Shown: positions 1 to 64,000, counted from the first letter of the stretch. The stretch is 64,000 bases of DNA from Bacteroidales bacterium (GCA_030681475.1 JAUXWT010000035.1:4428-68427); one strand, 5' to 3'. Program-made: numbers and translations. The notes: generated from the sequence alone by a model not told the origin.

Positions 1-747
1 AATCCTTCATTAGCTCCGGAGTCAAGTATTTCTTATGAATTGGGTTTCAGGCAGTTATTCAAATTTGGAAAATTTGGTGGCATGTTTGATATCGCCGGAT
101 TTTATGAGAATTATGAAAACTATGTTGAGTTTAATTTTGGTTATTGGGGATTGAATCCCAATCCGAGTAAAGATGTGGGCTTTAAATTTTTCAACACCGG
201 ACCTGCGCGAATATACGGAATCGATGCATCCATAGCAGGAGAGGGAGACCTCACAAGAAACCTGAAACTATCCTTTATTTTAGGTTACACCTACGCAATT
301 CCTCAAGCGCTTGACCCAAACCATGTTTTCTATGTGAACCCTAACAATGCAAATAATTCATTGACATATCTTACCACATCATCCGACACCACCGATCATA
401 TACTCAAATACCGCGTTCAGGGTTTATTAAAAGCTGATGTTCAGGTAACATGGAAGCAATTCTCCACCGGTTTTAACGGCCGGTATTACAGTTACATGAA
501 GAACATCGACAAGTTTTTCTACGAAATTCTCGATGGACAGATGTTTGGTGTGAAAACCGGAATTAAAAAGTACCGGGAAGACCACAAGAAAGGTACTTTT
601 ATTGTCGACTACCGGATCAGCTACGCATTAAACAGCTTCAAGTTTTCTGTGATCGTTAACAACCTTTTAGATACTGAATTTTCATTGAGGCCGCTAACCA
701 TTGAACCACCAAGGATGACGCAGGTTCAGGTGATTTATAAAATTTAA
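1..747 (+). CDS. TonB-dependent outer-membrane receptor, C-terminal part (5' end lies outside the window)
   Basis: Frame 1 is open from nt 1, upstream of the listed ORF start at 40. The C-terminus (...NNLLDTEFSLRPLTIEPPRMTQVQVIYKI) resembles TBDT barrel ends. Confidence 0.55.
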   Translation, partial: NPSLAPESSISYELGFRQLFKFGKFGGMFDIAGFYENYENYVEFNFGYWGLNPNPSKDVGFKFFNTGPARIYGIDASIAGEGDLTRNLKLSFILGYTYAIPQALDPNHVFYVNPNNANNSLTYLTTSSDTTDHILKYRVQGLLKADVQVTWKQFSTGFNGRYYSYMKNIDKFFYEILDGQMFGVKTGIKKYREDHKKGTFIVDYRISYALNSFKFSVIVNNLLDTEFSLRPLTIEPPRMTQVQVIYKI

Positions 748-750
748 AAC

Positions 751-778
751 GTGACGCGTGACAGGTGACACGTGACGG
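751..778 (+). repeat. Tandem 7-mer array GTGACNN x4
   Basis: gtgacgc gtgacag gtgacac gtgacgg, starting 4 nt after the stop at 745-747. Confidence 0.85.
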
Positions 779-796
779 GCTACCGTATCAACCATT

Positions 797-845
797 ACTT
801 AATACTTAAAACTTAACACTTAACACATAAAAATTAAAACTAAAA
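797..845 (+). repeat. Tandem 7-mer array ACTTAAN-like x7
   Basis: acttaat acttaaa acttaac acttaac acataaa aattaaa actaaaa, ending 3 nt before the ATG at 849. Confidence 0.8.
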
Positions 846-848
846 ACC

Positions 849-1823
849 ATGAAACATATACTTACGATCGTAATTTTTGCATTTGTAATGAATGCTGCCT
901 TTTCACAGTCAAATATCCCCAACGGAAATTTTGAAAACTGGTATAATGTTGTGATCAGCGCCACCCTAAACTATGATGATATCGGAACAGGTCCTGCCGA
1001 TAACTGGTTATCAACATTGAATTCCCTGGCAGCCGTTCCTCAAACCGCGGGAGGCCCTGGTCCTGTTACCGTTATTAAAACGACGGATAAATATTCCGGT
1101 ACTTTTGCTGCCAAAGCCGTTTCGGCAAATTTTCCCTTGGGTCCGGTAACGATATTCATTCCCGGGATGATCGGAACAGCCCAGTTGGACTTTGCAGGTG
1201 TTCGGGCCATTCTGGGTAAACCATGTGCTGGTTGCAAACCCATGCGTTTCAAAGGATATTATAAATTTGAACCGGTAAATGGCGACTCCTGTGCTGCAAT
1301 AATATTGCTTTCGAAATGGAACTCAACGGCTAAAAAGCGTGATACCATCGGATATGGAAAAATGGTGCAGCGCAACGCGGTGAATACCTATACCCAATTC
1401 GATATCCCGGTAAATTACACGGGCAGCGGTACAATTGATACCATGACATTGCTGGTTGTATCCAGCGCTGGATTCAACCTATTCAACTTTATGGGTGGCG
1501 TTGGTCAGCCTGGAAGCACAATGTATGTTGATGAACTTACCCTCGACTATCCTGCCGGGATCCAACAGGTTCTGATGCCAGAAGTCACCGTAAGTGCATA
1601 TCCGAATCCGGCGTCAGATATTCTGCACCTCAACCTGAGCAAAGAGGTGAAGAATGGCGCACTTGAGGTTTACAATGCTGAAGGAAAACAAGTAGGCTCC
1701 TATGAGCTTTCAAAGCGGGCCAATTCGGTTCCGGTGAACACCCTTATCAATGGCGCATATTACTTCCGTTTGGTTTCCGGTAAGAAATTGTTGAATACAG
1801 GCACTTTTGTGATTAAAAAGTAA
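849..1823 (+). CDS. Secreted protein with T9SS type-A C-terminal sorting domain (possibly PCMD-like N-terminal domain)
   Basis: N-terminal signal peptide. NGNFENW motif near the N-terminus. C-terminal YPNPASDILHLNL...GAYYFRLVSG...FVIKK matches the Por_Secre_tail pattern. Confidence 0.6.
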   Translation: MKHILTIVIFAFVMNAAFSQSNIPNGNFENWYNVVISATLNYDDIGTGPADNWLSTLNSLAAVPQTAGGPGPVTVIKTTDKYSGTFAAKAVSANFPLGPVTIFIPGMIGTAQLDFAGVRAILGKPCAGCKPMRFKGYYKFEPVNGDSCAAIILLSKWNSTAKKRDTIGYGKMVQRNAVNTYTQFDIPVNYTGSGTIDTMTLLVVSSAGFNLFNFMGGVGQPGSTMYVDELTLDYPAGIQQVLMPEVTVSAYPNPASDILHLNLSKEVKNGALEVYNAEGKQVGSYELSKRANSVPVNTLINGAYYFRLVSGKKLLNTGTFVIKK

Positions 1824-1847
1824 CCTAACGCCTAATATTATACCCTT

Positions 1848-3071
1848 ATGACAGAAGTAAAAACCTCCCAGATGGCGATTGACCTCGAAGACAAGTACGG
1901 GGCGCATAATTACCATCCATTACCAGTAGTACTTGCCAAAGGAAAAGGCGTCTTTATGTGGGACGTTGAAGGCAAGCGTTATTATGACTTTTTATCAGCC
2001 TATTCAGCAGTCAACCAGGGCCATTGCCATCCGAAAATTATCGGAGCGATGATCGAGCAGGCACAGACGCTTGAACTTACTTCGCGCGCCTTTTACAACA
2101 ATGTTTTGGGTGTTTACGAAAAGTTTATCACTGAATATTTTGGATATCAGCGTGTACTCCCGATGAATTCAGGCGCCGAAGGAGATGAAACCGCCATTAA
2201 ACTTACACGTAAGTGGGGTTATACCGTGAAGGGCATTCCTGAAGACAAGGCAAAGATCATCTGTTGCCGGGATAACTTCCATGGCCGGACAATCACGGTC
2301 ATCTCCATGTCCAATGATCCCGATGCCCGCAAAGACTTCGGGCCGTTTACCCCTGGTTTTGAATCTATTCCTTACAACGATCTTAACGCCCTGGCTAAAT
2401 CGCTGGAGGACCCGAATGTAGCAGGTTTTCTTGTTGAACCGATCCAGGGTGAAGCCGGCGTTTTTGTGCCTGATGAAGGATACCTGAAGAAGGCCTACGA
2501 CCTTTGTAAAGCAAAAAATGTACTGTTCATCGCCGATGAGGTTCAAACCGGTATCGCGCGCACGGGACGTTTGCTGGCCTGCGACTGGGAAGGCGTTAAA
2601 CCGGATGTGCTTATTCTTGGAAAGGCGCTTTCTGGTGGAGTTTACCCTATTTCAGCCGTACTTGCCGATGATCACATCATGCTTTGCATCCATCCGGGAG
2701 AACATGGATCAACATTTGGCGGTAACCCTGTTGCCGCAAAAGTTGCCATGGCAGCCCTGGAGGTTGTACGCGATGAAAAACTTGCCGAAAATGCAGAAAA
2801 ACTTGGCGCCATCTTTCGTGAGGAACTCCGAAAGATCAATTCTCCGTACATCGAACTAGTGCGTGGCAAAGGATTGCTCAACGCCATCATTATCAAACCT
2901 GTGAATGGTAAAACCGCATGGGATGTTTGCATGAAGATGCGTGACAACGGATTGCTGGCCAAACCGACCCACGGACATATCATCCGCTTTGCCCCGCCTT
3001 TGGTGATCACCGAAGAGCAGATCCATGAAGCGGTAGAGATCATCCGCAAATCCATCAAGGAACTGGAATAA
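1848..3071 (+). CDS. rocD: Ornithine--oxo-acid aminotransferase
   Basis: 407 aa class-III aminotransferase. [35 protein letters not shown] and [11 protein letters not shown] are typical of OAT. Confidence 0.85.
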
Positions 3072-3182
3072 ACCATAGGTCCACGCCGGAAAATATTGGA
3101 TCAAGCGGAAAAGTGCAGGGGAAGGTGTGTTGGTTTCTATAAATAAAAAAAGTCATCGGTTTGTAAAGTATGCAATGAATTG

Positions 3183-3324
3183 CCCCGGCCTGAAGGCCGG
3201 GGGTCAAAGGCACGCAAAATCAGGGCTTTAGCCCAAAACATTTACGTAAGTAATGATTCTTATACGGATTTTTGGGCTAAAGCCCAGTTGTAGATCGCAA
3301 TCCTAACCCTCTGGCTAAAGCCAG
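3183..3324. repeat. Cluster of four REP-like GC-stem tetraloop hairpins in a convergent intergenic region
   Basis: CCCCGGCC-TGAA-GGCCGGGG (3183-3202); GGGC-TTTA-GCCC (3223-3234); GGGC-TAAA-GCCC (3274-3285); CTGGC-TAAA-GCCAG (3311-3324). In addition, 3223-3238 is the reverse complement of 3270-3285. Confidence 0.7.
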
Positions 3325-3386
3325 GGGCAATTCAAACTAAAAAAAGAGCAAAAAAATGTCACTCTTTTTTCAGGAACCTATTCATT

Positions 3387-5708
3387 CTACCTGACCAGAA
3401 TGATCTTCCGGACTGCTGTTGCACCCCCTTGCTGCAGTAAAACCCCGTATAAACCTGGAGTCAATGAGGCAGTGCCAAACCTGAACCAATGAGTGCCACG
3501 CTCAAGTCTTCTGTCAACCCAGGTCACGACAGGTTGTCCACGGGGAGATAAAAGGGTCAGCTTTACCGGTCCGGGCTGCGCAAGTGTAAAGGTGATATTG
3601 AAGCTTTCTTTCACGGGATTGGGAAATACCTGCAAGGCAAATGGGTCAGATAGAGGCGTTTGTAATATGCCAACAGGATTTCCGAATTTCTTTGTGACAA
3701 CATAGTGCAAGAATTCACGGGCATCGGTGGTGTCGAGGTAATATAAAGGAAAACTGAGCAGGATGCTCTTATGGTCAGCGCCCATGTATTCAATTCCGAC
3801 CGGTTTGTGCTTCATTTTTCCCATGGAAGTGGTTGAATCAAAATGGGAATCAAATCGGTAGATCACAATGGCTTCGTCTGACGGAGCAAAGACATCCACA
3901 TTGTAGATCTGTCCCGGAAAACTTTTATCCATGTACTTCAGCGGGTCGATATTAAGTGTATCGTAACCCGGGGCGACGGAATTGGCCCTGAATAGCATGC
4001 TTTGTAACTTTCTATCGACACTATCAACTTTGAATAACCGGTGGAAAAGTGTTGTTTCAGGGATAAATAACGGGTAAGTGAAGCTGTCGTTAATCCAGAA
4101 ACGGCTCGGACTGAAACCCGAAAACAGCAGGTTGCCACCATTTTCCATGAATGAAAAAATTCCCAGTGCCATTTCATACGTCAACGATTCGAATTCGAGG
4201 GTATTTGACAACCAAAGGATAGAGCGATAACGGGAAAATTCATCAAGGCTAACCTTTTGTTCCGCATTGATATCGATCCATTTATATGGAATTGTATCCA
4301 GCACTGACTGGTAAAACGCAAGAACACTGTCAGGTGTGGTTTTATTACCCTTTACATTTGCAATGACCAGTAAACTGTCGCAGAAATTGAAACGCGCCCC
4401 GATTACTTCGTTTGACCAGGCGCTTTCATGGAGAGAGTCATTCACAGTCGTGATGACATAATAGTACTGTTTATTAAGCAAGGCAGGTATATCGTAATAA
4501 ACGGAATCAGCAACCGGGGTTGAATTGACCTTTTGAAAACCTGTCCCGGAATTCTCTGAGCGATAAACGTTAAAGCCCTTCACAAAAGCATTCCTGGTTG
4601 GCCCCCATGTCAGTGTGATCTCATCAGTGCCGGATTGAGCCCACAGATTTTGTGGATAGGGCAGCAATTGCTGTTCGGCAAGCGTGGCGAGAGCGCCCCC
4701 GGTCACCTTTTTCAGGTAAGGAACATTGCAGTTTCCAAGTGTGTCGGAAGGTTTGTGCCAGTTCGGGCTGAACACGATCTCTTCAAAATAGGTGGAAGGA
4801 AAACCTTCAAGCCAGTACGGAAATGAGTCGGAGCCGCTATTGACGAGATTCTGAGGGATAACTGCCGCGAGGTCTGTATAGCTTTCAGTTGCTTCCGCAG
4901 CAACAAACCCGGCCCATTCGAAGCCGTAATATTGGTATATCTTCACTTCCGCGATGTTCGCAGGATTATTGGAGATCATATCCATGTTGAGCATGTAGCG
5001 GATGTCAGTACCTGCCATGCGTGCCTTTGATGCGGCATCTCTTGATCCGAAAAGCCCCAGTTCTTCCGCCGCAAATAGCGTAAATTGAATTGTTGCCTCG
5101 GGCTGGTAATTGAACAGTTTCATCACCCGTGCTATTTCCAACGTTGCGGCTACGGCTGTACCGTTGTCATCCACACCGGGAGCATCATTAACCGGGTCGG
5201 GCAAACAGATGGAATCCCAATGTCCTCCCACTACATAGATCTCCTCCGGGGCTGAAGAACCCGGGAGGGTACAAACCACATTGTATTGCCAGGAACTGTC
5301 GGACAAACCATTCCAATTCAGGATAACGAGGTAAAACGAATCGAGTTTTACATTGGTATACCCGTATGACTGGAACTTGCTCAGGAGAGAAATGGCAATC
5401 TCCTTCTTATTATCGTTCATTAAAAACCGAGATCCCCAGGCCTGCATCTCCTGCAAGGTTGCCCTGAGTGTATCCGCATTTATTGCGTTGACCATGGCTG
5501 CAATGCCAGGGTCGGCTGCACGAACATACCGCTGGCTGGCATACGGGGTTTCAGGAAATCTGGTCATGGTTTCCTGAGGATCAGGACGCTTGTCGACCAA
5601 CTGTGCCTCCCCGGTCTGTGCCAATAACAGGATTGGAATTATTGCGAGGAGAAGGATAATAATGATTCGAATGAAGATTTTCATCAGGTCGGTTCTTTTT
5701 GTTTTCAT
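3387..5708 (-). CDS. M28-family metallopeptidase with FN3-like module and T9SS type-A C-terminal sorting domain
   Basis: Signal peptide. M28 motifs GGHWDS, DDNGTAVAATLE, AAEELGLFGS, NMDMISN. C-terminal VFPNPVKESFNITF...GLYGVLL...RKIILVR. Confidence 0.8.
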   Translation of the reverse strand: MKTKRTDLMKIFIRIIIILLLAIIPILLLAQTGEAQLVDKRPDPQETMTRFPETPYASQRYVRAADPGIAAMVNAINADTLRATLQEMQAWGSRFLMNDNKKEIAISLLSKFQSYGYTNVKLDSFYLVILNWNGLSDSSWQYNVVCTLPGSSAPEEIYVVGGHWDSICLPDPVNDAPGVDDNGTAVAATLEIARVMKLFNYQPEATIQFTLFAAEELGLFGSRDAASKARMAGTDIRYMLNMDMISNNPANIAEVKIYQYYGFEWAGFVAAEATESYTDLAAVIPQNLVNSGSDSFPYWLEGFPSTYFEEIVFSPNWHKPSDTLGNCNVPYLKKVTGGALATLAEQQLLPYPQNLWAQSGTDEITLTWGPTRNAFVKGFNVYRSENSGTGFQKVNSTPVADSVYYDIPALLNKQYYYVITTVNDSLHESAWSNEVIGARFNFCDSLLVIANVKGNKTTPDSVLAFYQSVLDTIPYKWIDINAEQKVSLDEFSRYRSILWLSNTLEFESLTYEMALGIFSFMENGGNLLFSGFSPSRFWINDSFTYPLFIPETTLFHRLFKVDSVDRKLQSMLFRANSVAPGYDTLNIDPLKYMDKSFPGQIYNVDVFAPSDEAIVIYRFDSHFDSTTSMGKMKHKPVGIEYMGADHKSILLSFPLYYLDTTDAREFLHYVVTKKFGNPVGILQTPLSDPFALQVFPNPVKESFNITFTLAQPGPVKLTLLSPRGQPVVTWVDRRLERGTHWFRFGTASLTPGLYGVLLQQGGATAVRKIILVR

Positions 5709-5887
5709 GGCTGGGTGGTATTTACTTTAACTGTTATAAATATAACGCAAATTCAGGTTTATGACCACAACAAATCGGTCAACCGGAAAAATAGTCGTTG
5801 AAACAGGTGATTGGCGGGATAAATTTTAAATTAGCTGTGTTTATCATCAGGAGCAATCCTATGATGAGGGCGGTGCCAGACAATTGA

Positions 5888-7657
5888 TTATCCGGCAAAC
5901 TGCAACCCACTCAGATTTCGGTATAAACCATCCTCAACCTGAAGCAGTTGTTCATGCGTGCCCTGTTCAACAATTTTACCATTGTCCAGCACCAGGATAT
6001 GGTCAGCCTGTCGTATGGTTGAGAGGCGATGGGCAATGACAATGGAAGTCCGGCCCTTCATCAGCTTTTCAAGAGCATCCTGTACCAGCCGTTCAGATTC
6101 AGAGTCAAGTGATGAGGTGGCTTCATCCAGGATCAGTATCTTAGGGTTTTTGAGAACGGCACGGGCAATGGCCACCCGCTGGCGTTGCCCACCCGACAGT
6201 TGTGTGCCACGTTCACCAACAAGCGTATCCAATCCTTCCGGAAACTGGCTTATAAATTCCCATGCATTTGCTTTTCGTGAGGCTTCCATGACCATTTCAT
6301 CGGTGGAGCCGGGTTTTCCATAAACAATATTCTCCCGTATCGTACCGCCAAAGAGGAATATATCCTGTGGAACGATCGCCATCTGGCTTCGCAAGGCAGA
6401 AATCGGAATATCCCGGCTGTTAGTCCCGTCAAAGAGAATCTGTCCAGATACGGGATCGTAAAGCCTGAGCAGCAACGAAACAAAAGTTGATTTACCTGCG
6501 CCGCTTGGGCCCACCAACGCAACCATCGTGTCGGATTTGATGAATATGTTGACATCAGAAAGAACCTGGCTTTCCGGGCGCGAAGGATAGTAAAAACCAA
6601 CCTGATCGAAATGGATGCTGCCATGCAAAACCTGATCAGCGGTCAGTGTCGAAATTTCCTGTACCTCCTCCACGGGTTCATTAAATACCTCAAGCAGATC
6701 CTCGGTGGCCCCTATGAATTTTTGTACACGGGCGAACACATCAGCCATACCTCCAATGGTACCGCCAATGAACATGGAATAAAGTACAAAAGAGAAGAGT
6801 TCGCCTGTGGCGAGTTCACCGGATGCCAGCAGGGCAGACCCCTTCCATATCACCGCGGTCATGGCGCCGAAAAGGCCAAGGATGGTAAAGGATGAAAAGG
6901 CCCCGCGCAGTTTGCCGTTTTTGATGCCGGTATTGGCTATATCAATGGTTTTGTCACGATATCGGGCCATTTCAAAAAATTCGTTCGTAAAGGCTTTCAC
7001 GCTTTGAATCCCTTGCAAGGTCTCCTCTACGATCGTGTTGGAATCGGCCACCTGGCTTTGCGCCTGTTTGCTTAACTTCCGGATATACCGTCCGAAAAAG
7101 ACCACCAGGATCATGATCACCGGGACGATCGCAAGCATAAAAAGTGTCAGTTTGAAAGAGGTTAACAACAACAGGGTTACTCCGCCGATGATGATGATCA
7201 ACTGGCGCATGAACTCAGCAAGCGTGCTTGTCAGGGCATCCTGTAGCAAAGTTATGTCTGAAGATATCCGGCTGTTGAGTTCTCCTACCCTGCGATGCTG
7301 AAAGAATTTCATCGGCAACCGGATCAGATGGTTGAAGGTACTTTGGCGCAGATCGGCCAGGGTCTTTTCAGCAACATGCACGAACAAGTAAATCCTGAAA
7401 TAGGAAAAGACCGACTGGGCCACGAGGACACCTGCCAGTATCAGCGCGATCCGGTCAATTTCCTGGGCAAGTTTTCCCTGATTTCCCAGGTCAACCAATG
7501 TTCCCAGTAATTTCGGAAAAACCAGGGTTGCTCCTGACGATCCCAACAGGAATAACATTCCCAGGGCGTATTCGTATTTATAAGGTTTGATGTAGCTGTA
7601 AAGCTTGAAAAGCTTTTGCAACCCCGACAAGGTGATTTTCTGTTTCTGCTCCTCCAT
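5888..7657 (-). CDS. ABC exporter, fused permease/ATPase (MsbA/multidrug type)
   Basis: N-terminal 6-TM domain. Walker A GPSGAGKST, signature LSGGQRQRVAIARA, Walker B ILILDEATS. Confidence 0.85.
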   Translation of the reverse strand: MEEQKQKITLSGLQKLFKLYSYIKPYKYEYALGMLFLLGSSGATLVFPKLLGTLVDLGNQGKLAQEIDRIALILAGVLVAQSVFSYFRIYLFVHVAEKTLADLRQSTFNHLIRLPMKFFQHRRVGELNSRISSDITLLQDALTSTLAEFMRQLIIIIGGVTLLLLTSFKLTLFMLAIVPVIMILVVFFGRYIRKLSKQAQSQVADSNTIVEETLQGIQSVKAFTNEFFEMARYRDKTIDIANTGIKNGKLRGAFSSFTILGLFGAMTAVIWKGSALLASGELATGELFSFVLYSMFIGGTIGGMADVFARVQKFIGATEDLLEVFNEPVEEVQEISTLTADQVLHGSIHFDQVGFYYPSRPESQVLSDVNIFIKSDTMVALVGPSGAGKSTFVSLLLRLYDPVSGQILFDGTNSRDIPISALRSQMAIVPQDIFLFGGTIRENIVYGKPGSTDEMVMEASRKANAWEFISQFPEGLDTLVGERGTQLSGGQRQRVAIARAVLKNPKILILDEATSSLDSESERLVQDALEKLMKGRTSIVIAHRLSTIRQADHILVLDNGKIVEQGTHEQLLQVEDGLYRNLSGLQFAG

Positions 7658-7792
7658 TTATATATTCTGCTGTTTCCTTAGGAACTGCGAAATTACTACT
7701 TTTCTACTGTTCCTCCCTATTGTGACCTATTGCGTCTATTGTGGTGAAAAAACTAATACTAAAAAAAACCGGCAGCCCACCAAGGTAAATGC

Positions 7793-7800
7793 TAATTTTG
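7793..7800 (+). promoter_or_regulatory. Candidate Bacteroidota sigma-A -7 box (TAATTTTG)
   Basis: Matches TAnnTTTG, 17 nt upstream of the ATG at 7817. Confidence 0.4.
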
Positions 7801-7816
7801 CAGAAAAGCGTCAGCT

Positions 7817-9070
7817 ATGCCACAAAAGTTATCTGTTGATATCCGTTCAGAAATCGGGGAACTGGAATCCGTGATCATCCACACACCCGGCGCCGAAGTG
7901 GAAAACATGACCCCTGAGAATGCGGAAAGGGCGCTGTACAGTGATATCCTCAACCTGAACATTGGCTTGTTTGAATATAAACAGTTGCAGGAGGTTCTTT
8001 CTAAAGTTTCACAAACATGCGAGGTCAGGGATTTGCTGCAGGAGGTCATTGAACAACCAGCCGCAAGGGAGGAGTTGATCAGCAATATTTGTCGTAACGA
8101 AAACACCGGAGATATCCGTGATTATTTATTGGAACTGCCGTCTGAAATGCTGTCAAGCGCCCTGATCGAAGGGGTGCTGATGGAGAAGGACAATCTTACC
8201 AAATTCCTGAGTAAAGGACGTTATGAACTGATGCCCCTTCATAATTTCTTTTTTATGCGCGACGCAGCCGTATGCCTGTCAAACAACGTTATTATTTCAA
8301 AGATGGCCAGTGTGGTTCGTGAACGTGAGTCGATCATCATGGAGAGTATATTCAGTCACCATCCCAATTTCGGCATCGAAACCATCAATCCGGTACACTG
8401 GCCCCATGGACCGAACATCACCATTGAGGGCGGAGACGTGATCGTTGCACGGGAAGATGTTTTGCTTGTAGGTACTGGTGCACGTACCACATCCCAGGGA
8501 ATTGATTTTCTGCTGGCATGGTATAAAAAAGAAAGAATATCGAAGCATATCTTTGTTCAGGAGCTCCCATTTAAACCGGAGTCATTCATTCACCTCGACA
8601 TGGTCTTTACCATGCTCGACCGCGATAAATGCATGGTTTATGAGCCTGTGATCCTCAGACCCAATAAATTGCAAACCGTTCATATCATTATGGAAAACGG
8701 CAAAGTGGTCAATATCTTCAATGAAGAGAACCTCCTGACGGGTTTGAATAACCTGGGCTTTGACCTTGAACCGGTTATCTGCGGCGGAACTGCGGATCCC
8801 TGGACACAACAACGCGAACAGTGGCATTCCGGCGCCAATTTTTTTGCCATAGCGCCCGGGAAAGTGATAGGTTACGCTAGAAACTCCTACACACTGGAAG
8901 AATTGTCAAATCATGGTTTTGAGATCATCACGGCAAAGTCAGTCATCAAAGGCAAGGCAGATATCAGTACACATAAAAAGTGTGTGATCACGATCGAGGG
9001 CAGCGAATTGTCTCGCGGTGGCGGAGGCGCCCGTTGCATGACGATGCCGGTGAAAAGGAAACCGGTATAA
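7817..9070 (+). CDS. arcA: Arginine deiminase
   Basis: 417 aa. N-terminal SEIGELESVIIHTPG and C-terminal GGGGARCMTMP (catalytic Cys) are typical of the ADI/amidinotransferase fold. Confidence 0.75.
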   Translation: MPQKLSVDIRSEIGELESVIIHTPGAEVENMTPENAERALYSDILNLNIGLFEYKQLQEVLSKVSQTCEVRDLLQEVIEQPAAREELISNICRNENTGDIRDYLLELPSEMLSSALIEGVLMEKDNLTKFLSKGRYELMPLHNFFFMRDAAVCLSNNVIISKMASVVRERESIIMESIFSHHPNFGIETINPVHWPHGPNITIEGGDVIVAREDVLLVGTGARTTSQGIDFLLAWYKKERISKHIFVQELPFKPESFIHLDMVFTMLDRDKCMVYEPVILRPNKLQTVHIIMENGKVVNIFNEENLLTGLNNLGFDLEPVICGGTADPWTQQREQWHSGANFFAIAPGKVIGYARNSYTLEELSNHGFEIITAKSVIKGKADISTHKKCVITIEGSELSRGGGGARCMTMPVKRKPV

Positions 9071-9205
9071 CCCATGGCCTATTCACCCTGTTGTTCCGGG
9101 GAATGATGTCTTTGCAAAATACTTTACAACAAGTTTACAACCGTTCTACAAAAGAAAATGCCGGCCTGAAATTAATTTTACATCTTAGTTTTAAATCAGC
9201 GCCGT

Positions 9206-10543
9206 ATGAAAAAAATCATTTACATCATTCCGTTTTTGGCTACTGTCCTGATCACGAACGTTACAGGACAAGTAGCGTTGACATTGACCTTTACCGGTAA
9301 TAACAACAATGTATATAAACAACTGTCCGGTGTTAAAGTAAAGAATCTCACAAAAGGTGTGGATACAATTTTAAATTTTCCGGATACTGTACTTGTGTTA
9401 AATGTTGCCGGTGTCAATGCGGAGAGGCATTTTCTCCATGGGTTCAGCGTAATTCAGAACTACCCGAATCCTGTTTACGACCAAACCAGGTTTAAAATAT
9501 CTATTCCTGAAAGAGACAATGTGCATATAACTGTTACTGATATCCTTGGGCAAGAACTCATTCACTCTGAAAAAATATTGGGGCAGGGGGTTCATTCGTT
9601 TTTGTTTATGCCGGCAGCGGGGGGTAAGATTTTTCTGGTCAACATCAGCTGGAAGGGCGAGACCAGAACGATCAAAGTGCTAAACGAGGGTCAGGGCCGT
9701 ATTGGACAATGCATTTTAGAATACCAGGGATGGGAAAATATGGTAAGCCAGATAAAAAGTGTTCCTGCATTGCCGGGATTCTGGTTCAGCCTGGGCGATG
9801 AGTTAATGCTTATCGGCTATACGGATGATCTTGAATCGGGGTTTGCCGATACTCCTCTGGCAGATAAGGATTATGTGTTCCAGCTTGCCACGAACGTACC
9901 TTGCCCCGGGATTCCGACAGTGACTTATGAAGGCCAGACATACAATACTATCCAGGTATTCAGCCAATGCTGGCTCAAGGAAAATTTAAATGTCGGCATA
10001 AAGATTAATGCCCCGCAAAGCCAGCTTGACAATAACATTATCGAAAAGTATTGTTTAGTTAATGATCCGGCTGAATGTGCACGTTATGGCGGCTTGTATA
10101 TGTGGGAAGAATTGATGCAATATACCATGGAAGAGGGTACACAGGGAATATGTCCGCCGGGATGGCATGTGCCTTCTGACGTTGATTGGCAGGTTCTTGA
10201 AGGAGCCGTTGACAGCGGGTACGGTATCGGTGATCCGATATGGACAATGACAGGTGAAAGAGGAATGGATGTTGGGAGCAATTTAAAATCGACCAGCGGG
10301 TGGTATAGTGGTGGCAACGGAATCGATCTTTTTGGTATGACAGTTATTTCCGGCGGTTATTACTATGTCGGTGGCGGATGGGCAGGAGGATCGTTGTTCG
10401 CGACATTTTACACATCTTCACATACGGACACAGGTACCACAACAAAGCCCTTTTCCCGGGGTCTCTCCTGGATGTGGACCTATACCTCCAAGGATTACGA
10501 TCTTAAAGTGCACGCAAGACCTGTACGTTGCCTGTTGAATTAA
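9206..10543 (+). CDS. Secreted FISUMP (Fibrobacter succinogenes major paralogous) domain protein with an internal T9SS-CTD-like module
   Basis: Signal peptide. FISUMP pattern YGGLYMWEE...CPPGWHVPSDVDWQVLE...LKSTSGW...FYTSS...VRCL. NYPNPVYDQTRFKISIP...ITVTDILGQE at aa 85-159. Confidence 0.75.
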   Translation: MKKIIYIIPFLATVLITNVTGQVALTLTFTGNNNNVYKQLSGVKVKNLTKGVDTILNFPDTVLVLNVAGVNAERHFLHGFSVIQNYPNPVYDQTRFKISIPERDNVHITVTDILGQELIHSEKILGQGVHSFLFMPAAGGKIFLVNISWKGETRTIKVLNEGQGRIGQCILEYQGWENMVSQIKSVPALPGFWFSLGDELMLIGYTDDLESGFADTPLADKDYVFQLATNVPCPGIPTVTYEGQTYNTIQVFSQCWLKENLNVGIKINAPQSQLDNNIIEKYCLVNDPAECARYGGLYMWEELMQYTMEEGTQGICPPGWHVPSDVDWQVLEGAVDSGYGIGDPIWTMTGERGMDVGSNLKSTSGWYSGGNGIDLFGMTVISGGYYYVGGGWAGGSLFATFYTSSHTDTGTTTKPFSRGLSWMWTYTSKDYDLKVHARPVRCLLN

Positions 10544-10585
10544 TGATGCAGAACCGGGGTAAATAGTCACATCGGATAATTCTTG

Positions 10586-10593
10586 TATTTTTG
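10586..10593 (+). promoter_or_regulatory. Candidate -7 box (TATTTTTG)
   Basis: Matches TAnnTTTG, 18 nt upstream of the ATG at 10611. Confidence 0.4.
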
Positions 10594-10610
10594 CAATAAA
10601 AAAAACAAGA

Positions 10611-12350
10611 ATGAACAAGCCCTTGTCACACCTGGTCCTCCTCCTGATATTGTCATCAGCCGTTTTTCGCACTTATGCCTGCACCAACCTCATCGTAACC
10701 AAAGGCGCCAGCAAGGATGGCTCGGTGATGATCACCTATGCCGCCGATTCACATGTTCGATACGGGGCGATCGCCTTCTTTCCTGCCGCTGATCACCAAC
10801 CCGGCGACAGGTGCGCGGTTTATCATTATGAGAACGGAAGTTTCCTGGGCATTATTCCCGAGGTGGCACATACATACTCGGTGGTGCAATTCATGAATGA
10901 GCACCAGGTGTCTATCGGCGAGACGACATTTGGCGGCCTGGACTCTCTGGCAAGCCAGCCCGGATCCTTTCTTGATTATGGCTCCCTGATGAAGATCGGC
11001 CTCCAAAGATCAAAAACAGCCAGGGAGATGATCAGGGTCATCACCGGACTGGTCGAACAGTATGGCTATGCATCAGGCGGAGAATCATTTTCAATCTCAG
11101 ATGCCAATGAAGCCTGGATCATGGAGATCATCGGGAAGGGAAAGTATGAAAAAGGCGCTGTATGGGTTGCCCGGTTGATCCCTGACGGCTATGTGAGCGG
11201 CCACGCCAACCAAGCCAGGATCACAACGTTCCCCTTTCAGAAAACCAACGACTGGAATAACCTGAAGCAAACGGTGTATCACGCGCCTGATGTGATCAGT
11301 TTCGCAAAGAGCCATGCCTTTTACAAGGGCAATGATGCCGATTTCAGTTTTTCGGATGTTTATAATCCGTTGAATTTCGGTGGCGCCCGTTTCTGCGATG
11401 CCCGCGTGTGGTCATTTTTCAGGAAAGTAAATAAATCGATCCGCGATAATCCTGAATATACCCGTTATGCACAAGGACAGTTTTTGCATCATTCACGGTT
11501 CAGTTATGAAGGAGCAAACCCGAATGGTTATGTCTCCAACCGGTTGCCCTTGTGGGTGAAACCGGATTCACCGGTGACCCTTCAGGATGTCATGGCCATG
11601 ATGCGCGATCATTTCGAGGATACTCCGCTTGATATGAGGCATGACCTGGGCGCCGGGCCTTTTCACTTGCCCTATCGCTGGCGTCCGCTGGAATTTACCG
11701 TGGACAGTGTATTGTATCTTAATGAAAGGGCCATTGCCACCCAGCAGACCGGGTATAGTTTTGTTGCACAATCGCGAAACTGGTTACCCGACCCGGTTGG
11801 CGGTATCTATTGGTTTGGTGTGGATGATGCCGATGGATGCGTTTATGCACCGATGTATTGCGGCATCCGGGAAATTCCCCAAAGTTATGCTGCCGGGAAC
11901 GGTTCGATGATCGCCTGGTCGCAGAATTCAGCTTTCTGGACTTTCAGCCAGGTCAATAATTGGACCTACACGCGTTATGATCTGATCCATCCTGAGATAG
12001 AAAAATACCAGTCAGAATTGGAAAACCGGCTGATCAGGGAAACAGAGATCGTGGATGCCAAAGCGTCTGTACTTTACAAGGAAAATCCTTCACGGGGATA
12101 CGATTATATTACAGATTATTCGGTGTTTACCGGGAACCTGCTCGTTAACAAATGGAATGACTTTTACCATTACCTCTTTATGAAATACATCGATGGCAAT
12201 GTGAAGCAAACCGACGGATTTCAGTTACGCGACAATGGCCATGACAAAGGAGTCCCGAAAAAGCCGGCTCAACCCGGATATGGGAAGGAGTGGGAGCGAA
12301 GGATGATCGAAAATACAGGTGAGCGGTTCAAAGTCCCCGAAACCAAATAA
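10611..12350 (+). CDS. Peptidase family C69 dipeptidase
   Basis: Signal peptide followed directly by the nucleophile context YACTNLIVTKGASKDGS. Size (579 aa) and EAWIMEI motif fit C69. Confidence 0.75.
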   Translation: MNKPLSHLVLLLILSSAVFRTYACTNLIVTKGASKDGSVMITYAADSHVRYGAIAFFPAADHQPGDRCAVYHYENGSFLGIIPEVAHTYSVVQFMNEHQVSIGETTFGGLDSLASQPGSFLDYGSLMKIGLQRSKTAREMIRVITGLVEQYGYASGGESFSISDANEAWIMEIIGKGKYEKGAVWVARLIPDGYVSGHANQARITTFPFQKTNDWNNLKQTVYHAPDVISFAKSHAFYKGNDADFSFSDVYNPLNFGGARFCDARVWSFFRKVNKSIRDNPEYTRYAQGQFLHHSRFSYEGANPNGYVSNRLPLWVKPDSPVTLQDVMAMMRDHFEDTPLDMRHDLGAGPFHLPYRWRPLEFTVDSVLYLNERAIATQQTGYSFVAQSRNWLPDPVGGIYWFGVDDADGCVYAPMYCGIREIPQSYAAGNGSMIAWSQNSAFWTFSQVNNWTYTRYDLIHPEIEKYQSELENRLIRETEIVDAKASVLYKENPSRGYDYITDYSVFTGNLLVNKWNDFYHYLFMKYIDGNVKQTDGFQLRDNGHDKGVPKKPAQPGYGKEWERRMIENTGERFKVPETK

Positions 12351-12354
12351 TTGC

Positions 12355-12362
12355 TAACTTTG
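12355..12362 (+). promoter_or_regulatory. Candidate -7 box (TAACTTTG)
   Basis: Matches TAnnTTTG, 33 nt upstream of the TTG start at 12395. Confidence 0.35.
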
Positions 12363-12394
12363 CGCTCATTCTTTTTTTACCAAAAATTTTTATT

Positions 12395-13477
12395 TTGACC
12401 AAGAGACCAAACGTAATCGTGGGTTTGAGTGGAGGCGTTGATTCTTCGGTTGCCGCATACCTTTTAAAGGAGCAAGGCTATGAAGTGATTGGTGTCACCA
12501 TGGCGATCTGGGACGGACAATATAAATCAACGGGAAAACATGCCTGTTATGGCTCCGACGAGGAGGAGGAGATCCATGAAGCCCGCGAAGTGGCTAAAAA
12601 GCTGGATATTCCTTATCATGTGTTCAACTGCTCCGCTGAATACAAACAAGCCGTGCTTGATTATTTTAAGTCGGAATACCTGGCCGGACGTACCCCTAAC
12701 CCATGCATACAATGCAACCAGCTCATTAAATTCGGCATGTTGCCTACCATGGCCAGGAAAGGTGGTATCGATTTTGACTTTTTCGCGACAGGGCATTACG
12801 CCAGTGTTGAGTTTAATGAGAAATATCAACGGTATGTACTTAAAAAAGCGGCTGATCTGAAAAAGGATCAAACCTATTTCATTCACAGGTTGTCGCAGGA
12901 TCAGTTGTCGCAGGCCCTGCTCCCGATCGGACGGTTCAGAAAACCTGAGATCAAGGAACTCGCACGCAAAGTGGGGATCACCATCGAAGATCTTGAAGAG
13001 AGCCAGGATTTCTACAGCGGCGATTACAAAGATCTGCTTGAAGTTGAAGATCGCCCGGGAGATATTGTGAATTCTCAGGGAACCGTGCTGGGAAAACATA
13101 ATGGAATATGGAACTATACGATCGGCCAACGTAAAGGTTTGGGCATCGCTTGGTCGGAACCGCTCTACGTGATCGGTTTGAATAAAGAGGAAAATAAGGT
13201 CATCGTGGGTGTTCGCGAGGAAACATTCAATGCGACATTTATTGTTTCAGACCTGAACTGGGTTGCACTTCCGGGATTGACCAAAACCATGGAATGTACC
13301 GCAAAGATACGTTCATCGCAACAAGATCGTGAAGCAAGGATCGAACCCATGGAAAACGGCGATGTGAAAGTCACTTTTTTTCACCCTAGCGATTCGATCA
13401 CGCCGGGGCAATCCGCTGTTTTTTATGATGACGATTTGGTGCTTGGTGGGGGGATTATTAAAGGAGTGATTGAGTGA
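12395..13477 (+). CDS. mnmA: tRNA 2-thiouridine(34) synthase
   Basis: PP-loop VGLSGGVDSS, NPCIQCN, ATGHYA and DQTYFI motifs. The start codon is TTG. The last five codons and the stop lie in a GAGTGATT repeat. Confidence 0.9.
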   Translation: MTKRPNVIVGLSGGVDSSVAAYLLKEQGYEVIGVTMAIWDGQYKSTGKHACYGSDEEEEIHEAREVAKKLDIPYHVFNCSAEYKQAVLDYFKSEYLAGRTPNPCIQCNQLIKFGMLPTMARKGGIDFDFFATGHYASVEFNEKYQRYVLKKAADLKKDQTYFIHRLSQDQLSQALLPIGRFRKPEIKELARKVGITIEDLEESQDFYSGDYKDLLEVEDRPGDIVNSQGTVLGKHNGIWNYTIGQRKGLGIAWSEPLYVIGLNKEENKVIVGVREETFNATFIVSDLNWVALPGLTKTMECTAKIRSSQQDREARIEPMENGDVKVTFFHPSDSITPGQSAVFYDDDLVLGGGIIKGVIE

Positions 13478-13479
13478 TT
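13464..13479 (+). repeat. GAGTGATT x2 (same unit as the 63.0-kb palindrome)
   Basis: Direct read. Overlaps the mnmA stop codon (TGA 13475-13477). Confidence 0.8.
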
Positions 13480-13505
13480 GGAATTAATATTGTTTATGCA
13501 TGACC

Positions 13506-13550
13506 TTGCATTGTTTGCATTGCGTGCATTGCTTACATTGTTTACATTCA
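13506..13550. repeat. Tandem 9-mer array, 5 units (TTGCATTGT-like)
   Basis: ttgcattgt ttgcattgc gtgcattgc ttacattgt ttacattca. Confidence 0.85.
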
Positions 13551-13563
13551 ATAAAATAACCTT

Positions 13564-15345
13564 ATGAAACGAATCTTCCTGTCTTTTTTGCTGCTGGTTT
13601 TTTTGACAACTCCCGGTTTTTCGCAGAAAGGGGTGATATCAGCACAAGATCTTCATGAGTATGTCCAATTCCTGGCCTCCGACTCCCTCAAGGGGCGCAA
13701 ACCTGGTACGCCTGAGATCAATGTTGCCGCGAACTACATTCTCGGTCATTTTAAGGCAGCCGGACTCAAGCCGTTGGGAGAGAATGGCTTTCAGTGGTTT
13801 GAAGTTGTTGCTGATGTGACGTTGGGCGAAAAGAATACCCTCTCATTTGATGGATTCAATGCTGATGTAACGAAAGATTTCATACCGCTTTCATTTTCAA
13901 GCAGCGCCAAAGTCAATGCACCGGTGGTATTTGCAGGATATGGATTTGATATTGACATTGACAGTCTTAAATGGAACGACTACAAAGGTGTGGACGTAAA
14001 GGGTAAATGGGTTATTATTTTCCGGGCTGATCCCGATCTGGATAATGCTGACAGTAAATTCATTCCTTACAGTGATGTCCGCAGTAAGGTGTTGACTGCC
14101 AAGGATAAAGGCGCTGCTGGTGTTTTATTGATCTCACCCAAAGGGTTTGAAAAAGAAGATAAACTGATGCCCCTGGTGGTGGAGAACAATGAGGTTACAG
14201 CCGGTATTCCTATTCTCAGCGTCACCCGCGACCTTGCAAACAAGATGCTGAAGAGGACAGGGATTACTATTGACAGTCTTGACCGTGCTATTATTGCAAT
14301 AAAGACACCGCAAAGTTTTTACACCGGTTTAACCCTGAATGGAAATACTGATGTGATTCAGCGGCGCGAGAAAACGGCAAACGTAATGGCATTACTCGAA
14401 GGCAGTGACCCGGTATTAAAAGACGAGTACCTTGTTATTGGCGGACACTATGATCATCTTGGTTTTGGCGGACCGGGTACAGGGTCACGCATGCCCGATA
14501 CAAACGCGGTTCACAACGGGGCCGATGACAATGCCTCAGGCGCTGCCATGGTTATGGCGCTGGCCAACCGGCTGGCAGCGGAAAAAGGAAAGATCAAACG
14601 AAGCATTATCTTTGTCACTTTCAGCGCAGAGGAGATTGGTTTGATCGGATCAAAGTACTTTACAACCCACCCCCCTGTTGAACTGAAAAAGATTAAAACC
14701 ATGTTCAACTTTGATATGGTTGGCCGTTTTGACAAGGAAAAAAATGCAATTTCCATTAGTGGTACCGGTACTTCTGCAGAGGCAGACTCCATCCTGAAAC
14801 CCTTGGAGGCCAACCTGTCATTTGCCGTCACTCATGCTCCCGACGGCTTTGGCCCATCAGACCATGCCGCTTTTTATTCTTCCGACATCCCTGTGTTTTA
14901 TCTCAATACCGGTGTTCATCTGGATTATCATACCCCGTTTGATGATACGGAGAAACTTGATTTCGATGCAGCTAAAGAGATTGGCGATTTTGCCACCAGC
15001 ATCATCCTGGCGGTGGATAACCTCCCGAAAGCATTGACATTTAAGGAGTCTGGGAAAAAAGAACAAGCCGGTCGCTCTGGTCGGCGATTAAAAGTGACCC
15101 TCGGAATCATGCCCGATTTTGCCGGCACTGAAAAAAAAGGGTTACGCATCGACGGCGTTACCAAAGAGGGACCAGCCGATAAAGGGGGAATGAAAAAAGG
15201 GGATATCATCACCGGTATTAATGGCATGGTCGTGGGTAATATTTATGAATACATGGCGCGCTTGCAGAAACTGAAGCATGGCATGACTGTGAATGTTGAG
15301 GTGATTCGTGAAGGGAAGAATGAAGTGTTGGTCATACAACTTTAA
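13564..15345 (+). CDS. M28-family aminopeptidase with PA domain and C-terminal PDZ domain
   Basis: Signal peptide. GGHYDHLG, HNGADDNASGAA, SAEEIGLIGS, NFDMVG. C-terminal PDZ-like GLRIDGV...GMKKGDIITGINGM. Confidence 0.8.
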   Translation: MKRIFLSFLLLVFLTTPGFSQKGVISAQDLHEYVQFLASDSLKGRKPGTPEINVAANYILGHFKAAGLKPLGENGFQWFEVVADVTLGEKNTLSFDGFNADVTKDFIPLSFSSSAKVNAPVVFAGYGFDIDIDSLKWNDYKGVDVKGKWVIIFRADPDLDNADSKFIPYSDVRSKVLTAKDKGAAGVLLISPKGFEKEDKLMPLVVENNEVTAGIPILSVTRDLANKMLKRTGITIDSLDRAIIAIKTPQSFYTGLTLNGNTDVIQRREKTANVMALLEGSDPVLKDEYLVIGGHYDHLGFGGPGTGSRMPDTNAVHNGADDNASGAAMVMALANRLAAEKGKIKRSIIFVTFSAEEIGLIGSKYFTTHPPVELKKIKTMFNFDMVGRFDKEKNAISISGTGTSAEADSILKPLEANLSFAVTHAPDGFGPSDHAAFYSSDIPVFYLNTGVHLDYHTPFDDTEKLDFDAAKEIGDFATSIILAVDNLPKALTFKESGKKEQAGRSGRRLKVTLGIMPDFAGTEKKGLRIDGVTKEGPADKGGMKKGDIITGINGMVVGNIYEYMARLQKLKHGMTVNVEVIREGKNEVLVIQL

Positions 15346-15347
15346 AA

Positions 15348-15389
15348 CATGACGCGTAACGTGTGACATGTGCTGCGGGATGCGTGAAA
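15348..15389 (+). repeat. Tandem 7-mer array, 6 degenerate units (CATGACG/CGTAACG/TGTGACA...)
   Basis: Begins 3 nt after the stop at 15343-15345. Related to the array at 751-778. Confidence 0.75.
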
Positions 15390-15411
15390 AATAAAACGAC
15401 AATCTTTTTCT

Positions 15412-15813
15412 ATGCTGCTTCAGTCTTTTTTTACCGAGGCCTTTTTACTTAAGTTCATCAAGTTTTGCCTGGTAGGGTTTTCAGGTGTTTTTGTCGATTT
15501 CGGTACAACGGCTGTTTGCAAAGAGATCCTGAAAATTCAAAAATATGTGGCCAATACCTTTGGCTTTATACTTGCTGCAACAACCAACTATTTTTTAAAC
15601 CGGATATGGACCTTTCAAAGTACGAATCCTAACATCGTGCTTGAATTCACCCGCTTTTTTTTTATTGCCCTGATCGGCCTGGTCATCAATCTGTTGATCA
15701 TCTGGGCCATGACAGGAAGGTTCAAAGTGAATTTTTATGTTTCGAAAGTTGTGGCAACCATGGTGGTGACCCTGTGGAATTTCCTGATCAACGCGTATTA
15801 TACATTCGCATAA
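15412..15813 (+). CDS. GtrA-family membrane protein
   Basis: 133 aa with 4 predicted TM helices. KFCLVGFSGVFVDFG and NRIWTF motifs. Confidence 0.7.
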   Translation: MLLQSFFTEAFLLKFIKFCLVGFSGVFVDFGTTAVCKEILKIQKYVANTFGFILAATTNYFLNRIWTFQSTNPNIVLEFTRFFFIALIGLVINLLIIWAMTGRFKVNFYVSKVVATMVVTLWNFLINAYYTFA

Positions 15814-15854
15814 GTCAGAACCTTCGCTTGATTAACCAAAACCTGTGAGGGTAT

Positions 15855-16751
15855 TTATTTTCTTTCCGCCCCAGGCATCGAGGAAGGAATTACGATGATG
15901 AAATCCGCTTTTGCAGCATCCTTCTTTGAAATCGTGTCAATGTTTTCCTGCTCCAGACAGCTAATTGTCAATATTTTAAGATCAAAGCTGGTCTTCCGGA
16001 TCGCTTGCTTTACATACCAAACCATGCTCTCATAGTTGTCGCTGTGGTAGGCCCCGTTGAAATGAAGCATGGTTTTTCCCTCCAAAGCGCCGTTTTTCAT
16101 CAGGAAATGAGCCATGGTTGCGTCTTTAATTGCCTGGGCTTTGCCTATGTTTGTTGTCATGTGGGCAGGCATCCCGTCTCCGATGTTTTTAACAATACTT
16201 GCATAACATTCCAGCGTATCGGGATATTTTATCGGCAGCGGTGCGATCATGCCACGCTCCACGGCATTGATACTGTCCAGTCCTTCAAAACCCTTTATAT
16301 TCACCAGCGCAGCAAAGCGCCGTGGTATGTTTGTCGCAATTAATTTTATTCCTTTCTCGCGGGCAAAATCGACAATAGAAGCGTAATCGGTTTTATAGTT
16401 TGGCCAGAGTTTTGCCTCCGCCTCAAAGTCCTTTTTGCGAATCATTTTTGAAAGGTACTCATTGATCAGCAGTTGATTGTCAACTTCAAACATTTCAGCG
16501 CCAAGCACAAGGTTGTTGCCTTTTTCTGCAAACAGGTCTCTGGTGAGTTCAAATTCCAGCCAGTGAACAACAGGGTTTTTATGAAGCTCTCCAAAGAAAA
16601 TAATATCCGATTTTTTAGCAGCTTTAAAGAGCGCGTCATAATCGACGGTATTTCCTTTGGCATTGAAGATCTTGTATGCCGGCTTATCTCCTTTCATTGA
16701 CATAAGAGGAATCAGGAGCAGGAGCAGAAAGCTGGAATAAGGGATTTTCAT
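15855..16751 (-). CDS. ChaN-family (haem-binding/Tiki-like) lipoprotein
   Basis: Signal peptide. DIIFFGELHKNPVVHWLEF motif typical of ChaN/DUF399. Confidence 0.55.
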   Translation of the reverse strand: MKIPYSSFLLLLLIPLMSMKGDKPAYKIFNAKGNTVDYDALFKAAKKSDIIFFGELHKNPVVHWLEFELTRDLFAEKGNNLVLGAEMFEVDNQLLINEYLSKMIRKKDFEAEAKLWPNYKTDYASIVDFAREKGIKLIATNIPRRFAALVNIKGFEGLDSINAVERGMIAPLPIKYPDTLECYASIVKNIGDGMPAHMTTNIGKAQAIKDATMAHFLMKNGALEGKTMLHFNGAYHSDNYESMVWYVKQAIRKTSFDLKILTISCLEQENIDTISKKDAAKADFIIVIPSSMPGAERK

Positions 16752-16789
16752 AGTGGTTTCTTTACGGTTAAGATTGAATAAAAATTGAG

Positions 16790-17278
16790 TTATTTCGCAA
16801 GTCCTTTCTCATGAAAGGCCAATGGCAGCAGGTTTCCCATCCCATGAAATACAAATACCTTTCCGGTTTTTCCACCCAGGATGATGCGTATTTTGTTGTT
16901 GAACTTCATCTCAAATTCCACGATGGCCTGCCGGCAGATTCCACAGGGAGGAACCGGTTCGGAAACTTCAAAATCATCGGAAACTGCACTGATAGCAATG
17001 GCGTCAACCGGAACTCCCGGAAAATTTGCCATGGCAGCAAACACAGCTACTCTTTCGGCGCAAAGTCCGGCCGGAAACGACATGTTTTCCTGATTGCTGC
17101 CGGTGACGATCTGGCCGTTTGCAAGTTTCACTGCTGCCCCAACGTGGTAATGTGAATATGGAGCATAAGAGCCGGCAATGGCCTCTTTGGCTTTTTCGAG
17201 TAATTCCTGGTCGGATACGGGTAATTCAAGGTGCGAATCAAAAATCTGGTAGTCGAAGGAGTGTGTGATTTGTTTCAT
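16790..17278 (-). CDS. cdd: Cytidine deaminase
   Basis: Zinc motifs CAERVAVF and PCGICRQ. 162 aa. Confidence 0.85.
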   Translation of the reverse strand: MKQITHSFDYQIFDSHLELPVSDQELLEKAKEAIAGSYAPYSHYHVGAAVKLANGQIVTGSNQENMSFPAGLCAERVAVFAAMANFPGVPVDAIAISAVSDDFEVSEPVPPCGICRQAIVEFEMKFNNKIRIILGGKTGKVFVFHGMGNLLPLAFHEKGLAK

Positions 17279-17287
17279 ATTTTGGTT

Positions 17288-19009
17288 TTATTCAACTGGG
17301 CTTTCTTCGTCATCCTCAACCTTCTCAGGGATTTCCGGCTTTGGCTGCACATATTTTCCGGCAAGGATAGCTGAGTATTTTTCAGTGTCGTTGATCGTTG
17401 CGATCGCATCCTGAAGTTCCGGATCATGTTGCAATGCTGCTATTATTTTCCCTTTTTGGTAATAGTATCTGGTTATAATTTCCAGCTTCAGAAGCTCCTT
17501 GATCTGAGACCTGTATTTTTTTAAATCCTCCTGCTTGTCCTTCTCCATTCGGATCTTCAGATGGTCATACTCATCCTTAATGGCATCGAAGTAATTCTCT
17601 TTTAAGGCAATGTTTTTCAGGTCTTCAAGCGCCTGTTCACTTTTGGTCTTATAAGAATAGTCCTTATCCTGGATGTATTCGAGAAAACTATTATAAATTG
17701 TATCGTTGATTTCAAATTTATCGGCTTGAATGATAGAGGGATATTTACGCGCAAAGTCTGTAGCAAAATTGAAAATGAAGTATTTGCCGTAAAGAGCCAT
17801 GGCAAGATTGCTGAATTTCCTCGGTTTGGTGATCAGGTCGGGACTGATCCCCCCACCGTCATAGACTGTGCGTCCAATCTTTGTTTTAAAAGCCCTGATC
17901 AGCGAGTCAGGGACCTTGCCGAATGAGCCGTCTTTCTTTTTATGTTCATAATCGATAGCCTGGATACAGCGCCCGCTGAGGATGTAGTATTTGGCGACGG
18001 TGATCTTCATCTGGGCGTTGTAGGAAAGCGGAACGACATTTTGCACAAGACCCTTGCCGAAGGTACGTTGACCGATAATTACGGCACGATCGAGGTCCTG
18101 CAGCGAACCCGCCAGGATTTCACTGGCTGAAGCGCTTGAGCGATCTACGAGAATTACAACAGGGATATTTAAATCAACAGGCGGGTTCATGGTATAGTGT
18201 GTACGGTTTTTCGCTGCCATTTTCCCTTTTGTGCTCACGATCTCCTGACCACGTTCCACAAAAATATTGGCAATATCTACCGCTTCATTCAATAACCCCC
18301 CGCCATTACCACGTAAATCGATGATAGCTCCTTTGAGTTCAGCGCCCTCCTTCAGTTTTACAAAAGACTGTTTCAATTCCTTGGCAGCATTTTGTGTAAA
18401 TCCTGTCAGTTTGATGTATCCGATATTCTGCCCGACAATTCCGGCATAGGGAATGTTATCAATTTTAATATTTTCTCTTGTGATCGTCTTTTCAAAGGGC
18501 TTGGTTTCCCCGTCACGCTGAATCAGGACATTTACAGTGGTTCCGGCCTGCCCTTTCAGGATTGAACTTACATCTTCATATGTTTTGCCCTTGGCCTCTT
18601 TCCCGTTGACTTCCAGGATTTTATCACCTGCCTTGAGCCCTGCCTTGACAGCAGGAGAGTTTTCATAAGGCTCAGAGATGACAATGTAGTCGCCCTGCTG
18701 ATGGATGAGTGATCCGATTCCGCCATATTGTCCGGTCGTAATGAATTTATAATCCTCGATCTGTGATTCAGGAATGAAATTTGTATATGGATCAAGCGAC
18801 TCAAGCATGGCTTCGATGCCGGTTTGTGTCAACTCCCCCGGATTGATCTCATCCACATAATCCTGATTTAATTCCTTGATCACATTGGAATAGATATCAA
18901 GGTTTTTCATGATCTCAAATCCCTGCTGGTTTGGCGCCTGCGCCATCACTCCCGCTCCAACCGATCCACAAATAAATATCAGTAATATAAATCCCTTAAT
19001 TTTTTTCAT
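17288..19009 (-). CDS. S41-family C-terminal processing peptidase
   Basis: Signal peptide. PDZ (PAVKAGLKAGDKILEVNG). DLRGNGGG, SASASEILAG and TFGKGLVQ catalytic-region motifs. Confidence 0.85.
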   Translation of the reverse strand: MKKIKGFILLIFICGSVGAGVMAQAPNQQGFEIMKNLDIYSNVIKELNQDYVDEINPGELTQTGIEAMLESLDPYTNFIPESQIEDYKFITTGQYGGIGSLIHQQGDYIVISEPYENSPAVKAGLKAGDKILEVNGKEAKGKTYEDVSSILKGQAGTTVNVLIQRDGETKPFEKTITRENIKIDNIPYAGIVGQNIGYIKLTGFTQNAAKELKQSFVKLKEGAELKGAIIDLRGNGGGLLNEAVDIANIFVERGQEIVSTKGKMAAKNRTHYTMNPPVDLNIPVVILVDRSSASASEILAGSLQDLDRAVIIGQRTFGKGLVQNVVPLSYNAQMKITVAKYYILSGRCIQAIDYEHKKKDGSFGKVPDSLIRAFKTKIGRTVYDGGGISPDLITKPRKFSNLAMALYGKYFIFNFATDFARKYPSIIQADKFEINDTIYNSFLEYIQDKDYSYKTKSEQALEDLKNIALKENYFDAIKDEYDHLKIRMEKDKQEDLKKYRSQIKELLKLEIITRYYYQKGKIIAALQHDPELQDAIATINDTEKYSAILAGKYVQPKPEIPEKVEDDEESPVE

Positions 19010-19020
19010 CCTTCTCTATT

Positions 19021-19104
19021 ATTTCAATATTCAATATTTCGCCATTTCGCCATTTCGCCATTTCGCCATTTCGCTATTTCGCTATTTCGCCATTTCGCCA
19101 TTTC
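19021..19104. repeat. Tandem 8-mer array ATTTCGCC/ATTTCGCT (8 clean units at 19036-19099 plus degenerate flanks)
   Basis: Fills nearly all of the 95-nt spacer between the yidD stop (19105) and the peptidase start (19009). Confidence 0.9.
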
Positions 19105-19335
19105 TCACGGTACCGGATCATACCCACTCCCCCCCCATGGATGGCATCTTCCGATCCGTTTCAACGCCATCCATCCGCCACGAAAAGGCCCGTATTTCGC
19201 AACAGCGTCAATACCATAAGCCGAACAACTGGGTGAAAAACGACAGGATGGCATAAGATAAGGTGAGATGGCTCCCTGGTAAAACCGAATCAATAAAATG
19301 AAAAAACTACCCAGTAACTTTTTCATTCTCTTCAA
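19105..19335 (-). CDS. yidD: Membrane protein insertion efficiency factor YidD
   Basis: SPSCSAY...[14 protein letters not shown] signature. 76 aa. Confidence 0.85.
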
Positions 19336-19699
19336 TTAAACGGTGTAAAAGTAAAATTATTTTTGCTTCGATGTGCCTGTAATCAACTATTTCTTTAGCA
19401 GTATAGGTAATACTGAAGATAATTTGAGTTCCTGTTTCAAGGAGGTGATCATAAAGAACCGCCTTATTTAATCTGTATGCTTCTTTCATTCTGCGTCGTA
19501 GCAGATTTCGCTCGACTGCATGATGAAAATTATACTTTGGAACACTCATCAATACCTGTGCCGGTGATATCCCCTCCAGCGACTGCCGCAACCATTTGAT
19601 ACGAAATGGTTTCAGGTGAAATGTGTGTCCCTTTGAAAAAAGCGTGGTAATCAGCCGGTGGTTGCATAGGCGCTCATCTTTGCTGAATGATTGTGTCAT
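19307..19699 (-). CDS. rnpA: Ribonuclease P protein component
   Basis: 130-aa basic protein directly upstream of yidD, overlapping it by 29 nt. FSKDERL...[13 protein letters not shown] pattern. Confidence 0.75.
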
Positions 19700-19758
19700 G
19701 TTTTGCCGTGAAATCCCGGATCAGATGCAAAAAAACGGGATAAAAATGAAAACTGTGA

Positions 19759-20517
19759 TTATTTCTTTTTAGCTTCGTTTTGAAGAAACAATTCAATGGC
19801 TGTAGTCATCGAGGCTGCGGCCTTGGTGGGCGCTTCAAGGTGGAGGATAAGTCCTGAATCTCTCACAGCTTTATGTGTTGATGTTCCAAAGGCGCCAATG
19901 GCAGTTTCACCCTGAACATAATCAGGGAAATTTTTCAGCAGTGATTTAATACCTGAAGGACTGAAGAAAATCAGCAAATCATAGTTTTTGATGTTAACAT
20001 CAGAAAGATCACTGGCCAGCGTACGGTATATAATTGCTTTTTTATAGTTGATCTTGTTCTCTTCCAGCATGGTTGGAATCTCCTGTTTATGGATATCAGA
20101 ACAAGGCAGCAGGAATTTTTCACTCTTATGTTTTTTTACCAGTTCGATGAGGTAGGCATAATTTTCTTTGCTGTGAAAAATCTTTCGTTTCCTGAACTGA
20201 ACATACTTCTGCAGGTAGTATGCAGTCGATTCCGATATGCTGAAATACTTCATGCTTTCCGGCACTTCAATCCGCATCTCCTTGCATATCCTGAAAAAAT
20301 GGTCAACAGCGTTGCGGGATGTGAAAATTACAGCGGTGCATTCCAGAATATTAACCTTATCCCGGCGGAAATCCTTTGCAGGAATGCCGTCAATGTTAAA
20401 AAACTTACGGAAAGTGAAGTTGACATTGAATTTACGTGCGATCTCACCATAAGGTGATTTCTCAAAATCGATAGGCTGAGGCTGGGAAACAAGGATATTC
20501 TTTATTTTCAAGGTCAT
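19759..20517 (-). CDS. Uroporphyrinogen-III synthase family protein (HemD-like)
   Basis: 252 aa. ILVSQPQP...IFTSRNAVDHFF pattern. Conserved Bacteroidota neighbour of DUF4271. Confidence 0.6.
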   Translation of the reverse strand: MTLKIKNILVSQPQPIDFEKSPYGEIARKFNVNFTFRKFFNIDGIPAKDFRRDKVNILECTAVIFTSRNAVDHFFRICKEMRIEVPESMKYFSISESTAYYLQKYVQFRKRKIFHSKENYAYLIELVKKHKSEKFLLPCSDIHKQEIPTMLEENKINYKKAIIYRTLASDLSDVNIKNYDLLIFFSPSGIKSLLKNFPDYVQGETAIGAFGTSTHKAVRDSGLILHLEAPTKAAASMTTAIELFLQNEAKKK

Positions 20518-20547
20518 ACCGTATTTGCGTTCAAACTTGTGAAATAC

Positions 20548-21345
20548 CTACGTTCCCGAGTCCTGTGTAAGGTTAAGCAAAAATTTAATCAGAACCAGCA
20601 GGGGTAAAATTTCGAGGCTGCAAAGATAAACAAATAAAAATAAATACGAAAACCTGGTCAACGCCATTCCGATAAAAAAACCTCGCACGAACCTAAATAT
20701 AAAGAGCAGAATAAAAACAGAAATCGTTATATATAACAGAATTACAGAGTTAAGGTAAATAATAAGGGTTATCAGCATAAGTAATAAAGGCCCCGAAATC
20801 AAGCCGAAGATCAGGAGGTTAAGCAGATAATTGCCGGTGATTTCCCTGGTTTTAAAAATTATTCCCAGCATATGTATCAAGGCCACCTTGACGACCTGCA
20901 TGCCGATAACAAACATGATGATCAGCAGATACAAGGAGATTCCGGACATTCCATGAAACGTGAATCCAAGGATTTGTTCGTTGAATTCATACAGAAACAG
21001 GGAGAAGGTCAGAAAATAGATAAACCCGAGTGCGATCGTGATGCGTTCCACAAAAAGATTCCCGTCGCGGGTGAGTTGGTTGATAAAACGTTTGGAAAAT
21101 GGAGCCCGGAGGATCTGTCGGATCCTTTTAGGGTAAAAAACCCTGCCCCAGGCAAGCAAAATAAAACATAAAACCAGGATTGCCGGCATCCAGTCAGGTT
21201 GCGTTTTATGTGCGTGGGTAATTTGGAAATCAGTTGGCCGGAGCTCACTGGAACTGAAAATAGTTTTAACATAAACCGGTTGTGGAAATACAGCGCTTTG
21301 CAGCGTAAGGGTTGTATCCGGTGATGTTTCGATCTGGTTCATCAT
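20548..21345 (-). CDS. Multi-pass membrane protein (DUF4271-like)
   Basis: About 6 TM helices. I prefer the ATG at 21345, which forms an ATGA overlap with the upstream stop, over the ORF-track start at 21390. Confidence 0.5.
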   Translation of the reverse strand: MMNQIETSPDTTLTLQSAVFPQPVYVKTIFSSSELRPTDFQITHAHKTQPDWMPAILVLCFILLAWGRVFYPKRIRQILRAPFSKRFINQLTRDGNLFVERITIALGFIYFLTFSLFLYEFNEQILGFTFHGMSGISLYLLIIMFVIGMQVVKVALIHMLGIIFKTREITGNYLLNLLIFGLISGPLLLMLITLIIYLNSVILLYITISVFILLFIFRFVRGFFIGMALTRFSYLFLFVYLCSLEILPLLVLIKFLLNLTQDSGT

Positions 21346-22058
21346 AATGTTTTGGAATCCGGGCGGCAATTCGCGGTAAAAAAATCCCAAAGGTTATCGG
21401 ACGGAGGAGTTGCGGTAATTTTTAACATTTCCTTCTTTACCGGATGAAGGAACTCGATTTCACGGGCATGAAGATGAATAAAACCCCCATGATTTGACCT
21501 GGGATACCCATATTTAAGATCGCCTTTGACCGGACAACCCATTTTTGCAAGCTGTGCCCTGATCTGATGATGGCGCCCGGTGAGCAGATTCACTTCAAGG
21601 AGGTAATATCCATCGCTTTTATTGATCACCCGGTAAATCAACTCTGCTTTCTGAGCGCCTGTTACCGGCTTGTCATATACGAATGTCTTGTTTTTTTCTG
21701 AATTCCGGGTAAGATATTGGACGAGATGGGCCTCTGTTTGTGGCGGCAAGTTCTTAACAACGGCCCAATAGGTTTTATTGATATGGCCATCACGGAGCAT
21801 GATGTTGAGGCGTGAAAGCGCCTTCGATGTCCGTGCAAATATTAAAACGCCGCTTACCGGCCGGTCCAGCCTGTGAACCACGCCAAGGAATACTTCACCC
21901 GGTTTGTCGTACTGGTGTTTGATATAATCTTTGAGAATTTCACTCAGTGGTGTATCCCCGGTTTTATCTCCCTGAACAATATCAGAAGGTCTTTTATTCA
22001 GAATGATCAGGTGGTTGTCTTCATATAAAATATCCCGATCAATACTGTTCTTTTTCAT
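21342..22058 (-). CDS. RluA-family pseudouridine synthase
   Basis: [14 protein letters not shown] catalytic Asp motif, and HQIRAQLA. Confidence 0.8.
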
Positions 22059-22863
22059 TGGGAAAGTCGAGCGTTTTCACATCCTGGATATAAGTGTTTA
22101 CTGCATTGCATATCTCTTCCGACAGGTTTGCATAGCGTCTTAGAAAACGTGGCGAAAAGTCCATCGTGATCCCCAACATGTCATGTAAAACAAGAACCTG
22201 TCCGTCAACCTCCTGTCCGGCGCCAATTCCTATAATTGGTATTTTAACCTCCCTTGTCACTTTGGCGCCCAGCATGGCGGGGATTTTTTCCAATACGATG
22301 GCAAAACACCCTGCATTCTCTAATATATGCGCATCCGAAAGTAACTTTGTGGCTTCTTCCTCACTGGTTGCACGTACAACATATGTTCCGAATTTGTGAA
22401 TCGATTGTGGTGTAAGTCCCAGGTGCCCGATCACTGGAATCCCTGCCGATAATATGCGATCAACAGATTCGAGAATCTCTTTGCCGCCTTCCAGCTTTAC
22501 AGCATCAGCCCCGGTCTCCTTCATGATACGTATGGCTGAATTCAATGCCTCCTTGGAATTCCCCTGGTAGGTTCCGAATGGCAGGTCAACAATAACCAGC
22601 GCCCGTTTTACTGCCCTTACCACCGATACTCCATGATAGATCATCTCATTCAAAGTGATCGGCAGGGTTGAAGTATGACCTGCCATGACATTCGAAGCAG
22701 AATCGCCCACCAGAATTACGTCAATGCCGGTACTGTCAAGTATTCTTGCAAATGAGTAATCATAGGCCGTTAACATGGCAATTTTTTCACCCTTTAATTT
22801 CATTTCCTGAAGGACATGGGTGGTGACCTTGGTCACATTCCGGAAAGAGACGGTTGTTGACAT
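22039..22863 (-). CDS. panB: 3-methyl-2-oxobutanoate hydroxymethyltransferase
   Basis: [15 protein letters not shown] and DLPFGTYQ motifs. Confidence 0.9.
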
Positions 22864-22879
22864 AAAATCTATTTGAAAG

Positions 22880-22887
22880 CAAAACTA
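22880..22887 (-). promoter_or_regulatory. Candidate -7 box (TAGTTTTG on minus strand) for panB
   Basis: 17 nt upstream of the panB ATG (22863). Confidence 0.35.
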
Positions 22888-22900
22888 CGATTTTTTTACG

Positions 22901-22908
22901 TAATTTTG
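22901..22908 (+). promoter_or_regulatory. Candidate -7 box (TAATTTTG)
   Basis: 23 nt upstream of the ATG at 22931. Divergent partner of the panB box. Confidence 0.4.
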
Positions 22909-22930
22909 CCAAATACCAATAATTATAAGC

Positions 22931-23929
22931 ATGCGCTTTTTACGATTCATGGCACTCCTTTCCTTGCTTCTGCCTGTTGTTCTTTCCTGCAATAAAGATT
23001 TGAATGTCAATGCTGAATGGAGAGATATTACTGTTGTTTACGGACTGCTTGACCAGAGTAGGGATACCACGTTTATCAAGATCACCAAAGCTTTTCTAGG
23101 GGAAGGCGATGCCTTGCAATTTTCCAAAGTGCCCGATTCCAGCACCTATCCAGATAAACTCGATGTGTGGCTGGTTGTTTATTCACAGGCTGCCCTGATC
23201 GACTCTCTGCGTTGCGACACCATTACCATACATAATAAACAGGCCGGAGATTCGACCTTTTACTATCCCGACCAACTGATGTACTTTACGCGCACCAAGC
23301 TTAATGAAAATTATAGTTATAAATTGTACATCAAAAACAGAAAATCCGGCAAAGAGATTACATCACAAACGGTTTTGGTACGAGATTTTGAAATAGCCAT
23401 GCCGAACGGGAATATAAGTTTCCCTCCCGGCAAGACCTTCCGGGTGAAATGGACGACCGCAAAGAACGGGAATGGAAAACGATATCAGTTGCTGATCCGT
23501 TTCTATTACCAGGAAGCATTGAAGATAAAACCCGACAGCCTCTATCTGAAATCGGTCGACTGGACGCTGTTCAGCGATATCCAACCAACTGATGCCTCCA
23601 TCTCACAGCAATTCGACCTCTATTTTCCAAGTGATAATTTTTACACCCTTGTAGGCCGGAAAATAGATTCAAGTTACCTTGTCTCACGCCGTGTTGCGCA
23701 TCACTGCCAATTTATCTTTTCAGTTGCCGCGCCGGAGCTCAATACCTATATTGATGTCACTAAACCTTCCCTGTCGCTCGTGCAGGAACGTCCCGCCTAT
23801 ACAAATATAGTTAACGGGATCGGCCTGTTTTCAGCAAGATTCACAAAGTCAGTGGATACCCTGGGTGTCAGTGACCTTACAAAAAAAGAGTTAAAAGTCA
23901 ACCCTGCAACCCTTCACCTCGGCTTTTAA
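22931..23929 (+). CDS. Hypothetical lipoprotein
   Basis: Signal peptide with lipobox-like LSC. I recognise no family motif with confidence. Confidence 0.5.
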   Translation: MRFLRFMALLSLLLPVVLSCNKDLNVNAEWRDITVVYGLLDQSRDTTFIKITKAFLGEGDALQFSKVPDSSTYPDKLDVWLVVYSQAALIDSLRCDTITIHNKQAGDSTFYYPDQLMYFTRTKLNENYSYKLYIKNRKSGKEITSQTVLVRDFEIAMPNGNISFPPGKTFRVKWTTAKNGNGKRYQLLIRFYYQEALKIKPDSLYLKSVDWTLFSDIQPTDASISQQFDLYFPSDNFYTLVGRKIDSSYLVSRRVAHHCQFIFSVAAPELNTYIDVTKPSLSLVQERPAYTNIVNGIGLFSARFTKSVDTLGVSDLTKKELKVNPATLHLGF

Positions 23930-23930
23930 A

Positions 23931-23962
23931 TTTTCACCATTTCACCATTTCACCATTTCGCC
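23931..23962. repeat. Tandem 8-mer array (T/A)TTTCACC x3 + ATTTCGCC
   Basis: Begins 2 nt after the stop at 23927-23929. Same unit family as 19036-19099 and 46226-46238. Confidence 0.85.
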
Positions 23963-24078
23963 ATCTGTATTTCCTGTCTTTTTGTCACCCTCCTGACACA
24001 AAATCGATTTTGGTACAATGATTGACAATTCAGATATAAATTCTGAAGAAATTATATTTTATAATAAGGAGATTTAAT

Positions 24079-25998
24079 ATGGCAAAAATTATTGGAATAG
24101 ATCTTGGAACCACCAACTCCTGTGTGGCTGTGATGGAAGGTAACGAACCCGTTGTCATTCCCAACAGCGAAGGGAGACGCACTACCCCGTCGGTTGTCGG
24201 GTTTACCGAAAGCGGTGAGCGCAAAGTAGGCGATCCGGCCAAGCGGCAGGCAATCACCAATCCTAAAAACACAGTTTTTTCCATCAAGCGCTTTATGGGC
24301 GAAACCTGGGATCAGGTGCAAAAAGAGATTAAGCGTGTACCGTTTAAGGTGGCGAAGGGAGAAAACAATACGCCAAGGGTTGATATCACCGGCAAATTAT
24401 ATACCCCCCAGGAAATAAGTGCGATGGTTCTTCAAAAAATGAAGAAAACAGCCGAAGATTATCTTGGCCAGGAAGTGAAGGAAGCGGTGATCACGGTTCC
24501 GGCGTATTTCAGTGATTCGCAGCGACAGGCTACCAAGGAGGCCGGAGAGATAGCCGGACTTACGGTAAAACGGATCATCAATGAACCAACTGCAGCAGCC
24601 CTTGCGTATGGTCTTGATAAAAAGCATAAAGATATCAAGGTCGCCGTGTTCGATCTTGGAGGCGGAACATTTGACATATCGATCCTGGAGTTGGGAGAGG
24701 GTGTTTTTGAAGTCAAATCGACCAACGGAAATACGCACCTTGGAGGAGATGACCTCGACCATGTCATCATTGACTGGCTTGCTGATGAATTCCAGAAAGA
24801 CGAAGGTTTGGACCTGCGGAAAGATCCGATGGCCCTTCAGCGGTTAAAAGAAGCTGCCGAAAAGGCAAAGATAGAGTTGTCAAGTTCGATGGAAACGGAG
24901 ATCAACCTCCCTTACATTATGCCGGTTGATGGAGTTCCCAAGCACCTTGTGAAAAAGATCAGCCGTGCAAAGTTTGAACAACTGACAGACAGCCTGATCC
25001 AATCCACCATTCCTCCCTGCAAGAAAGCGCTGCAGGATGCAGGATTGAAGCCATCTGATGTGGATGAGGTGATCCTCGTGGGCGGTTCCACACGAATTCC
25101 GGCAGTGCAAAAGCTCGTACGTGATCTATTTGGCAAAGAACCTTCAAAAGGCGTAAACCCAGATGAAGTTGTTGCCATTGGCGCAGCTATCCAGGGCGGT
25201 GTTCTTACCGGAGAAGTGAAGGATGTGCTTCTGCTCGACGTAACTCCGTTGTCGCTGGGTATTGAAACCCTTGGCAGTGTGATGACTCGGCTAATAGAAT
25301 CAAATACAACGATCCCTACGCGGAAGTCGGAAGTGTTTTCGACCGCTGCTGACGGCCAAACCTCGGTGGAGATTCATATCTTGCAGGGAGAACGTCCCAT
25401 GGCCAACCAGAATAAGAGCATTGGCAGGTTCCACCTCGATGGCATCCCCCCGGCACAACGTGGAACTCCCCAGGTTGAGGTGACATTCGATATTGATGCG
25501 AACGGTATTTTGCACGTAACGGCAAAGGACAAAGCTACCGGAAAATCTCAGCAAATCAGAATTGAAGCATCATCAGGGCTTTCGGATGAAGACATTCGCC
25601 GCATGCGGGATGAAGCTCAGGCCAATGCAGATGACGACAAAAAGATAAAGGAGGAGGTTGATAAGCTGAATCAGGCAGACAGTCTGGTATTTCAGACAGA
25701 AAAGCAACTTAAGGAGTTTGGCGATAAACTTCCTTCCGATAAAAAGGAATTGATTGAAAAAGCCGTGGAAGAACTTAAAAGCGCCCATAAAAACAGGGAT
25801 CTTACAGCTATCGATGCTGCCATGGCCAATCTGAATTCAATCTGGCAGACCGCCAGTGAAGAGATGTACAAAAACTCTTCTCAGGCAGGCCCCCAGGAAG
25901 GTCAACCCTTCAATGAAGGTCAACCCCAACCGGATCAACAAGGTTCTGGCAACGATGAAGTGACGGATGTTGATTTTGAAGAGGTGAAAGATAAATAA
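24079..25998 (+). CDS. dnaK: Molecular chaperone DnaK (Hsp70)
   Basis: [18 protein letters not shown] and [10 protein letters not shown] signatures. 639 aa. Confidence 0.97.
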
Positions 25999-26087
25999 AA
26001 CGACTGTTAATAAGTTAGCGGTAAAAATCCAAAAATTTTTATCATTTTTGTAGATTAATTCCTTTAAGATTTACAAAGGTTAAATCT

Positions 26088-28598
26088 ATGAAGTATCGAA
26101 GTGTATTTTTTGGATCCATACTCCTGATTATTTGTCTTTTTACTTTTAACGGGTTCAGTCAAACAGTAACCGAACTGGTCGTTCCGATGTATTTTGGAAG
26201 CAAAACTGCATCTTCCACCAACAATGCCAGAACTGCCTTTGCTGTTTGTTTACAAATTGATGGTTTAACGGCAAATACAACGTATGATATAAAACCGGGA
26301 GTAGGACTGGTCACCGAGGCCGGAACAGTTTATGGCGCCGGTAATGCATGGAATGGAACAACATTTACCGGAACAACAAATCTTACTTCCTATTTTACGA
26401 CAGATGGCAGCGGAAGCAGCGGCCCGTTTTGGGTCTTTATTCAACCCACCGGCAATGCTTCACGGTTTGATGCCGGGCAGCAGCACAATATCAGGCTTGG
26501 TTGGGTTGTCACAGGAGGATCCATGCCGGGTTCACCTCTTTTTGTCGGAACGAAGACGCTTACAGCTCTTGATATTGCTGTTTCAGAGCGAACCCCGGTA
26601 ACCACCGATGATGGCTGTTTTGTCAAGGGAAGTTCACTGGCAGCATCAAACGGAAAATACATGCTGATGTATGACAATGTTTCCGGAACCGGCGACCCGT
26701 TGTTTTCCTACATGATCATGCCATCAATCCCCACACAACCCTCCAACTCGGAACTTCCCGCCCCGGTCAACGATATTTACATGCAATCAGGAACAGCCGT
26801 TGCAGGAGATTACCCTGCGGTGATACCAATTGGCGCAAATAATCCGAACGGCGTTCGCCGGGTAGAGTCCCGTAACCCTGATAACACCATCTTTGCTTTC
26901 AACACAAGTGCAAGCGGAATATGGCCAAGCGGGGCTAACACAACCACAGCCCTGCGCCGGGATGTGGTTACACTTACCAACTCAGACACTCCCCTTACGC
27001 CGTCAGGACCGGGATTGCCATCTGTATCTACAAGCACGGTCGTTAACAACATCTCGTTTAATTCTGCCACTGGCGGTGGCAATGTCACAAATACCGGAGG
27101 TTCGGCAATTTCAGCTCGCGGATTGTGTTGGGGTACCGGCATTAACCCAACGATCGCCGGAGCTCACACGGTTGAACCAGGTACTTTGGGCCCCTTTGTC
27201 AGCAACATGACGGGACTTCAGCCCGGCACGACATACCATCTCAGGGCATATGCCACAAACACAACCGGTACCGCCTATGGCGCCGATGTGTCTTTCAGTA
27301 CACTTTGCGGTGTAGTGGCGCCGTTGCCTGATTTCTCAGCCAGCAAGGTGAACCTCATGGTTGGCGAGGCAATAAATTTCTTCGATTCAACCCAATTTTG
27401 TCCCACTGCATGGAACTGGTCTTTCAACGGAGGAACACCGGCTACTTCAACCCTGCAAAATCCGACCGGGATAGCCTATAATTTCGCAGGTGATTATACG
27501 GTCTGTCTGACCGCATCGAACGAATGGGGCCAGAATACGACCTGCAAGGCAGCCTATATTCATGTGATCGGGCCTACCAATGCCCCGATCGTTATCACAG
27601 AGATCAACTACAGGTCGCCGCTTGGCGGAACAGATTCCCTTGAATTTATTGAATTATACAACAATGGCGCCCAGTCAGTTGACCTGGCCGGTTTTTATTT
27701 CAGCAAAGGAATTGAGTTTACTTTTCCGGCGGTGTTACTCAACCCGCATGCTTATGTAATGGTGAGCAAGAGCGCCTCCCTCATCACTGCTACGTATGGT
27801 GTGCCATCGTTTCAGTGGAATGCCGGCTCAGCGCTCAGCAATGGCGGCGAGCCAGTGGTTTTAAAAGATCTTTTCGGATTTGTGGTTGATTCAGTTTATT
27901 ATCTGCCAATATTGCCATGGGATACAATGGCCAACGGAAAGGGACCCACACTTGAACTCTGTGATCCGAATTCCAACAACTTGTTGCCTGCCAATTGGCG
28001 CCATGCCATTGAATACCAGGCTATGACTTCATCGGGCGATTCACTGTGGGCCTCTCCGCTTGCAGGATGTGCATACCTGCCGGTTGCCAATTTTATCGCC
28101 AGTGACTCTGCCGTTATCCTGGGGCAATCTGTCATATTTACTGATGCTTCCCTGGGTGACATCACCTCCTGGTTCTGGGAATTTGAGCGTGGTTATCCGG
28201 AGACCTTTTCAGGTCAAACACCTCCTCCGATATCTTACAACATCATGGGCGCCTATGATGTGACGCTTACCGTGAGGAATGATGCCGGGAAAAGTGTAAA
28301 GTATAAACCTGCATTTATTCAGGTAGGTGCTGCCGGAATTTCAACCCGGTTATCGAAACCAAACTTTTCCGTCGTCCCGAATCCTGCAAACAGTGGCAAC
28401 TTTTCGATCATCATTGAAAGTGGTGCTTCTTTTGAAATTCAAATATTTTCAGGTGTTGGTAGCCTTGTAGAATCACGAGTAACTGATACAACGGAAAATG
28501 TTTTTAACCTGTCCGACATAGCAAAAGGTATTTATCTCATTCAGGTAAATGATCACAAAACCGGTTATGTCAGCACACAGAAACTGATTATTCAATAA
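26088..28598 (+). CDS. Secreted multidomain protein: unknown N-terminal domain, FN3-like, two PKD, lamin-tail (LTD) domain, T9SS type-A sorting domain
   Basis: Signal peptide. PKD-like WNWSFNGGTP...YTVCLTASN. LTD-like VITEINYRSP...EFIELYN...GFYFSKG. C-terminal VVPNPANSGNFSI...GIYLIQV...QKLIIQ. Confidence 0.7.
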   Translation: MKYRSVFFGSILLIICLFTFNGFSQTVTELVVPMYFGSKTASSTNNARTAFAVCLQIDGLTANTTYDIKPGVGLVTEAGTVYGAGNAWNGTTFTGTTNLTSYFTTDGSGSSGPFWVFIQPTGNASRFDAGQQHNIRLGWVVTGGSMPGSPLFVGTKTLTALDIAVSERTPVTTDDGCFVKGSSLAASNGKYMLMYDNVSGTGDPLFSYMIMPSIPTQPSNSELPAPVNDIYMQSGTAVAGDYPAVIPIGANNPNGVRRVESRNPDNTIFAFNTSASGIWPSGANTTTALRRDVVTLTNSDTPLTPSGPGLPSVSTSTVVNNISFNSATGGGNVTNTGGSAISARGLCWGTGINPTIAGAHTVEPGTLGPFVSNMTGLQPGTTYHLRAYATNTTGTAYGADVSFSTLCGVVAPLPDFSASKVNLMVGEAINFFDSTQFCPTAWNWSFNGGTPATSTLQNPTGIAYNFAGDYTVCLTASNEWGQNTTCKAAYIHVIGPTNAPIVITEINYRSPLGGTDSLEFIELYNNGAQSVDLAGFYFSKGIEFTFPAVLLNPHAYVMVSKSASLITATYGVPSFQWNAGSALSNGGEPVVLKDLFGFVVDSVYYLPILPWDTMANGKGPTLELCDPNSNNLLPANWRHAIEYQAMTSSGDSLWASPLAGCAYLPVANFIASDSAVILGQSVIFTDASLGDITSWFWEFERGYPETFSGQTPPPISYNIMGAYDVTLTVRNDAGKSVKYKPAFIQVGAAGISTRLSKPNFSVVPNPANSGNFSIIIESGASFEIQIFSGVGSLVESRVTDTTENVFNLSDIAKGIYLIQVNDHKTGYVSTQKLIIQ

Positions 28599-28619
28599 CC
28601 AATCTTAATTTAATCATCT

Positions 28620-30248
28620 ATGAAAAAACAATTACTTTCATTATTTATGTTGATCATGTTCTTCTCTGTTATTTCAACATACGGACAGGGATTAGAGAAC
28701 TTCAATAACTATGTTGGTACCTCAGGTACCTATTCCAATGGAACATTCATTGGTCAGGATGGCTCAACCTGGAGTTATTCCCAATGCAGAAGTGACAGGG
28801 CTATTACAGCGCCTTCTCCTTGTTTAGGAAAGGCCAGGAATCCAACCGGAAAGGTGGTTTCCGGAACATTGTTAAATGGTTGTGGTACCTTAAGCTTTGA
28901 TTACAAACAAGGATATTCTACGGCCGTTAACCTTAATGTTTATGTTAATAACCTCGTGGTAGGAAATGTTACCAGTCCGGGGGGTAATGGAGACACGTCG
29001 ATTGTACATAATTCCGGTCCGATCTTAGTGAATGCTCCGGGTAGTTTTGTACTTATGTTTAAACAAGCAGACAGTACTGCCTCCGGACAGGTCACAGTTG
29101 ACAATGTTTCGTGGACAGCCTTTGGCGGTGGTCCATTACCTGAACCGACAAATTACCCGACTAACTATACAGCAACCCCTTCACCCTTTACTATCAACCT
29201 GGCATGGACGGATGCTGTCGGAGCACAGCTCCCCGGCGCTTATCTGATCCTGGCGAGCGACCAGAACAATATTGTTGCTCCTGTTGATGGTACTCCCGTT
29301 TCGAATGACCCGAACCTGGCAGACGGTTTGGGTGCGCTTAATGTACTTCAAGGTGTCCAAAGCGCGGTATTTGGGAACTTACCGGCAAACAAACAGTACT
29401 ATTTTAAAATATTCCCATATACCAATTCGGGGGCATTGATTAACTACAAAACTGACGGAACTGCCCCAAGCGCAACAGCTACCACCACAAACACCGTTAT
29501 CATTGACAGCATCCATTTTTCAAATTATAACTTTTCCAACTGGATCGTGAAAAATGTCACCGGCTCACAGGTTTGGGTAATTGACTCCATCCATGGAATC
29601 AACAACGGCCCTTGTGGCAAAGTCAGCGGATTCCAGGTAACATCGAATGTGAATGAAGACTGGCTTATCTCTCCTGCCATGAATTTCAACAATTACATCA
29701 ACGAAGCGCTCACTTTCCAGTCTGCTTACAAATATACCGGACCGGCATTGGAGGCGCTCATTTCCAACGATTATGACGGGTTAACTAACCCGAATGATTT
29801 TACATGGTCGCCATTGACCGCCACCTGGTCACCCGGAAATTGGGTGTGGACACCTTCAGGCAGTATTAATATCAGCGGAACGAACGGATCCCAGGTTTAC
29901 ATTGGATTTAAATATACATCAACCGCCACAGAATCTTCAACGTGGGAACTTGATGATATCGTGATCACTGGTGACCTTCTTATCGGGATCAATGAAAAGA
30001 TCTCCGACGATGTTGATTTCTCAGTTAATCCGAATCCTGCTACTGGAAAATGTTCGTTAACATTCACCAAGGGAGGGAGTAAGGAAATCCGTGTAATTTC
30101 AGTGATAGGTACAACTGTTTTAGAAGCAACCACCGATCTGCTGAAATATTCGCTGAATCTGTATTCACTATCCCCTGGCATATATTTTGTGCAGGCTTAC
30201 TCGCCAGCTTCAAAAATTACCCAGGTCAGGAAACTGATCATCAGGTAA
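28620..30248 (+). CDS. Secreted protein with T9SS type-A sorting domain (choice-of-anchor-J/MAM-like module likely)
   Basis: Signal peptide. WLISPAMNF...VYIGFKYTS...STWELDDIVITG. C-terminal NPNPATGKCSLTF...GIYFVQA...RKLIIR. Confidence 0.65.
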   Translation: MKKQLLSLFMLIMFFSVISTYGQGLENFNNYVGTSGTYSNGTFIGQDGSTWSYSQCRSDRAITAPSPCLGKARNPTGKVVSGTLLNGCGTLSFDYKQGYSTAVNLNVYVNNLVVGNVTSPGGNGDTSIVHNSGPILVNAPGSFVLMFKQADSTASGQVTVDNVSWTAFGGGPLPEPTNYPTNYTATPSPFTINLAWTDAVGAQLPGAYLILASDQNNIVAPVDGTPVSNDPNLADGLGALNVLQGVQSAVFGNLPANKQYYFKIFPYTNSGALINYKTDGTAPSATATTTNTVIIDSIHFSNYNFSNWIVKNVTGSQVWVIDSIHGINNGPCGKVSGFQVTSNVNEDWLISPAMNFNNYINEALTFQSAYKYTGPALEALISNDYDGLTNPNDFTWSPLTATWSPGNWVWTPSGSINISGTNGSQVYIGFKYTSTATESSTWELDDIVITGDLLIGINEKISDDVDFSVNPNPATGKCSLTFTKGGSKEIRVISVIGTTVLEATTDLLKYSLNLYSLSPGIYFVQAYSPASKITQVRKLIIR

Positions 30249-30265
30249 TAATAAATTCTTTTATG

Positions 30266-30300
30266 AAAAGGTCACCCGTATTCAAGGTGACCTTTTTTTT
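30266..30300 (+). terminator. Rho-independent terminator
   Basis: 11-bp stem AAAAGGTCACC (30266-30276) / GGTGACCTTTT (30086 offset corrected: 30286-30296), 9-nt loop. The stem runs into a T9 tract, 18 nt after the stop at 30246-30248. Confidence 0.75.
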
Positions 30301-30301
30301 C

Positions 30302-30309
30302 TAAATTTG
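30302..30309 (+). promoter_or_regulatory. Candidate -7 box (TAAATTTG)
   Basis: 22 nt upstream of the ATG at 30331. Confidence 0.4.
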
Positions 30310-30330
30310 TGAGTCAGAACAATTGTCTGC

Positions 30331-31902
30331 ATGTGGCGATTCACCCTCCTCCTTTTCAGCCTGGTAGTATTCTACGGAATAACAGTATTGTCACAGCAAT
30401 CTGTCGGGAGTAATTATCCTGATAACCCGTTGCGCATTGAAATCCCAACCCGTTCGGCAAATGAAACATACCGGATCATTCCTTGCGGGGTCAACGGGTT
30501 AATCCTGTTTTTCAGAAGTCAGGAACCTACCGTCGACGGGAAAATTAATTGGTATTTTACCTGTTATGATACGAATTTTCAACAGAAATGGGTAAACAAT
30601 GTTCCAATGAACAGTGAACATGATTACCGGTACAATCGTGATGGAACTGACACTTTGGCGTTATTATTTGTACAGGGCAGTAAATCAAAAAATCCTGAAA
30701 ATTCCTTCGAGATACTTCGCATCGTACAAAGTACCGGCACGATGATCCTCAACAACGGCATACTTGAGCCAGGGTCGGTTGTGGATGCGTTTAGTGTTCA
30801 GAAAGGGCGTGCATGGCTCGGGGTCAATATCAAGGATCAGGCTGGGAAAATCGTGAATATGGAATTGAAGCAAGGAATAACCAGACCCTTTTCACTTGGC
30901 GTGGGAAACCGGATAACTCTACTTTGGATGCAACCCGACACTTCTTCATTATTTATTTCGGCCATCGTGGGCAGACAGATCTCAAAAAAAATAAATGAGT
31001 ATTACCTTGTTCAATACGATACGAATGGTTCGATCAAACATGAGTCACTCATTGGAACACAGTCAGGCGAACGCACGTTGACCCGGGTCCAGGGGACCGG
31101 CCTCAATAACGGTTCCGCAATGCTGCTTGGCAGTTATGGCCAAGGATTGCCAAACTCAACAAATAAAAACCGGCCGGTAGAGGTTTCAACAGGTTTTTTT
31201 GCCAGTACAATACAAAACGGCTCCCAAAAATCGATCAGTTATTATAATTTTCTTGAATTGCAGAATGCCAGTTCAATTGTTGGTGAAGAGGATATGATGA
31301 ACCTGAAGAAGAAGGCCCTCAGGAAGAATAAATCATTGTCCGAATATTCCCTGGATTATTCGGTACTGCTGCATGATATCTTTTTTTATAACGATCAATA
31401 CATCCTGACGGCCGAATTTTTTTCGCCACAATATCATACGGAGAGCTTTACTGATTTTGATTTTTATGGACGGCCATATACCAATAATTATTCAGTATTT
31501 GACGGGTATCGGTTTTATGATGCAGTTGTAGCCGGATTCGATCTGGAAGGCAAGTTGCTTTGGGATAACTACATTGAAATAAGGAACATGGTGTCATTCG
31601 ATTTGTCGCCGAAGGTCATAATATACCCATCTGTTAATAACCTTGTGTTATGTTATGTCAGCGATGGAAAGATCGGGTCAAAGATAATCCAGGAGAACAG
31701 GGTGGTTGAAAAATTGGACTTTACTGCAATTGATCTGTTTTATCCTGAAGATAAACTACTTTCTGAAAACAAAGGCACGCTTCTCCATTGGTATGGAAAT
31801 TATTTTCTGAGTTTTGGTTATCAGGAAATTAAAAATATTGCCATGGAAACCAATAACAAGCGGCTCGTTTTTTATTTCAGTAAACTTCGGTTTGATCAAT
31901 GA
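30331..31902 (+). CDS. Hypothetical secreted protein (523 aa)
   Basis: N-terminal hydrophobic signal/anchor and a long clean ORF. No family recognised and no T9SS tail. Confidence 0.5.
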   Translation: MWRFTLLLFSLVVFYGITVLSQQSVGSNYPDNPLRIEIPTRSANETYRIIPCGVNGLILFFRSQEPTVDGKINWYFTCYDTNFQQKWVNNVPMNSEHDYRYNRDGTDTLALLFVQGSKSKNPENSFEILRIVQSTGTMILNNGILEPGSVVDAFSVQKGRAWLGVNIKDQAGKIVNMELKQGITRPFSLGVGNRITLLWMQPDTSSLFISAIVGRQISKKINEYYLVQYDTNGSIKHESLIGTQSGERTLTRVQGTGLNNGSAMLLGSYGQGLPNSTNKNRPVEVSTGFFASTIQNGSQKSISYYNFLELQNASSIVGEEDMMNLKKKALRKNKSLSEYSLDYSVLLHDIFFYNDQYILTAEFFSPQYHTESFTDFDFYGRPYTNNYSVFDGYRFYDAVVAGFDLEGKLLWDNYIEIRNMVSFDLSPKVIIYPSVNNLVLCYVSDGKIGSKIIQENRVVEKLDFTAIDLFYPEDKLLSENKGTLLHWYGNYFLSFGYQEIKNIAMETNNKRLVFYFSKLRFDQ

Positions 31903-31907
31903 ACAGG

Positions 31908-32225
31908 CTATTTTGTAACTATAAGCAGTTTATTGTCACAAAACAGGACCATAATAGTTGTATCTTTATGGTACTGTGGTCCGTCGATGGTAAGTTTGTA
32001 TGGCTGATTGCCAGGTAATGTGAAGGGGAGGGTGAAATCCCTGCCAATGCTCATGGTGTTATGGGTCTCCATTATTTTAACGGATATGGTGGAATCAAGT
32101 TTATTCTCCACGTTCAACACACCGGTTCCGTTACACGGATCGACTTTTTTTTCTTCGGTACAGGCAGAAATCACAAACAGGGCGATGAAGAAAATAAGGG
32201 TTGTGGCAAGGGATGACTTTTTCAT
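31908..32225 (-). CDS. Small hypothetical lipoprotein
   Basis: Signal peptide with lipobox ISAC. 105 aa. Confidence 0.5.
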   Translation of the reverse strand: MKKSSLATTLIFFIALFVISACTEEKKVDPCNGTGVLNVENKLDSTISVKIMETHNTMSIGRDFTLPFTLPGNQPYKLTIDGPQYHKDTTIMVLFCDNKLLIVTK

Positions 32226-32245
32226 AAGTTTCGGATTGGTAAGTG

Positions 32246-32253
32246 CAAAAATA
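32246..32253 (-). promoter_or_regulatory. Candidate -7 box (TATTTTTG on minus strand)
   Basis: 21 nt upstream of the ATG at 32225. Confidence 0.35.
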
Positions 32254-32499
32254 CAAGGATTAAGTTAATATCAAATCACTCAAAAAAAAAATGATATCTT
32301 TATATTGATCAGCAGAAAAATACTAAATTAATTTAATATTCAAATATATCATTTAATTAATTGACAATCAGGAATTATAATTTAAAAACATTACAAATAA
32401 TAAATTTTAACCGCAGCATTATACATAGCGCATGTTTAGTATGACAAAATAAAAAGTGTTATGGTTGTCTCTGCATGTTGTAATTTGTTAATATTGTAT

Positions 32500-32507
32500 T
32501 AACTTTG
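32500..32507 (+). promoter_or_regulatory. Candidate -7 box (TAACTTTG) for the giant PKD gene
   Basis: TAnnTTTG match 129 nt upstream of the ATG at 32636, inside a 410-nt AT-rich spacer. Confidence 0.3.
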
Positions 32508-32635
32508 TTGGTTCGGGAATAGAGCGATTCTATTATGAGTTGATTGATACCTTACAGGCAACTTTTTTAGTGAAACTTTTGTCGTATATTTAAGTATAAC
32601 TAAACAGAGCGTAAACATCCATAAATTCTATCCAT

Positions 32636-35600
32636 ATGTTCCATCGATTGATACGCCTTCTTTTTCTCTCGGTATTTTTCCTATCAACTGGCGCTGGGGT
32701 AATTGCCCAACCATGTCCGGACACTAATCCGGTAATAACAGGACCCGATGTAGTTGGCGCAAATGTAAACCCGGTGCAATACACCACACCCCTGATAACA
32801 GGTCATACATATTCATGGGTGGTTACTACAGTTCCGGGAGGGACTGTTGTTGGAATCTCATCAACAAACATACTGAACCAACTGTGGAATACCCCTGGTG
32901 ATTATAAAATTGATCTCAGTGAGGGGATCTCCGGCAACCCTTGTCTGCCTGTTGTTGCCACTTCAATGAATGTTTTGGTAAAACCCATGCTTGCTGCCTA
33001 TTTTTACTACGAACCGGATAAAGATCATGGATGTTATTATAATGAAGTTACTTTTACAGCAACAGGAAACGGGAATTACCCGCCCGCAGATCCATTGATC
33101 ACTTATGAATGGTGGTGGGGTGAATATAATCCACCTGTCCCAGTTACGTGGGTAAATACAGATATCACTCCGATAGGACCAAACAATAGTGTCGTAAAAA
33201 TCCTGTATCCGGCAACCCCAGGTAAGACCTATGCTACCAAATTGATTGTTTCAAAAACAATCACAGGCAGGATCTGGACGGATGAAATTATCGATTTTGT
33301 TTATGTAGATCCTGATAAATTTAAACCAATCCCGGTTATTGCATCACCAACCACGCCAAATTGCCTGATTCAGCCATTTTCTTTTAGCGCTGTCGGCAGT
33401 CTGGTAACTCAAATACCCACAACTGGCGTTTTACTGCGTTATATTAGATGGGATTTTGGCGACGGAACATTTGAACTTTTTGAAAACCCCGATGGTTTCA
33501 TTACTCCCCCACTGACTACCACCCATATCTATACTGTCCCGGCAAATGGTATCGTTGTGACCCTTACACTGATCAACACGAAGAATTGTGAAGAGAATAC
33601 GACAATCACCATAAACGTGCCGAACACGATGCCGGTTGCAGCCTTTTCGTATGCACAGGCGTGTGTGAATTTGCCAGCTACCTTTACCGACAATTCATTA
33701 GCTAGCATTGGAAACATTACTGACTGGTGGTGGTATTGGGACGATGGATCAACGGATCATTTTAACAGTGTGACAAACCCGCCGCCCAATCCGGTAACGC
33801 ATGTGTTCACTGATCTTTTAATACACAACGTGACCTTGAAAGTCAGGAACAGCAACGGTTGTGAACATATAACGGTTGCGATCCCTGTTCAGGCCCAACC
33901 TTCCCCAAAGGCTGATTTTTCCTATCCGATTTTATCCTGTACCGGCGATATTGTTCAGTTTACAAACATGAGTTCGCCACTGACCGGTACCCCGATTGCC
34001 ACTTACCTTTGGAATTTCAATGATCCTTTGTCTCCGAGCAATACATCCACCGACCCAAATCCTACTCATCTGTTTTCAGGACCAGGCAGCTATCAGGTTA
34101 CCCTCACCGTAACAAACCAGGCAGGATGTTCACATACAAAAACATTGACCACCAACCCGCTTGTTGTTAACCCGCATCCTGACATTGATTTCACTGCTGT
34201 TCAAGGCGCTACTGCATATATCCAGATATTTACTGCTCAGATCAATCCTGCCCAGAATGTTGGTAATAATGTTCACTGGACATTCGGCGATGGAACAAAC
34301 GGGTTCGGGTCACCAATTACCCACACCTACCCCGGACCTGGCAGTTACATAGCAACCTGTACCGGCATCGATATGGTTACGGGATGTTCAACGGTAGTGG
34401 AACATGAAGTGGTTTTAGGAGCGCCTCCAGCGGCGTGTTTTACGGCAAATCCGCCAAATCAATGTCAAAATGTTCCTGTTTTGTTTGTTCCCTGTCCTCC
34501 GGGCGGGTTGATCACCACCGAACATTGGGATTTTGGCGATGGTACACCGATACAAATTTTCGTCCCTCCCAGTGTTCCTGCATCTCCGACTCACACTTAC
34601 CTGGGACCGGGTCCATATTACGTTACCAGGATACTTAACCAGGGTACTCCACTTGAGGTCTCTTTTTCATTGTGGGTGACAATTTACGATGCTCCGGCAG
34701 CTAACTTTACCTGGTTCAGCGACCCCTCCCTGATGCACCAGGGACAGGCTTGTGACGGACAACTTGTCTATTTTATGGATCAATCGTACGCCAACTCCAC
34801 CCCGCCGGGAACCATCTTCAAATGGCTCTGGAATTTTGATGATCCCCTTTCAGGACCAAATAACACTTCCACATTAAAGAATCCTACGCATGCTTTTACA
34901 CCAGTTTCGTTGGGAGGTAAATCAACATATAATGTAACCCTGCAGGCATGGGAAAATCTGCAAAGCTGTCCCAGCCCGGTGAAACAGATTCCAGTACCGA
35001 TCAATCCGCCGATCCCTGTCGACTTTACCTTTAATAACAATGTGTGCCTTGATCAAACGGTTAACTTTACAACAAACCCGGTCACATTACCGCCAGCCAA
35101 CTATACCTGGCTATGGAATTTCGGGGATGGAAACACTTCGACAGCTTCAGGCAGCGTCTCCAACCTCTATGGCGCCGTCGGAAATTATATCGTCACTCTG
35201 ACACTTACCGACACCAACGGTTGCAGTAAGTCAAAACAACAAACGGTGACCATTATTCCAAAGCCAACCTGCAATTTTATCTTTTCCTCCCCGACATGTT
35301 TCGGCCAGGCAATCCAGTTCACCAGCCAATCATTCGTCCCGCTTCCATATAATGACGTTATCGTAGCATGGCAATGGGATTTTGGCGATGGCATTGGCAC
35401 CGCAACCGGTACACCTACTCCTTCATATACTTATCCTACATTCAGTTCGACAGGATATCCTGTTACACTTACCGTCACGACGAACCGGGGCTGCTCGGCA
35501 TCGAAAACGATCAATGTTCAACAGATTGCCTCGCCCGTTGCTGAATTCGAGGTCATGGCCGGTACTTTCTCCTGTGCCACTCCTCAGTCTGTTCAGTTTA

Positions 35601-38600
35601 ACAGCTCCCTTTCCCAGACAAACGGAGGTGGCGCCATCGTTTCATGGTTGTGGAATTTTGGCGACCTGACCACAAGTACCCTTCAGAATCCCGCCCACAT
35701 ATACGCCACAGCAGGCACAAAAACGGTTTCTTTAAAGGTGACCAACTCAAACGGATGTAGTCACACAATAACTCACGATATTATAGTTAACGCTTTACCG
35801 GTAGCCAATTTTACAACTTCAGTTGCCTGTGAAGGCAAGGTGATGCAGTTTACCAATGCTTCAACTACTCCATTGCTCACGACAATTGCAACGTATAGCT
35901 GGGCTTTCGGAGATGGCGGCATTTCCGCATTGTCATCCCCTGCCCATACTTATTCAACTTATGGGATATTCCAGGTCACGCTGACCATCGTCAATTCAAA
36001 TGGATGTATCCACTCTGTTACCAAACCGGTCACCGTTCACCCAAATCCAGTCGCTGCTTTTACCTTCTCGCCTGCAACTTGTGTCGGGAACCCGGTATCA
36101 TTTGACGATTTGTCCTTTATCCCGTCAGGGTTTACGGAAGCTATTCAGACCTGGGAGTGGGATTTTGATGATGGATCAACTCCATTAATTATCAATTTCC
36201 CTGCCAACCCCGATGTTACCTATACATTCCTTGGAACGGCAACGACCCATAACGTAAAGTTAACGGTGACAACCAACAATGGATGTACGGCATTCATTGT
36301 TAAAACGGTTAACAGCATACCTTCCCCTATTGCAAATTACAGCGTTTCACCCACAACGTGCTACGGACAGCCGGTACAGTTTACCAACCAGTCGCAAACC
36401 AACGGCGGAGGAAGCATCTTAAGCTGGTTATGGAATTTTGGCGATCCTTTGTCAGGAGCATTGAATACTTCCGTAGTGCAGAATCCAACACACAACTTCA
36501 TAGGGGTAAGTCCGTTTACCGTTACCCTGACAGTAACCAGCACCAATGGCTGTGTAAATACTTATTCCGGACCTCCCATTACGGTCAATGCACTTCCGGT
36601 TGCAAATTTTACGAATACAAATGCATGTGAAGGAAATCCCACCACATTTACCAATACTTCGGTCGCAAATTCAACCGGTGGCAGTTTCATATCGTATGCA
36701 TGGAACTTTGGTGATGGCGGGGTGTCAACCCAAGCCAGCCCTCAGCATATTTACCTTGCCTATGGTAATTATGTCGTCACACTCACGGTTGTAAACGACA
36801 ATGGTTGCTCACATACGGTAACGCGAACGATCACCGTAAACCCCAAACCGGTGGCGGATTTTTCCTTCTCTCCGGCAAGTTGCGTGGGTAACCCGGTGAA
36901 TTTCTTTAACCAGTCTTTTGTGCCAACAGGCTTTTCATCCTATATTCAAACCTGGCAGTGGGATTTCGGGGATGGTTCGGTCATCGCACCCATCAATTTC
37001 CCGAATCCTCCAAATATTACGCACGTATTTTTGGGAACAGCCACCACGCACATTGTCCGGTTAACGGTAACCACCACAACGGGATGTGTCAACTTTATTG
37101 AAAAGACGGTAACGAGCGTACCGACGCCCATTGCAAACTTCTCTCATTCAAATATCACCTGCGACAATCAACCCGTACAGTTCACCGATTTGTCTCAGAC
37201 CAACGGAGGAGGAAGCATTCAAAGCTGGAGTTGGAATTTTGGCGACCCGGCTTCGGGCGTAAACAACAACTCATCGGTTCAACACCCGACACATCAGTTC
37301 TCCACAGCCAATACTTTTAACATCACCCTCATTGTGACCAACGGCAATGGTTGTAAGGATACTTTATTACCACGGCCTCAGGTGGTTGTCAATGCCAGAC
37401 CGTTTGCCAATTTCCGGGCAGATACAGCTTGCCTGAATTCACTGACCACCTTTACTGACATGTCAACACCAGCAGCTTCAATTGTTGGCTATTTGTGGGA
37501 TTTCGGGGATGGCCAGACCTCTACAGCCAGCGCTCCGACCCATATGTATGCCACAACCGGTAATTTCAATGTAAAACTGAAAGTAACGAGCAACCAGGGA
37601 TGTGTCAAAGATACCACAAAGGCAGTACTTGTCCTTGGTAAACCTGTTTCTTCATTCAGTTATTCATCGCCCAATTGCGCGGGAGATTCAGTTCAATTTA
37701 CAGATTTATCATCGACCCCTCATGGATCGATCAACAAATGGGTGTGGGATTTTGATGACGGAACCATCGTCACTGTTAATTTCCCCGCCAATCAAAATGT
37801 CAAGCATAAATTTACAAATGGGGGCACTTACAATGTTAAACTGACCATTACAACCTCAGATAACTGCACTGCCCAGAAGATCACTCCTGTTCAGATCGGG
37901 TTCCGTCCGCTTGCCAATTTCAGTTTCCCGTCGACCAGTTGTGCTTTGACACCGCTTCAGTTTACTGACCTGTCTCAAACAAACGGAGGATCCTCCATTA
38001 CAACCTGGCTGTGGAATTTCGGCGACCCCGCTTCCGGCGCCAACAATACCTCAACCACACAGAACCCGACACACACCTTTACCACCGGCGGTCCGCATAT
38101 TGTACGTTTGATGGTCACCAATGCCAATGGTTGCAACGACAGCGTGGTAGGTGGTAAAACGGTTACTGTGAACGCCGCTCCCGTGGCAATATTCTCGGCT
38201 GATACCTCCTGCATGGCAAGCCCGACAATGTTTACTGACGCTTCAACCACACCTTCAGGAACCATCATTGCATGGGCCTGGAATTTTGGCGATCCTCCCA
38301 GTGGCGGCAACAATACCTCCACGATGCAGAATCCGACACATACATATTACGGCCAGGGAACCTACAACGTAAAACTCCAGGTAACCAACTCAAATCAGTG
38401 TAAAAAAGATACGATCATCCCGCTTGTTGTGAATCCGAAACCCACGGCGATGTTCCAGTACACCGCTTCATGCGTGAATTCTGAAACACAATTTACCGAC
38501 ATGTCGATCGCCCCGGGCAGTGGTTTAAAAAGCTGGAGCTGGGACTTTGGCGATGGTTCACCCATTGTTACAATACAAAACCCGGCACATGTTTACACAA

Positions 38601-40807
38601 CGGCCGGGACGTACCAGGTACGGCTTGTTGTGACCAACTTGGCCAATTGTGAGGACTCTGTGACCATCCCGGTGATTTCACGACCTGCACCAGTAGCCAA
38701 TTTTACTTCTGTTTCATATTTCTGCCCGGCAGGAAAGGTTGATTTCCAGGATATCTCCACTGCAACAGCATCTACGATTGCCAATCGATTATGGACCTTT
38801 GAACCCGGATATACCTCCAACATAGCAAATCCTTCGCATACCTTCTCGGTGCCGAATATGAACTATGGGGTCAGTCTGATCGTTACGGATACCTATGGGT
38901 GCAAGGATACCATTGTTGACAGTGTTTTTGTGAAACCCGGGTTTACATTCTCCTACAGGTTTGATACGGTATGCCAGGGTTATCCGACTCAGTTCACGCC
39001 ATTGGTTCTCACTCCTGGAGATACGCTTTATTCCGTCAGATGGAATTTTGGTGATCCGACTTCAGGCCCTGCCAACTCATCGCAATTATATGCCCCAACG
39101 CATACGTTCATGGGAGGTCCGAATACCTATATTGTAAAGATGAAAGCCTACAACACGGATAATTGTGTTGACAGTGTGTATCGTGAAGTTAAAGTAAACG
39201 CACCGCCCAAACCTTTGTTCAGTTTTATCTCAACACCCTGCCATGATACGATCCAATTCACTGATGCAACCGTGGATCCAGGCACTGGGGCAATACAAAA
39301 CTGGTCATGGGACTTTGGTGATCCGCCCAGCCCCGACAATACATCCTCCCTGCAGAACCCTGCACACTACTATGCCAATCCGGGTATTTATAAGGTCCGG
39401 CTGATTGTTACCAACGGCGGTTCATGTATCGACAGTATTTCCAGAATGGTGCAGCGTTTTCCATGCATAGCCGCAGGATTCACTTACCTTGATACATTAT
39501 GTGCCAGGAATAAGATTGCTTTCTCTGATACTTCATTGCCGGTTGCACTCATAAATCAGTGGAGATGGTATTGGGGAGATGGCAAGGATACCACCTATAC
39601 AAAGCATACCTCTCCTGTAATGCATACTTATGCCGATAGTGGTACCTATCCGGTGAAATTGAAGATATGGGCTTTGGTTGACGGAACCAACATCGTCGAC
39701 AGTTTGATCAGCACGGTTAAGGTGCGTCCCACACCACTTCCGTATTTCTCCAACGTGCCTGTTTGTTTGAACCAGATATCACTTTTCAGGGATACCTCAA
39801 AAACCTTCGGAGTGGGTGTCTCAAAATGGAATTGGACCTTCGGTGCAAAACCAACGGATACTTCAAGGGTTAAAAATCCAAGTCATATTTATGACACTGC
39901 CGGCATCTATAATGTAAAGCTCATTGTAAAGAATAAATTCGGGTGCAAGGACTCATTGACCAAACCTACCCGAATCTACGGGCTCCCGGTAGCGAAATAC
40001 GATAATTCTGTTGCCTGTATCGGTGATCCGACTTTCTTCACGGACAAATCGGTGAAATCAGACACAACATTTGGTTTCTGGCGCTGGTTCTTCGGAGATC
40101 CAACGACCATGAAAGATACTTCCAACCTGAAGAATCCAAGTTACAGGTATCCCATTGCCGGAGATTTCTCCATCAGGATGATCGTAAGAGATCATTATAA
40201 TTGTATCGATACGGTTGACTCGACTGTTAAGGTTAACATTACTCCTGTGAGCGCTTTTACTGTTGTTAACGGTTACAATGGTAAGCAGGGCCAGGTGAAA
40301 ATCAACAACGTTTCCACCGGCGCGAACAGCTACTCCTGGAGTTTCGGGAATGGAAAATTTTCGACGGAAGAAAATCCGGTTGCACTCTTCACCGAAGATG
40401 GCACCTATTCCATACGGTTGATTTCGATGAATGAGTTCGATTGTTCCGATACAACCTATTATAAGTACGAATTATTATTTAAGGGATTGTATGTTCCAAA
40501 TGCCTTTTCACCATCAGGGACAAATCTTGGAGTACGGCTGTTTCAGCCGGTCGGGATTAACCTTAAACAGTATCATGTTTCTGTGTTTGATATATGGGGG
40601 CATTTGATGTGGGAATCCACAAAGCTCGATGATAAAGGTATGCCAACCGAAGGTTGGGATGGTACTCACCAGGGGGTGTTAATGCCACAAGGAAACTACA
40701 TGTGGAAGATCAACGCATCTTTTGTTGATGATTCGCAATGGGAGGGATCTGATATTGGCGTGGGTGGCTCGAATAAAACCATGGGAACAGTCTCTTTAAT
40801 CCGATAA
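32636..40807 (+). CDS. Giant cell-surface protein: 27 PKD-like repeats plus T9SS type-B (gliding-motility-associated) C-terminal sorting domain
   Basis: Signal peptide. 27 occurrences of the W-x-F-G-D-G/P ... NP-x-H ... Y-x-V-x-L ... GC repeat core. The C-terminal YVPNAFSPSGTN...FQP...VFDIWGHLMWES...GWDGT...MPQGNYMWKI matches the TIGR04131-type CTD. Confidence 0.9.
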   Translation: MFHRLIRLLFLSVFFLSTGAGVIAQPCPDTNPVITGPDVVGANVNPVQYTTPLITGHTYSWVVTTVPGGTVVGISSTNILNQLWNTPGDYKIDLSEGISGNPCLPVVATSMNVLVKPMLAAYFYYEPDKDHGCYYNEVTFTATGNGNYPPADPLITYEWWWGEYNPPVPVTWVNTDITPIGPNNSVVKILYPATPGKTYATKLIVSKTITGRIWTDEIIDFVYVDPDKFKPIPVIASPTTPNCLIQPFSFSAVGSLVTQIPTTGVLLRYIRWDFGDGTFELFENPDGFITPPLTTTHIYTVPANGIVVTLTLINTKNCEENTTITINVPNTMPVAAFSYAQACVNLPATFTDNSLASIGNITDWWWYWDDGSTDHFNSVTNPPPNPVTHVFTDLLIHNVTLKVRNSNGCEHITVAIPVQAQPSPKADFSYPILSCTGDIVQFTNMSSPLTGTPIATYLWNFNDPLSPSNTSTDPNPTHLFSGPGSYQVTLTVTNQAGCSHTKTLTTNPLVVNPHPDIDFTAVQGATAYIQIFTAQINPAQNVGNNVHWTFGDGTNGFGSPITHTYPGPGSYIATCTGIDMVTGCSTVVEHEVVLGAPPAACFTANPPNQCQNVPVLFVPCPPGGLITTEHWDFGDGTPIQIFVPPSVPASPTHTYLGPGPYYVTRILNQGTPLEVSFSLWVTIYDAPAANFTWFSDPSLMHQGQACDGQLVYFMDQSYANSTPPGTIFKWLWNFDDPLSGPNNTSTLKNPTHAFTPVSLGGKSTYNVTLQAWENLQSCPSPVKQIPVPINPPIPVDFTFNNNVCLDQTVNFTTNPVTLPPANYTWLWNFGDGNTSTASGSVSNLYGAVGNYIVTLTLTDTNGCSKSKQQTVTIIPKPTCNFIFSSPTCFGQAIQFTSQSFVPLPYNDVIVAWQWDFGDGIGTATGTPTPSYTYPTFSSTGYPVTLTVTTNRGCSASKTINVQQIASPVAEFEVMAGTFSCATPQSVQFNSSLSQTNGGGAIVSWLWNFGDLTTSTLQNPAHIYATAGTKTVSLKVTNSNGCSHTITHDIIVNALPVANFTTSVACEGKVMQFTNASTTPLLTTIATYSWAFGDGGISALSSPAHTYSTYGIFQVTLTIVNSNGCIHSVTKPVTVHPNPVAAFTFSPATCVGNPVSFDDLSFIPSGFTEAIQTWEWDFDDGSTPLIINFPANPDVTYTFLGTATTHNVKLTVTTNNGCTAFIVKTVNSIPSPIANYSVSPTTCYGQPVQFTNQSQTNGGGSILSWLWNFGDPLSGALNTSVVQNPTHNFIGVSPFTVTLTVTSTNGCVNTYSGPPITVNALPVANFTNTNACEGNPTTFTNTSVANSTGGSFISYAWNFGDGGVSTQASPQHIYLAYGNYVVTLTVVNDNGCSHTVTRTITVNPKPVADFSFSPASCVGNPVNFFNQSFVPTGFSSYIQTWQWDFGDGSVIAPINFPNPPNITHVFLGTATTHIVRLTVTTTTGCVNFIEKTVTSVPTPIANFSHSNITCDNQPVQFTDLSQTNGGGSIQSWSWNFGDPASGVNNNSSVQHPTHQFSTANTFNITLIVTNGNGCKDTLLPRPQVVVNARPFANFRADTACLNSLTTFTDMSTPAASIVGYLWDFGDGQTSTASAPTHMYATTGNFNVKLKVTSNQGCVKDTTKAVLVLGKPVSSFSYSSPNCAGDSVQFTDLSSTPHGSINKWVWDFDDGTIVTVNFPANQNVKHKFTNGGTYNVKLTITTSDNCTAQKITPVQIGFRPLANFSFPSTSCALTPLQFTDLSQTNGGSSITTWLWNFGDPASGANNTSTTQNPTHTFTTGGPHIVRLMVTNANGCNDSVVGGKTVTVNAAPVAIFSADTSCMASPTMFTDASTTPSGTIIAWAWNFGDPPSGGNNTSTMQNPTHTYYGQGTYNVKLQVTNSNQCKKDTIIPLVVNPKPTAMFQYTASCVNSETQFTDMSIAPGSGLKSWSWDFGDGSPIVTIQNPAHVYTTAGTYQVRLVVTNLANCEDSVTIPVISRPAPVANFTSVSYFCPAGKVDFQDISTATASTIANRLWTFEPGYTSNIANPSHTFSVPNMNYGVSLIVTDTYGCKDTIVDSVFVKPGFTFSYRFDTVCQGYPTQFTPLVLTPGDTLYSVRWNFGDPTSGPANSSQLYAPTHTFMGGPNTYIVKMKAYNTDNCVDSVYREVKVNAPPKPLFSFISTPCHDTIQFTDATVDPGTGAIQNWSWDFGDPPSPDNTSSLQNPAHYYANPGIYKVRLIVTNGGSCIDSISRMVQRFPCIAAGFTYLDTLCARNKIAFSDTSLPVALINQWRWYWGDGKDTTYTKHTSPVMHTYADSGTYPVKLKIWALVDGTNIVDSLISTVKVRPTPLPYFSNVPVCLNQISLFRDTSKTFGVGVSKWNWTFGAKPTDTSRVKNPSHIYDTAGIYNVKLIVKNKFGCKDSLTKPTRIYGLPVAKYDNSVACIGDPTFFTDKSVKSDTTFGFWRWFFGDPTTMKDTSNLKNPSYRYPIAGDFSIRMIVRDHYNCIDTVDSTVKVNITPVSAFTVVNGYNGKQGQVKINNVSTGANSYSWSFGNGKFSTEENPVALFTEDGTYSIRLISMNEFDCSDTTYYKYELLFKGLYVPNAFSPSGTNLGVRLFQPVGINLKQYHVSVFDIWGHLMWESTKLDDKGMPTEGWDGTHQGVLMPQGNYMWKINASFVDDSQWEGSDIGVGGSNKTMGTVSLIR
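35789..38170 (+). repeat. Higher-order tandem repeat inside the giant gene: three copies of a 3-PKD cassette (266, 268 and 260 aa)
   Basis: Cassettes start at 35789 (NALPVANFT), 36587 (NALPVANFT) and 37391 (NARPFANFR). A fourth cassette begins at 38171 (NAAPVAIFS) and then diverges. Subrepeat-specific motifs recur in register: LGTATTH, SQTNGGGSI-SW-WNFGDP. Confidence 0.8.
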
Positions 40808-40825
40808 TCGCTAACTACATTCTCA

Positions 40826-41929
40826 ATGAAAAACAGATATATATATCCGATACTTGTGGTTCTGAGTTTACTTGGGATTGTTCCGGATGCGCATTGTCAG
40901 GACATGAACTATTCGCAGTATTTCAGCACACCGATCTACTATAATCCTGCCTATACCGGCATTAACACCGGCGTCAGGGCACGGTTTCTGTATCGGAATC
41001 AATGGCCAAGTCTTCCGATTCCATTCAAGTCCTATTTCTTCTCTGCTGACCTTGGTGACAGGAATCTTCCCGGATCAGGTGGCCTCGGGATCATGATCAA
41101 CCAGGATACCCCTGGCGTTGGTTTGATCAACAATTTCGGCGCAGCGCTCACGATAGGGGTGCGGATTCCCATATCCAGTTTCATGGTCACCCAGATGGGG
41201 ATCAAAGCAGGCATTATGCAGCGCAGGGTAAATTGGGATGATCTTGTGTTTGCCAGTCAGCTCGATCCAAAGTACGGTAATGTTTACCTTTCCACCTTTA
41301 TTCCTCCGGATGCCAGCAAGCGTGTCGTACCTGATTTTGGTGTTGGCGGCGTTTTGCAATTCATCAATCCCGGAGGTAATATCAGCGGGAACATTGGTTT
41401 GGGGGTTGATCATATCTTTAAACCGGACGTCAGTTTTCTTTCGACTGGTTCAGCGCCCTATCCACGGAAATGGGTTGGTCAGTTCGATCTGATCATCGCT
41501 ACCGGTCCGGTTGGATCTTCAATGATGTCACGGTCAAATGACGAACCGTTAAAGGTAAATATTGGGGGGATTTATCAGAATCAGGCAAACCTGAACTCGC
41601 TTCAGATTGGACTTAACCTGCTGAAATTCAATATTTATGTTGGCGGTTGGTTTAAATCAACCATGACGGGAGTTGTCAACAGTTCCATGGCGCTGGTGGC
41701 AGGATACAAATATTCCTTTTATGAAGACATGAACATTAAGTTTATGTACAGTTATGACCTGCAGATTTCCGGAGCGCTACAGGGTACCGGTGGCGCCCAT
41801 GAAATAAGCCTGATTTTGGAATTTGATAAACTGTCAATCTTTGGCGGCGGCGGCGGCGGCGGATATATTCCAGGCTCCGGTAGCCGCCGGGGCGGTGGTG
41901 GTCCGATGGAATGCCCGACATTCTACTAG
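40826..41929 (+). CDS. PorP/SprF-family type IX secretion system membrane protein
   Basis: Signal peptide, then QDMNYSQYFSTPIYYNPAYTG. Glycine-rich tail ending CPTFY. Lies immediately downstream (18 nt) of a type-B CTD cargo gene. Confidence 0.85.
   Translation: MKNRYIYPILVVLSLLGIVPDAHCQDMNYSQYFSTPIYYNPAYTGINTGVRARFLYRNQWPSLPIPFKSYFFSADLGDRNLPGSGGLGIMINQDTPGVGLINNFGAALTIGVRIPISSFMVTQMGIKAGIMQRRVNWDDLVFASQLDPKYGNVYLSTFIPPDASKRVVPDFGVGGVLQFINPGGNISGNIGLGVDHIFKPDVSFLSTGSAPYPRKWVGQFDLIIATGPVGSSMMSRSNDEPLKVNIGGIYQNQANLNSLQIGLNLLKFNIYVGGWFKSTMTGVVNSSMALVAGYKYSFYEDMNIKFMYSYDLQISGALQGTGGAHEISLILEFDKLSIFGGGGGGGYIPGSGSRRGGGGPMECPTFY
41843..41860 (+). repeat. (GGC)6 trinucleotide repeat inside the PorP/SprF tail
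   Basis: Direct read. Encodes part of the GGGGGGG run. Confidence 0.9.
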
Positions 41930-41932
41930 TAT

Positions 41933-43198
41933 TTACATGTTCGCAATGATCTCTGTGCCGAATTCCGAACATTTGAGTTTTGTTGCTCCATCCATCAACC
42001 GTTCAAAGTCATAGGTTACCCTTTTCTTCGCGATCGCTCCTTCAAGACCTTTAACGATCATTCGGGCTGCCTCATTCCATCCCATGTATTCAAGCATCAT
42101 TACCCCGGACAGGATAACCGATCCCGGATTTACCTGGTCTTTCCCGGCGTATTTAGGCGCTGTACCATGTGTCGCTTCAAAAACTGCATGACCAGTAACA
42201 TAGTTGATGTTGGCTCCCGGAGCAATACCTATACCTCCCACGATGGCAGCAAGCGCATCAGAGATGTAGTCGCCATTTAGGTTTAATGTTGCAATTACGG
42301 AGTATTCAGCCGGACGGGTGAGGATTTGCTGTAGGAAAGCATCTGCAATAACATCTTTGATAATGATTTTCCCCTTTGAAATTGCCTCTTTTTGGGCAGT
42401 CTCCGCCGCAGTTTCCCCCTCATTTGCTTTGATCATGTCGTAGGTCATCCAGGTAAATACCTTGTCGCCAAATTCGCGTTCAGCCAGTTCATAGCCCCAC
42501 TGCTTGAACTGCCCTTCGGTGAATTTCATGATGTTCCCCTTGTGCACCAGCGTAACGGATGGTTTTTTATTGGTGATGGCAAAAAGGATGGCAGCCCTGA
42601 CCAGGCGCTCGGTACCTTCTTTCGACACGGGTTTTATCCCGATCGAGGAGGTCTCGGGGAACCGTATTTTTTTAACGCCCATCTCTGTGGTAAGAAACCT
42701 GATCACTTTTTCAACTTCGGGCGTTCCCTGCATCCATTCAATGCCTGCATAAATATCTTCAGAGTTCTCGCGGAAAATGACCATATCAGTGGTCTCAGGC
42801 CGTTTAACCGGAGAAGGGACTCCTGTAAAATATCGAATCGGGCGAACGCATGCGTAAAGATCAAGGATCTGGCGCAGCGCTACGTTAAGCGAGCGGATAC
42901 CACCGCCAACCGGGGTTGTCAGCGGTCCTTTGATGGCTACCAGGTATTCACGGATCACATCCAGGGTTTCCTGCGGGAGCCATTCTCCTGTTTGATGGAA
43001 AGCCTTTTCGCCTGCCAGCACTTCACGCCAGTCAATTTTACGTTTGCCGCTATAAGATTTTTCTACTGCAGCGTCCAGCACGCGCACGCTGGAGCGCCAG
43101 ATATCGGGCCCGGTTCCATCGCCTTCGATAAAAGGGATTACCGGGTTGTCGGGTACGTTTAGTTTCCCGTTAATTAATGTAATTTTTTCTCCATTCAT
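41933..43198 (-). CDS. icd: NADP-dependent isocitrate dehydrogenase
   Basis: 421 aa. [18 protein letters not shown] and [10 protein letters not shown] motifs. Confidence 0.92.
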
Positions 43199-43263
43199 AA
43201 CAACAATATTAATAAGTAAGGTGCGATAATTTCATTGGTAAAATTACGACTATTTTAAATTCA

Positions 43264-44130
43264 TCACGTGGTAATCAACCGGTCAACGATCAGCGAAATC
43301 ATAACGATCATCAGAAAAAGGTTGGCTGCAATAAATATAAGGCGGTACCGCATGACCCTGGCCATGAAGAGTTGCCAGGCCATGAGCAGCAGCAATAGAA
43401 TATTCATGCCGATGATCGCATATCCCAGGGCTGGAAGATGCAGTATCTTAAAATAAACCAACATAATTGAAGCGCCTGACGATGCGCTCATCCATACCAT
43501 CACAATTGTTTTGATCTGGAATTCGCTAAAAAAGTCGCTCAGCGCCGGAAATCCTGCCTTCCGGTATTCGTGGCCATATTTGAGGGTCAGCATCCAGAAA
43601 TGGGGCATCTGCCATATGAACAGGAAAAAGGCAAGGAATATTGCTTCAGGGTCAAGCAGCGAACCGCCACCGGCCGACCATCCCATGAAAATGGGGATGG
43701 CTCCGGTCAGCGCCCCGGGCACCACTGCAAAGGCTGTTTTTCGTTTCAGATAAGTGTAAATGCCGTTGTACCATATCAGATTGATAAATCCGAGGATAAA
43801 AACGACCGGCGGGGCATAATAAAGCAGGATCATCATACCGCCTAAAATGAAGAACATGGAATACCTTAATGCTTCTGCCGTGGTAATTCGTCGCGAAGGA
43901 AGCGGGCGTTTTCGGGTGCGTTCCATCTTCTCGTCGTATGGCCATTCCTGGTATTGATTAAATGCTGACGCCCCAGAAGCCAGTAAAAAGATCCCGGCAA
44001 TTGAAATGAAGGATTCAGGAGTGAGTTCGACAGAGCTGAGGACCAGGGCTGTAAATGCAGTAAAGGTAACAGCCAACGATACAGGGAACCTTGTTAAAGA
44101 AAGAATTATCCGGAAAATGGAGGGGTGCAA
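43264..44130 (-). CDS. cyoE: Protoheme IX farnesyltransferase (heme O synthase)
   Basis: UbiA-family polytopic protein (NQYQEWPYDEKMERTRKRPLPS) at the end of the oxidase cluster. Confidence 0.8.
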   Translation of the reverse strand: MHPSIFRIILSLTRFPVSLAVTFTAFTALVLSSVELTPESFISIAGIFLLASGASAFNQYQEWPYDEKMERTRKRPLPSRRITTAEALRYSMFFILGGMMILLYYAPPVVFILGFINLIWYNGIYTYLKRKTAFAVVPGALTGAIPIFMGWSAGGGSLLDPEAIFLAFFLFIWQMPHFWMLTLKYGHEYRKAGFPALSDFFSEFQIKTIVMVWMSASSGASIMLVYFKILHLPALGYAIIGMNILLLLLMAWQLFMARVMRYRLIFIAANLFLMIVMISLIVDRLITT

Positions 44131-44144
44131 AAGTTTGGCCGTAT

Positions 44145-45050
44145 TTATTTGATGGTTTTAAGATAGTCGATGACCTTGTTCATTTCATCTTCGGTAACAA
44201 TGCCCCGATAGGTTTTCATAAGTCCTTTGGGATATCCAACCACCAGGTCTTTGTCGGGATCATAAACGGATGTCATGATATACTCGTCATCCACGGTAAT
44301 CGATCGTTCAGTTCCATTGGTTACCACCTTCTCCGTTTTTCCATAAAGTCCTTTAAATGAGGTGCTCACAATCTTGGACCCATCAATGGAATGGCAACCG
44401 GTACACGCATTTTTCTTCAATATCACAAGGCCATCCGGTTCGGCTGATTTTTCCGGTAATGCTTTGAGCCAGGCCGCGTATTCTTCCTCGGAGACCACCC
44501 GTGTTTTGGTTTCCATGTATGAGTGACGCAATCCGCAATACACAGTACATAACACGTCATATTCGCCCGGTTGCTGGGCGATGAACCACATGTAATTCTT
44601 TTTTCCCGGCACGACATCCTCTTTGATCCGAAATGCAGGTATGTACAAACTGTGAATAACATCGTCGCTATGGAGATTCAGTTTTACCGCTTTGTTTAAG
44701 GGAACAACCAGTACAGGTGATTGTTTACCACCTTCGTATTCAAATGTCCAGACCCACATTTTCCCAATCACTGTTATTGGAATGGCATCTTTGGGAACAT
44801 TCCTCATTGGACTAAAGGCAACATATCCATAATAAAACATGAGCAGTACCAGGATCAGCGGGACGGTAATCCATGTAAATTCCAGAAAGTTGTTGTCCTT
44901 GATCTGGACAGCCTGCGGATGTCTTTTACGGTTGTAGCGATAAACGAAATAGAGCATCACCGTTGTAATCCCTACAAGGAAAAACAGACTTATCCCGAAA
45001 ATGATTTTAAAGGCCAGATCTACACCTTCAACAAAATTTGAAGCACCCAT
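44145..45050 (-). CDS. Cytochrome c oxidase subunit II with fused C-terminal cytochrome c domain (caa3 type)
   Basis: Two N-terminal TM helices. CuA motif CTVYCGLRHSYM. C-terminal haem site CTGCHS. Confidence 0.88.
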   Translation of the reverse strand: MGASNFVEGVDLAFKIIFGISLFFLVGITTVMLYFVYRYNRKRHPQAVQIKDNNFLEFTWITVPLILVLLMFYYGYVAFSPMRNVPKDAIPITVIGKMWVWTFEYEGGKQSPVLVVPLNKAVKLNLHSDDVIHSLYIPAFRIKEDVVPGKKNYMWFIAQQPGEYDVLCTVYCGLRHSYMETKTRVVSEEEYAAWLKALPEKSAEPDGLVILKKNACTGCHSIDGSKIVSTSFKGLYGKTEKVVTNGTERSITVDDEYIMTSVYDPDKDLVVGYPKGLMKTYRGIVTEDEMNKVIDYLKTIK

Positions 45051-45056
45051 ATTTTT

Positions 45057-45088
45057 GAATTACGAATTACGAATTATGAATTACGATT
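45057..45088. repeat. Tandem 7-mer array GAATTAC x4.5
   Basis: Starts 7 nt upstream of the subunit II start codon. Read on the minus strand it is GTAATTC. Confidence 0.85.
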
Positions 45089-45137
45089 TTTATTCCGCCA
45101 GCCACATTAAGCCTCCCACCCAGCCACCAATCCGCCA

Positions 45138-45241
45138 GTCCCCTTGTCCCCTTGTCCCCTTGTCCCCTTGTCCCCTTGTCCCCTTGTCCCTTTGTCCCCT
45201 TGTCCCCTTGTCCCCTTGTCCCCTTGTCCCCATGTCCACCT
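45138..45241. repeat. Tandem 8-mer array GTCCCCTT, 13 units (11 near-perfect)
   Basis: Direct read. On the minus (cox sense) strand it reads (GGGGACAA)n. Confidence 0.95.
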
Positions 45242-45243
45242 GT

Positions 45244-45528
45244 TTACCTATACGCATAATCAGCCAACGTAAATAAAATGACCAACACATAAATAAATAA
45301 TACGATGAATACAAATACACGAAACAACGTTGATTCATATTTCAGGTGCATGAAGTATGTAAGTACAATGAAGGATTTTACCGAGGCGATCAGCAGGGCA
45401 ATAAACACTGTGAGCGCCGATAAATCAATCCAAGTCACGGTAACTGTGATGACTGTAAAAGTTAGCAGCGTGATCAGAACCCACGCATGCGAACGATAGG
45501 GGGTGATATGGACGGTTTCGGGATGCAT
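45244..45528 (-). CDS. Cytochrome c oxidase subunit IV family protein (prokaryotic CoxD-like)
   Basis: 94 aa, 3 TM helices, YFMHLKYES motif. Positioned between subunits III and II. Confidence 0.7.
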   Translation of the reverse strand: MHPETVHITPYRSHAWVLITLLTFTVITVTVTWIDLSALTVFIALLIASVKSFIVLTYFMHLKYESTLFRVFVFIVLFIYVLVILFTLADYAYR

Positions 45529-45537
45529 TTTTTTTAG

Positions 45538-45570
45538 AATTTACGATTTACGATTAGACGATTTACGATT
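45538..45570. repeat. Tandem 7-mer array ATTTACG (about 4 units, one with a 1-nt insertion)
   Basis: Lies in the spacer between subunit III and subunit IV. Confidence 0.8.
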
Positions 45571-45600
45571 GAATTTAAGACTTCTCAATGTCGCGACCTC

Positions 45601-46194
45601 TTATGTTATGAGGTACAATAGCGGAAATAAAAAAATCCAGATCAAGTCGACCAGATGCCAGTAAAGACCTCCGTTTTCCAATAGAACATAGCGGTCGGCA
45701 TTTATTGTACCTTTTTTAACCTTGATCATTACAATGGTCAGTATGATTCCGCCAACAACAAGATGGAACATGTGTAACCCAGTCATAAAATAGTAGAGGC
45801 TGAAAAACATGACCTGTCCATGGCTTAGCGTAACCATCAGGTCGGAGCCAGGGTAAAGGCCGATGTGAATTTTATGACCCCATTCAAAATATTTATTGAC
45901 CATGAACGCCGCTGCACACAAAAGGGTAATAAACAAGAGGATCACAGCCAGTTTTTTATTTCCTTTTTGTATCGCAGTGATCGACATTGCCACTGTAGCG
46001 CTGCTTAGCAAAAGAACAACAGTGTTGATCGTCCCGATAAAGGCATTCAGATGGTGAGCTGCCTGATGGAATTCGTCGGGATAACTGCTGCGCATGATCG
46101 CATAAACAAGAAATAATCCGCCAAAGAGGAGTATCTCGGTAAATATAAATAACCACATTCCTAATTTTGCACCAATGTCGTCGCGATGTTCCAT
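45601..46194 (-). CDS. Cytochrome c oxidase subunit III
   Basis: 197 aa, 5 TM helices. FIFTEILLFGGLF and YWHLVDLIWIFLFP motifs. Confidence 0.88.
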   Translation of the reverse strand: MEHRDDIGAKLGMWLFIFTEILLFGGLFLVYAIMRSSYPDEFHQAAHHLNAFIGTINTVVLLLSSATVAMSITAIQKGNKKLAVILLFITLLCAAAFMVNKYFEWGHKIHIGLYPGSDLMVTLSHGQVMFFSLYYFMTGLHMFHLVVGGIILTIVMIKVKKGTINADRYVLLENGGLYWHLVDLIWIFLFPLLYLIT

Positions 46195-46201
46195 ATTTCA
46201 A

Positions 46202-46238
46202 GTTACGATTTACGATTTATGATTTTTCACCATTTCAC
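46202..46238. repeat. Composite array: GTTACGA/TTTACGA/TTTATGA 7-mers followed by TTCACC-ATTTCAC
   Basis: Fills the 43-nt spacer between subunit I and subunit III. Confidence 0.75.
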
Positions 46239-47848
46239 TATTTATAATCGTATGGCCCTTCATTTACTCCCAATTCCGGCATGATATCAAAATTCTCAAC
46301 CGGCGGAGGGGAAGGGATGTTCCATTCAAAGGTTCTTCCTCCCCATGGATTATCCGGCGCTTTGGCGCCTTTTTTACTGAAAAGGGTGATCAACATAATT
46401 ACAAATCCGATGACCAGCAAAATCCCGCCCCAGAATGAAAGTTGATGTCCGAATGTAAACTGGGGTAAATAGTCGAAGTATCTTCGAGGCATGCCCATCA
46501 TCCCGATGATAAATTGAGGGAAATAGAGCAGATTGAATCCGGTAAAAAGGAATACGAATGACCAGTTGGCCATTTTTATATTATACATGCGACCATACAT
46601 CTTTGGATACCAGTAATATATGGCGGCAAAAAAGGCAAATCCCACCCCGCCAAAAACGATGTAATGGAAATGGGCAACCACATAGGCGGTATCATGAACA
46701 TGAATGTTCGTAGCCAGTGCGCCAAGTGATAGGCCAGTCATACCTCCGATCATAAAGAGAAAGATAAATCCGAGGGCAAATAAAAACGGTGGCTTAACTG
46801 AAATGGAGCCTTTGTACATGGTGGTCACCCAGTTAAAAACTTTAATGGCGCTGGGAACAGCAACCAGGAAAGTAAGCAAGGAGAAGACCCAGCGGGCGGT
46901 TGTACTCATCCCGGAGGTATACATATGATGTGCCCAAACGAAATACCCAACCGAGGCAATAGCCAGGCTGGAGATTGCAATGGCTTTATATCCGAAAATC
47001 CTCCGTAGCGCGAACGTGGGAATGATCTCGGTGATGACCCCCATTGCCGGCAAGATCATGATATAGACAGCAGGATGGGAATATATCCAGAACAAATGTT
47101 GATATAATATCGGGTCACCACCCAGGGATGGATCGAAGAAGCCGATCCGCAGCCACCTCTCAGCAATGATCATTAGCAAGGTTATCCCGACGATCGGAGT
47201 GGCAAGAACCTGTATCCAGGCAGTAGCGTAAAGTGACCATGGAAAGAGGGGCATTTTGAAAAATGTCATGCCTGGCGCGCGCATGCGGTGCATGGTCACG
47301 ATAAAATTCAATCCTGTGAGGATGGAAGAGAATCCGAGCACAAATGCCCCAAACACTGCCGCAACCACGTTGGTTTGAGTTTGGATGCTGTAGGGTGCAT
47401 AAAACGTCCATCCCGTATCTGGTGGACCGTTGCCCATGAATTGTGAAGCAAGTGCGATCGCAGCGCCAAGCACGTAGAGATAGAACGAAAACAGGTTTAA
47501 CCTAGGGAAGGCAACATCCTTGGCGCCAATCATCAATGGCAAGGAGAAATTTCCAAAAACTGCGGCCAATCCGGGAATTACAACGGTAAAAATCATGATG
47601 ATGCCATGAATCGTGAATATTCCGTTGTAGGCCTGCGGACCGTAGATCTGCTGACCCGGCCAGTAGAGTTCCATCCGCATCAATACGCCTAAGATAACTC
47701 CAACGCTGAAGAACACCATGATGGCATACATATACATCAACCCGATCCGCTTGTGGTCAGTTGATGTAAGCCAGGCCATCAGGCCTTTATATTTGCCCGT
47801 ATCAACGAGGTAACTTGGCTCAGGATGGTGAGTCTTTTCTTCTGTCAT
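46238..47848 (-). CDS. ctaD: Cytochrome c oxidase subunit I
   Basis: 536 aa. WFFGHP-like LFWIYSHPAVYIMILP, and HHMYT and HFHYIVFGG haem/CuB ligand regions. Confidence 0.95.
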   Translation of the reverse strand: MTEEKTHHPEPSYLVDTGKYKGLMAWLTSTDHKRIGLMYMYAIMVFFSVGVILGVLMRMELYWPGQQIYGPQAYNGIFTIHGIIMIFTVVIPGLAAVFGNFSLPLMIGAKDVAFPRLNLFSFYLYVLGAAIALASQFMGNGPPDTGWTFYAPYSIQTQTNVVAAVFGAFVLGFSSILTGLNFIVTMHRMRAPGMTFFKMPLFPWSLYATAWIQVLATPIVGITLLMIIAERWLRIGFFDPSLGGDPILYQHLFWIYSHPAVYIMILPAMGVITEIIPTFALRRIFGYKAIAISSLAIASVGYFVWAHHMYTSGMSTTARWVFSLLTFLVAVPSAIKVFNWVTTMYKGSISVKPPFLFALGFIFLFMIGGMTGLSLGALATNIHVHDTAYVVAHFHYIVFGGVGFAFFAAIYYWYPKMYGRMYNIKMANWSFVFLFTGFNLLYFPQFIIGMMGMPRRYFDYLPQFTFGHQLSFWGGILLVIGFVIMLITLFSKKGAKAPDNPWGGRTFEWNIPSPPPVENFDIMPELGVNEGPYDYK

Positions 47849-47849
47849 A

Positions 47850-48647
47850 TTATGTGTTTTGTGTTTTTGATTTCTTCCGGGACGACCGGATTATGAGAAT
47901 GATAAATAATGTAAGTGCAAAGAAAATGATCACGGTGGCAGCAATTTTAGTAACCTGCAAGGTGTATTTCCGACCTTCGGGGTCATAACTGAAACAATAT
48001 TCAAGTACACGGTTAATCGTTGGTCTCGACAAACCTTTCTGAGCTTCGACAATGGCCATTTTTACATCAAACACAAGAAAGGAGGTGCCATACAGGTAGC
48101 GGGTTACTTTTCCCTGAGGACTCAGAATCAAAATGCATGAAGGATGCATAAAATCATTTCCTGCACGGGTGAATTTGTAGCCGATAGTATGAATCAACGA
48201 ATAGATGTTGGCGCTGTCGCCAGTCAGGTAATCCCAATGGACAGCGCGCGGCCTGCTGTGTTCCCTTAAAAAGTTTTTTTTCTTCTCGACCGAAACGGCC
48301 GGAGTGTCGTCTTCATTGAAGCTGAAAGTGATCACCTGGTAATCTTTGCCCAGTTCCATCCCCATTTTTTCAATGACATCAGAAACTCCTGACAGCAATT
48401 GCGGACAAATTCCCGGACAGTCATAATAGACCGGGATAAGAATTGTTGGCTTAGTAATCAGTGATTTAAGTTGAACAGATTGCCCCAATTCATTTGTAAA
48501 GATCAGATTCGCAGGAATAATGGTGTCGAGCTGCTCCACAATTCCAACTTCCTCTTCAGCCCCGTCAAGTTGAGCGAACACCGGAAAGCTAAGAATGACC
48601 GCTATAATTATAAAGAATATGCCAGAATAAATAATTTTACTTTTCAT
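47850..48647 (-). CDS. SCO-family copper chaperone
   Basis: Signal/anchor sequence, CPGICP (CxxxCP) motif, C-terminal TM helix. Confidence 0.75.
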   Translation of the reverse strand: MKSKIIYSGIFFIIIAVILSFPVFAQLDGAEEEVGIVEQLDTIIPANLIFTNELGQSVQLKSLITKPTILIPVYYDCPGICPQLLSGVSDVIEKMGMELGKDYQVITFSFNEDDTPAVSVEKKKNFLREHSRPRAVHWDYLTGDSANIYSLIHTIGYKFTRAGNDFMHPSCILILSPQGKVTRYLYGTSFLVFDVKMAIVEAQKGLSRPTINRVLEYCFSYDPEGRKYTLQVTKIAATVIIFFALTLFIILIIRSSRKKSKTQNT

Positions 48648-48700
48648 AATAACGGTAATTAATATAGCATTTTCAAATCTTCAATTCTCCAAATCCCAAA

Positions 48701-49075
48701 TTAACCATGATCGTCTTCTTTATAAATGCCCGCGATCATCAACGATCCTCCGAGTAGTGATGTATCTTTCAGTAATTCAATCAGCGCCATATTTGCGGAG
48801 GCAGGCTCGAACAGTCCGGGGATATGGATGGTGCAGATAAAAATTAACAGCAACAAGGCAAGGAGAAGACAGGCAATTTGAATGAATTTTTTTGATACGA
48901 TGGCTATGCATGCAGCAATCAGAGCCAACCCGGTGAGGATTACCGTAAAGCCTCCTCCCGGGATAAATGAACTCACCATCCCAACATAATAATTATACAT
49001 CAGGAAGTGATTCAGCCCCATGATGCCGAATGGTATGGCAAACAGAATTCTCCCAATGGTTGACAATTGTTTCAT
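48701..49075 (-). CDS. DoxX-family membrane protein
   Basis: 124 aa, 4 TM helices. GRILFAIPFGIMGLNHF N-terminus typical of DoxX. Confidence 0.6.
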   Translation of the reverse strand: MKQLSTIGRILFAIPFGIMGLNHFLMYNYYVGMVSSFIPGGGFTVILTGLALIAACIAIVSKKFIQIACLLLALLLLIFICTIHIPGLFEPASANMALIELLKDTSLLGGSLMIAGIYKEDDHG

Positions 49076-49112
49076 TCTTTCCTTTTTTAGTATCTGGTAA
49101 TTCCTGATTATT

Positions 49113-50018
49113 TTAAAGGTTAATTTTTTTCACTTTCCTTATTTTCAGGATCGAATATACAATATAGAATATAAATCCCCACACAATGATCACTGATAGT
49201 GTATAGGTGAGAATTATCCAAACCGGGGCCTTTCCACGGGTTGCCCACCATGCTCGGCCTTCGGTCAGACTGGGCATGTCGGTTGGTTTGCCAATGGCAA
49301 GGGTTGCAATTGCACCGGTGGTTTTCATGATGTTTTTTGGATCATTGACCATGGCTGAAACCTCAACATAACCTTCCTTATTACCAGGCAGATCGGCAGG
49401 AAATTCAAAGATGGCAAGGCCCTTGTCGTTCGTAGTTTTAAGTTCTCCTACCTGCAACTTGCCAAAAAATCGCTTTACAAACAGTGCAACTTCGACTCCG
49501 GCTGCATGGACTGATTGGCCATCTTTCAATTCTTCGTTGGCGGTAACAACAACTTTTTTCCCCAGATCGTCGTATTTCATGTCCAGGGTAACAATTCTGC
49601 CGGCAAATGAGGCTTTGGTTGCCGGGTTTGGTTGAATGTATTTAGGGTTGTAAGAACGCATATAGGCGATGACCCACCAACGTTCATCTTCCGACAGGAT
49701 ATTGCGAAATTCGGGCATTGGCGCTTTACCAACCGTGATACGGTAAAACAGTTCACCATCGGGCTGTTTCTGAGCCAATTCTTTTGACAAATCGCCGGGT
49801 GGCGGTGTGAGTTTCGCCCAATTGTCCTTCCCCATGAGGCCGTGGCACGACTGGCAGTTTTTCAGGTAGATCTGTTCGCCCTGTTTTTGCATTTCAGGAG
49901 TGAAAAGAAATGGGGCTACCACCGTTTTTTGATCATCGGGAACCACCCAGGTTTGAGCGGAAACAGTCATTCCGATGGAACAGACGTAGAGGATAATGAA
50001 TAGGTTTATAAAACGCAT
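49113..50018 (-). CDS. Membrane-anchored monoheme c-type cytochrome with extra beta-rich domain
   Basis: Signal peptide. A single CQSCH haem site with distal APMPEF. About 150-aa additional domain. C-terminal TM helix VWIILTYTLSVIIVWGFIFYIVY. Confidence 0.7.
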   Translation of the reverse strand: MRFINLFIILYVCSIGMTVSAQTWVVPDDQKTVVAPFLFTPEMQKQGEQIYLKNCQSCHGLMGKDNWAKLTPPPGDLSKELAQKQPDGELFYRITVGKAPMPEFRNILSEDERWWVIAYMRSYNPKYIQPNPATKASFAGRIVTLDMKYDDLGKKVVVTANEELKDGQSVHAAGVEVALFVKRFFGKLQVGELKTTNDKGLAIFEFPADLPGNKEGYVEVSAMVNDPKNIMKTTGAIATLAIGKPTDMPSLTEGRAWWATRGKAPVWIILTYTLSVIIVWGFIFYIVYSILKIRKVKKINL

Positions 50019-50039
50019 GGTTCCTTGATTATTTCTTGG

Positions 50040-51371
50040 TTAATCAAATTTAAAATGTTCAATGCCTTTTTCCCTGGCAGTTTCATGCAGCGGGATGACC
50101 GGAAAAAATTTTGAAATAAGGGTGATGATGATGAGCACAAGTATGAACGGGGCGATCGTAATCATTGTCTCGATCAACGTCGGTGAATAATGAACAAAGT
50201 TTTGCGGTACATGCTGAATGGGAAGAAAGGGATGTTCCTGGGTGGGGATCACAATGATATATCTTTTAAACCATGCCGCAATAAGCACTGCCACGGATAT
50301 AAGCATGATTGGCAGTGGTTTACGGAAACGATGGAAGAGCATGAAGAGAATGGGAAGGATCAGTCCGCCAATCTGGACTACCCAAAAAAGCAGTGTGTCT
50401 TTACCGGCAAAAAGTTCATGCAGGTGAACAGCATCGGCACGTTTCAGTTTATATCCCGGTACCAGGAACTCGTTGATGTTGAAATAGAGATAAACCAGGG
50501 AAACTGTGGCAAGCACTTTTCCCATGTTGTTGAAGTGCAAATCGGTGAGATAATTTTGCAGTTTATAGTTTTTTCGGAAGAAGAACATCGCGATGATGAC
50601 GGCGGCAGAACCTGCAACAAAAGCGCCCGAAACAAAATAGGGCCCAAAAACCGTACTGTCCCAACCTGCCCGTGAGGTAACTGCAAACAACCATGAAGTG
50701 ACCGTATGGATCGAAAGCGCAGCCGGAATCAGCAAGATAAGCAGTGTACGAATAGCCCGGTTAATGATCTTATTCTGTTGCGGGTTATCAGTGAAATTCA
50801 ATGATAGAACTTTGTAAATTGGCTTAAGCCAGGATGGCAACCTGTCAACTTTCCGGTGAATGATGGCCATATCTGCAATAAGTGGCAGGAACAATAACAG
50901 CAAGCTCAGTACCAAATATGTTGTAATTACTGTGACATCCCAAAGGATAGGTGATTGTGGCCGTCCGTAAAGAAAAACATAGACCAGGCGTTCAGGGCGA
51001 CCCATGTCGGAAACAATGACCAGTCCGGCAACAGCGGCAAAGGCAACGGCAATCGTCTCTGCAATCCGGGTAATCGGGGTTAGCCATTTCATACCGATCA
51101 GACCAAGCACTGCGCTGATAAGCATTCCGATGAGGCTGGCTGCCACGAAAAAGACAAAGTTCGCCAGGTACATTCCCCAGGTAACATAGTCGCGGATACC
51201 GGCCACCCCCAATCCGGTCCTAAGTTGGATCGAATAGGCATAAAGACAGACCATCAGCGACACGGTCAGAAAACCCATCCAGATCAGGAATCCTTTATTG
51301 ATCCTGATATGATGAGTAAGATCGCTGGTGATTTTGTCGAAGGTAAATTGATTGTCATCCATGGTCATCAT
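50040..51371 (-). CDS. NrfD/PsrC/ActC-like polytopic quinone-interacting membrane subunit
   Basis: 443 aa, about 10 TM helices. GRPERL and WDV...TTY motifs of the NrfD family. ATGA overlap with the upstream Fe-S gene. Confidence 0.75.
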   Translation of the reverse strand: MMTMDDNQFTFDKITSDLTHHIRINKGFLIWMGFLTVSLMVCLYAYSIQLRTGLGVAGIRDYVTWGMYLANFVFFVAASLIGMLISAVLGLIGMKWLTPITRIAETIAVAFAAVAGLVIVSDMGRPERLVYVFLYGRPQSPILWDVTVITTYLVLSLLLLFLPLIADMAIIHRKVDRLPSWLKPIYKVLSLNFTDNPQQNKIINRAIRTLLILLIPAALSIHTVTSWLFAVTSRAGWDSTVFGPYFVSGAFVAGSAAVIIAMFFFRKNYKLQNYLTDLHFNNMGKVLATVSLVYLYFNINEFLVPGYKLKRADAVHLHELFAGKDTLLFWVVQIGGLILPILFMLFHRFRKPLPIMLISVAVLIAAWFKRYIIVIPTQEHPFLPIQHVPQNFVHYSPTLIETMITIAPFILVLIIITLISKFFPVIPLHETAREKGIEHFKFD

Positions 51372-52339
51372 GCTTTTTCAGGAGTTGCATCGCCGGCCTC
51401 TTCAAACGGGAACAGACGGTTTTTAGGTGGCAGGTAATACACGCGCGGCTTGGTTCCCAGCTCAGGCATCAACTGATAGCCTCCATTGTCGCGAAGAAGT
51501 TTGCTTAACCTGACTGTTTCCTTGGTGGTGCCGTTGGTCACAGCATCTTCGTTTTCATCGCCGAAGTAATAAACACCGTTGGGGCAAGCTTCAACGCAAT
51601 AAGGCAATTTACCCTCTCTGAGCCGGTCGGCGCTGAAAAGGCATTTGGAGATGGTGCCCAGTTTTTGGGGAACATTCAGTTCCACATTATAATCCTTTCC
51701 CTGGTGACTGGCAGCATCCTTAGGTTCTATCCAGTTGAATATACGGGCTGAGTAAGGACATGCGGCCATGCAAAAGCGGCAACCGATACAACGGTCATTA
51801 TCAATAAGTACGATGCCATCGGGTCGTTTGTAGGTAGCGTCAACCGGACATACCGAAACGCAAGGCGGATTATCGCAATGCTGGCAGTGCTTCGGCATGT
51901 TGTAAGGCGCTGTACCCGGAGCATCCTTCATTTGAAGTACATTCACGTGGTATTGCTCCGGTCGCAACTGGTGTGCATCCTGACATGCAGAGATGCATTT
52001 ACGTGCGTTGCGGCATTTCGAAAGATCAATTACCAACACCCAGCGCCGTCCGGGAATACCCTCCCGTCCCTGGGATATCAGGAGCTCTTCACCTGTTTTT
52101 TCCAGCGCTTTGATCTCAAGTGAATCCACCTGAACCAACTTTCCATCTTGCGTGAGTAACACTTTCTGATCGCCGGAGACCTCTTTCTTGGCCTCAAAAA
52201 TGTGACCGGAATATAGCGCGGCTGCACCAGTGGCAACGCCAACACCAGCCAACCCAAGGTTTTTCAGAAAGTTTCGGCGGGTGGAATTTTTTTGATCTTC
52301 TGATTCATCAGGGGAATGGGGAGTATTGTTATCGTCCAT
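51368..52339 (-). CDS. Tat-exported 4Fe-4S ferredoxin-type subunit (NrfC/PsrB/ActB2-like)
   Basis: Twin-arginine signal TRRNFLKNLGLAG. Cys clusters CQHCDNPPCVSVCP, CIGCRFCMAACP and C...CVEACP. Confidence 0.8.
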   Translation of the reverse strand: MDDNNTPHSPDESEDQKNSTRRNFLKNLGLAGVGVATGAAALYSGHIFEAKKEVSGDQKVLLTQDGKLVQVDSLEIKALEKTGEELLISQGREGIPGRRWVLVIDLSKCRNARKCISACQDAHQLRPEQYHVNVLQMKDAPGTAPYNMPKHCQHCDNPPCVSVCPVDATYKRPDGIVLIDNDRCIGCRFCMAACPYSARIFNWIEPKDAASHQGKDYNVELNVPQKLGTISKCLFSADRLREGKLPYCVEACPNGVYYFGDENEDAVTNGTTKETVRLSKLLRDNGGYQLMPELGTKPRVYYLPPKNRLFPFEEAGDATPEKA

Positions 52340-52367
52340 GATTATTTCTTGTCGGAATTAATATGCA

Positions 52368-52375
52368 CAAATGTA
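52368..52375 (-). promoter_or_regulatory. Candidate -7 box (TACATTTG on minus strand) for the respiratory cluster
   Basis: 29 nt upstream of the ATG at 52339, in a 50-nt spacer. Confidence 0.35.
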
Positions 52376-52389
52376 AATAAATAATCGAA

Positions 52390-54912
52390 TTAAAAGGGGA
52401 ATAGCATTGAAATTTTTCCGGCAAAATTATTACCGACATTTTCGAATGAATAGGGGCCCCACCGGTAAAATGCGCCAATTCCAATGGTATAAATCCGAAG
52501 GTTGATGAGGTTGTTTATCAGCAACCCGGATTCATAATAGCCCAGTTTCATTTCCCTGGGGTTGATGGAGTTATAACTATACCTGGGTTTGTGATCGAGC
52601 CAGCCGAAGCCGACATTCTGGCTGAGGGCAAATTCAGGATGAAACCATTTCTTCCCCTTGAAAAGCAGGTAGCCAAAGTCGTGATAAATATAGATGGATG
52701 CATATTTATTTGAAAGAAATTCATTGCTTCGCATGGTGGCAAAACTGTTGGGTGCGTACAAAGATATCAACCGGTAACTAGCCGGTGCATAGTAAAGGTT
52801 GCATGCCGGAACAGGCTGATCAATAAATCCTCCGTTGATCTGTAGGGTCAGTTTTCCAAGATATTTGATATTAAATGTTTTACGTATTTTTAAATCGAAC
52901 CGGTCATAGTCATATTCACCCCGCAACAGGTTTTTTACTCCTCTTGTGTATTGAATCCATATCACCGGATATTTTGTGCCCAGGGAAATTTTGTTGTTAA
53001 CCGTCTGAATGAATTTTTCTCCATAGGCCCATTTGAACCCGGCCGTAATGTTGGTGAACCGGAATTGGTCATGGAACAATATGGTATTTCCATCTGCTGA
53101 TACCAGATCAATGGTGGTCGTTTTCTTAAAATCATTGGATATCCCTATATTGAATAACATATATTTTAAAGCCCTGAATCCCATGGAAAAGTCAAACTGT
53201 TGTGTCCGGTCGAGTTTCTTCAGCATCAGTTGCCTGAAGTTACCAGCGAGGATTGATTCATAGTCTGCGGGAAAACTCACGCCTCCGGACTCAACAAGGT
53301 CGTAAAAGCCGGAGGCGGTCATGGTCACATCGTGACGCCGGTTTACCAGAAACCTTACATCACCCCCGTATTTTGAAGTGGAAATCCCAAATGCATATTG
53401 ATAAAATCCTCCGATTTTAAACCAATCCGACAGGTGATCATTGGTATGTAGACCTGCACCCACTACAAGTCCCTCGTAAGTGTTGTAGTTAAGAAACCGG
53501 TTAATATCTATGTCGATGGGGCCCCATGGAATGCGTCCGGTAAGCAGGGTTTGGAGTGTTTTGGCCATTTTATCGAAGTTGTTGGCCTCTCCGACACTAT
53601 CGAGTACCCTGTAGGTCTGACGGTCTTTCCGGGTTAAACTGTCAACGCGGTATTGGTTCCAGAACGGTTCACTCCGCGAGGTGGCATCCTTATCGACCTC
53701 AACATCAAGATGATTGAATTCACGTCGCACAAGTTCGGGGTTCAGGACAATGTCGCGAATATAGCTCCGGCCACTGCCTACCGCTTTGTATTTTCCGACA
53801 CGCATATTGTTGAAAGCCACGTCGGTATTGAGCTGAACCGGAAACCACTGCTCTCCGTCTATAAGCTCGTAAAGCTGGTTGATCCTGATCATGATCCCAC
53901 CCGTGTTCGGATAGGGTTCGGCGGTGACATTCTGAATACCCCAATTGTGGGTGTTGATGGAAATAACTCCTTTCATGCCATCGAAATTTGTCCCTTTCCT
54001 GGGTCTGAAAGACAGAATAAAAACGGTATCCTTACCTTTATACGTGGTATCTTCGATTTTGAAAAAATACTTATTGAGACTCCCGCTCCCTATCGGATTG
54101 ATATAATCCTTCATCATGATCGAGATGATGGGTTTGTAAAACGAAAATGACTGGATCTGCGTGGCAAGGAATACAAGGATGGGGTCTTTAAAACCCGACA
54201 TCTTAGTTGCGATCACTTTGTTGTAGTTCTTGTCGGGAGCCATGAATTTTCGCCTGGTCACATTTTCCATGAGGAACAGGTACTGGTTGCTGATCAACTT
54301 TTCGATTAATCGTGCTGTTGAGTCCTTCATGGTAGAATCCGTTGGCACCGAGTCGGCTTTTATCTCAAAGTTTAACCCGATGCCACTGGTACCTTGAACC
54401 ATCGAGGTGTCAACCAGAGCTGAAAAATCATTGCGGATGGTGGTATCCATATCCACGGTAAAAACGGTTTTATCATAGGCCGTATAAGAAAAAGAACTTA
54501 CTTTTTCCGGATCATTGATGTTACGGTTATCAATAACATTGCGGATGATGCGGTGGGCAGGGTTGATACCCGGAAGGATCTCTACCTCCTGCAGATCGAT
54601 CTCCTTCTGTATCATTTTGATAATAAGATCCCTGGACTGGTCTGTTATCTCGACAGTCATCGGTTCATACCCAACGTAAGTCAACCTGATGGTTTGAACC
54701 GGTTTTGTCGAATGGAGCTTGAATTTACCGTCGATGTCGGTTGTTCCCCCGGTATTGCTGTTATTTATAACAATGTTTACGAATGCCAGGGATCCCCTTG
54801 TTTTAGAATCAACCACCCTTCCTGAAACTGAAAATGAACCCTGGGCGAAGCAATTTGCGGTGATCAAAGGAAAAATCAACAGGAACAAAAGGAGGCGGAG
54901 GTACATGAACAT
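52390..54912 (-). CDS. Carboxypeptidase-regulatory-like domain plus DUF5686-like outer-membrane protein
   Basis: Signal peptide. N-terminal SGRVVDSKTRGSLAFVNIVI...TDIDGKF (CarbopepD_reg_2-like). About 800-aa beta-rich remainder ending in F. Confidence 0.6.
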   Translation of the reverse strand: MFMYLRLLLFLLIFPLITANCFAQGSFSVSGRVVDSKTRGSLAFVNIVINNSNTGGTTDIDGKFKLHSTKPVQTIRLTYVGYEPMTVEITDQSRDLIIKMIQKEIDLQEVEILPGINPAHRIIRNVIDNRNINDPEKVSSFSYTAYDKTVFTVDMDTTIRNDFSALVDTSMVQGTSGIGLNFEIKADSVPTDSTMKDSTARLIEKLISNQYLFLMENVTRRKFMAPDKNYNKVIATKMSGFKDPILVFLATQIQSFSFYKPIISIMMKDYINPIGSGSLNKYFFKIEDTTYKGKDTVFILSFRPRKGTNFDGMKGVISINTHNWGIQNVTAEPYPNTGGIMIRINQLYELIDGEQWFPVQLNTDVAFNNMRVGKYKAVGSGRSYIRDIVLNPELVRREFNHLDVEVDKDATSRSEPFWNQYRVDSLTRKDRQTYRVLDSVGEANNFDKMAKTLQTLLTGRIPWGPIDIDINRFLNYNTYEGLVVGAGLHTNDHLSDWFKIGGFYQYAFGISTSKYGGDVRFLVNRRHDVTMTASGFYDLVESGGVSFPADYESILAGNFRQLMLKKLDRTQQFDFSMGFRALKYMLFNIGISNDFKKTTTIDLVSADGNTILFHDQFRFTNITAGFKWAYGEKFIQTVNNKISLGTKYPVIWIQYTRGVKNLLRGEYDYDRFDLKIRKTFNIKYLGKLTLQINGGFIDQPVPACNLYYAPASYRLISLYAPNSFATMRSNEFLSNKYASIYIYHDFGYLLFKGKKWFHPEFALSQNVGFGWLDHKPRYSYNSINPREMKLGYYESGLLINNLINLRIYTIGIGAFYRWGPYSFENVGNNFAGKISMLFPF

Positions 54913-54923
54913 TGATTTTTTTT

Positions 54924-54931
54924 CAAAGGTA
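54924..54931 (-). promoter_or_regulatory. Candidate -7 box (TACCTTTG on minus strand)
   Basis: 12 nt upstream of the ATG at 54912. This implies a very short leader. Confidence 0.3.
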
Positions 54932-55013
54932 AGAATTTAAAATAATCGTAACTTTCCAAAAAATTAGGATATCTGCAAAGAGGTAATAACACAAGGAAAA
55001 AGTGACAAAAGAG

Positions 55014-56177
55014 ATGAATTTTCCATTGATCGCCAAAACAATTTCCGGTCTTGAGGATGTATTGATGCAGGAATTAGGGACACTTGGAGCGACCGGTATG
55101 ATGAAACTGAACCGTGCAGTTTCCTTTACGGGCGATACGGAAACAATGTACAAAGTCAATTATGCCTGCCGGACTGTACTGAGGATACTAAAACCATTGT
55201 TCCACTTTGAGATCCTTGAACAAAAGGATCTTTACGAAAAAATTTATGAATTCCCCTGGGAAGATTTAGTGGACGCGGAACATTCCATTGCCATTGATGC
55301 GGTAATTTCTTACACGGTTTTCACAAATTCTCAATTTGTCGCACAACGGTCTAAAGATGCCATTGTGGACCGGTTGCGGGATAAAACCGGCAAGCGCCCC
55401 TCTGTGGATCTGGAAAATCCTGATTTGAAGGTAAATGTACACCTGTTCAAGGATTCCTGCACGGTTGCGCTCGATTCATCCGGGCAATCACTTCATCGTC
55501 GCGGGTACCGGCAAAGCACTGGTCCGGCGCCTATCAACGAAGTACTTGCCGCCGGCCTTGTGAAACTTTCGGAATGGGATGGCGTCAAACCATTGTTCGA
55601 CCCGATGTGCGGATCAGCGACCTTGCTGATCGAGGCTGCCATGCTTGCAAAAAATATGCCCTCCGGTTATTTCCGGGAGGAATGGGGGTTTATGAAATGG
55701 CGGGATTTTGATGCGGAGCTGTGGGAAAAGGTCAAAGTTGATTCAAACGAACTCATTACTGATTTAAAGGTAAAACTGCATGGCGCCGACCGGGCGCCGC
55801 GCGCCATTGAATCTGCCCGTGAAAACCTCCGGTTTACCAACCTTTATGAGGAGATCACGCTGGAAGTTAAAACATTTGAAGAATCAGAACCTCCGTTTGA
55901 CAAGGGATTCATTATCTCAAACCCGCCTTACGATGAGCGGCTTCAGATAGAAGATTCGCTTGTGTTTTATAAAATGATCGGCGATACCCTGAAACGGAAA
56001 TATGCCGGATTTACGGCCTGGCTGATCTCATCGGACCTGGAAACCATAAAATTTATCGGGTTGCGGCCCTCCCGAAGGATCGCGGTATTCAACGGCCCGC
56101 TGGAATGCAGGTTTTTGAAGTTTGATCTTTTTGCCGGGAAGAAGGGGTATGGGGAAACTGATATTAAGGCGGAGTAG
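55014..56177 (+). CDS. THUMP-domain class I SAM-dependent RNA methyltransferase (RlmL/K-like)
   Basis: DPMCGSATLLIEAA and NPPYDERL motifs. I prefer the ATG at 55014 (MNFPLIAKT...) over the GTG at 55002. Confidence 0.75.
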   Translation: MNFPLIAKTISGLEDVLMQELGTLGATGMMKLNRAVSFTGDTETMYKVNYACRTVLRILKPLFHFEILEQKDLYEKIYEFPWEDLVDAEHSIAIDAVISYTVFTNSQFVAQRSKDAIVDRLRDKTGKRPSVDLENPDLKVNVHLFKDSCTVALDSSGQSLHRRGYRQSTGPAPINEVLAAGLVKLSEWDGVKPLFDPMCGSATLLIEAAMLAKNMPSGYFREEWGFMKWRDFDAELWEKVKVDSNELITDLKVKLHGADRAPRAIESARENLRFTNLYEEITLEVKTFEESEPPFDKGFIISNPPYDERLQIEDSLVFYKMIGDTLKRKYAGFTAWLISSDLETIKFIGLRPSRRIAVFNGPLECRFLKFDLFAGKKGYGETDIKAE

Positions 56178-56220
56178 GTTTATTTGCAAGTTCTACTTTT
56201 GTAAGATCATTGTAAAACAC

Positions 56221-56294
56221 AAAATGCAAAATGCAAATGGTAAGATGCAATATATGGAAACCTGTCCGCTTGTCCGCCTGTCCGCCTGTCCGGC
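56221..56294. repeat. Composite array A: six 7-mers (AAAATGC family) followed by four 8-mers (TGTCCGCY)
   Basis: Direct read. 56231-56262 is identical to 56572-56603. Confidence 0.9.
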
Positions 56295-56553
56295 ACAATG
56301 ATTCGCAGCACACAGATAGTATTATCCAAAACTGGATATGCAATAGGAATACCATTGAATTATTAGGCTTTTGGAAAAGCATCTACAACAATAATTTTAT
56401 GAGGGTGTCTCAAAAGATGAAAAGTATAACCACAAAGGACTCAAAGTTTTTACACGAAGGACACAAAGATCAGATATTCAGTAGTGTACACTTTGCAAAC
56501 TCTGCGAGACACTTAGCGAACTTTGCGGTTAAAGGACTTTTTTAATCTCATAG

Positions 56554-56643
56554 TAAAATGCAAAATGCAATATGCAAATGGTAAGATGCAATATATGGAA
56601 ACCCGTCCCCCCGTCCTCTCGTCCCCCCGTCCCCCCGTCCACT
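56554..56643. repeat. Composite array B: seven 7-mers (AAAATGC family) followed by five 8-mers (CGTCCCCC family)
   Basis: Direct read. Shares a 32-nt identical core with array A and has one extra 7-mer (AATATGC). Confidence 0.9.
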
Positions 56644-56667
56644 AATAATGCCTAAGCCCAACAACCC

Positions 56668-57648
56668 ATGCCACATATAACCAGAATCGGTGTAATGACC
56701 TCCGGCGGAGATTCGCCGGGAATGAATGCCGCCATCAGGGCGGTAGTGCGTACAGCAATTTTTAGCGGGCTTGATGTTTTCGGCATCTTCCGGGGCTATG
56801 AAGGGCTGATCGATAACCAGATCGAACAGATGTACAGCCACTCTGTGTCGAACATTATCCAGCGGGGGGGCACAATCCTGAAAACCGCGCGTAGCAAAAG
56901 ATTCCTGGAGTACGACGGAAGACTTAAGGCGTACAACAATCTCAGGGAGAACAAAATTGACGCGCTGGTGGCCATTGGCGGAAACGGTACTTTTACCGGG
57001 GCGGCCATTTTTGATAACGAGTTTGATTTTCCGGTCATTGGGTTGCCCGGCACCATCGACAACGATCTTTATGGGACCGATGCAACCATTGGGTACGACA
57101 CCGCTTTAAATACTGTTGTTGAAGCCGCCGATAAGATCCGTGATACAGCTTCGTCGCATGACCGTCTGTTTTTTATCGAAGTGATGGGGCGCGATGCAGG
57201 ATTCATTGCCTTGCGCAGCGGTATTTCATGTGGCGCAGAGTTTATCCTTGTTCCCGAAACCATCACCTACATCGATAATATTACCAGGTTGCTCAAACAC
57301 GATTGGCGCAAAAGCAAAACTTCCGGAATCGTTATTGTGGCGGAGGGAGATGATATGGGTGGCGCATACGATATTGCCCGGATGGTGAAGGAAAAACTGC
57401 CGCATATTGAAACCCGTGTTACCATTCTTGGTCATATTCAACGCGGAGGCTCTCCAACCTCGTTCGACAGGGTGCTGGCGAGTTCCCTGGGATATTATGC
57501 CGTGAATGGGTTATTGGAAGGACATCGCGGTGAAATGGCCGGAATTATAAATAAGGAGGTGGTCTATACTCCTTTTGATCAGGCCATTAAACACCATAAA
57601 GATATCAACAAGGAATTGCTGGAAATGTCCCGCATCCTTGCTTTGTAA
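56668..57648 (+). CDS. pfkA: ATP-dependent 6-phosphofructokinase
   Basis: SGGDSPGMNAAIR, GLPGTIDND and MGRDAG motifs. 326 aa. Confidence 0.92.
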   Translation: MPHITRIGVMTSGGDSPGMNAAIRAVVRTAIFSGLDVFGIFRGYEGLIDNQIEQMYSHSVSNIIQRGGTILKTARSKRFLEYDGRLKAYNNLRENKIDALVAIGGNGTFTGAAIFDNEFDFPVIGLPGTIDNDLYGTDATIGYDTALNTVVEAADKIRDTASSHDRLFFIEVMGRDAGFIALRSGISCGAEFILVPETITYIDNITRLLKHDWRKSKTSGIVIVAEGDDMGGAYDIARMVKEKLPHIETRVTILGHIQRGGSPTSFDRVLASSLGYYAVNGLLEGHRGEMAGIINKEVVYTPFDQAIKHHKDINKELLEMSRILAL

Positions 57649-57667
57649 AACATTAACGGATCATTTA

Positions 57668-60169
57668 TTGGAACGAACCACCCTGTTTGCCGATGTTTTA
57701 TTGCCCCTCCCGGTTGGAGGAACATTCACGTATCGTGTTCCATTTGAACTGAATGAGCAGGTTCAGGAGGGCATACGCGTGGTGGTGCAATTCGGGGCGA
57801 GGAAAATATATACTGCACTGGTCATCAAGGTACATGAACATCCACCAACTGCCCATATCCCGAAGTATATTCTCTCGATTCTTGATGAAACTCCCATTGT
57901 TACTCATGTACAACGTGCTTTCTGGGATTGGCTGGCCGGTTATTATCTTTGTCACCCGGGAGAGGTGATGAACGCGGCCCTGCCATCGGCCTTCAAACTG
58001 GCAAGCGAATCAAAAATATCCTTAAGCGCGGTACTACCGGACGATCTTTCTGGACTGACCGAGAAAGAATTGCTACTGGTTGAAGCGTTGCACAACCGCA
58101 AAAGCATAGCCATTTCTGAGGTCGCTAAAATAATAGACCAGCAAAAGACCATCCCGGTCATTAAAACCCTTATCGAAAAAGGGATCATTGTTCCCGAAGA
58201 AGAACTCAATGACCCTTATAAGCCAAAACGTGAAGCATTTGTGAGGTTTATGCCTGAATATGCCGAAGACGAAGAAGCCCTGAAGGTGATATTCGATCAA
58301 CTGGAGAAGCGGGCTAAAAAACAGCTCGCGATTGTCATAACGTTCATCCGGATTTCGGAGTATGGATTTGGCGAGGTAAAGGATGTAAAACGCCACGATC
58401 TTATTAATAAATCGAAGGGTACTTCTGCTCAGCTTGATATCCTCGTTGGCAAGGGGGTGTTTGAGATTTATTATAAACTCGTGAGCAGGTTTGAAACGGC
58501 CGGACAGGAGATGGACTCCGAACAAATTGAACTTACAGCGGGGCAGCAGCAGGCATTGGAGAAAATCCGGAAGGAGTTTGAGACCAAAGATGTCGTGTTG
58601 TTGCATGGGGTTACTTCCAGCGGAAAGACTGAGTTGTATATTAAACTAATCCGTGATGTCATAGACCAGGGAAAACAAGCGCTGTTCATGTTGCCCGAAA
58701 TAGCGCTTACAACTCAGATAATCACACGGCTGCGAAAATATTTTGGCGACAGGGTAGGGGTGTATCATTCGCGGTTCAACATGCATGAACGGGTAGAGAT
58801 CTGGAATGCAGTTCTTCACAGAGCCAATACCGGGCAAATTGCCGAAAAGCAATATGATATCATTCTTGGAGCACGATCTTCGCTGTTTTTACCATTTTCA
58901 AATTTGGGATTGGTCGTCGTAGATGAGGAGCATGATCCCTCTTTCAAACAGATGGATCCGGCCCCGCGTTACAGCGGGCGAGATGCTGCCATCTACTTAG
59001 CGCACCTTCATGGCGCAAAAACATTGCTGGGCTCTGCCACCCCTTCGGTTGAAAGCTACAGTAACGCGATGCAGGGGAAATATGCGCTGATAGAACTTTT
59101 TGAACGGTTCGGAAATATGGAAATGCCGCAAATCCAGATCGTTAACGTTAAGGAATCGCTGCGTCTCGGCTTGATGAAAAGTCATTTTTCTTCAGTGTTG
59201 CTGAAATTGATCGAAACAGCGCTTGGAAATGGGGAACAAGCCATACTTTTCCAAAACCGGCGGGGATTTTCCCTTCGCCTGGAATGTGACCTGTGCCATT
59301 GGATGCCTGCATGTAAAAACTGTGACGTAACGCTCGTATATCATAAGAAAATCAATCAGTTGCGTTGTCATTATTGTGGTTATGTGTCGCGGATCCCTGA
59401 TAAATGTCCTGAATGCACCGGTGTAAATATAAAAATGAAAGGGTTTGGCACCGAAAAAGTGGAGGAGGAACTTGGACTTATCTTTCCCAAAGCCCGGATT
59501 GCACGCATGGATCTTGATACTACACGAACCAAACATTCGCTTCAGCATTTGATCGGCGATTTTGAGGCTCGTAAAATAGATATTCTGGTAGGTACACAAA
59601 TGGTGACCAAAGGACTTGATTTTGACAATGTCAGCCTGGTCTGCATTCTGAATGCCGATAATATGCTGAGCTATCCGGATTTCAGGGCAGCCGAACGCGG
59701 TTTCCAGCTCATGGCGCAGGTGAGCGGACGTTCGGGGCGTAAATACAAACAAGGGAGGGTAATCATTCAGACCTATAATCCCAATCATCCTGTGATCATA
59801 GATGTGGTAAAAAATGATTACCTGGCGATGTTTAAAAAACAAATGGCTGAGCGACACAAATTCAAGTATCCTCCATATACACGATTGGTACTTTTAAAGT
59901 TGAAGCATAAAGATCCTGAGTTTCTGAACATGGCGGCAGATAAGCTGGCAAAGTCGCTCCGCAAAGTTTTCGGAAAACGGATCCTTGGTCCTGAATTCCC
60001 TATCGTATCAAGGATCATGAACTATTTTATCAAGCATATCATTTTCAAGATGGAACGAGGGGTTTCACCAAGTGCAATGAAGGAAAGAATGGTCATGGAA
60101 ATTGAGAAGTTGCAGCGTGAACAAATGCTAAAGCAGGTAAAAGTCATTATTGATGTTGATCCGCAGTAG
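57668..60169 (+). CDS. priA: Primosomal protein N' (replication restart helicase)
   Basis: Walker A GVTSSGKTE, DEEH box, and Cys-rich zinc region CDLCHW...CKNC...CHYCG...CPEC. I prefer the TTG start at 57668 because the ORF-track ATG at 57575 overlaps pfkA by 74 nt. Confidence 0.88.
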   Translation: MERTTLFADVLLPLPVGGTFTYRVPFELNEQVQEGIRVVVQFGARKIYTALVIKVHEHPPTAHIPKYILSILDETPIVTHVQRAFWDWLAGYYLCHPGEVMNAALPSAFKLASESKISLSAVLPDDLSGLTEKELLLVEALHNRKSIAISEVAKIIDQQKTIPVIKTLIEKGIIVPEEELNDPYKPKREAFVRFMPEYAEDEEALKVIFDQLEKRAKKQLAIVITFIRISEYGFGEVKDVKRHDLINKSKGTSAQLDILVGKGVFEIYYKLVSRFETAGQEMDSEQIELTAGQQQALEKIRKEFETKDVVLLHGVTSSGKTELYIKLIRDVIDQGKQALFMLPEIALTTQIITRLRKYFGDRVGVYHSRFNMHERVEIWNAVLHRANTGQIAEKQYDIILGARSSLFLPFSNLGLVVVDEEHDPSFKQMDPAPRYSGRDAAIYLAHLHGAKTLLGSATPSVESYSNAMQGKYALIELFERFGNMEMPQIQIVNVKESLRLGLMKSHFSSVLLKLIETALGNGEQAILFQNRRGFSLRLECDLCHWMPACKNCDVTLVYHKKINQLRCHYCGYVSRIPDKCPECTGVNIKMKGFGTEKVEEELGLIFPKARIARMDLDTTRTKHSLQHLIGDFEARKIDILVGTQMVTKGLDFDNVSLVCILNADNMLSYPDFRAAERGFQLMAQVSGRSGRKYKQGRVIIQTYNPNHPVIIDVVKNDYLAMFKKQMAERHKFKYPPYTRLVLLKLKHKDPEFLNMAADKLAKSLRKVFGKRILGPEFPIVSRIMNYFIKHIIFKMERGVSPSAMKERMVMEIEKLQREQMLKQVKVIIDVDPQ

Positions 60170-60461
60170 TATCAATGACCAAGAAAAGGTCTTCTTTCTC
60201 CTTTTTCATAAGGTACCGTTCGCGGGCAAACTTCTCCAGATGAGCGCTGTCGGTCATTAACTGGCGGGTAAGGATAGAGTCCTTCCTGATCTCCTGGAGA
60301 TAGAATCGTTTTTCAGTGTTCAATTGATCTAATTTGTTTTGTAAATCGTTACGGATCAACATGTTGTTGCTGTCAAAAAACACCATCCATATCACAAATG
60401 CCACCGTTGTCAGGAAGAACTTGTTGATGAGTATCCGAAAGATCAGCCTTAGAACAGCCAT
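60147..60461 (-). CDS. Septum formation initiator (FtsB/DivIC-like) protein
   Basis: 104 aa with a single N-terminal TM helix followed by a coiled-coil (LQNKLDQLNTEKRFYLQEI). Confidence 0.55.
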   Translation of the reverse strand: MAVLRLIFRILINKFFLTTVAFVIWMVFFDSNNMLIRNDLQNKLDQLNTEKRFYLQEIRKDSILTRQLMTDSAHLEKFARERYLMKKEKEDLFLVIDTTADQHQ

Positions 60462-60466
60462 TGATT

Positions 60467-62521
60467 TTACACCTGTAATTTTAAATAGTTGTATATCTCA
60501 ACCTGGGATTGTATATCCGGACCGTTGATTTTTTTATATGTGTTTTGTTCTCCGGGACCAATCACCCTGGCTTTGACATTATCTGCCATTTGAATTTCAA
60601 GTATTTTCATCAGTTGCTTCTGGATTTCCGGATCATTGATGGGTGTTGCGACCTCGATGCGGTTATCAAAATTACGTACCATCCAGTCGGCCGATGTGAT
60701 GTAAAATTTATTGTCACCACCATTGCAGAAAACAATGATCCGGGCATGTTCCAGGAACCGGTCAACAATACTGATTGCTTCAATGTTTTCACTCAGACCG
60801 GGGATTCCCGGAACGAGTGTACAGATCCCCCTGATAATGAGTTTGATTTTCACCCCGGCCTGACTGGCTTTATAAAGTTTTTTCACCATGGTTCCATCAA
60901 CGAGGCTGTTCAGTTTGATGATGGCCCATGCCTCCTTTCCTGCTTTTGCGTTGCGAATCTCACTGTTCAACATCCTGATATAGAAATTGCGCATGTGAAG
61001 GGGAGCCACGATCAGCGATTTAAACTTATAGGGACGGTAGCTCTCTTCGATGAGGTGAAATGAGTTTACCACATCGTTACAGATCTTTTGATCGGCTGTG
61101 AGTAAGCTGACATCGGAATAAACTTTGGCTGTATCCTCGTTGAAATTCCCGGTTCCGATAAACGCATAGAAGAAATCCCTGTTGTGCTCTTTTCTGCGTA
61201 TCAGGATCAGTTTGCCGTGAACCTTGAACCCGGGGATGCTGTATATGACCTTCACTCCCTCTTCACGCAGCTTTTCAGTCCAGTAAATGTTTGCCTCTTC
61301 ATCAAACCTTGCCTGTAGTTCCATGAAAACCGTCACATATTTGCCATTCCTGGCAGCGTTGATCAGCGCATTGATGACACTGGAGTTTTTTGCCGCCCTG
61401 TAAATGGTCATTTTTATTGACCTGACTTTCGGATCAATGGAGGCTTCGCGCATCAGGTCAACGATGTATTGAAACGATTGGTATGGATAATGAAGCAGGA
61501 TATCTTTCTGCCTTATTGACGAAAGGATGCTCCTGTTCACCGGCAAATCTTTGTGCATCAATGGTACAAATGGCGGGTACTCAAGTTCACGGTGGCCGAG
61601 GTTTGGAAATCCCATGAAATCCTTAAAATTATGATACCGCCCCCCACCTCTGATCGGATCGTCTTTGGTGATCTCCAGGCGTTTGGTGAGGCTCTTCAAT
61701 AAAATTTCAGGAATCGACTTGTCATAAACAAAGCGTACGGGTATCCCACGTTTCCTTTGTTTCAGGCTCTCGGTCATCACATCGAGGAAACTCTTGGAGA
61801 CATCTGTATCTATGTCAATTTCAGCATCACGGGTAATCTTTACCGTATAAGCGGAAAACGTGTCGTATCCGAAAATGGAGAATATTTCGGAAAGACAGTA
61901 CCTGATGATGTCGTCGAGCAGGATGATGTAACGTTTCTCCGCTTCGGTCGGCAAGATCAGGAAACGAGATATGGTCTTCGTAGGCAGTTCGATCAGCGCG
62001 TAGTTGTCCTTCAACGTTTTATCTTTACGCCCGATGGTGATGGCCAGATATATTGATTTGTCGCGGAGTGATGAGATGTCGCGTAAACTGCTGATCATAA
62101 TTGGGAATAAGACACCACGCACCTGCTCCCGGAAATATTTACGTACGAATTTTCCCTGAGATTCCGAAAGCTGGGTTTCATCGATAATGAATATATTATG
62201 AAGCCGGAGATCATTCACTATATTTTCATAGATCTTCACGAATTCACGTTCTTGTGCCTGTACCAGTATGCTGATATCTTTCAGCGCTTTTTTTGGCTTA
62301 ACCGGGGTATCGTAATGGACCCTTTCCACTTTAAGCATCCGGTTGAGTGTGGCTACCCGGACACGAAAAAATTCGTCACGGTTGTTTGAGAATATCCCCA
62401 GGAATTTCAACCGCTCCAACAGCGGATTGCGCTGATCGGCTGCTTCCTGCAATACCCGTCCGTTGAAATGGAGCCAGTTGGGATCGCGGTCGAGGATGGG
62501 GACAGTCTTTTTGGAACTCAT
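60467..62521 (-). CDS. ppk: Polyphosphate kinase 1
   Basis: NRDEFFRVR, the HGK (His phosphorylation site) region KVHGKLILI, and two PLD-like modules. The start at 62521 forms an ATGA overlap with the sixA-like stop. Confidence 0.9.
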   Translation of the reverse strand: MSSKKTVPILDRDPNWLHFNGRVLQEAADQRNPLLERLKFLGIFSNNRDEFFRVRVATLNRMLKVERVHYDTPVKPKKALKDISILVQAQEREFVKIYENIVNDLRLHNIFIIDETQLSESQGKFVRKYFREQVRGVLFPIMISSLRDISSLRDKSIYLAITIGRKDKTLKDNYALIELPTKTISRFLILPTEAEKRYIILLDDIIRYCLSEIFSIFGYDTFSAYTVKITRDAEIDIDTDVSKSFLDVMTESLKQRKRGIPVRFVYDKSIPEILLKSLTKRLEITKDDPIRGGGRYHNFKDFMGFPNLGHRELEYPPFVPLMHKDLPVNRSILSSIRQKDILLHYPYQSFQYIVDLMREASIDPKVRSIKMTIYRAAKNSSVINALINAARNGKYVTVFMELQARFDEEANIYWTEKLREEGVKVIYSIPGFKVHGKLILIRRKEHNRDFFYAFIGTGNFNEDTAKVYSDVSLLTADQKICNDVVNSFHLIEESYRPYKFKSLIVAPLHMRNFYIRMLNSEIRNAKAGKEAWAIIKLNSLVDGTMVKKLYKASQAGVKIKLIIRGICTLVPGIPGLSENIEAISIVDRFLEHARIIVFCNGGDNKFYITSADWMVRNFDNRIEVATPINDPEIQKQLMKILEIQMADNVKARVIGPGEQNTYKKINGPDIQSQVEIYNYLKLQV

Positions 62522-63018
62522 GGATTCTTCAACATTTTTGGAAATACGATAAACTCCTGGATTGCCTCTATTGACGGGATATCTTCCCACTTTTCGGTGT
62601 TGAATGACAGGCAAACAACACAGGAGGTGGGCATGTTATCAATCCCGGGATGTAAAAACAGGTTTGCCAGGTTTGTGATGGTCGGATTATGACCGAATAT
62701 CATCAGGGAGTTCAGATCGTTGGATGTACCGTAGATAATGTCGAGGATACGGTCATAATAACCATCGTATATTTTTCGATCAGTTTTGATCTTCTTTACC
62801 GGGTAGTTCAAACCTGTGGCGACTATTTTGGCAGTCTCGTATGCGCGAACTGCCGGACTCGAAATAATAAGGTCAATCGATGTATCCCTTTTCAGAAGAA
62901 AATCAACGATCAACTGAGTCTTTTTGATGCCTCTGGGGATCAGTGGCCGGTTGACATCCGAAACTCCCGGTTCCTCCCAGGAGGATTTTGCATGTCGCAT
63001 CAGGTATAATGTCTTCAT
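62518..63018 (-). CDS. Histidine phosphatase family protein (SixA-like)
   Basis: LYLMRHAKS catalytic RHG-type motif. 166 aa. Confidence 0.7.
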   Translation of the reverse strand: MKTLYLMRHAKSSWEEPGVSDVNRPLIPRGIKKTQLIVDFLLKRDTSIDLIISSPAVRAYETAKIVATGLNYPVKKIKTDRKIYDGYYDRILDIIYGTSNDLNSLMIFGHNPTITNLANLFLHPGIDNMPTSCVVCLSFNTEKWEDIPSIEAIQEFIVFPKMLKNP

Positions 63019-63032
63019 ATCAAAGAAATTGA

Positions 63033-63097
63033 GTGATTGAGTGATTGAGTGATTGAGTGAATATCTTCATCACTCAATCACTCAATCACTCAATCAC
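63033..63097 (-). terminator. Perfect 28-bp hairpin built from GAGTGATT 8-mers (possible glyA terminator/attenuator)
   Basis: 63033-63060 pairs perfectly with 63070-63097, with a 9-nt loop ATATCTTCA. Starts 3 nt after the glyA stop. A TTTCTTT run follows on the minus strand. Confidence 0.55.
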
Positions 63098-63100
63098 AAT

Positions 63101-64000
63101 TTAGTATGCAAACAACGGAAATTCCGCCATCATTTCATTCACTTTTGTACGCACTTTGACCATTTTGGCTTCGTTTTCGATGTCGCTGATGACTTCATCA
63201 ACAAGACTAACGATCTTTGCCATATGTTTTTCCTTTAATCCACGGGTTGTAATGGCAGGCGTACCCACCCGCAACCCTGAAGTTTGGAACGGAGACCGGC
63301 TGTCGAACGGAACCATGTTTTTATTTACCGTGATATCTGCTTTTACAAGGGTATTTTCTACTTGTTTCCCGGTGATGCCGGGGAACTTTGTCCGCAAATC
63401 AATGAGCATCAGGTGATTGTCGGTTCCACCCGAAATAACATGATAACCTTTGTCGGTGAACGCATTTGCCATGGCATTCGCATTTTTCTTGACCTGCAGC
63501 ACATAATCCATATAGCCGTCCGACAGGGCTTCGAAAAACGAAACAGCCTTGGCAGCGATCACATGTTCCAGCGGTCCGCCCTGGATTCCGGGGAATACAG
63601 CCGAGTCAAGCAGTTGCGACATCATTTTGATCTCTCCTTTAGGGGTGGTGAGTTTCCAGGGATTTTCAAAGTCCTTGCCCATCAGGATCATCCCACCACG
63701 CGGCCCACGCAGGGTTTTGTGTGTCGTGGTGGTCACGATATGACAATAGGGGACAGGGTCGTTGAGCAGACCGCGGGCGATCAGCCCGGCCGGGTGGGCA
63801 ATGTCGGCGAGCAGTAGGGCGCCAATTTGATCGGCAATGCTTCGCATCCGTTTGTAATCCCAGTCACGCGAGTAGGCGGATGCTCCGGCAATGATCAGTT
63901 TTGGTTTGATGGCCAGCGCCTTCTCCTCCATTTTGTCATAATTGATCATGCCTGTTTCCTGCTCCACCTCGTAGGCAACCGCCTTATATAATATGCCCGA
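63101..64000 (-). CDS. glyA: Serine hydroxymethyltransferase (N-terminal part outside the window)
   Basis: Frame stays open to nt 64000. [14 protein letters not shown] (PLP lysine region) and [15 protein letters not shown]. Confidence 0.92.

Follow-up and report, generated by a model that had tools for sequence, protein, structure and literature searches.

Boundary-associated heptamer and octamer arrays in a freshwater Bacteroidales genome are laid out by mRNA orientation, consistent with slippage and mRNA-level filtering

REP elements of enterobacteria are dispersed imperfect palindromes. As for tandem repeats, Mazel reportedly described STRR1 (CCCCAGT), STRR2 (TTGGTCA) and STRR3 (CAACAGT) from a heterocystous cyanobacterium in 1990. 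Tandem arrays of 5–11-nt units (LSSRs), of which heptamers are the commonest, were surveyed by Mrazek et al. in 2007; as that survey is summarised in PMC4679880, they are mostly intergenic and often lie no more than about 50 nt from the end of an ORF. TAACTGA arrays occur just before start codons in Beggiatoaceae, Cyanobacteria and five Bacteroidetes (MacGregor 2015, PMC4679880), and G-rich heptamers are found after stop codons, on the sense strand, between same-strand ORFs (Rehm et al. 2015, PMC4692102). The arrays analysed here are a known kind of bacterial microsatellite and not a new class. A sequence-only reading that had drawn attention to them knew of no described counterpart, an idea that the documented 5–11-nt arrays near ORF ends contradict (PMC4679880, PMC4692102).

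The window, meaning the whole stretch of 64,000 nt that was analysed, belongs to a freshwater Bacteroidales genome. TRF detected 18 arrays in it, with periods of 6–9 nt and a total length of 643 nt (Table 1), where 30 dinucleotide-preserving shuffles of the window gave a mean of 1.1 and a maximum of 4. The earlier claim of tandem arrays at gene boundaries was thereby confirmed, including their placement: on average an array lies 4.2 nt from the nearest gene boundary (P = 5e-5 relative to random positions in the array's own spacer). Sixteen of the 18 are non-coding and account for about 15% of the window's non-coding DNA. Arrays occupy 10 of the 32 same-strand spacers; the window's 8 convergent or divergent spacers have none. 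The spacer arrays have periods of 7 or 8, plus one 9-mer, which agrees with the claim that multiples of 3 are avoided save in that single case. With a single exception, the period-7 and period-8 arrays are intergenic or touch a gene only at its stop codon, that at 13464–13480 also covering the last few codons; only a weak heptamer of 2.9 copies, at 49154–49173, lies inside coding sequence. The remaining ORF-internal arrays have periods of 3, 6, 9, 10, 12 or 14. Two plus-strand ORFs that seemingly contain arrays (45001–45276 and 56231–56545) had no Pfam match and were treated as spurious. Neither 7 nor 8 shares a factor with 3, so any unit with a stop triplet places stops in all three frames, and the proposed three-frame stops are arithmetically correct for such units. 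Recurring unit families were likewise recovered. The units are contiguous and 7–9 nt long, with no CRISPR-type spacers, as had been stated; a CRISPR array, with 20–50-nt repeats and unique spacers, is thus ruled out. Dozens of independent assemblies, multi-megabase contigs among them, carry related arrays at the orthologous spacers, so the arrays are not an assembly artefact.

Table 1. Arrays and related features of the window ("both", noticed in the sequence-only reading and found by TRF; "TRF", added by TRF; "reading", seen by sequence reading).
Coordinates	Strand	Feature	Relation to genes	Detection
749..776	+	(ACGTGAC)x4, post-stop	starts 1 nt past TonB-dependent receptor stop (gene ends 747)	both
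797..847	+	(ACTTAAA)x7.3, AT-rich pre-start	ends 1 nt before ATG 849 (PCMD / T9SS-tail protein)	both
13464..13480	+	(GAGTGATT)x2.1	covers last four codons and TGA stop (13475-13477) of tRNA methyltransferase gene	both
13505..13548	+	(CTTGCATTG)x4.9, only 9-mer	ends 15 nt before ATG 13564 (M28 peptidase)	both
15348..15375	+	degenerate GTGAC-type 7-nt periodicity	begins 2 nt past stop at 15345	reading, sub-TRF
19023..19038	-	(TATTGAA)x2.3 in mRNA sense, AT-rich pre-start	upstream of S41 peptidase ATG (19009)	both (19023-19104)
19036..19104	-	(GAAATGGC)x8.6 in mRNA sense, purine-rich post-stop	directly past yidD stop	both (19023-19104)
23932..23964	+	(TTTCACCA)x4.1	starts 2 nt past stop at 23929; 114 nt before dnaK	both
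45057..45086	-	(TCGTAAT/TCATAAT)x4.3 in sense, AAATCGT/AATTCGT family	ends 6 nt before coxII ATG (45050)	both
45087..45137	-	degenerate TGGYGGNT-like 8-nt periodicity	between two perfect arrays	
45138..45237	-	(AAGGGGAC)x12.5 in sense	starts 6 nt past cox4 stop (45244)	both
45539..45570	-	(AATCGTA)x4.4 in sense	ends 10 nt before cox4 ATG (45528)	both
46203..46225	-	(AAATCGT)x3.3 in sense	ends 8 nt before coxIII ATG (46194)	both (46203-46243)
46225..46243	-	(TGGTGAAA)x2.4 in sense	overlaps coxI stop codon (46238-46240)	both (46203-46243)
48672..48706	-	weak 7-nt periodicity, GATTTGR-like in sense	between 124-aa gene and SCO1 gene	reading, not TRF
56195..56291	+	composite copy 1, 97 nt: unique, (AAAATGC)x2.6, unique, (CCTGTCCG)x4		both (56220-56237); TRF (56261-56292)
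56536..56640	+	composite copy 2: (AAAATGC)x3.4 + (CCCGTCCC)x4.9	ends 27 nt before phosphofructokinase ATG (56668)	both (56555-56578); TRF (56602-56640)
63028..63097	-	inverted array pair, (GTGATTGA)x3.6 and (TCACTCAA)x4 in sense		both (63028-63060); TRF (inverted partner 63069-63097)

The cytochrome oxidase operon has three spacers (the cox spacers). In 39 genomes from a clade of lake Bacteroidales MAGs their median length is 77 nt, most of it arrays, whereas in 22 outgroup genomes the median is 12 nt and the spacers are almost array-free. This expansion is described here for the first time. Between the two perfect arrays of the coxII spacer, the degenerate octamer periodicity, seen by sequence reading, may be a decayed older array. 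The 12.5-copy array holds the window's only canonical G4 motifs, (G3+N1-7)x4; its folding with ViennaRNA gave no canonical structure, and one short-read contig breaks within it.

The clade has 157 arrays over 319 kb, compared with 20 over 296 kb, an approximately sevenfold higher density. The comparative gene calls are crude ORF calls. Post-stop arrays lie a median of 2 nt from the stop, and have more G than C in 61 cases versus 12; of 77 such arrays, 43 have period 8. Pre-start arrays lie a median of 7 nt from the ATG and are 75% AT, and 50 of the 63 have period 7. Fisher tests of these position rules gave P = 4e-8 and 2e-13. The statistics pool related genomes and orthologous spacers and carry no phylogenetic correction. 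The excess of G over C is weak once the cox spacers are excluded (11 to 10). Pre-start arrays have an MFE of 0 in 58% of cases and are less structured than their own shuffles in 81%; in the window, the pre-start heptamer arrays end 1–13 nt before the ATG. Stop triplets occur in the sense strand of 53 of the 77 post-stop arrays and in the antisense strand of 19. This asymmetry and that of Shine-Dalgarno-like motifs are not independent evidence, because purine richness alone yields both. The "small vocabulary" of the earlier reading holds for the pre-start units, 36 of 63 of which fall into one family (AAATCGT), and fails for the post-stop units, which are very diverse across the clade. New here are this mRNA-sense layout, with purine/G-rich, mostly octameric arrays after stops and AT-rich heptamers of the AAATCGT family before starts, and the presence in other phyla of units common to the clade. 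In those phyla, (AAATCGT)x4 arrays are in sense in 50 cases and antisense in 18, the former near starts and the latter near stops; exact (GTCCCCTT)x4 arrays are present in many cyanobacterial genomes, including Nostocales.

Copy number differs between strains in steps of 7 or 8 nt, a further new observation, made in close relatives rather than in the strain of the window. Where strains share an identical COX3 protein, spacers measure 73/80, 76/83/90 or 128/135/142/149 nt. In L205 one 8-mer array has 5.2 copies, compared with 11.2 in L206. These changes leave the last 5–12 nt before the ATG constant. Near-identical multi-array cassettes also recur inside single genomes (L247, L253), a recurrence that slippage does not produce by itself and that requires gene conversion or block duplication.

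With these properties the arrays resemble LSSRs (Mrazek, Guo and Shah 2007), which, in the summary given in PMC4679880, are perfect or near-perfect head-to-tail arrays beyond chance length with prominent heptamers, have non-multiple-of-3 units confined to non-coding DNA, are phylogenetically patchy and have been proposed to originate by slippage. Tandem units beyond chance, non-coding units that are not multiples of 3 and whole-unit copy variation in close relatives were all found here. The arrays differ from those LSSRs in that octamers are as common as heptamers, each period having its own spacer position, and this lake lineage of Bacteroidales MAGs lay outside the survey. Like TAACTGA repeats (PMC4679880), they include AT-rich sense heptamers within a few nucleotides of starts, in genomes that use Shine-Dalgarno sites sparingly, before unrelated and often essential genes, with 7-nt indels between strains; unlike them, the unit is AAATCGT/AATTCGT or ACTTAAA, and pre-start arrays usually have a purine-rich post-stop array as a separate partner. 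TAACTGA itself has 0 tandem and 8 single copies in the window. The 12.5-copy array parallels the G4 heptamers GGGGA(C/T)T and GGGAATC (PMC4692102) in being G-rich in sense, 6 nt past a stop and between same-strand ORFs, as does the clade's 61-to-12 ratio; however, it is an octamer in a Bacteroidales host, and no other array of the window has G4 tracts, so a heptamer with a G3–4 tract preferring four units is absent. No tandem STRR1, STRR2, STRR3 or GGGNATC unit occurs in the window, and membership in the classical STRR1–3 is ruled out, the host being a member of the Bacteroidales. REP/BIME elements are similar as hairpin-capable extragenic repeats just past stops in operons, the inverted pair before the histidine phosphatase gene being the closest; the arrays here are tandem 7–8-nt units, palindromic in only one array-bearing spacer of the window.

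Judged from sequence, the arrays are probably LSSR/STRR-type repeats that slippage creates and selection at the mRNA level filters. Replication slippage would make them and keep them homogeneous, in spacers of once about 12 nt between co-transcribed genes. Because such spacers would lie inside polycistronic mRNAs, the survival of an array would depend on its effect on the mRNA. Before starts, the filter would follow from translation initiation in Bacteroidota, which does not use a Shine-Dalgarno sequence and requires the leader to be unstructured and rich in A. Directly past the stop codon, the purine/G-rich orientation would be retained, and the C-rich orientation disfavoured because it may form a long untranslated Rho-loading site and so cause polarity. 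Arrays that overlap gene ends may need stop triplets in every frame because a gain or loss of units must not lengthen the protein. As a side effect, the lengths of spacer and leader would become easily mutable. Translational or transcriptional insulation, one of the functions suggested earlier, seems plausible; nucleoid-protein binding, another, found no support.

The AAATCGT unit is kept in 9 of 9 cox spacers of three lineages, the flanking unique sequence having diverged, a retention that sequence-specific selection and a generic filter explain equally well. The arrays could accordingly be cis-acting RNA elements in which a trans-acting RNA-binding protein (S1, cold-shock or RRM-type) reads AAAUCGU-type heptamers before starts, and perhaps also purine-rich octamers after stops, setting translation or stability per cistron. 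We consider this unlikely. It would account for the AAATCGT/AATTCGT unit, orientation and position maintained before coxIII, cox4 and coxII in several species-level lineages, the concentration of pre-start units in one family and the sense bias in other phyla; MacGregor made a like proposal for TAACTGA (PMC4679880), and in Nostoc the deletion of heptamer repeats alters reporter expression, according to a preprint (10.1101/2022.06.06.494920). However, the unit is not bound to a gene class, preceding diverse genes and a tRNA gene, and it also occurs antisense and in convergent spacers. At least two units within one mismatch of AAATCGT are present in only about one third of the clade's cox spacers, the AT-rich units AATTTTT, AATTCAT and ACTTTAY substitute freely, and no candidate binding protein was identified.

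A purely neutral origin, with the arrays as by-products of a clade-specific tendency to slippage in replication or repair and the pattern produced by mutational strand bias and common descent, is decidedly improbable. Fast turnover of post-stop units, polymorphic copy number, decayed arrays between perfect ones and a patchy distribution over lineages and phyla, as in Mrazek's survey (see PMC4679880), would be expected under neutrality. A single strand bias, however, cannot give a sense strand that is G-rich after the stop and G-poor before the start within the same 100-nt spacer; the rule recurs in unrelated phyla (also PMC4692102), and the window's divergent, promoter-containing spacers are array-free.

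Very little credence is due to an action at the DNA level, be it through sites for a nucleoid protein or transcription factor or through a G-quadruplex or hairpin affecting transcription or replication. The (GGGGACAA)12 array matches the canonical G4 motif as a sequence motif and is similar to GGGGA(C/T)T repeats of Nostoc, for which G4 formation was shown in vitro (PMC4692102), and the inverted pair is a predicted 28-bp hairpin or cruciform; yet G-tracts of at least 3 occur in only one array of the window, the 7–8-bp period mismatches the helical repeat, and the divergent spacers, where promoters lie, lack arrays in the window. The orientation rule tracks the direction in which the genes are transcribed, and so suggests an action at the RNA level. 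Phase-variable spacing, proposed earlier, agrees with the unit-number polymorphism among closely related strains, but classical contingency loci that switch adjacent genes on and off are extremely improbable, the neighbours being housekeeping genes (the cox operon, yidD, the tRNA methyltransferase gene, dnaK, glyA, pfk) and not surface or virulence genes with a repeat in ORF or promoter, and the arrays lying outside coding frames between the stop codon and a conserved -12..-1 leader that copy-number shifts leave unchanged in its last 5–12 nt.

Several arrays outside the cox operon have features of their own. A second operon, from yidD (19105–19326, PF01809) to the S41 peptidase gene, has the layout of the cox spacers, and the GAAATGGC unit family recurs in relatives at the orthologous yidD spacer. 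The array after the TonB-dependent receptor gene is G-rich in sense and carries TGA in all three frames. That upstream of dnaK is C-rich in sense, an exception to the G-rich post-stop rule, and probably closes a transcription unit. To judge from its domains (PF03054), the tRNA methyltransferase gene is probably mnmA. The two composite copies are 84% identical over 97 nt. In the spacer that separates the glyA (SHMT) stop (63101) from the histidine phosphatase ATG (63018), the inverted pair forms a perfect 28-bp hairpin (predicted fold, -50.1 kcal/mol, z -8.7). Two sites noticed earlier fall below the TRF threshold: that at 15348 is visible by eye as a degenerate 7-nt periodicity, and that at 48672–48706 is weak. 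A unit resembling the latter's GATTTGR-like periodicity is present in L214.

The window contains 18 arrays with a period of 6-9 nt and at least 2.5 copies, as detected by Tandem Repeats Finder (TRF), with a total length of 643 nt. Thirty dinucleotide-preserving shuffles of the window yielded 1.1 such arrays on average and never more than 4. All but two of the 18 are located in non-coding DNA, and arrays account for about 15% of the intergenic sequence (4,147 nt). Of the 32 spacers that separate same-strand genes, 10 contain arrays, whereas the eight convergent or divergent spacers contain none. The shortest distance from an array to a gene boundary averages 4.2 nt, a proximity that exceeds what short spacers explain, since random placement inside the same spacer gives P = 5e-5. 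The sequence-only reading, which had reported 7-9-nt arrays at gene boundaries in ten spacers, described the feature accurately: TRF and direct reading of the spacers recovered arrays at nearly all the sites it listed. The supposed array at 15348 is a weak, degenerate periodicity, and the faint one noted at 48672 lies below the TRF threshold. Two octamer arrays of the GTCC type (56261 and 56602) were detected by TRF in addition, as was an inverted partner array spanning 63069-63097.

Array-bearing spacers and array-derived features of the window
Feature	Position	Strand	Description
Spacer	748-848		GTGACNN array, then ACTTAAA array
Spacer	13464-13563		GAGTGATT array, then 9-mer
Spacer	19010-19104	minus	GAAATGGC, 8.6 copies, then ATATTGA
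cox spacers	within about 45057-46243	minus	TGGTGAAA, or AAGGGGAC with 12.5 copies, then AAATCGT or AATTCGT
ORF, 91 aa	45001-45276	plus	overlaps GTCCCCTT array; no Pfam match
ORF, 104 aa	56231-56545	plus	overlaps GTCCGCC array; no Pfam match
Composite repeat, 97 nt	56195-56640		two copies, 341 nt apart, 84% identity

A structured RNA or tRNA was rejected as the identity of the feature, as neither Rfam families at the gathering threshold nor tRNA genes (ARAGORN) were found in the window. The two ORFs in the table owe their existence solely to the absence of stop codons from the plus strand of the GTCCCCTT and GTCCGCC arrays. We treat them as artefacts that stop-free repeat units produce, and they are likely to be wrongly annotated as hypothetical proteins. 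Besides generating spurious ORFs, such arrays have the practical consequence of breaking short-read contigs. The window strain is represented in short reads by a single contig (Logan SRR13727517), which is 100% identical to window positions 45202-55528 and terminates within the GTCCCCTT array. Such arrays fragment assemblies built from short reads, and their number in metagenome-assembled genomes (MAGs) may be underestimated. The arrays are not themselves an assembly artefact, as they are present in many independent assemblies, including contigs of 3.5 Mb and 5.3 Mb.

The cytochrome oxidase operon was used as a ruler, with its spacers coxI>III, III>IV and IV>II compared between a clade of 39 genomes (COX3 identity of at least 71%) and an outgroup of 22 Bacteroidales genomes (at most 68%). 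Outgroup spacers have a median length of 12 nt (IQR 10-14) and almost no arrays, whereas those of the clade have a median of 77 nt (IQR 50-119; range about 40-250) and consist mostly of array sequence. Over whole 8.6-kb cox loci, 157 arrays were counted in the 319 kb of the clade, compared with 20 in the 296 kb of the outgroup. Because the outgroup spacers are short and array-poor, the arrays represent expansions within formerly tightly packed polycistronic junctions, from which we infer that they would be transcribed as part of polycistronic mRNAs. Copy number is still changing. Contigs with identical COX3 have spacers of 73/80, 76/83/90 and 128/135/142/149 nt, and they differ solely in how many AAATCGT or AATTTGT units they contain. 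An 8-mer array of another lineage is present in 5.2 or 11.2 copies. The unit-number polymorphism that the sequence-only reading had proposed to look for is thus seen in close relatives.

Slippage is not the only process at work. Within single genomes (loci L247, L253, L219 and L215), the three spacers of the cox operon often carry multi-array cassettes that are nearly identical. Since the match includes the non-repeat junctions, gene conversion or the copying of blocks between these spacers, which lie 0.3-1 kb apart, is implied. The duplicated 97-nt composite repeat of the window points the same way. Each copy consists of a unique stretch, an AAAATGC array, a second unique stretch and a GTCC-type array. 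Two more short repeats, one AAAGTATAACCACAAAGGACTC-like with a period of 22 nt and one ACACTTAGCGAACTTTGCG-like with a period of 21 nt, occur in the 245-nt interval that separates the copies. The composite looks like an insertion or block duplication within the 490-nt rlmL-pfk spacer.

Read in the mRNA sense, a typical spacer runs from the stop codon into a purine- or G-rich array, usually of 8-mers, and then into an AT-rich 7-mer array that ends 5-12 nt ahead of the ATG; the two are sometimes separated by a further AT-rich array or by a decayed one. In the clade, the 77 post-stop arrays start a median of 2 nt past the stop codon, which often falls within the first unit. G exceeds C in 61 of them (the reverse in 12), and 43 have period 8. 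The 63 pre-start arrays end a median of 7 nt ahead of the ATG and are 75% AT; C exceeds G in 42 (the reverse in 9), and 50 have period 7. The contrast gives Fisher P values of 4e-8 for period and 2e-13 for skew, which ignore shared ancestry. Pre-start arrays are almost free of structure, with a minimum free energy of 0 in 58% and less structure than shuffles in 81%. RNA structure was dropped as a property of the post-stop arrays, which fold like their shuffles in the clade, and the cox4-coxII spacer is unstructured as well (z = +1.1). The window spacer 63019-63100 contains two mutually inverted arrays that form a perfect 28-bp hairpin (-50.1 kcal/mol, z = -8.7), and an analogous pair occurs in the related locus L205.

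The G-rich rule has exceptions in the window. The arrays at 23932-23964 and 56.2-56.6 kb are C-rich in the sense strand and lie in long spacers, which probably separate transcription units. A further regularity concerns the stop codons in all three frames that the sequence-only reading had noted in four unit families. As a designed feature they were dropped, because they follow arithmetically from a period coprime to 3 combined with purine richness; the latter also explains why stop triplets are asymmetric between sense and antisense (53 versus 19 of the 77 post-stop arrays). The observation is consequential only for arrays that overlap gene ends (13464-13480, 46225-46243). Here, a stop triplet would be required in each frame because changes in unit number must not lengthen the protein. 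Motifs including GGTGA, GAGG and AGGT are found in the sense strand of 36 of the 77 post-stop arrays and in the antisense strand of one. Anti-Shine-Dalgarno pairing by these arrays was dropped, as it is inseparable from plain purine richness.

The account we favour, and hold to be probable, combines an origin by slippage with a selective filter at the RNA level. The arrays would arise by replication slippage, as proposed for long simple sequence repeats (LSSRs) in general, and would then be filtered by selection on the polycistronic mRNAs. Translation initiation in Bacteroidota largely proceeds without Shine-Dalgarno pairing and relies on unstructured, A-rich leaders. For this reason, only G-poor, structure-free arrays may be tolerated or favoured near start codons. 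Past internal stops, only the G-rich orientation may survive, because a C-rich, G-poor sequence that runs untranslated for a long distance within an operon would offer Rho a good loading site. Such a filter would also account for the position of the C-rich exceptions at probable ends of transcription units.

The main rival concerns the units themselves. Pre-start units belong mainly to one family (AAATCGT 21, AATTCGT 6, AATTTTT 5, AATTCAT 4), whereas nearly every post-stop unit in the clade is different. A sequence-specific RNA-binding factor recognising the AAATCGT family is an explanation we consider unlikely. Also unlikely is a functional intercistronic code, in which modular, mutable two-array spacers would have replaced tightly coupled junctions of about 12 nt in this Bacteroidales clade. 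The purine-rich post-stop octamers would then act as an anti-polarity, G4 or stability module, and (AAAUCGU)n as a Shine-Dalgarno-independent ribosome landing pad or a dedicated site for an RNA-binding protein. If this were true, copy number would tune the subunit ratio from one mRNA, and the short tandemly repeated (STRR) and LSSR arrays of cyanobacteria, Beggiatoaceae and other phyla would be explained likewise.

A cox-specific cis-element was rejected. Within the window and the related loci L201 and L205, AAATCGT arrays are limited to the three cox spacers, but several further contigs of the same clade genomes also carry (AAATCGT)x4, located ahead of unrelated genes and even of an apparent tRNA gene, and the array is found in at least 120 places across many phyla. 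Among the matches listed, AAATCGT in same-strand spacers is in the sense orientation in 50 cases, near starts (median 27.5 nt), and antisense in 18, near stops (median 9.5 nt). At locus L309 (2544-2585), (AAATCGT)x6 lies directly upstream of an apparent tRNA gene (GGAGAGGTGTCCGAGTGGTCGAAGGAGC...), so that such arrays are not limited to protein-coding leaders.

The recurrence of unit families proposed earlier is borne out, each at two or three independent window loci: GTGACNN at two, and GAGTGATT, ATTTCRCC, the GTCC type and the AAATCGT type at three each. The vocabulary is clade-wide, as relatives carry window families at different positions: L201 has GTGACGC, and the cox spacers of other genomes have ACTTAAC, GAAATGG, GCGGACAG and GGGGACAA. 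The GAAATRGY post-stop family also follows the yidD stop codon in three related metagenomic contigs; the yidD spacers of distant relatives are short and array-free. The vocabulary also extends beyond the clade. Exact (GTCCCCTT)x4 has at least 119 occurrences, most of them in cyanobacteria (Nostoc, Rivularia, Scytonema, Phormidium and others) and some in Blastocatellia, Chloroflexia and others. The loci chosen for GTCCCCTT arrays hold 263 different units, and a vocabulary shared with cyanobacteria was rejected because, apart from AATTACG, there is little overlap with the window units.

The role of heptamer-type arrays in bacterial intergenic DNA has been a long-standing question since the discovery of the STRR arrays of cyanobacteria, reportedly first described in 1990. 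The claim that the phenomenon was undescribed does not hold, as the window arrays are a clear member of the general LSSR kind. In the account of Mrazek et al. 2007 relayed in PMC4679880, LSSRs have 5-11-nt units, most commonly heptamers, and are mostly intergenic and phylogenetically patchy. In Beggiatoaceae, Cyanobacteria and five Bacteroidetes, TAACTGA arrays are located a few nt upstream of starts (PMC4679880). The described class further includes the cyanobacterial STRR arrays. G-rich heptamers prefer the sense strand of same-strand ORF spacers, at most 50 nt past stops, are under-represented between divergent ORFs, are transcribed and vary between related strains (PMC4692102). In Nostoc, deletion of heptamer repeats changes reporter expression, according to a preprint (10.1101/2022.06.06.494920). 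The window arrays fall outside the TAACTGA, STRR1-3 and GGGNATC families, as none of these units occurs in tandem in the window. What appears to be new is the host lineage, the pairing of 8-mers after stops with 7-mers before starts inside single spacers, and the clean comparison of array-free with array-filled spacers in one conserved operon. With three cox spacers grown from about 12 to 40-250 nt and dozens of sequenced relatives, the clade is an unusually clean natural experiment. Its clear rules of position, period and orientation, together with ongoing copy-number change, lead to testable predictions on Shine-Dalgarno-independent initiation, Rho polarity and subunit-ratio tuning. The interest is moderate, because this comparative series makes the old question of function experimentally approachable.

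Array-rich dnaK loci are also seen in unrelated gut and rumen Bacteroidales: L021 (a Tidjanibacter sp. MAG), L055 and L039 hold 17, 11 and 11 arrays in about 22 kb, with differing units. Array-rich lineages thus seem to have originated several times in the order. Nostocales, Oscillatoriales, Chloroflexia, Anaerolineae, Saprospiraceae, Lewinellaceae and a Desulfococcaceae isolate represent filamentous or gliding groups, to which many genomes with exact array copies (L081-L199, L296-L415) belong; Akkermansia and Acidobacteria are likewise among the carriers. That array richness might be tied to cell organisation or ploidy is no more than an impression.

The window derives from a member of the Bacteroidales, whose DnaK shares at most 80% identity with any species representative. 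Its COX3 shares 91-93% identity (95% for a partial match) with that of MAGs from stratified freshwater lakes, and some of these MAGs are labelled Prolixibacteraceae or Draconibacterium. The genes adjoining arrays are housekeeping genes, encoding a TonB-dependent receptor, a tRNA methyltransferase (mnmA, as its Pfam domains suggest), M28 and S41 peptidases and yidD, as well as dnaK, the coxI-III-IV-II operon, rlmL, pfk and glyA. A 2,723-aa ORF at 32636-40807 on the plus strand is internally repetitive, with numerous repeats about 780-800 nt in length (families D3, D5-D8 and D10). Its homologue at the edge of L201, a 2,729-aa product annotated with many PKD domains, adjoins a PorP/SprF gene, and the ORF probably encodes a large protein that the type IX secretion system exports to the cell surface.
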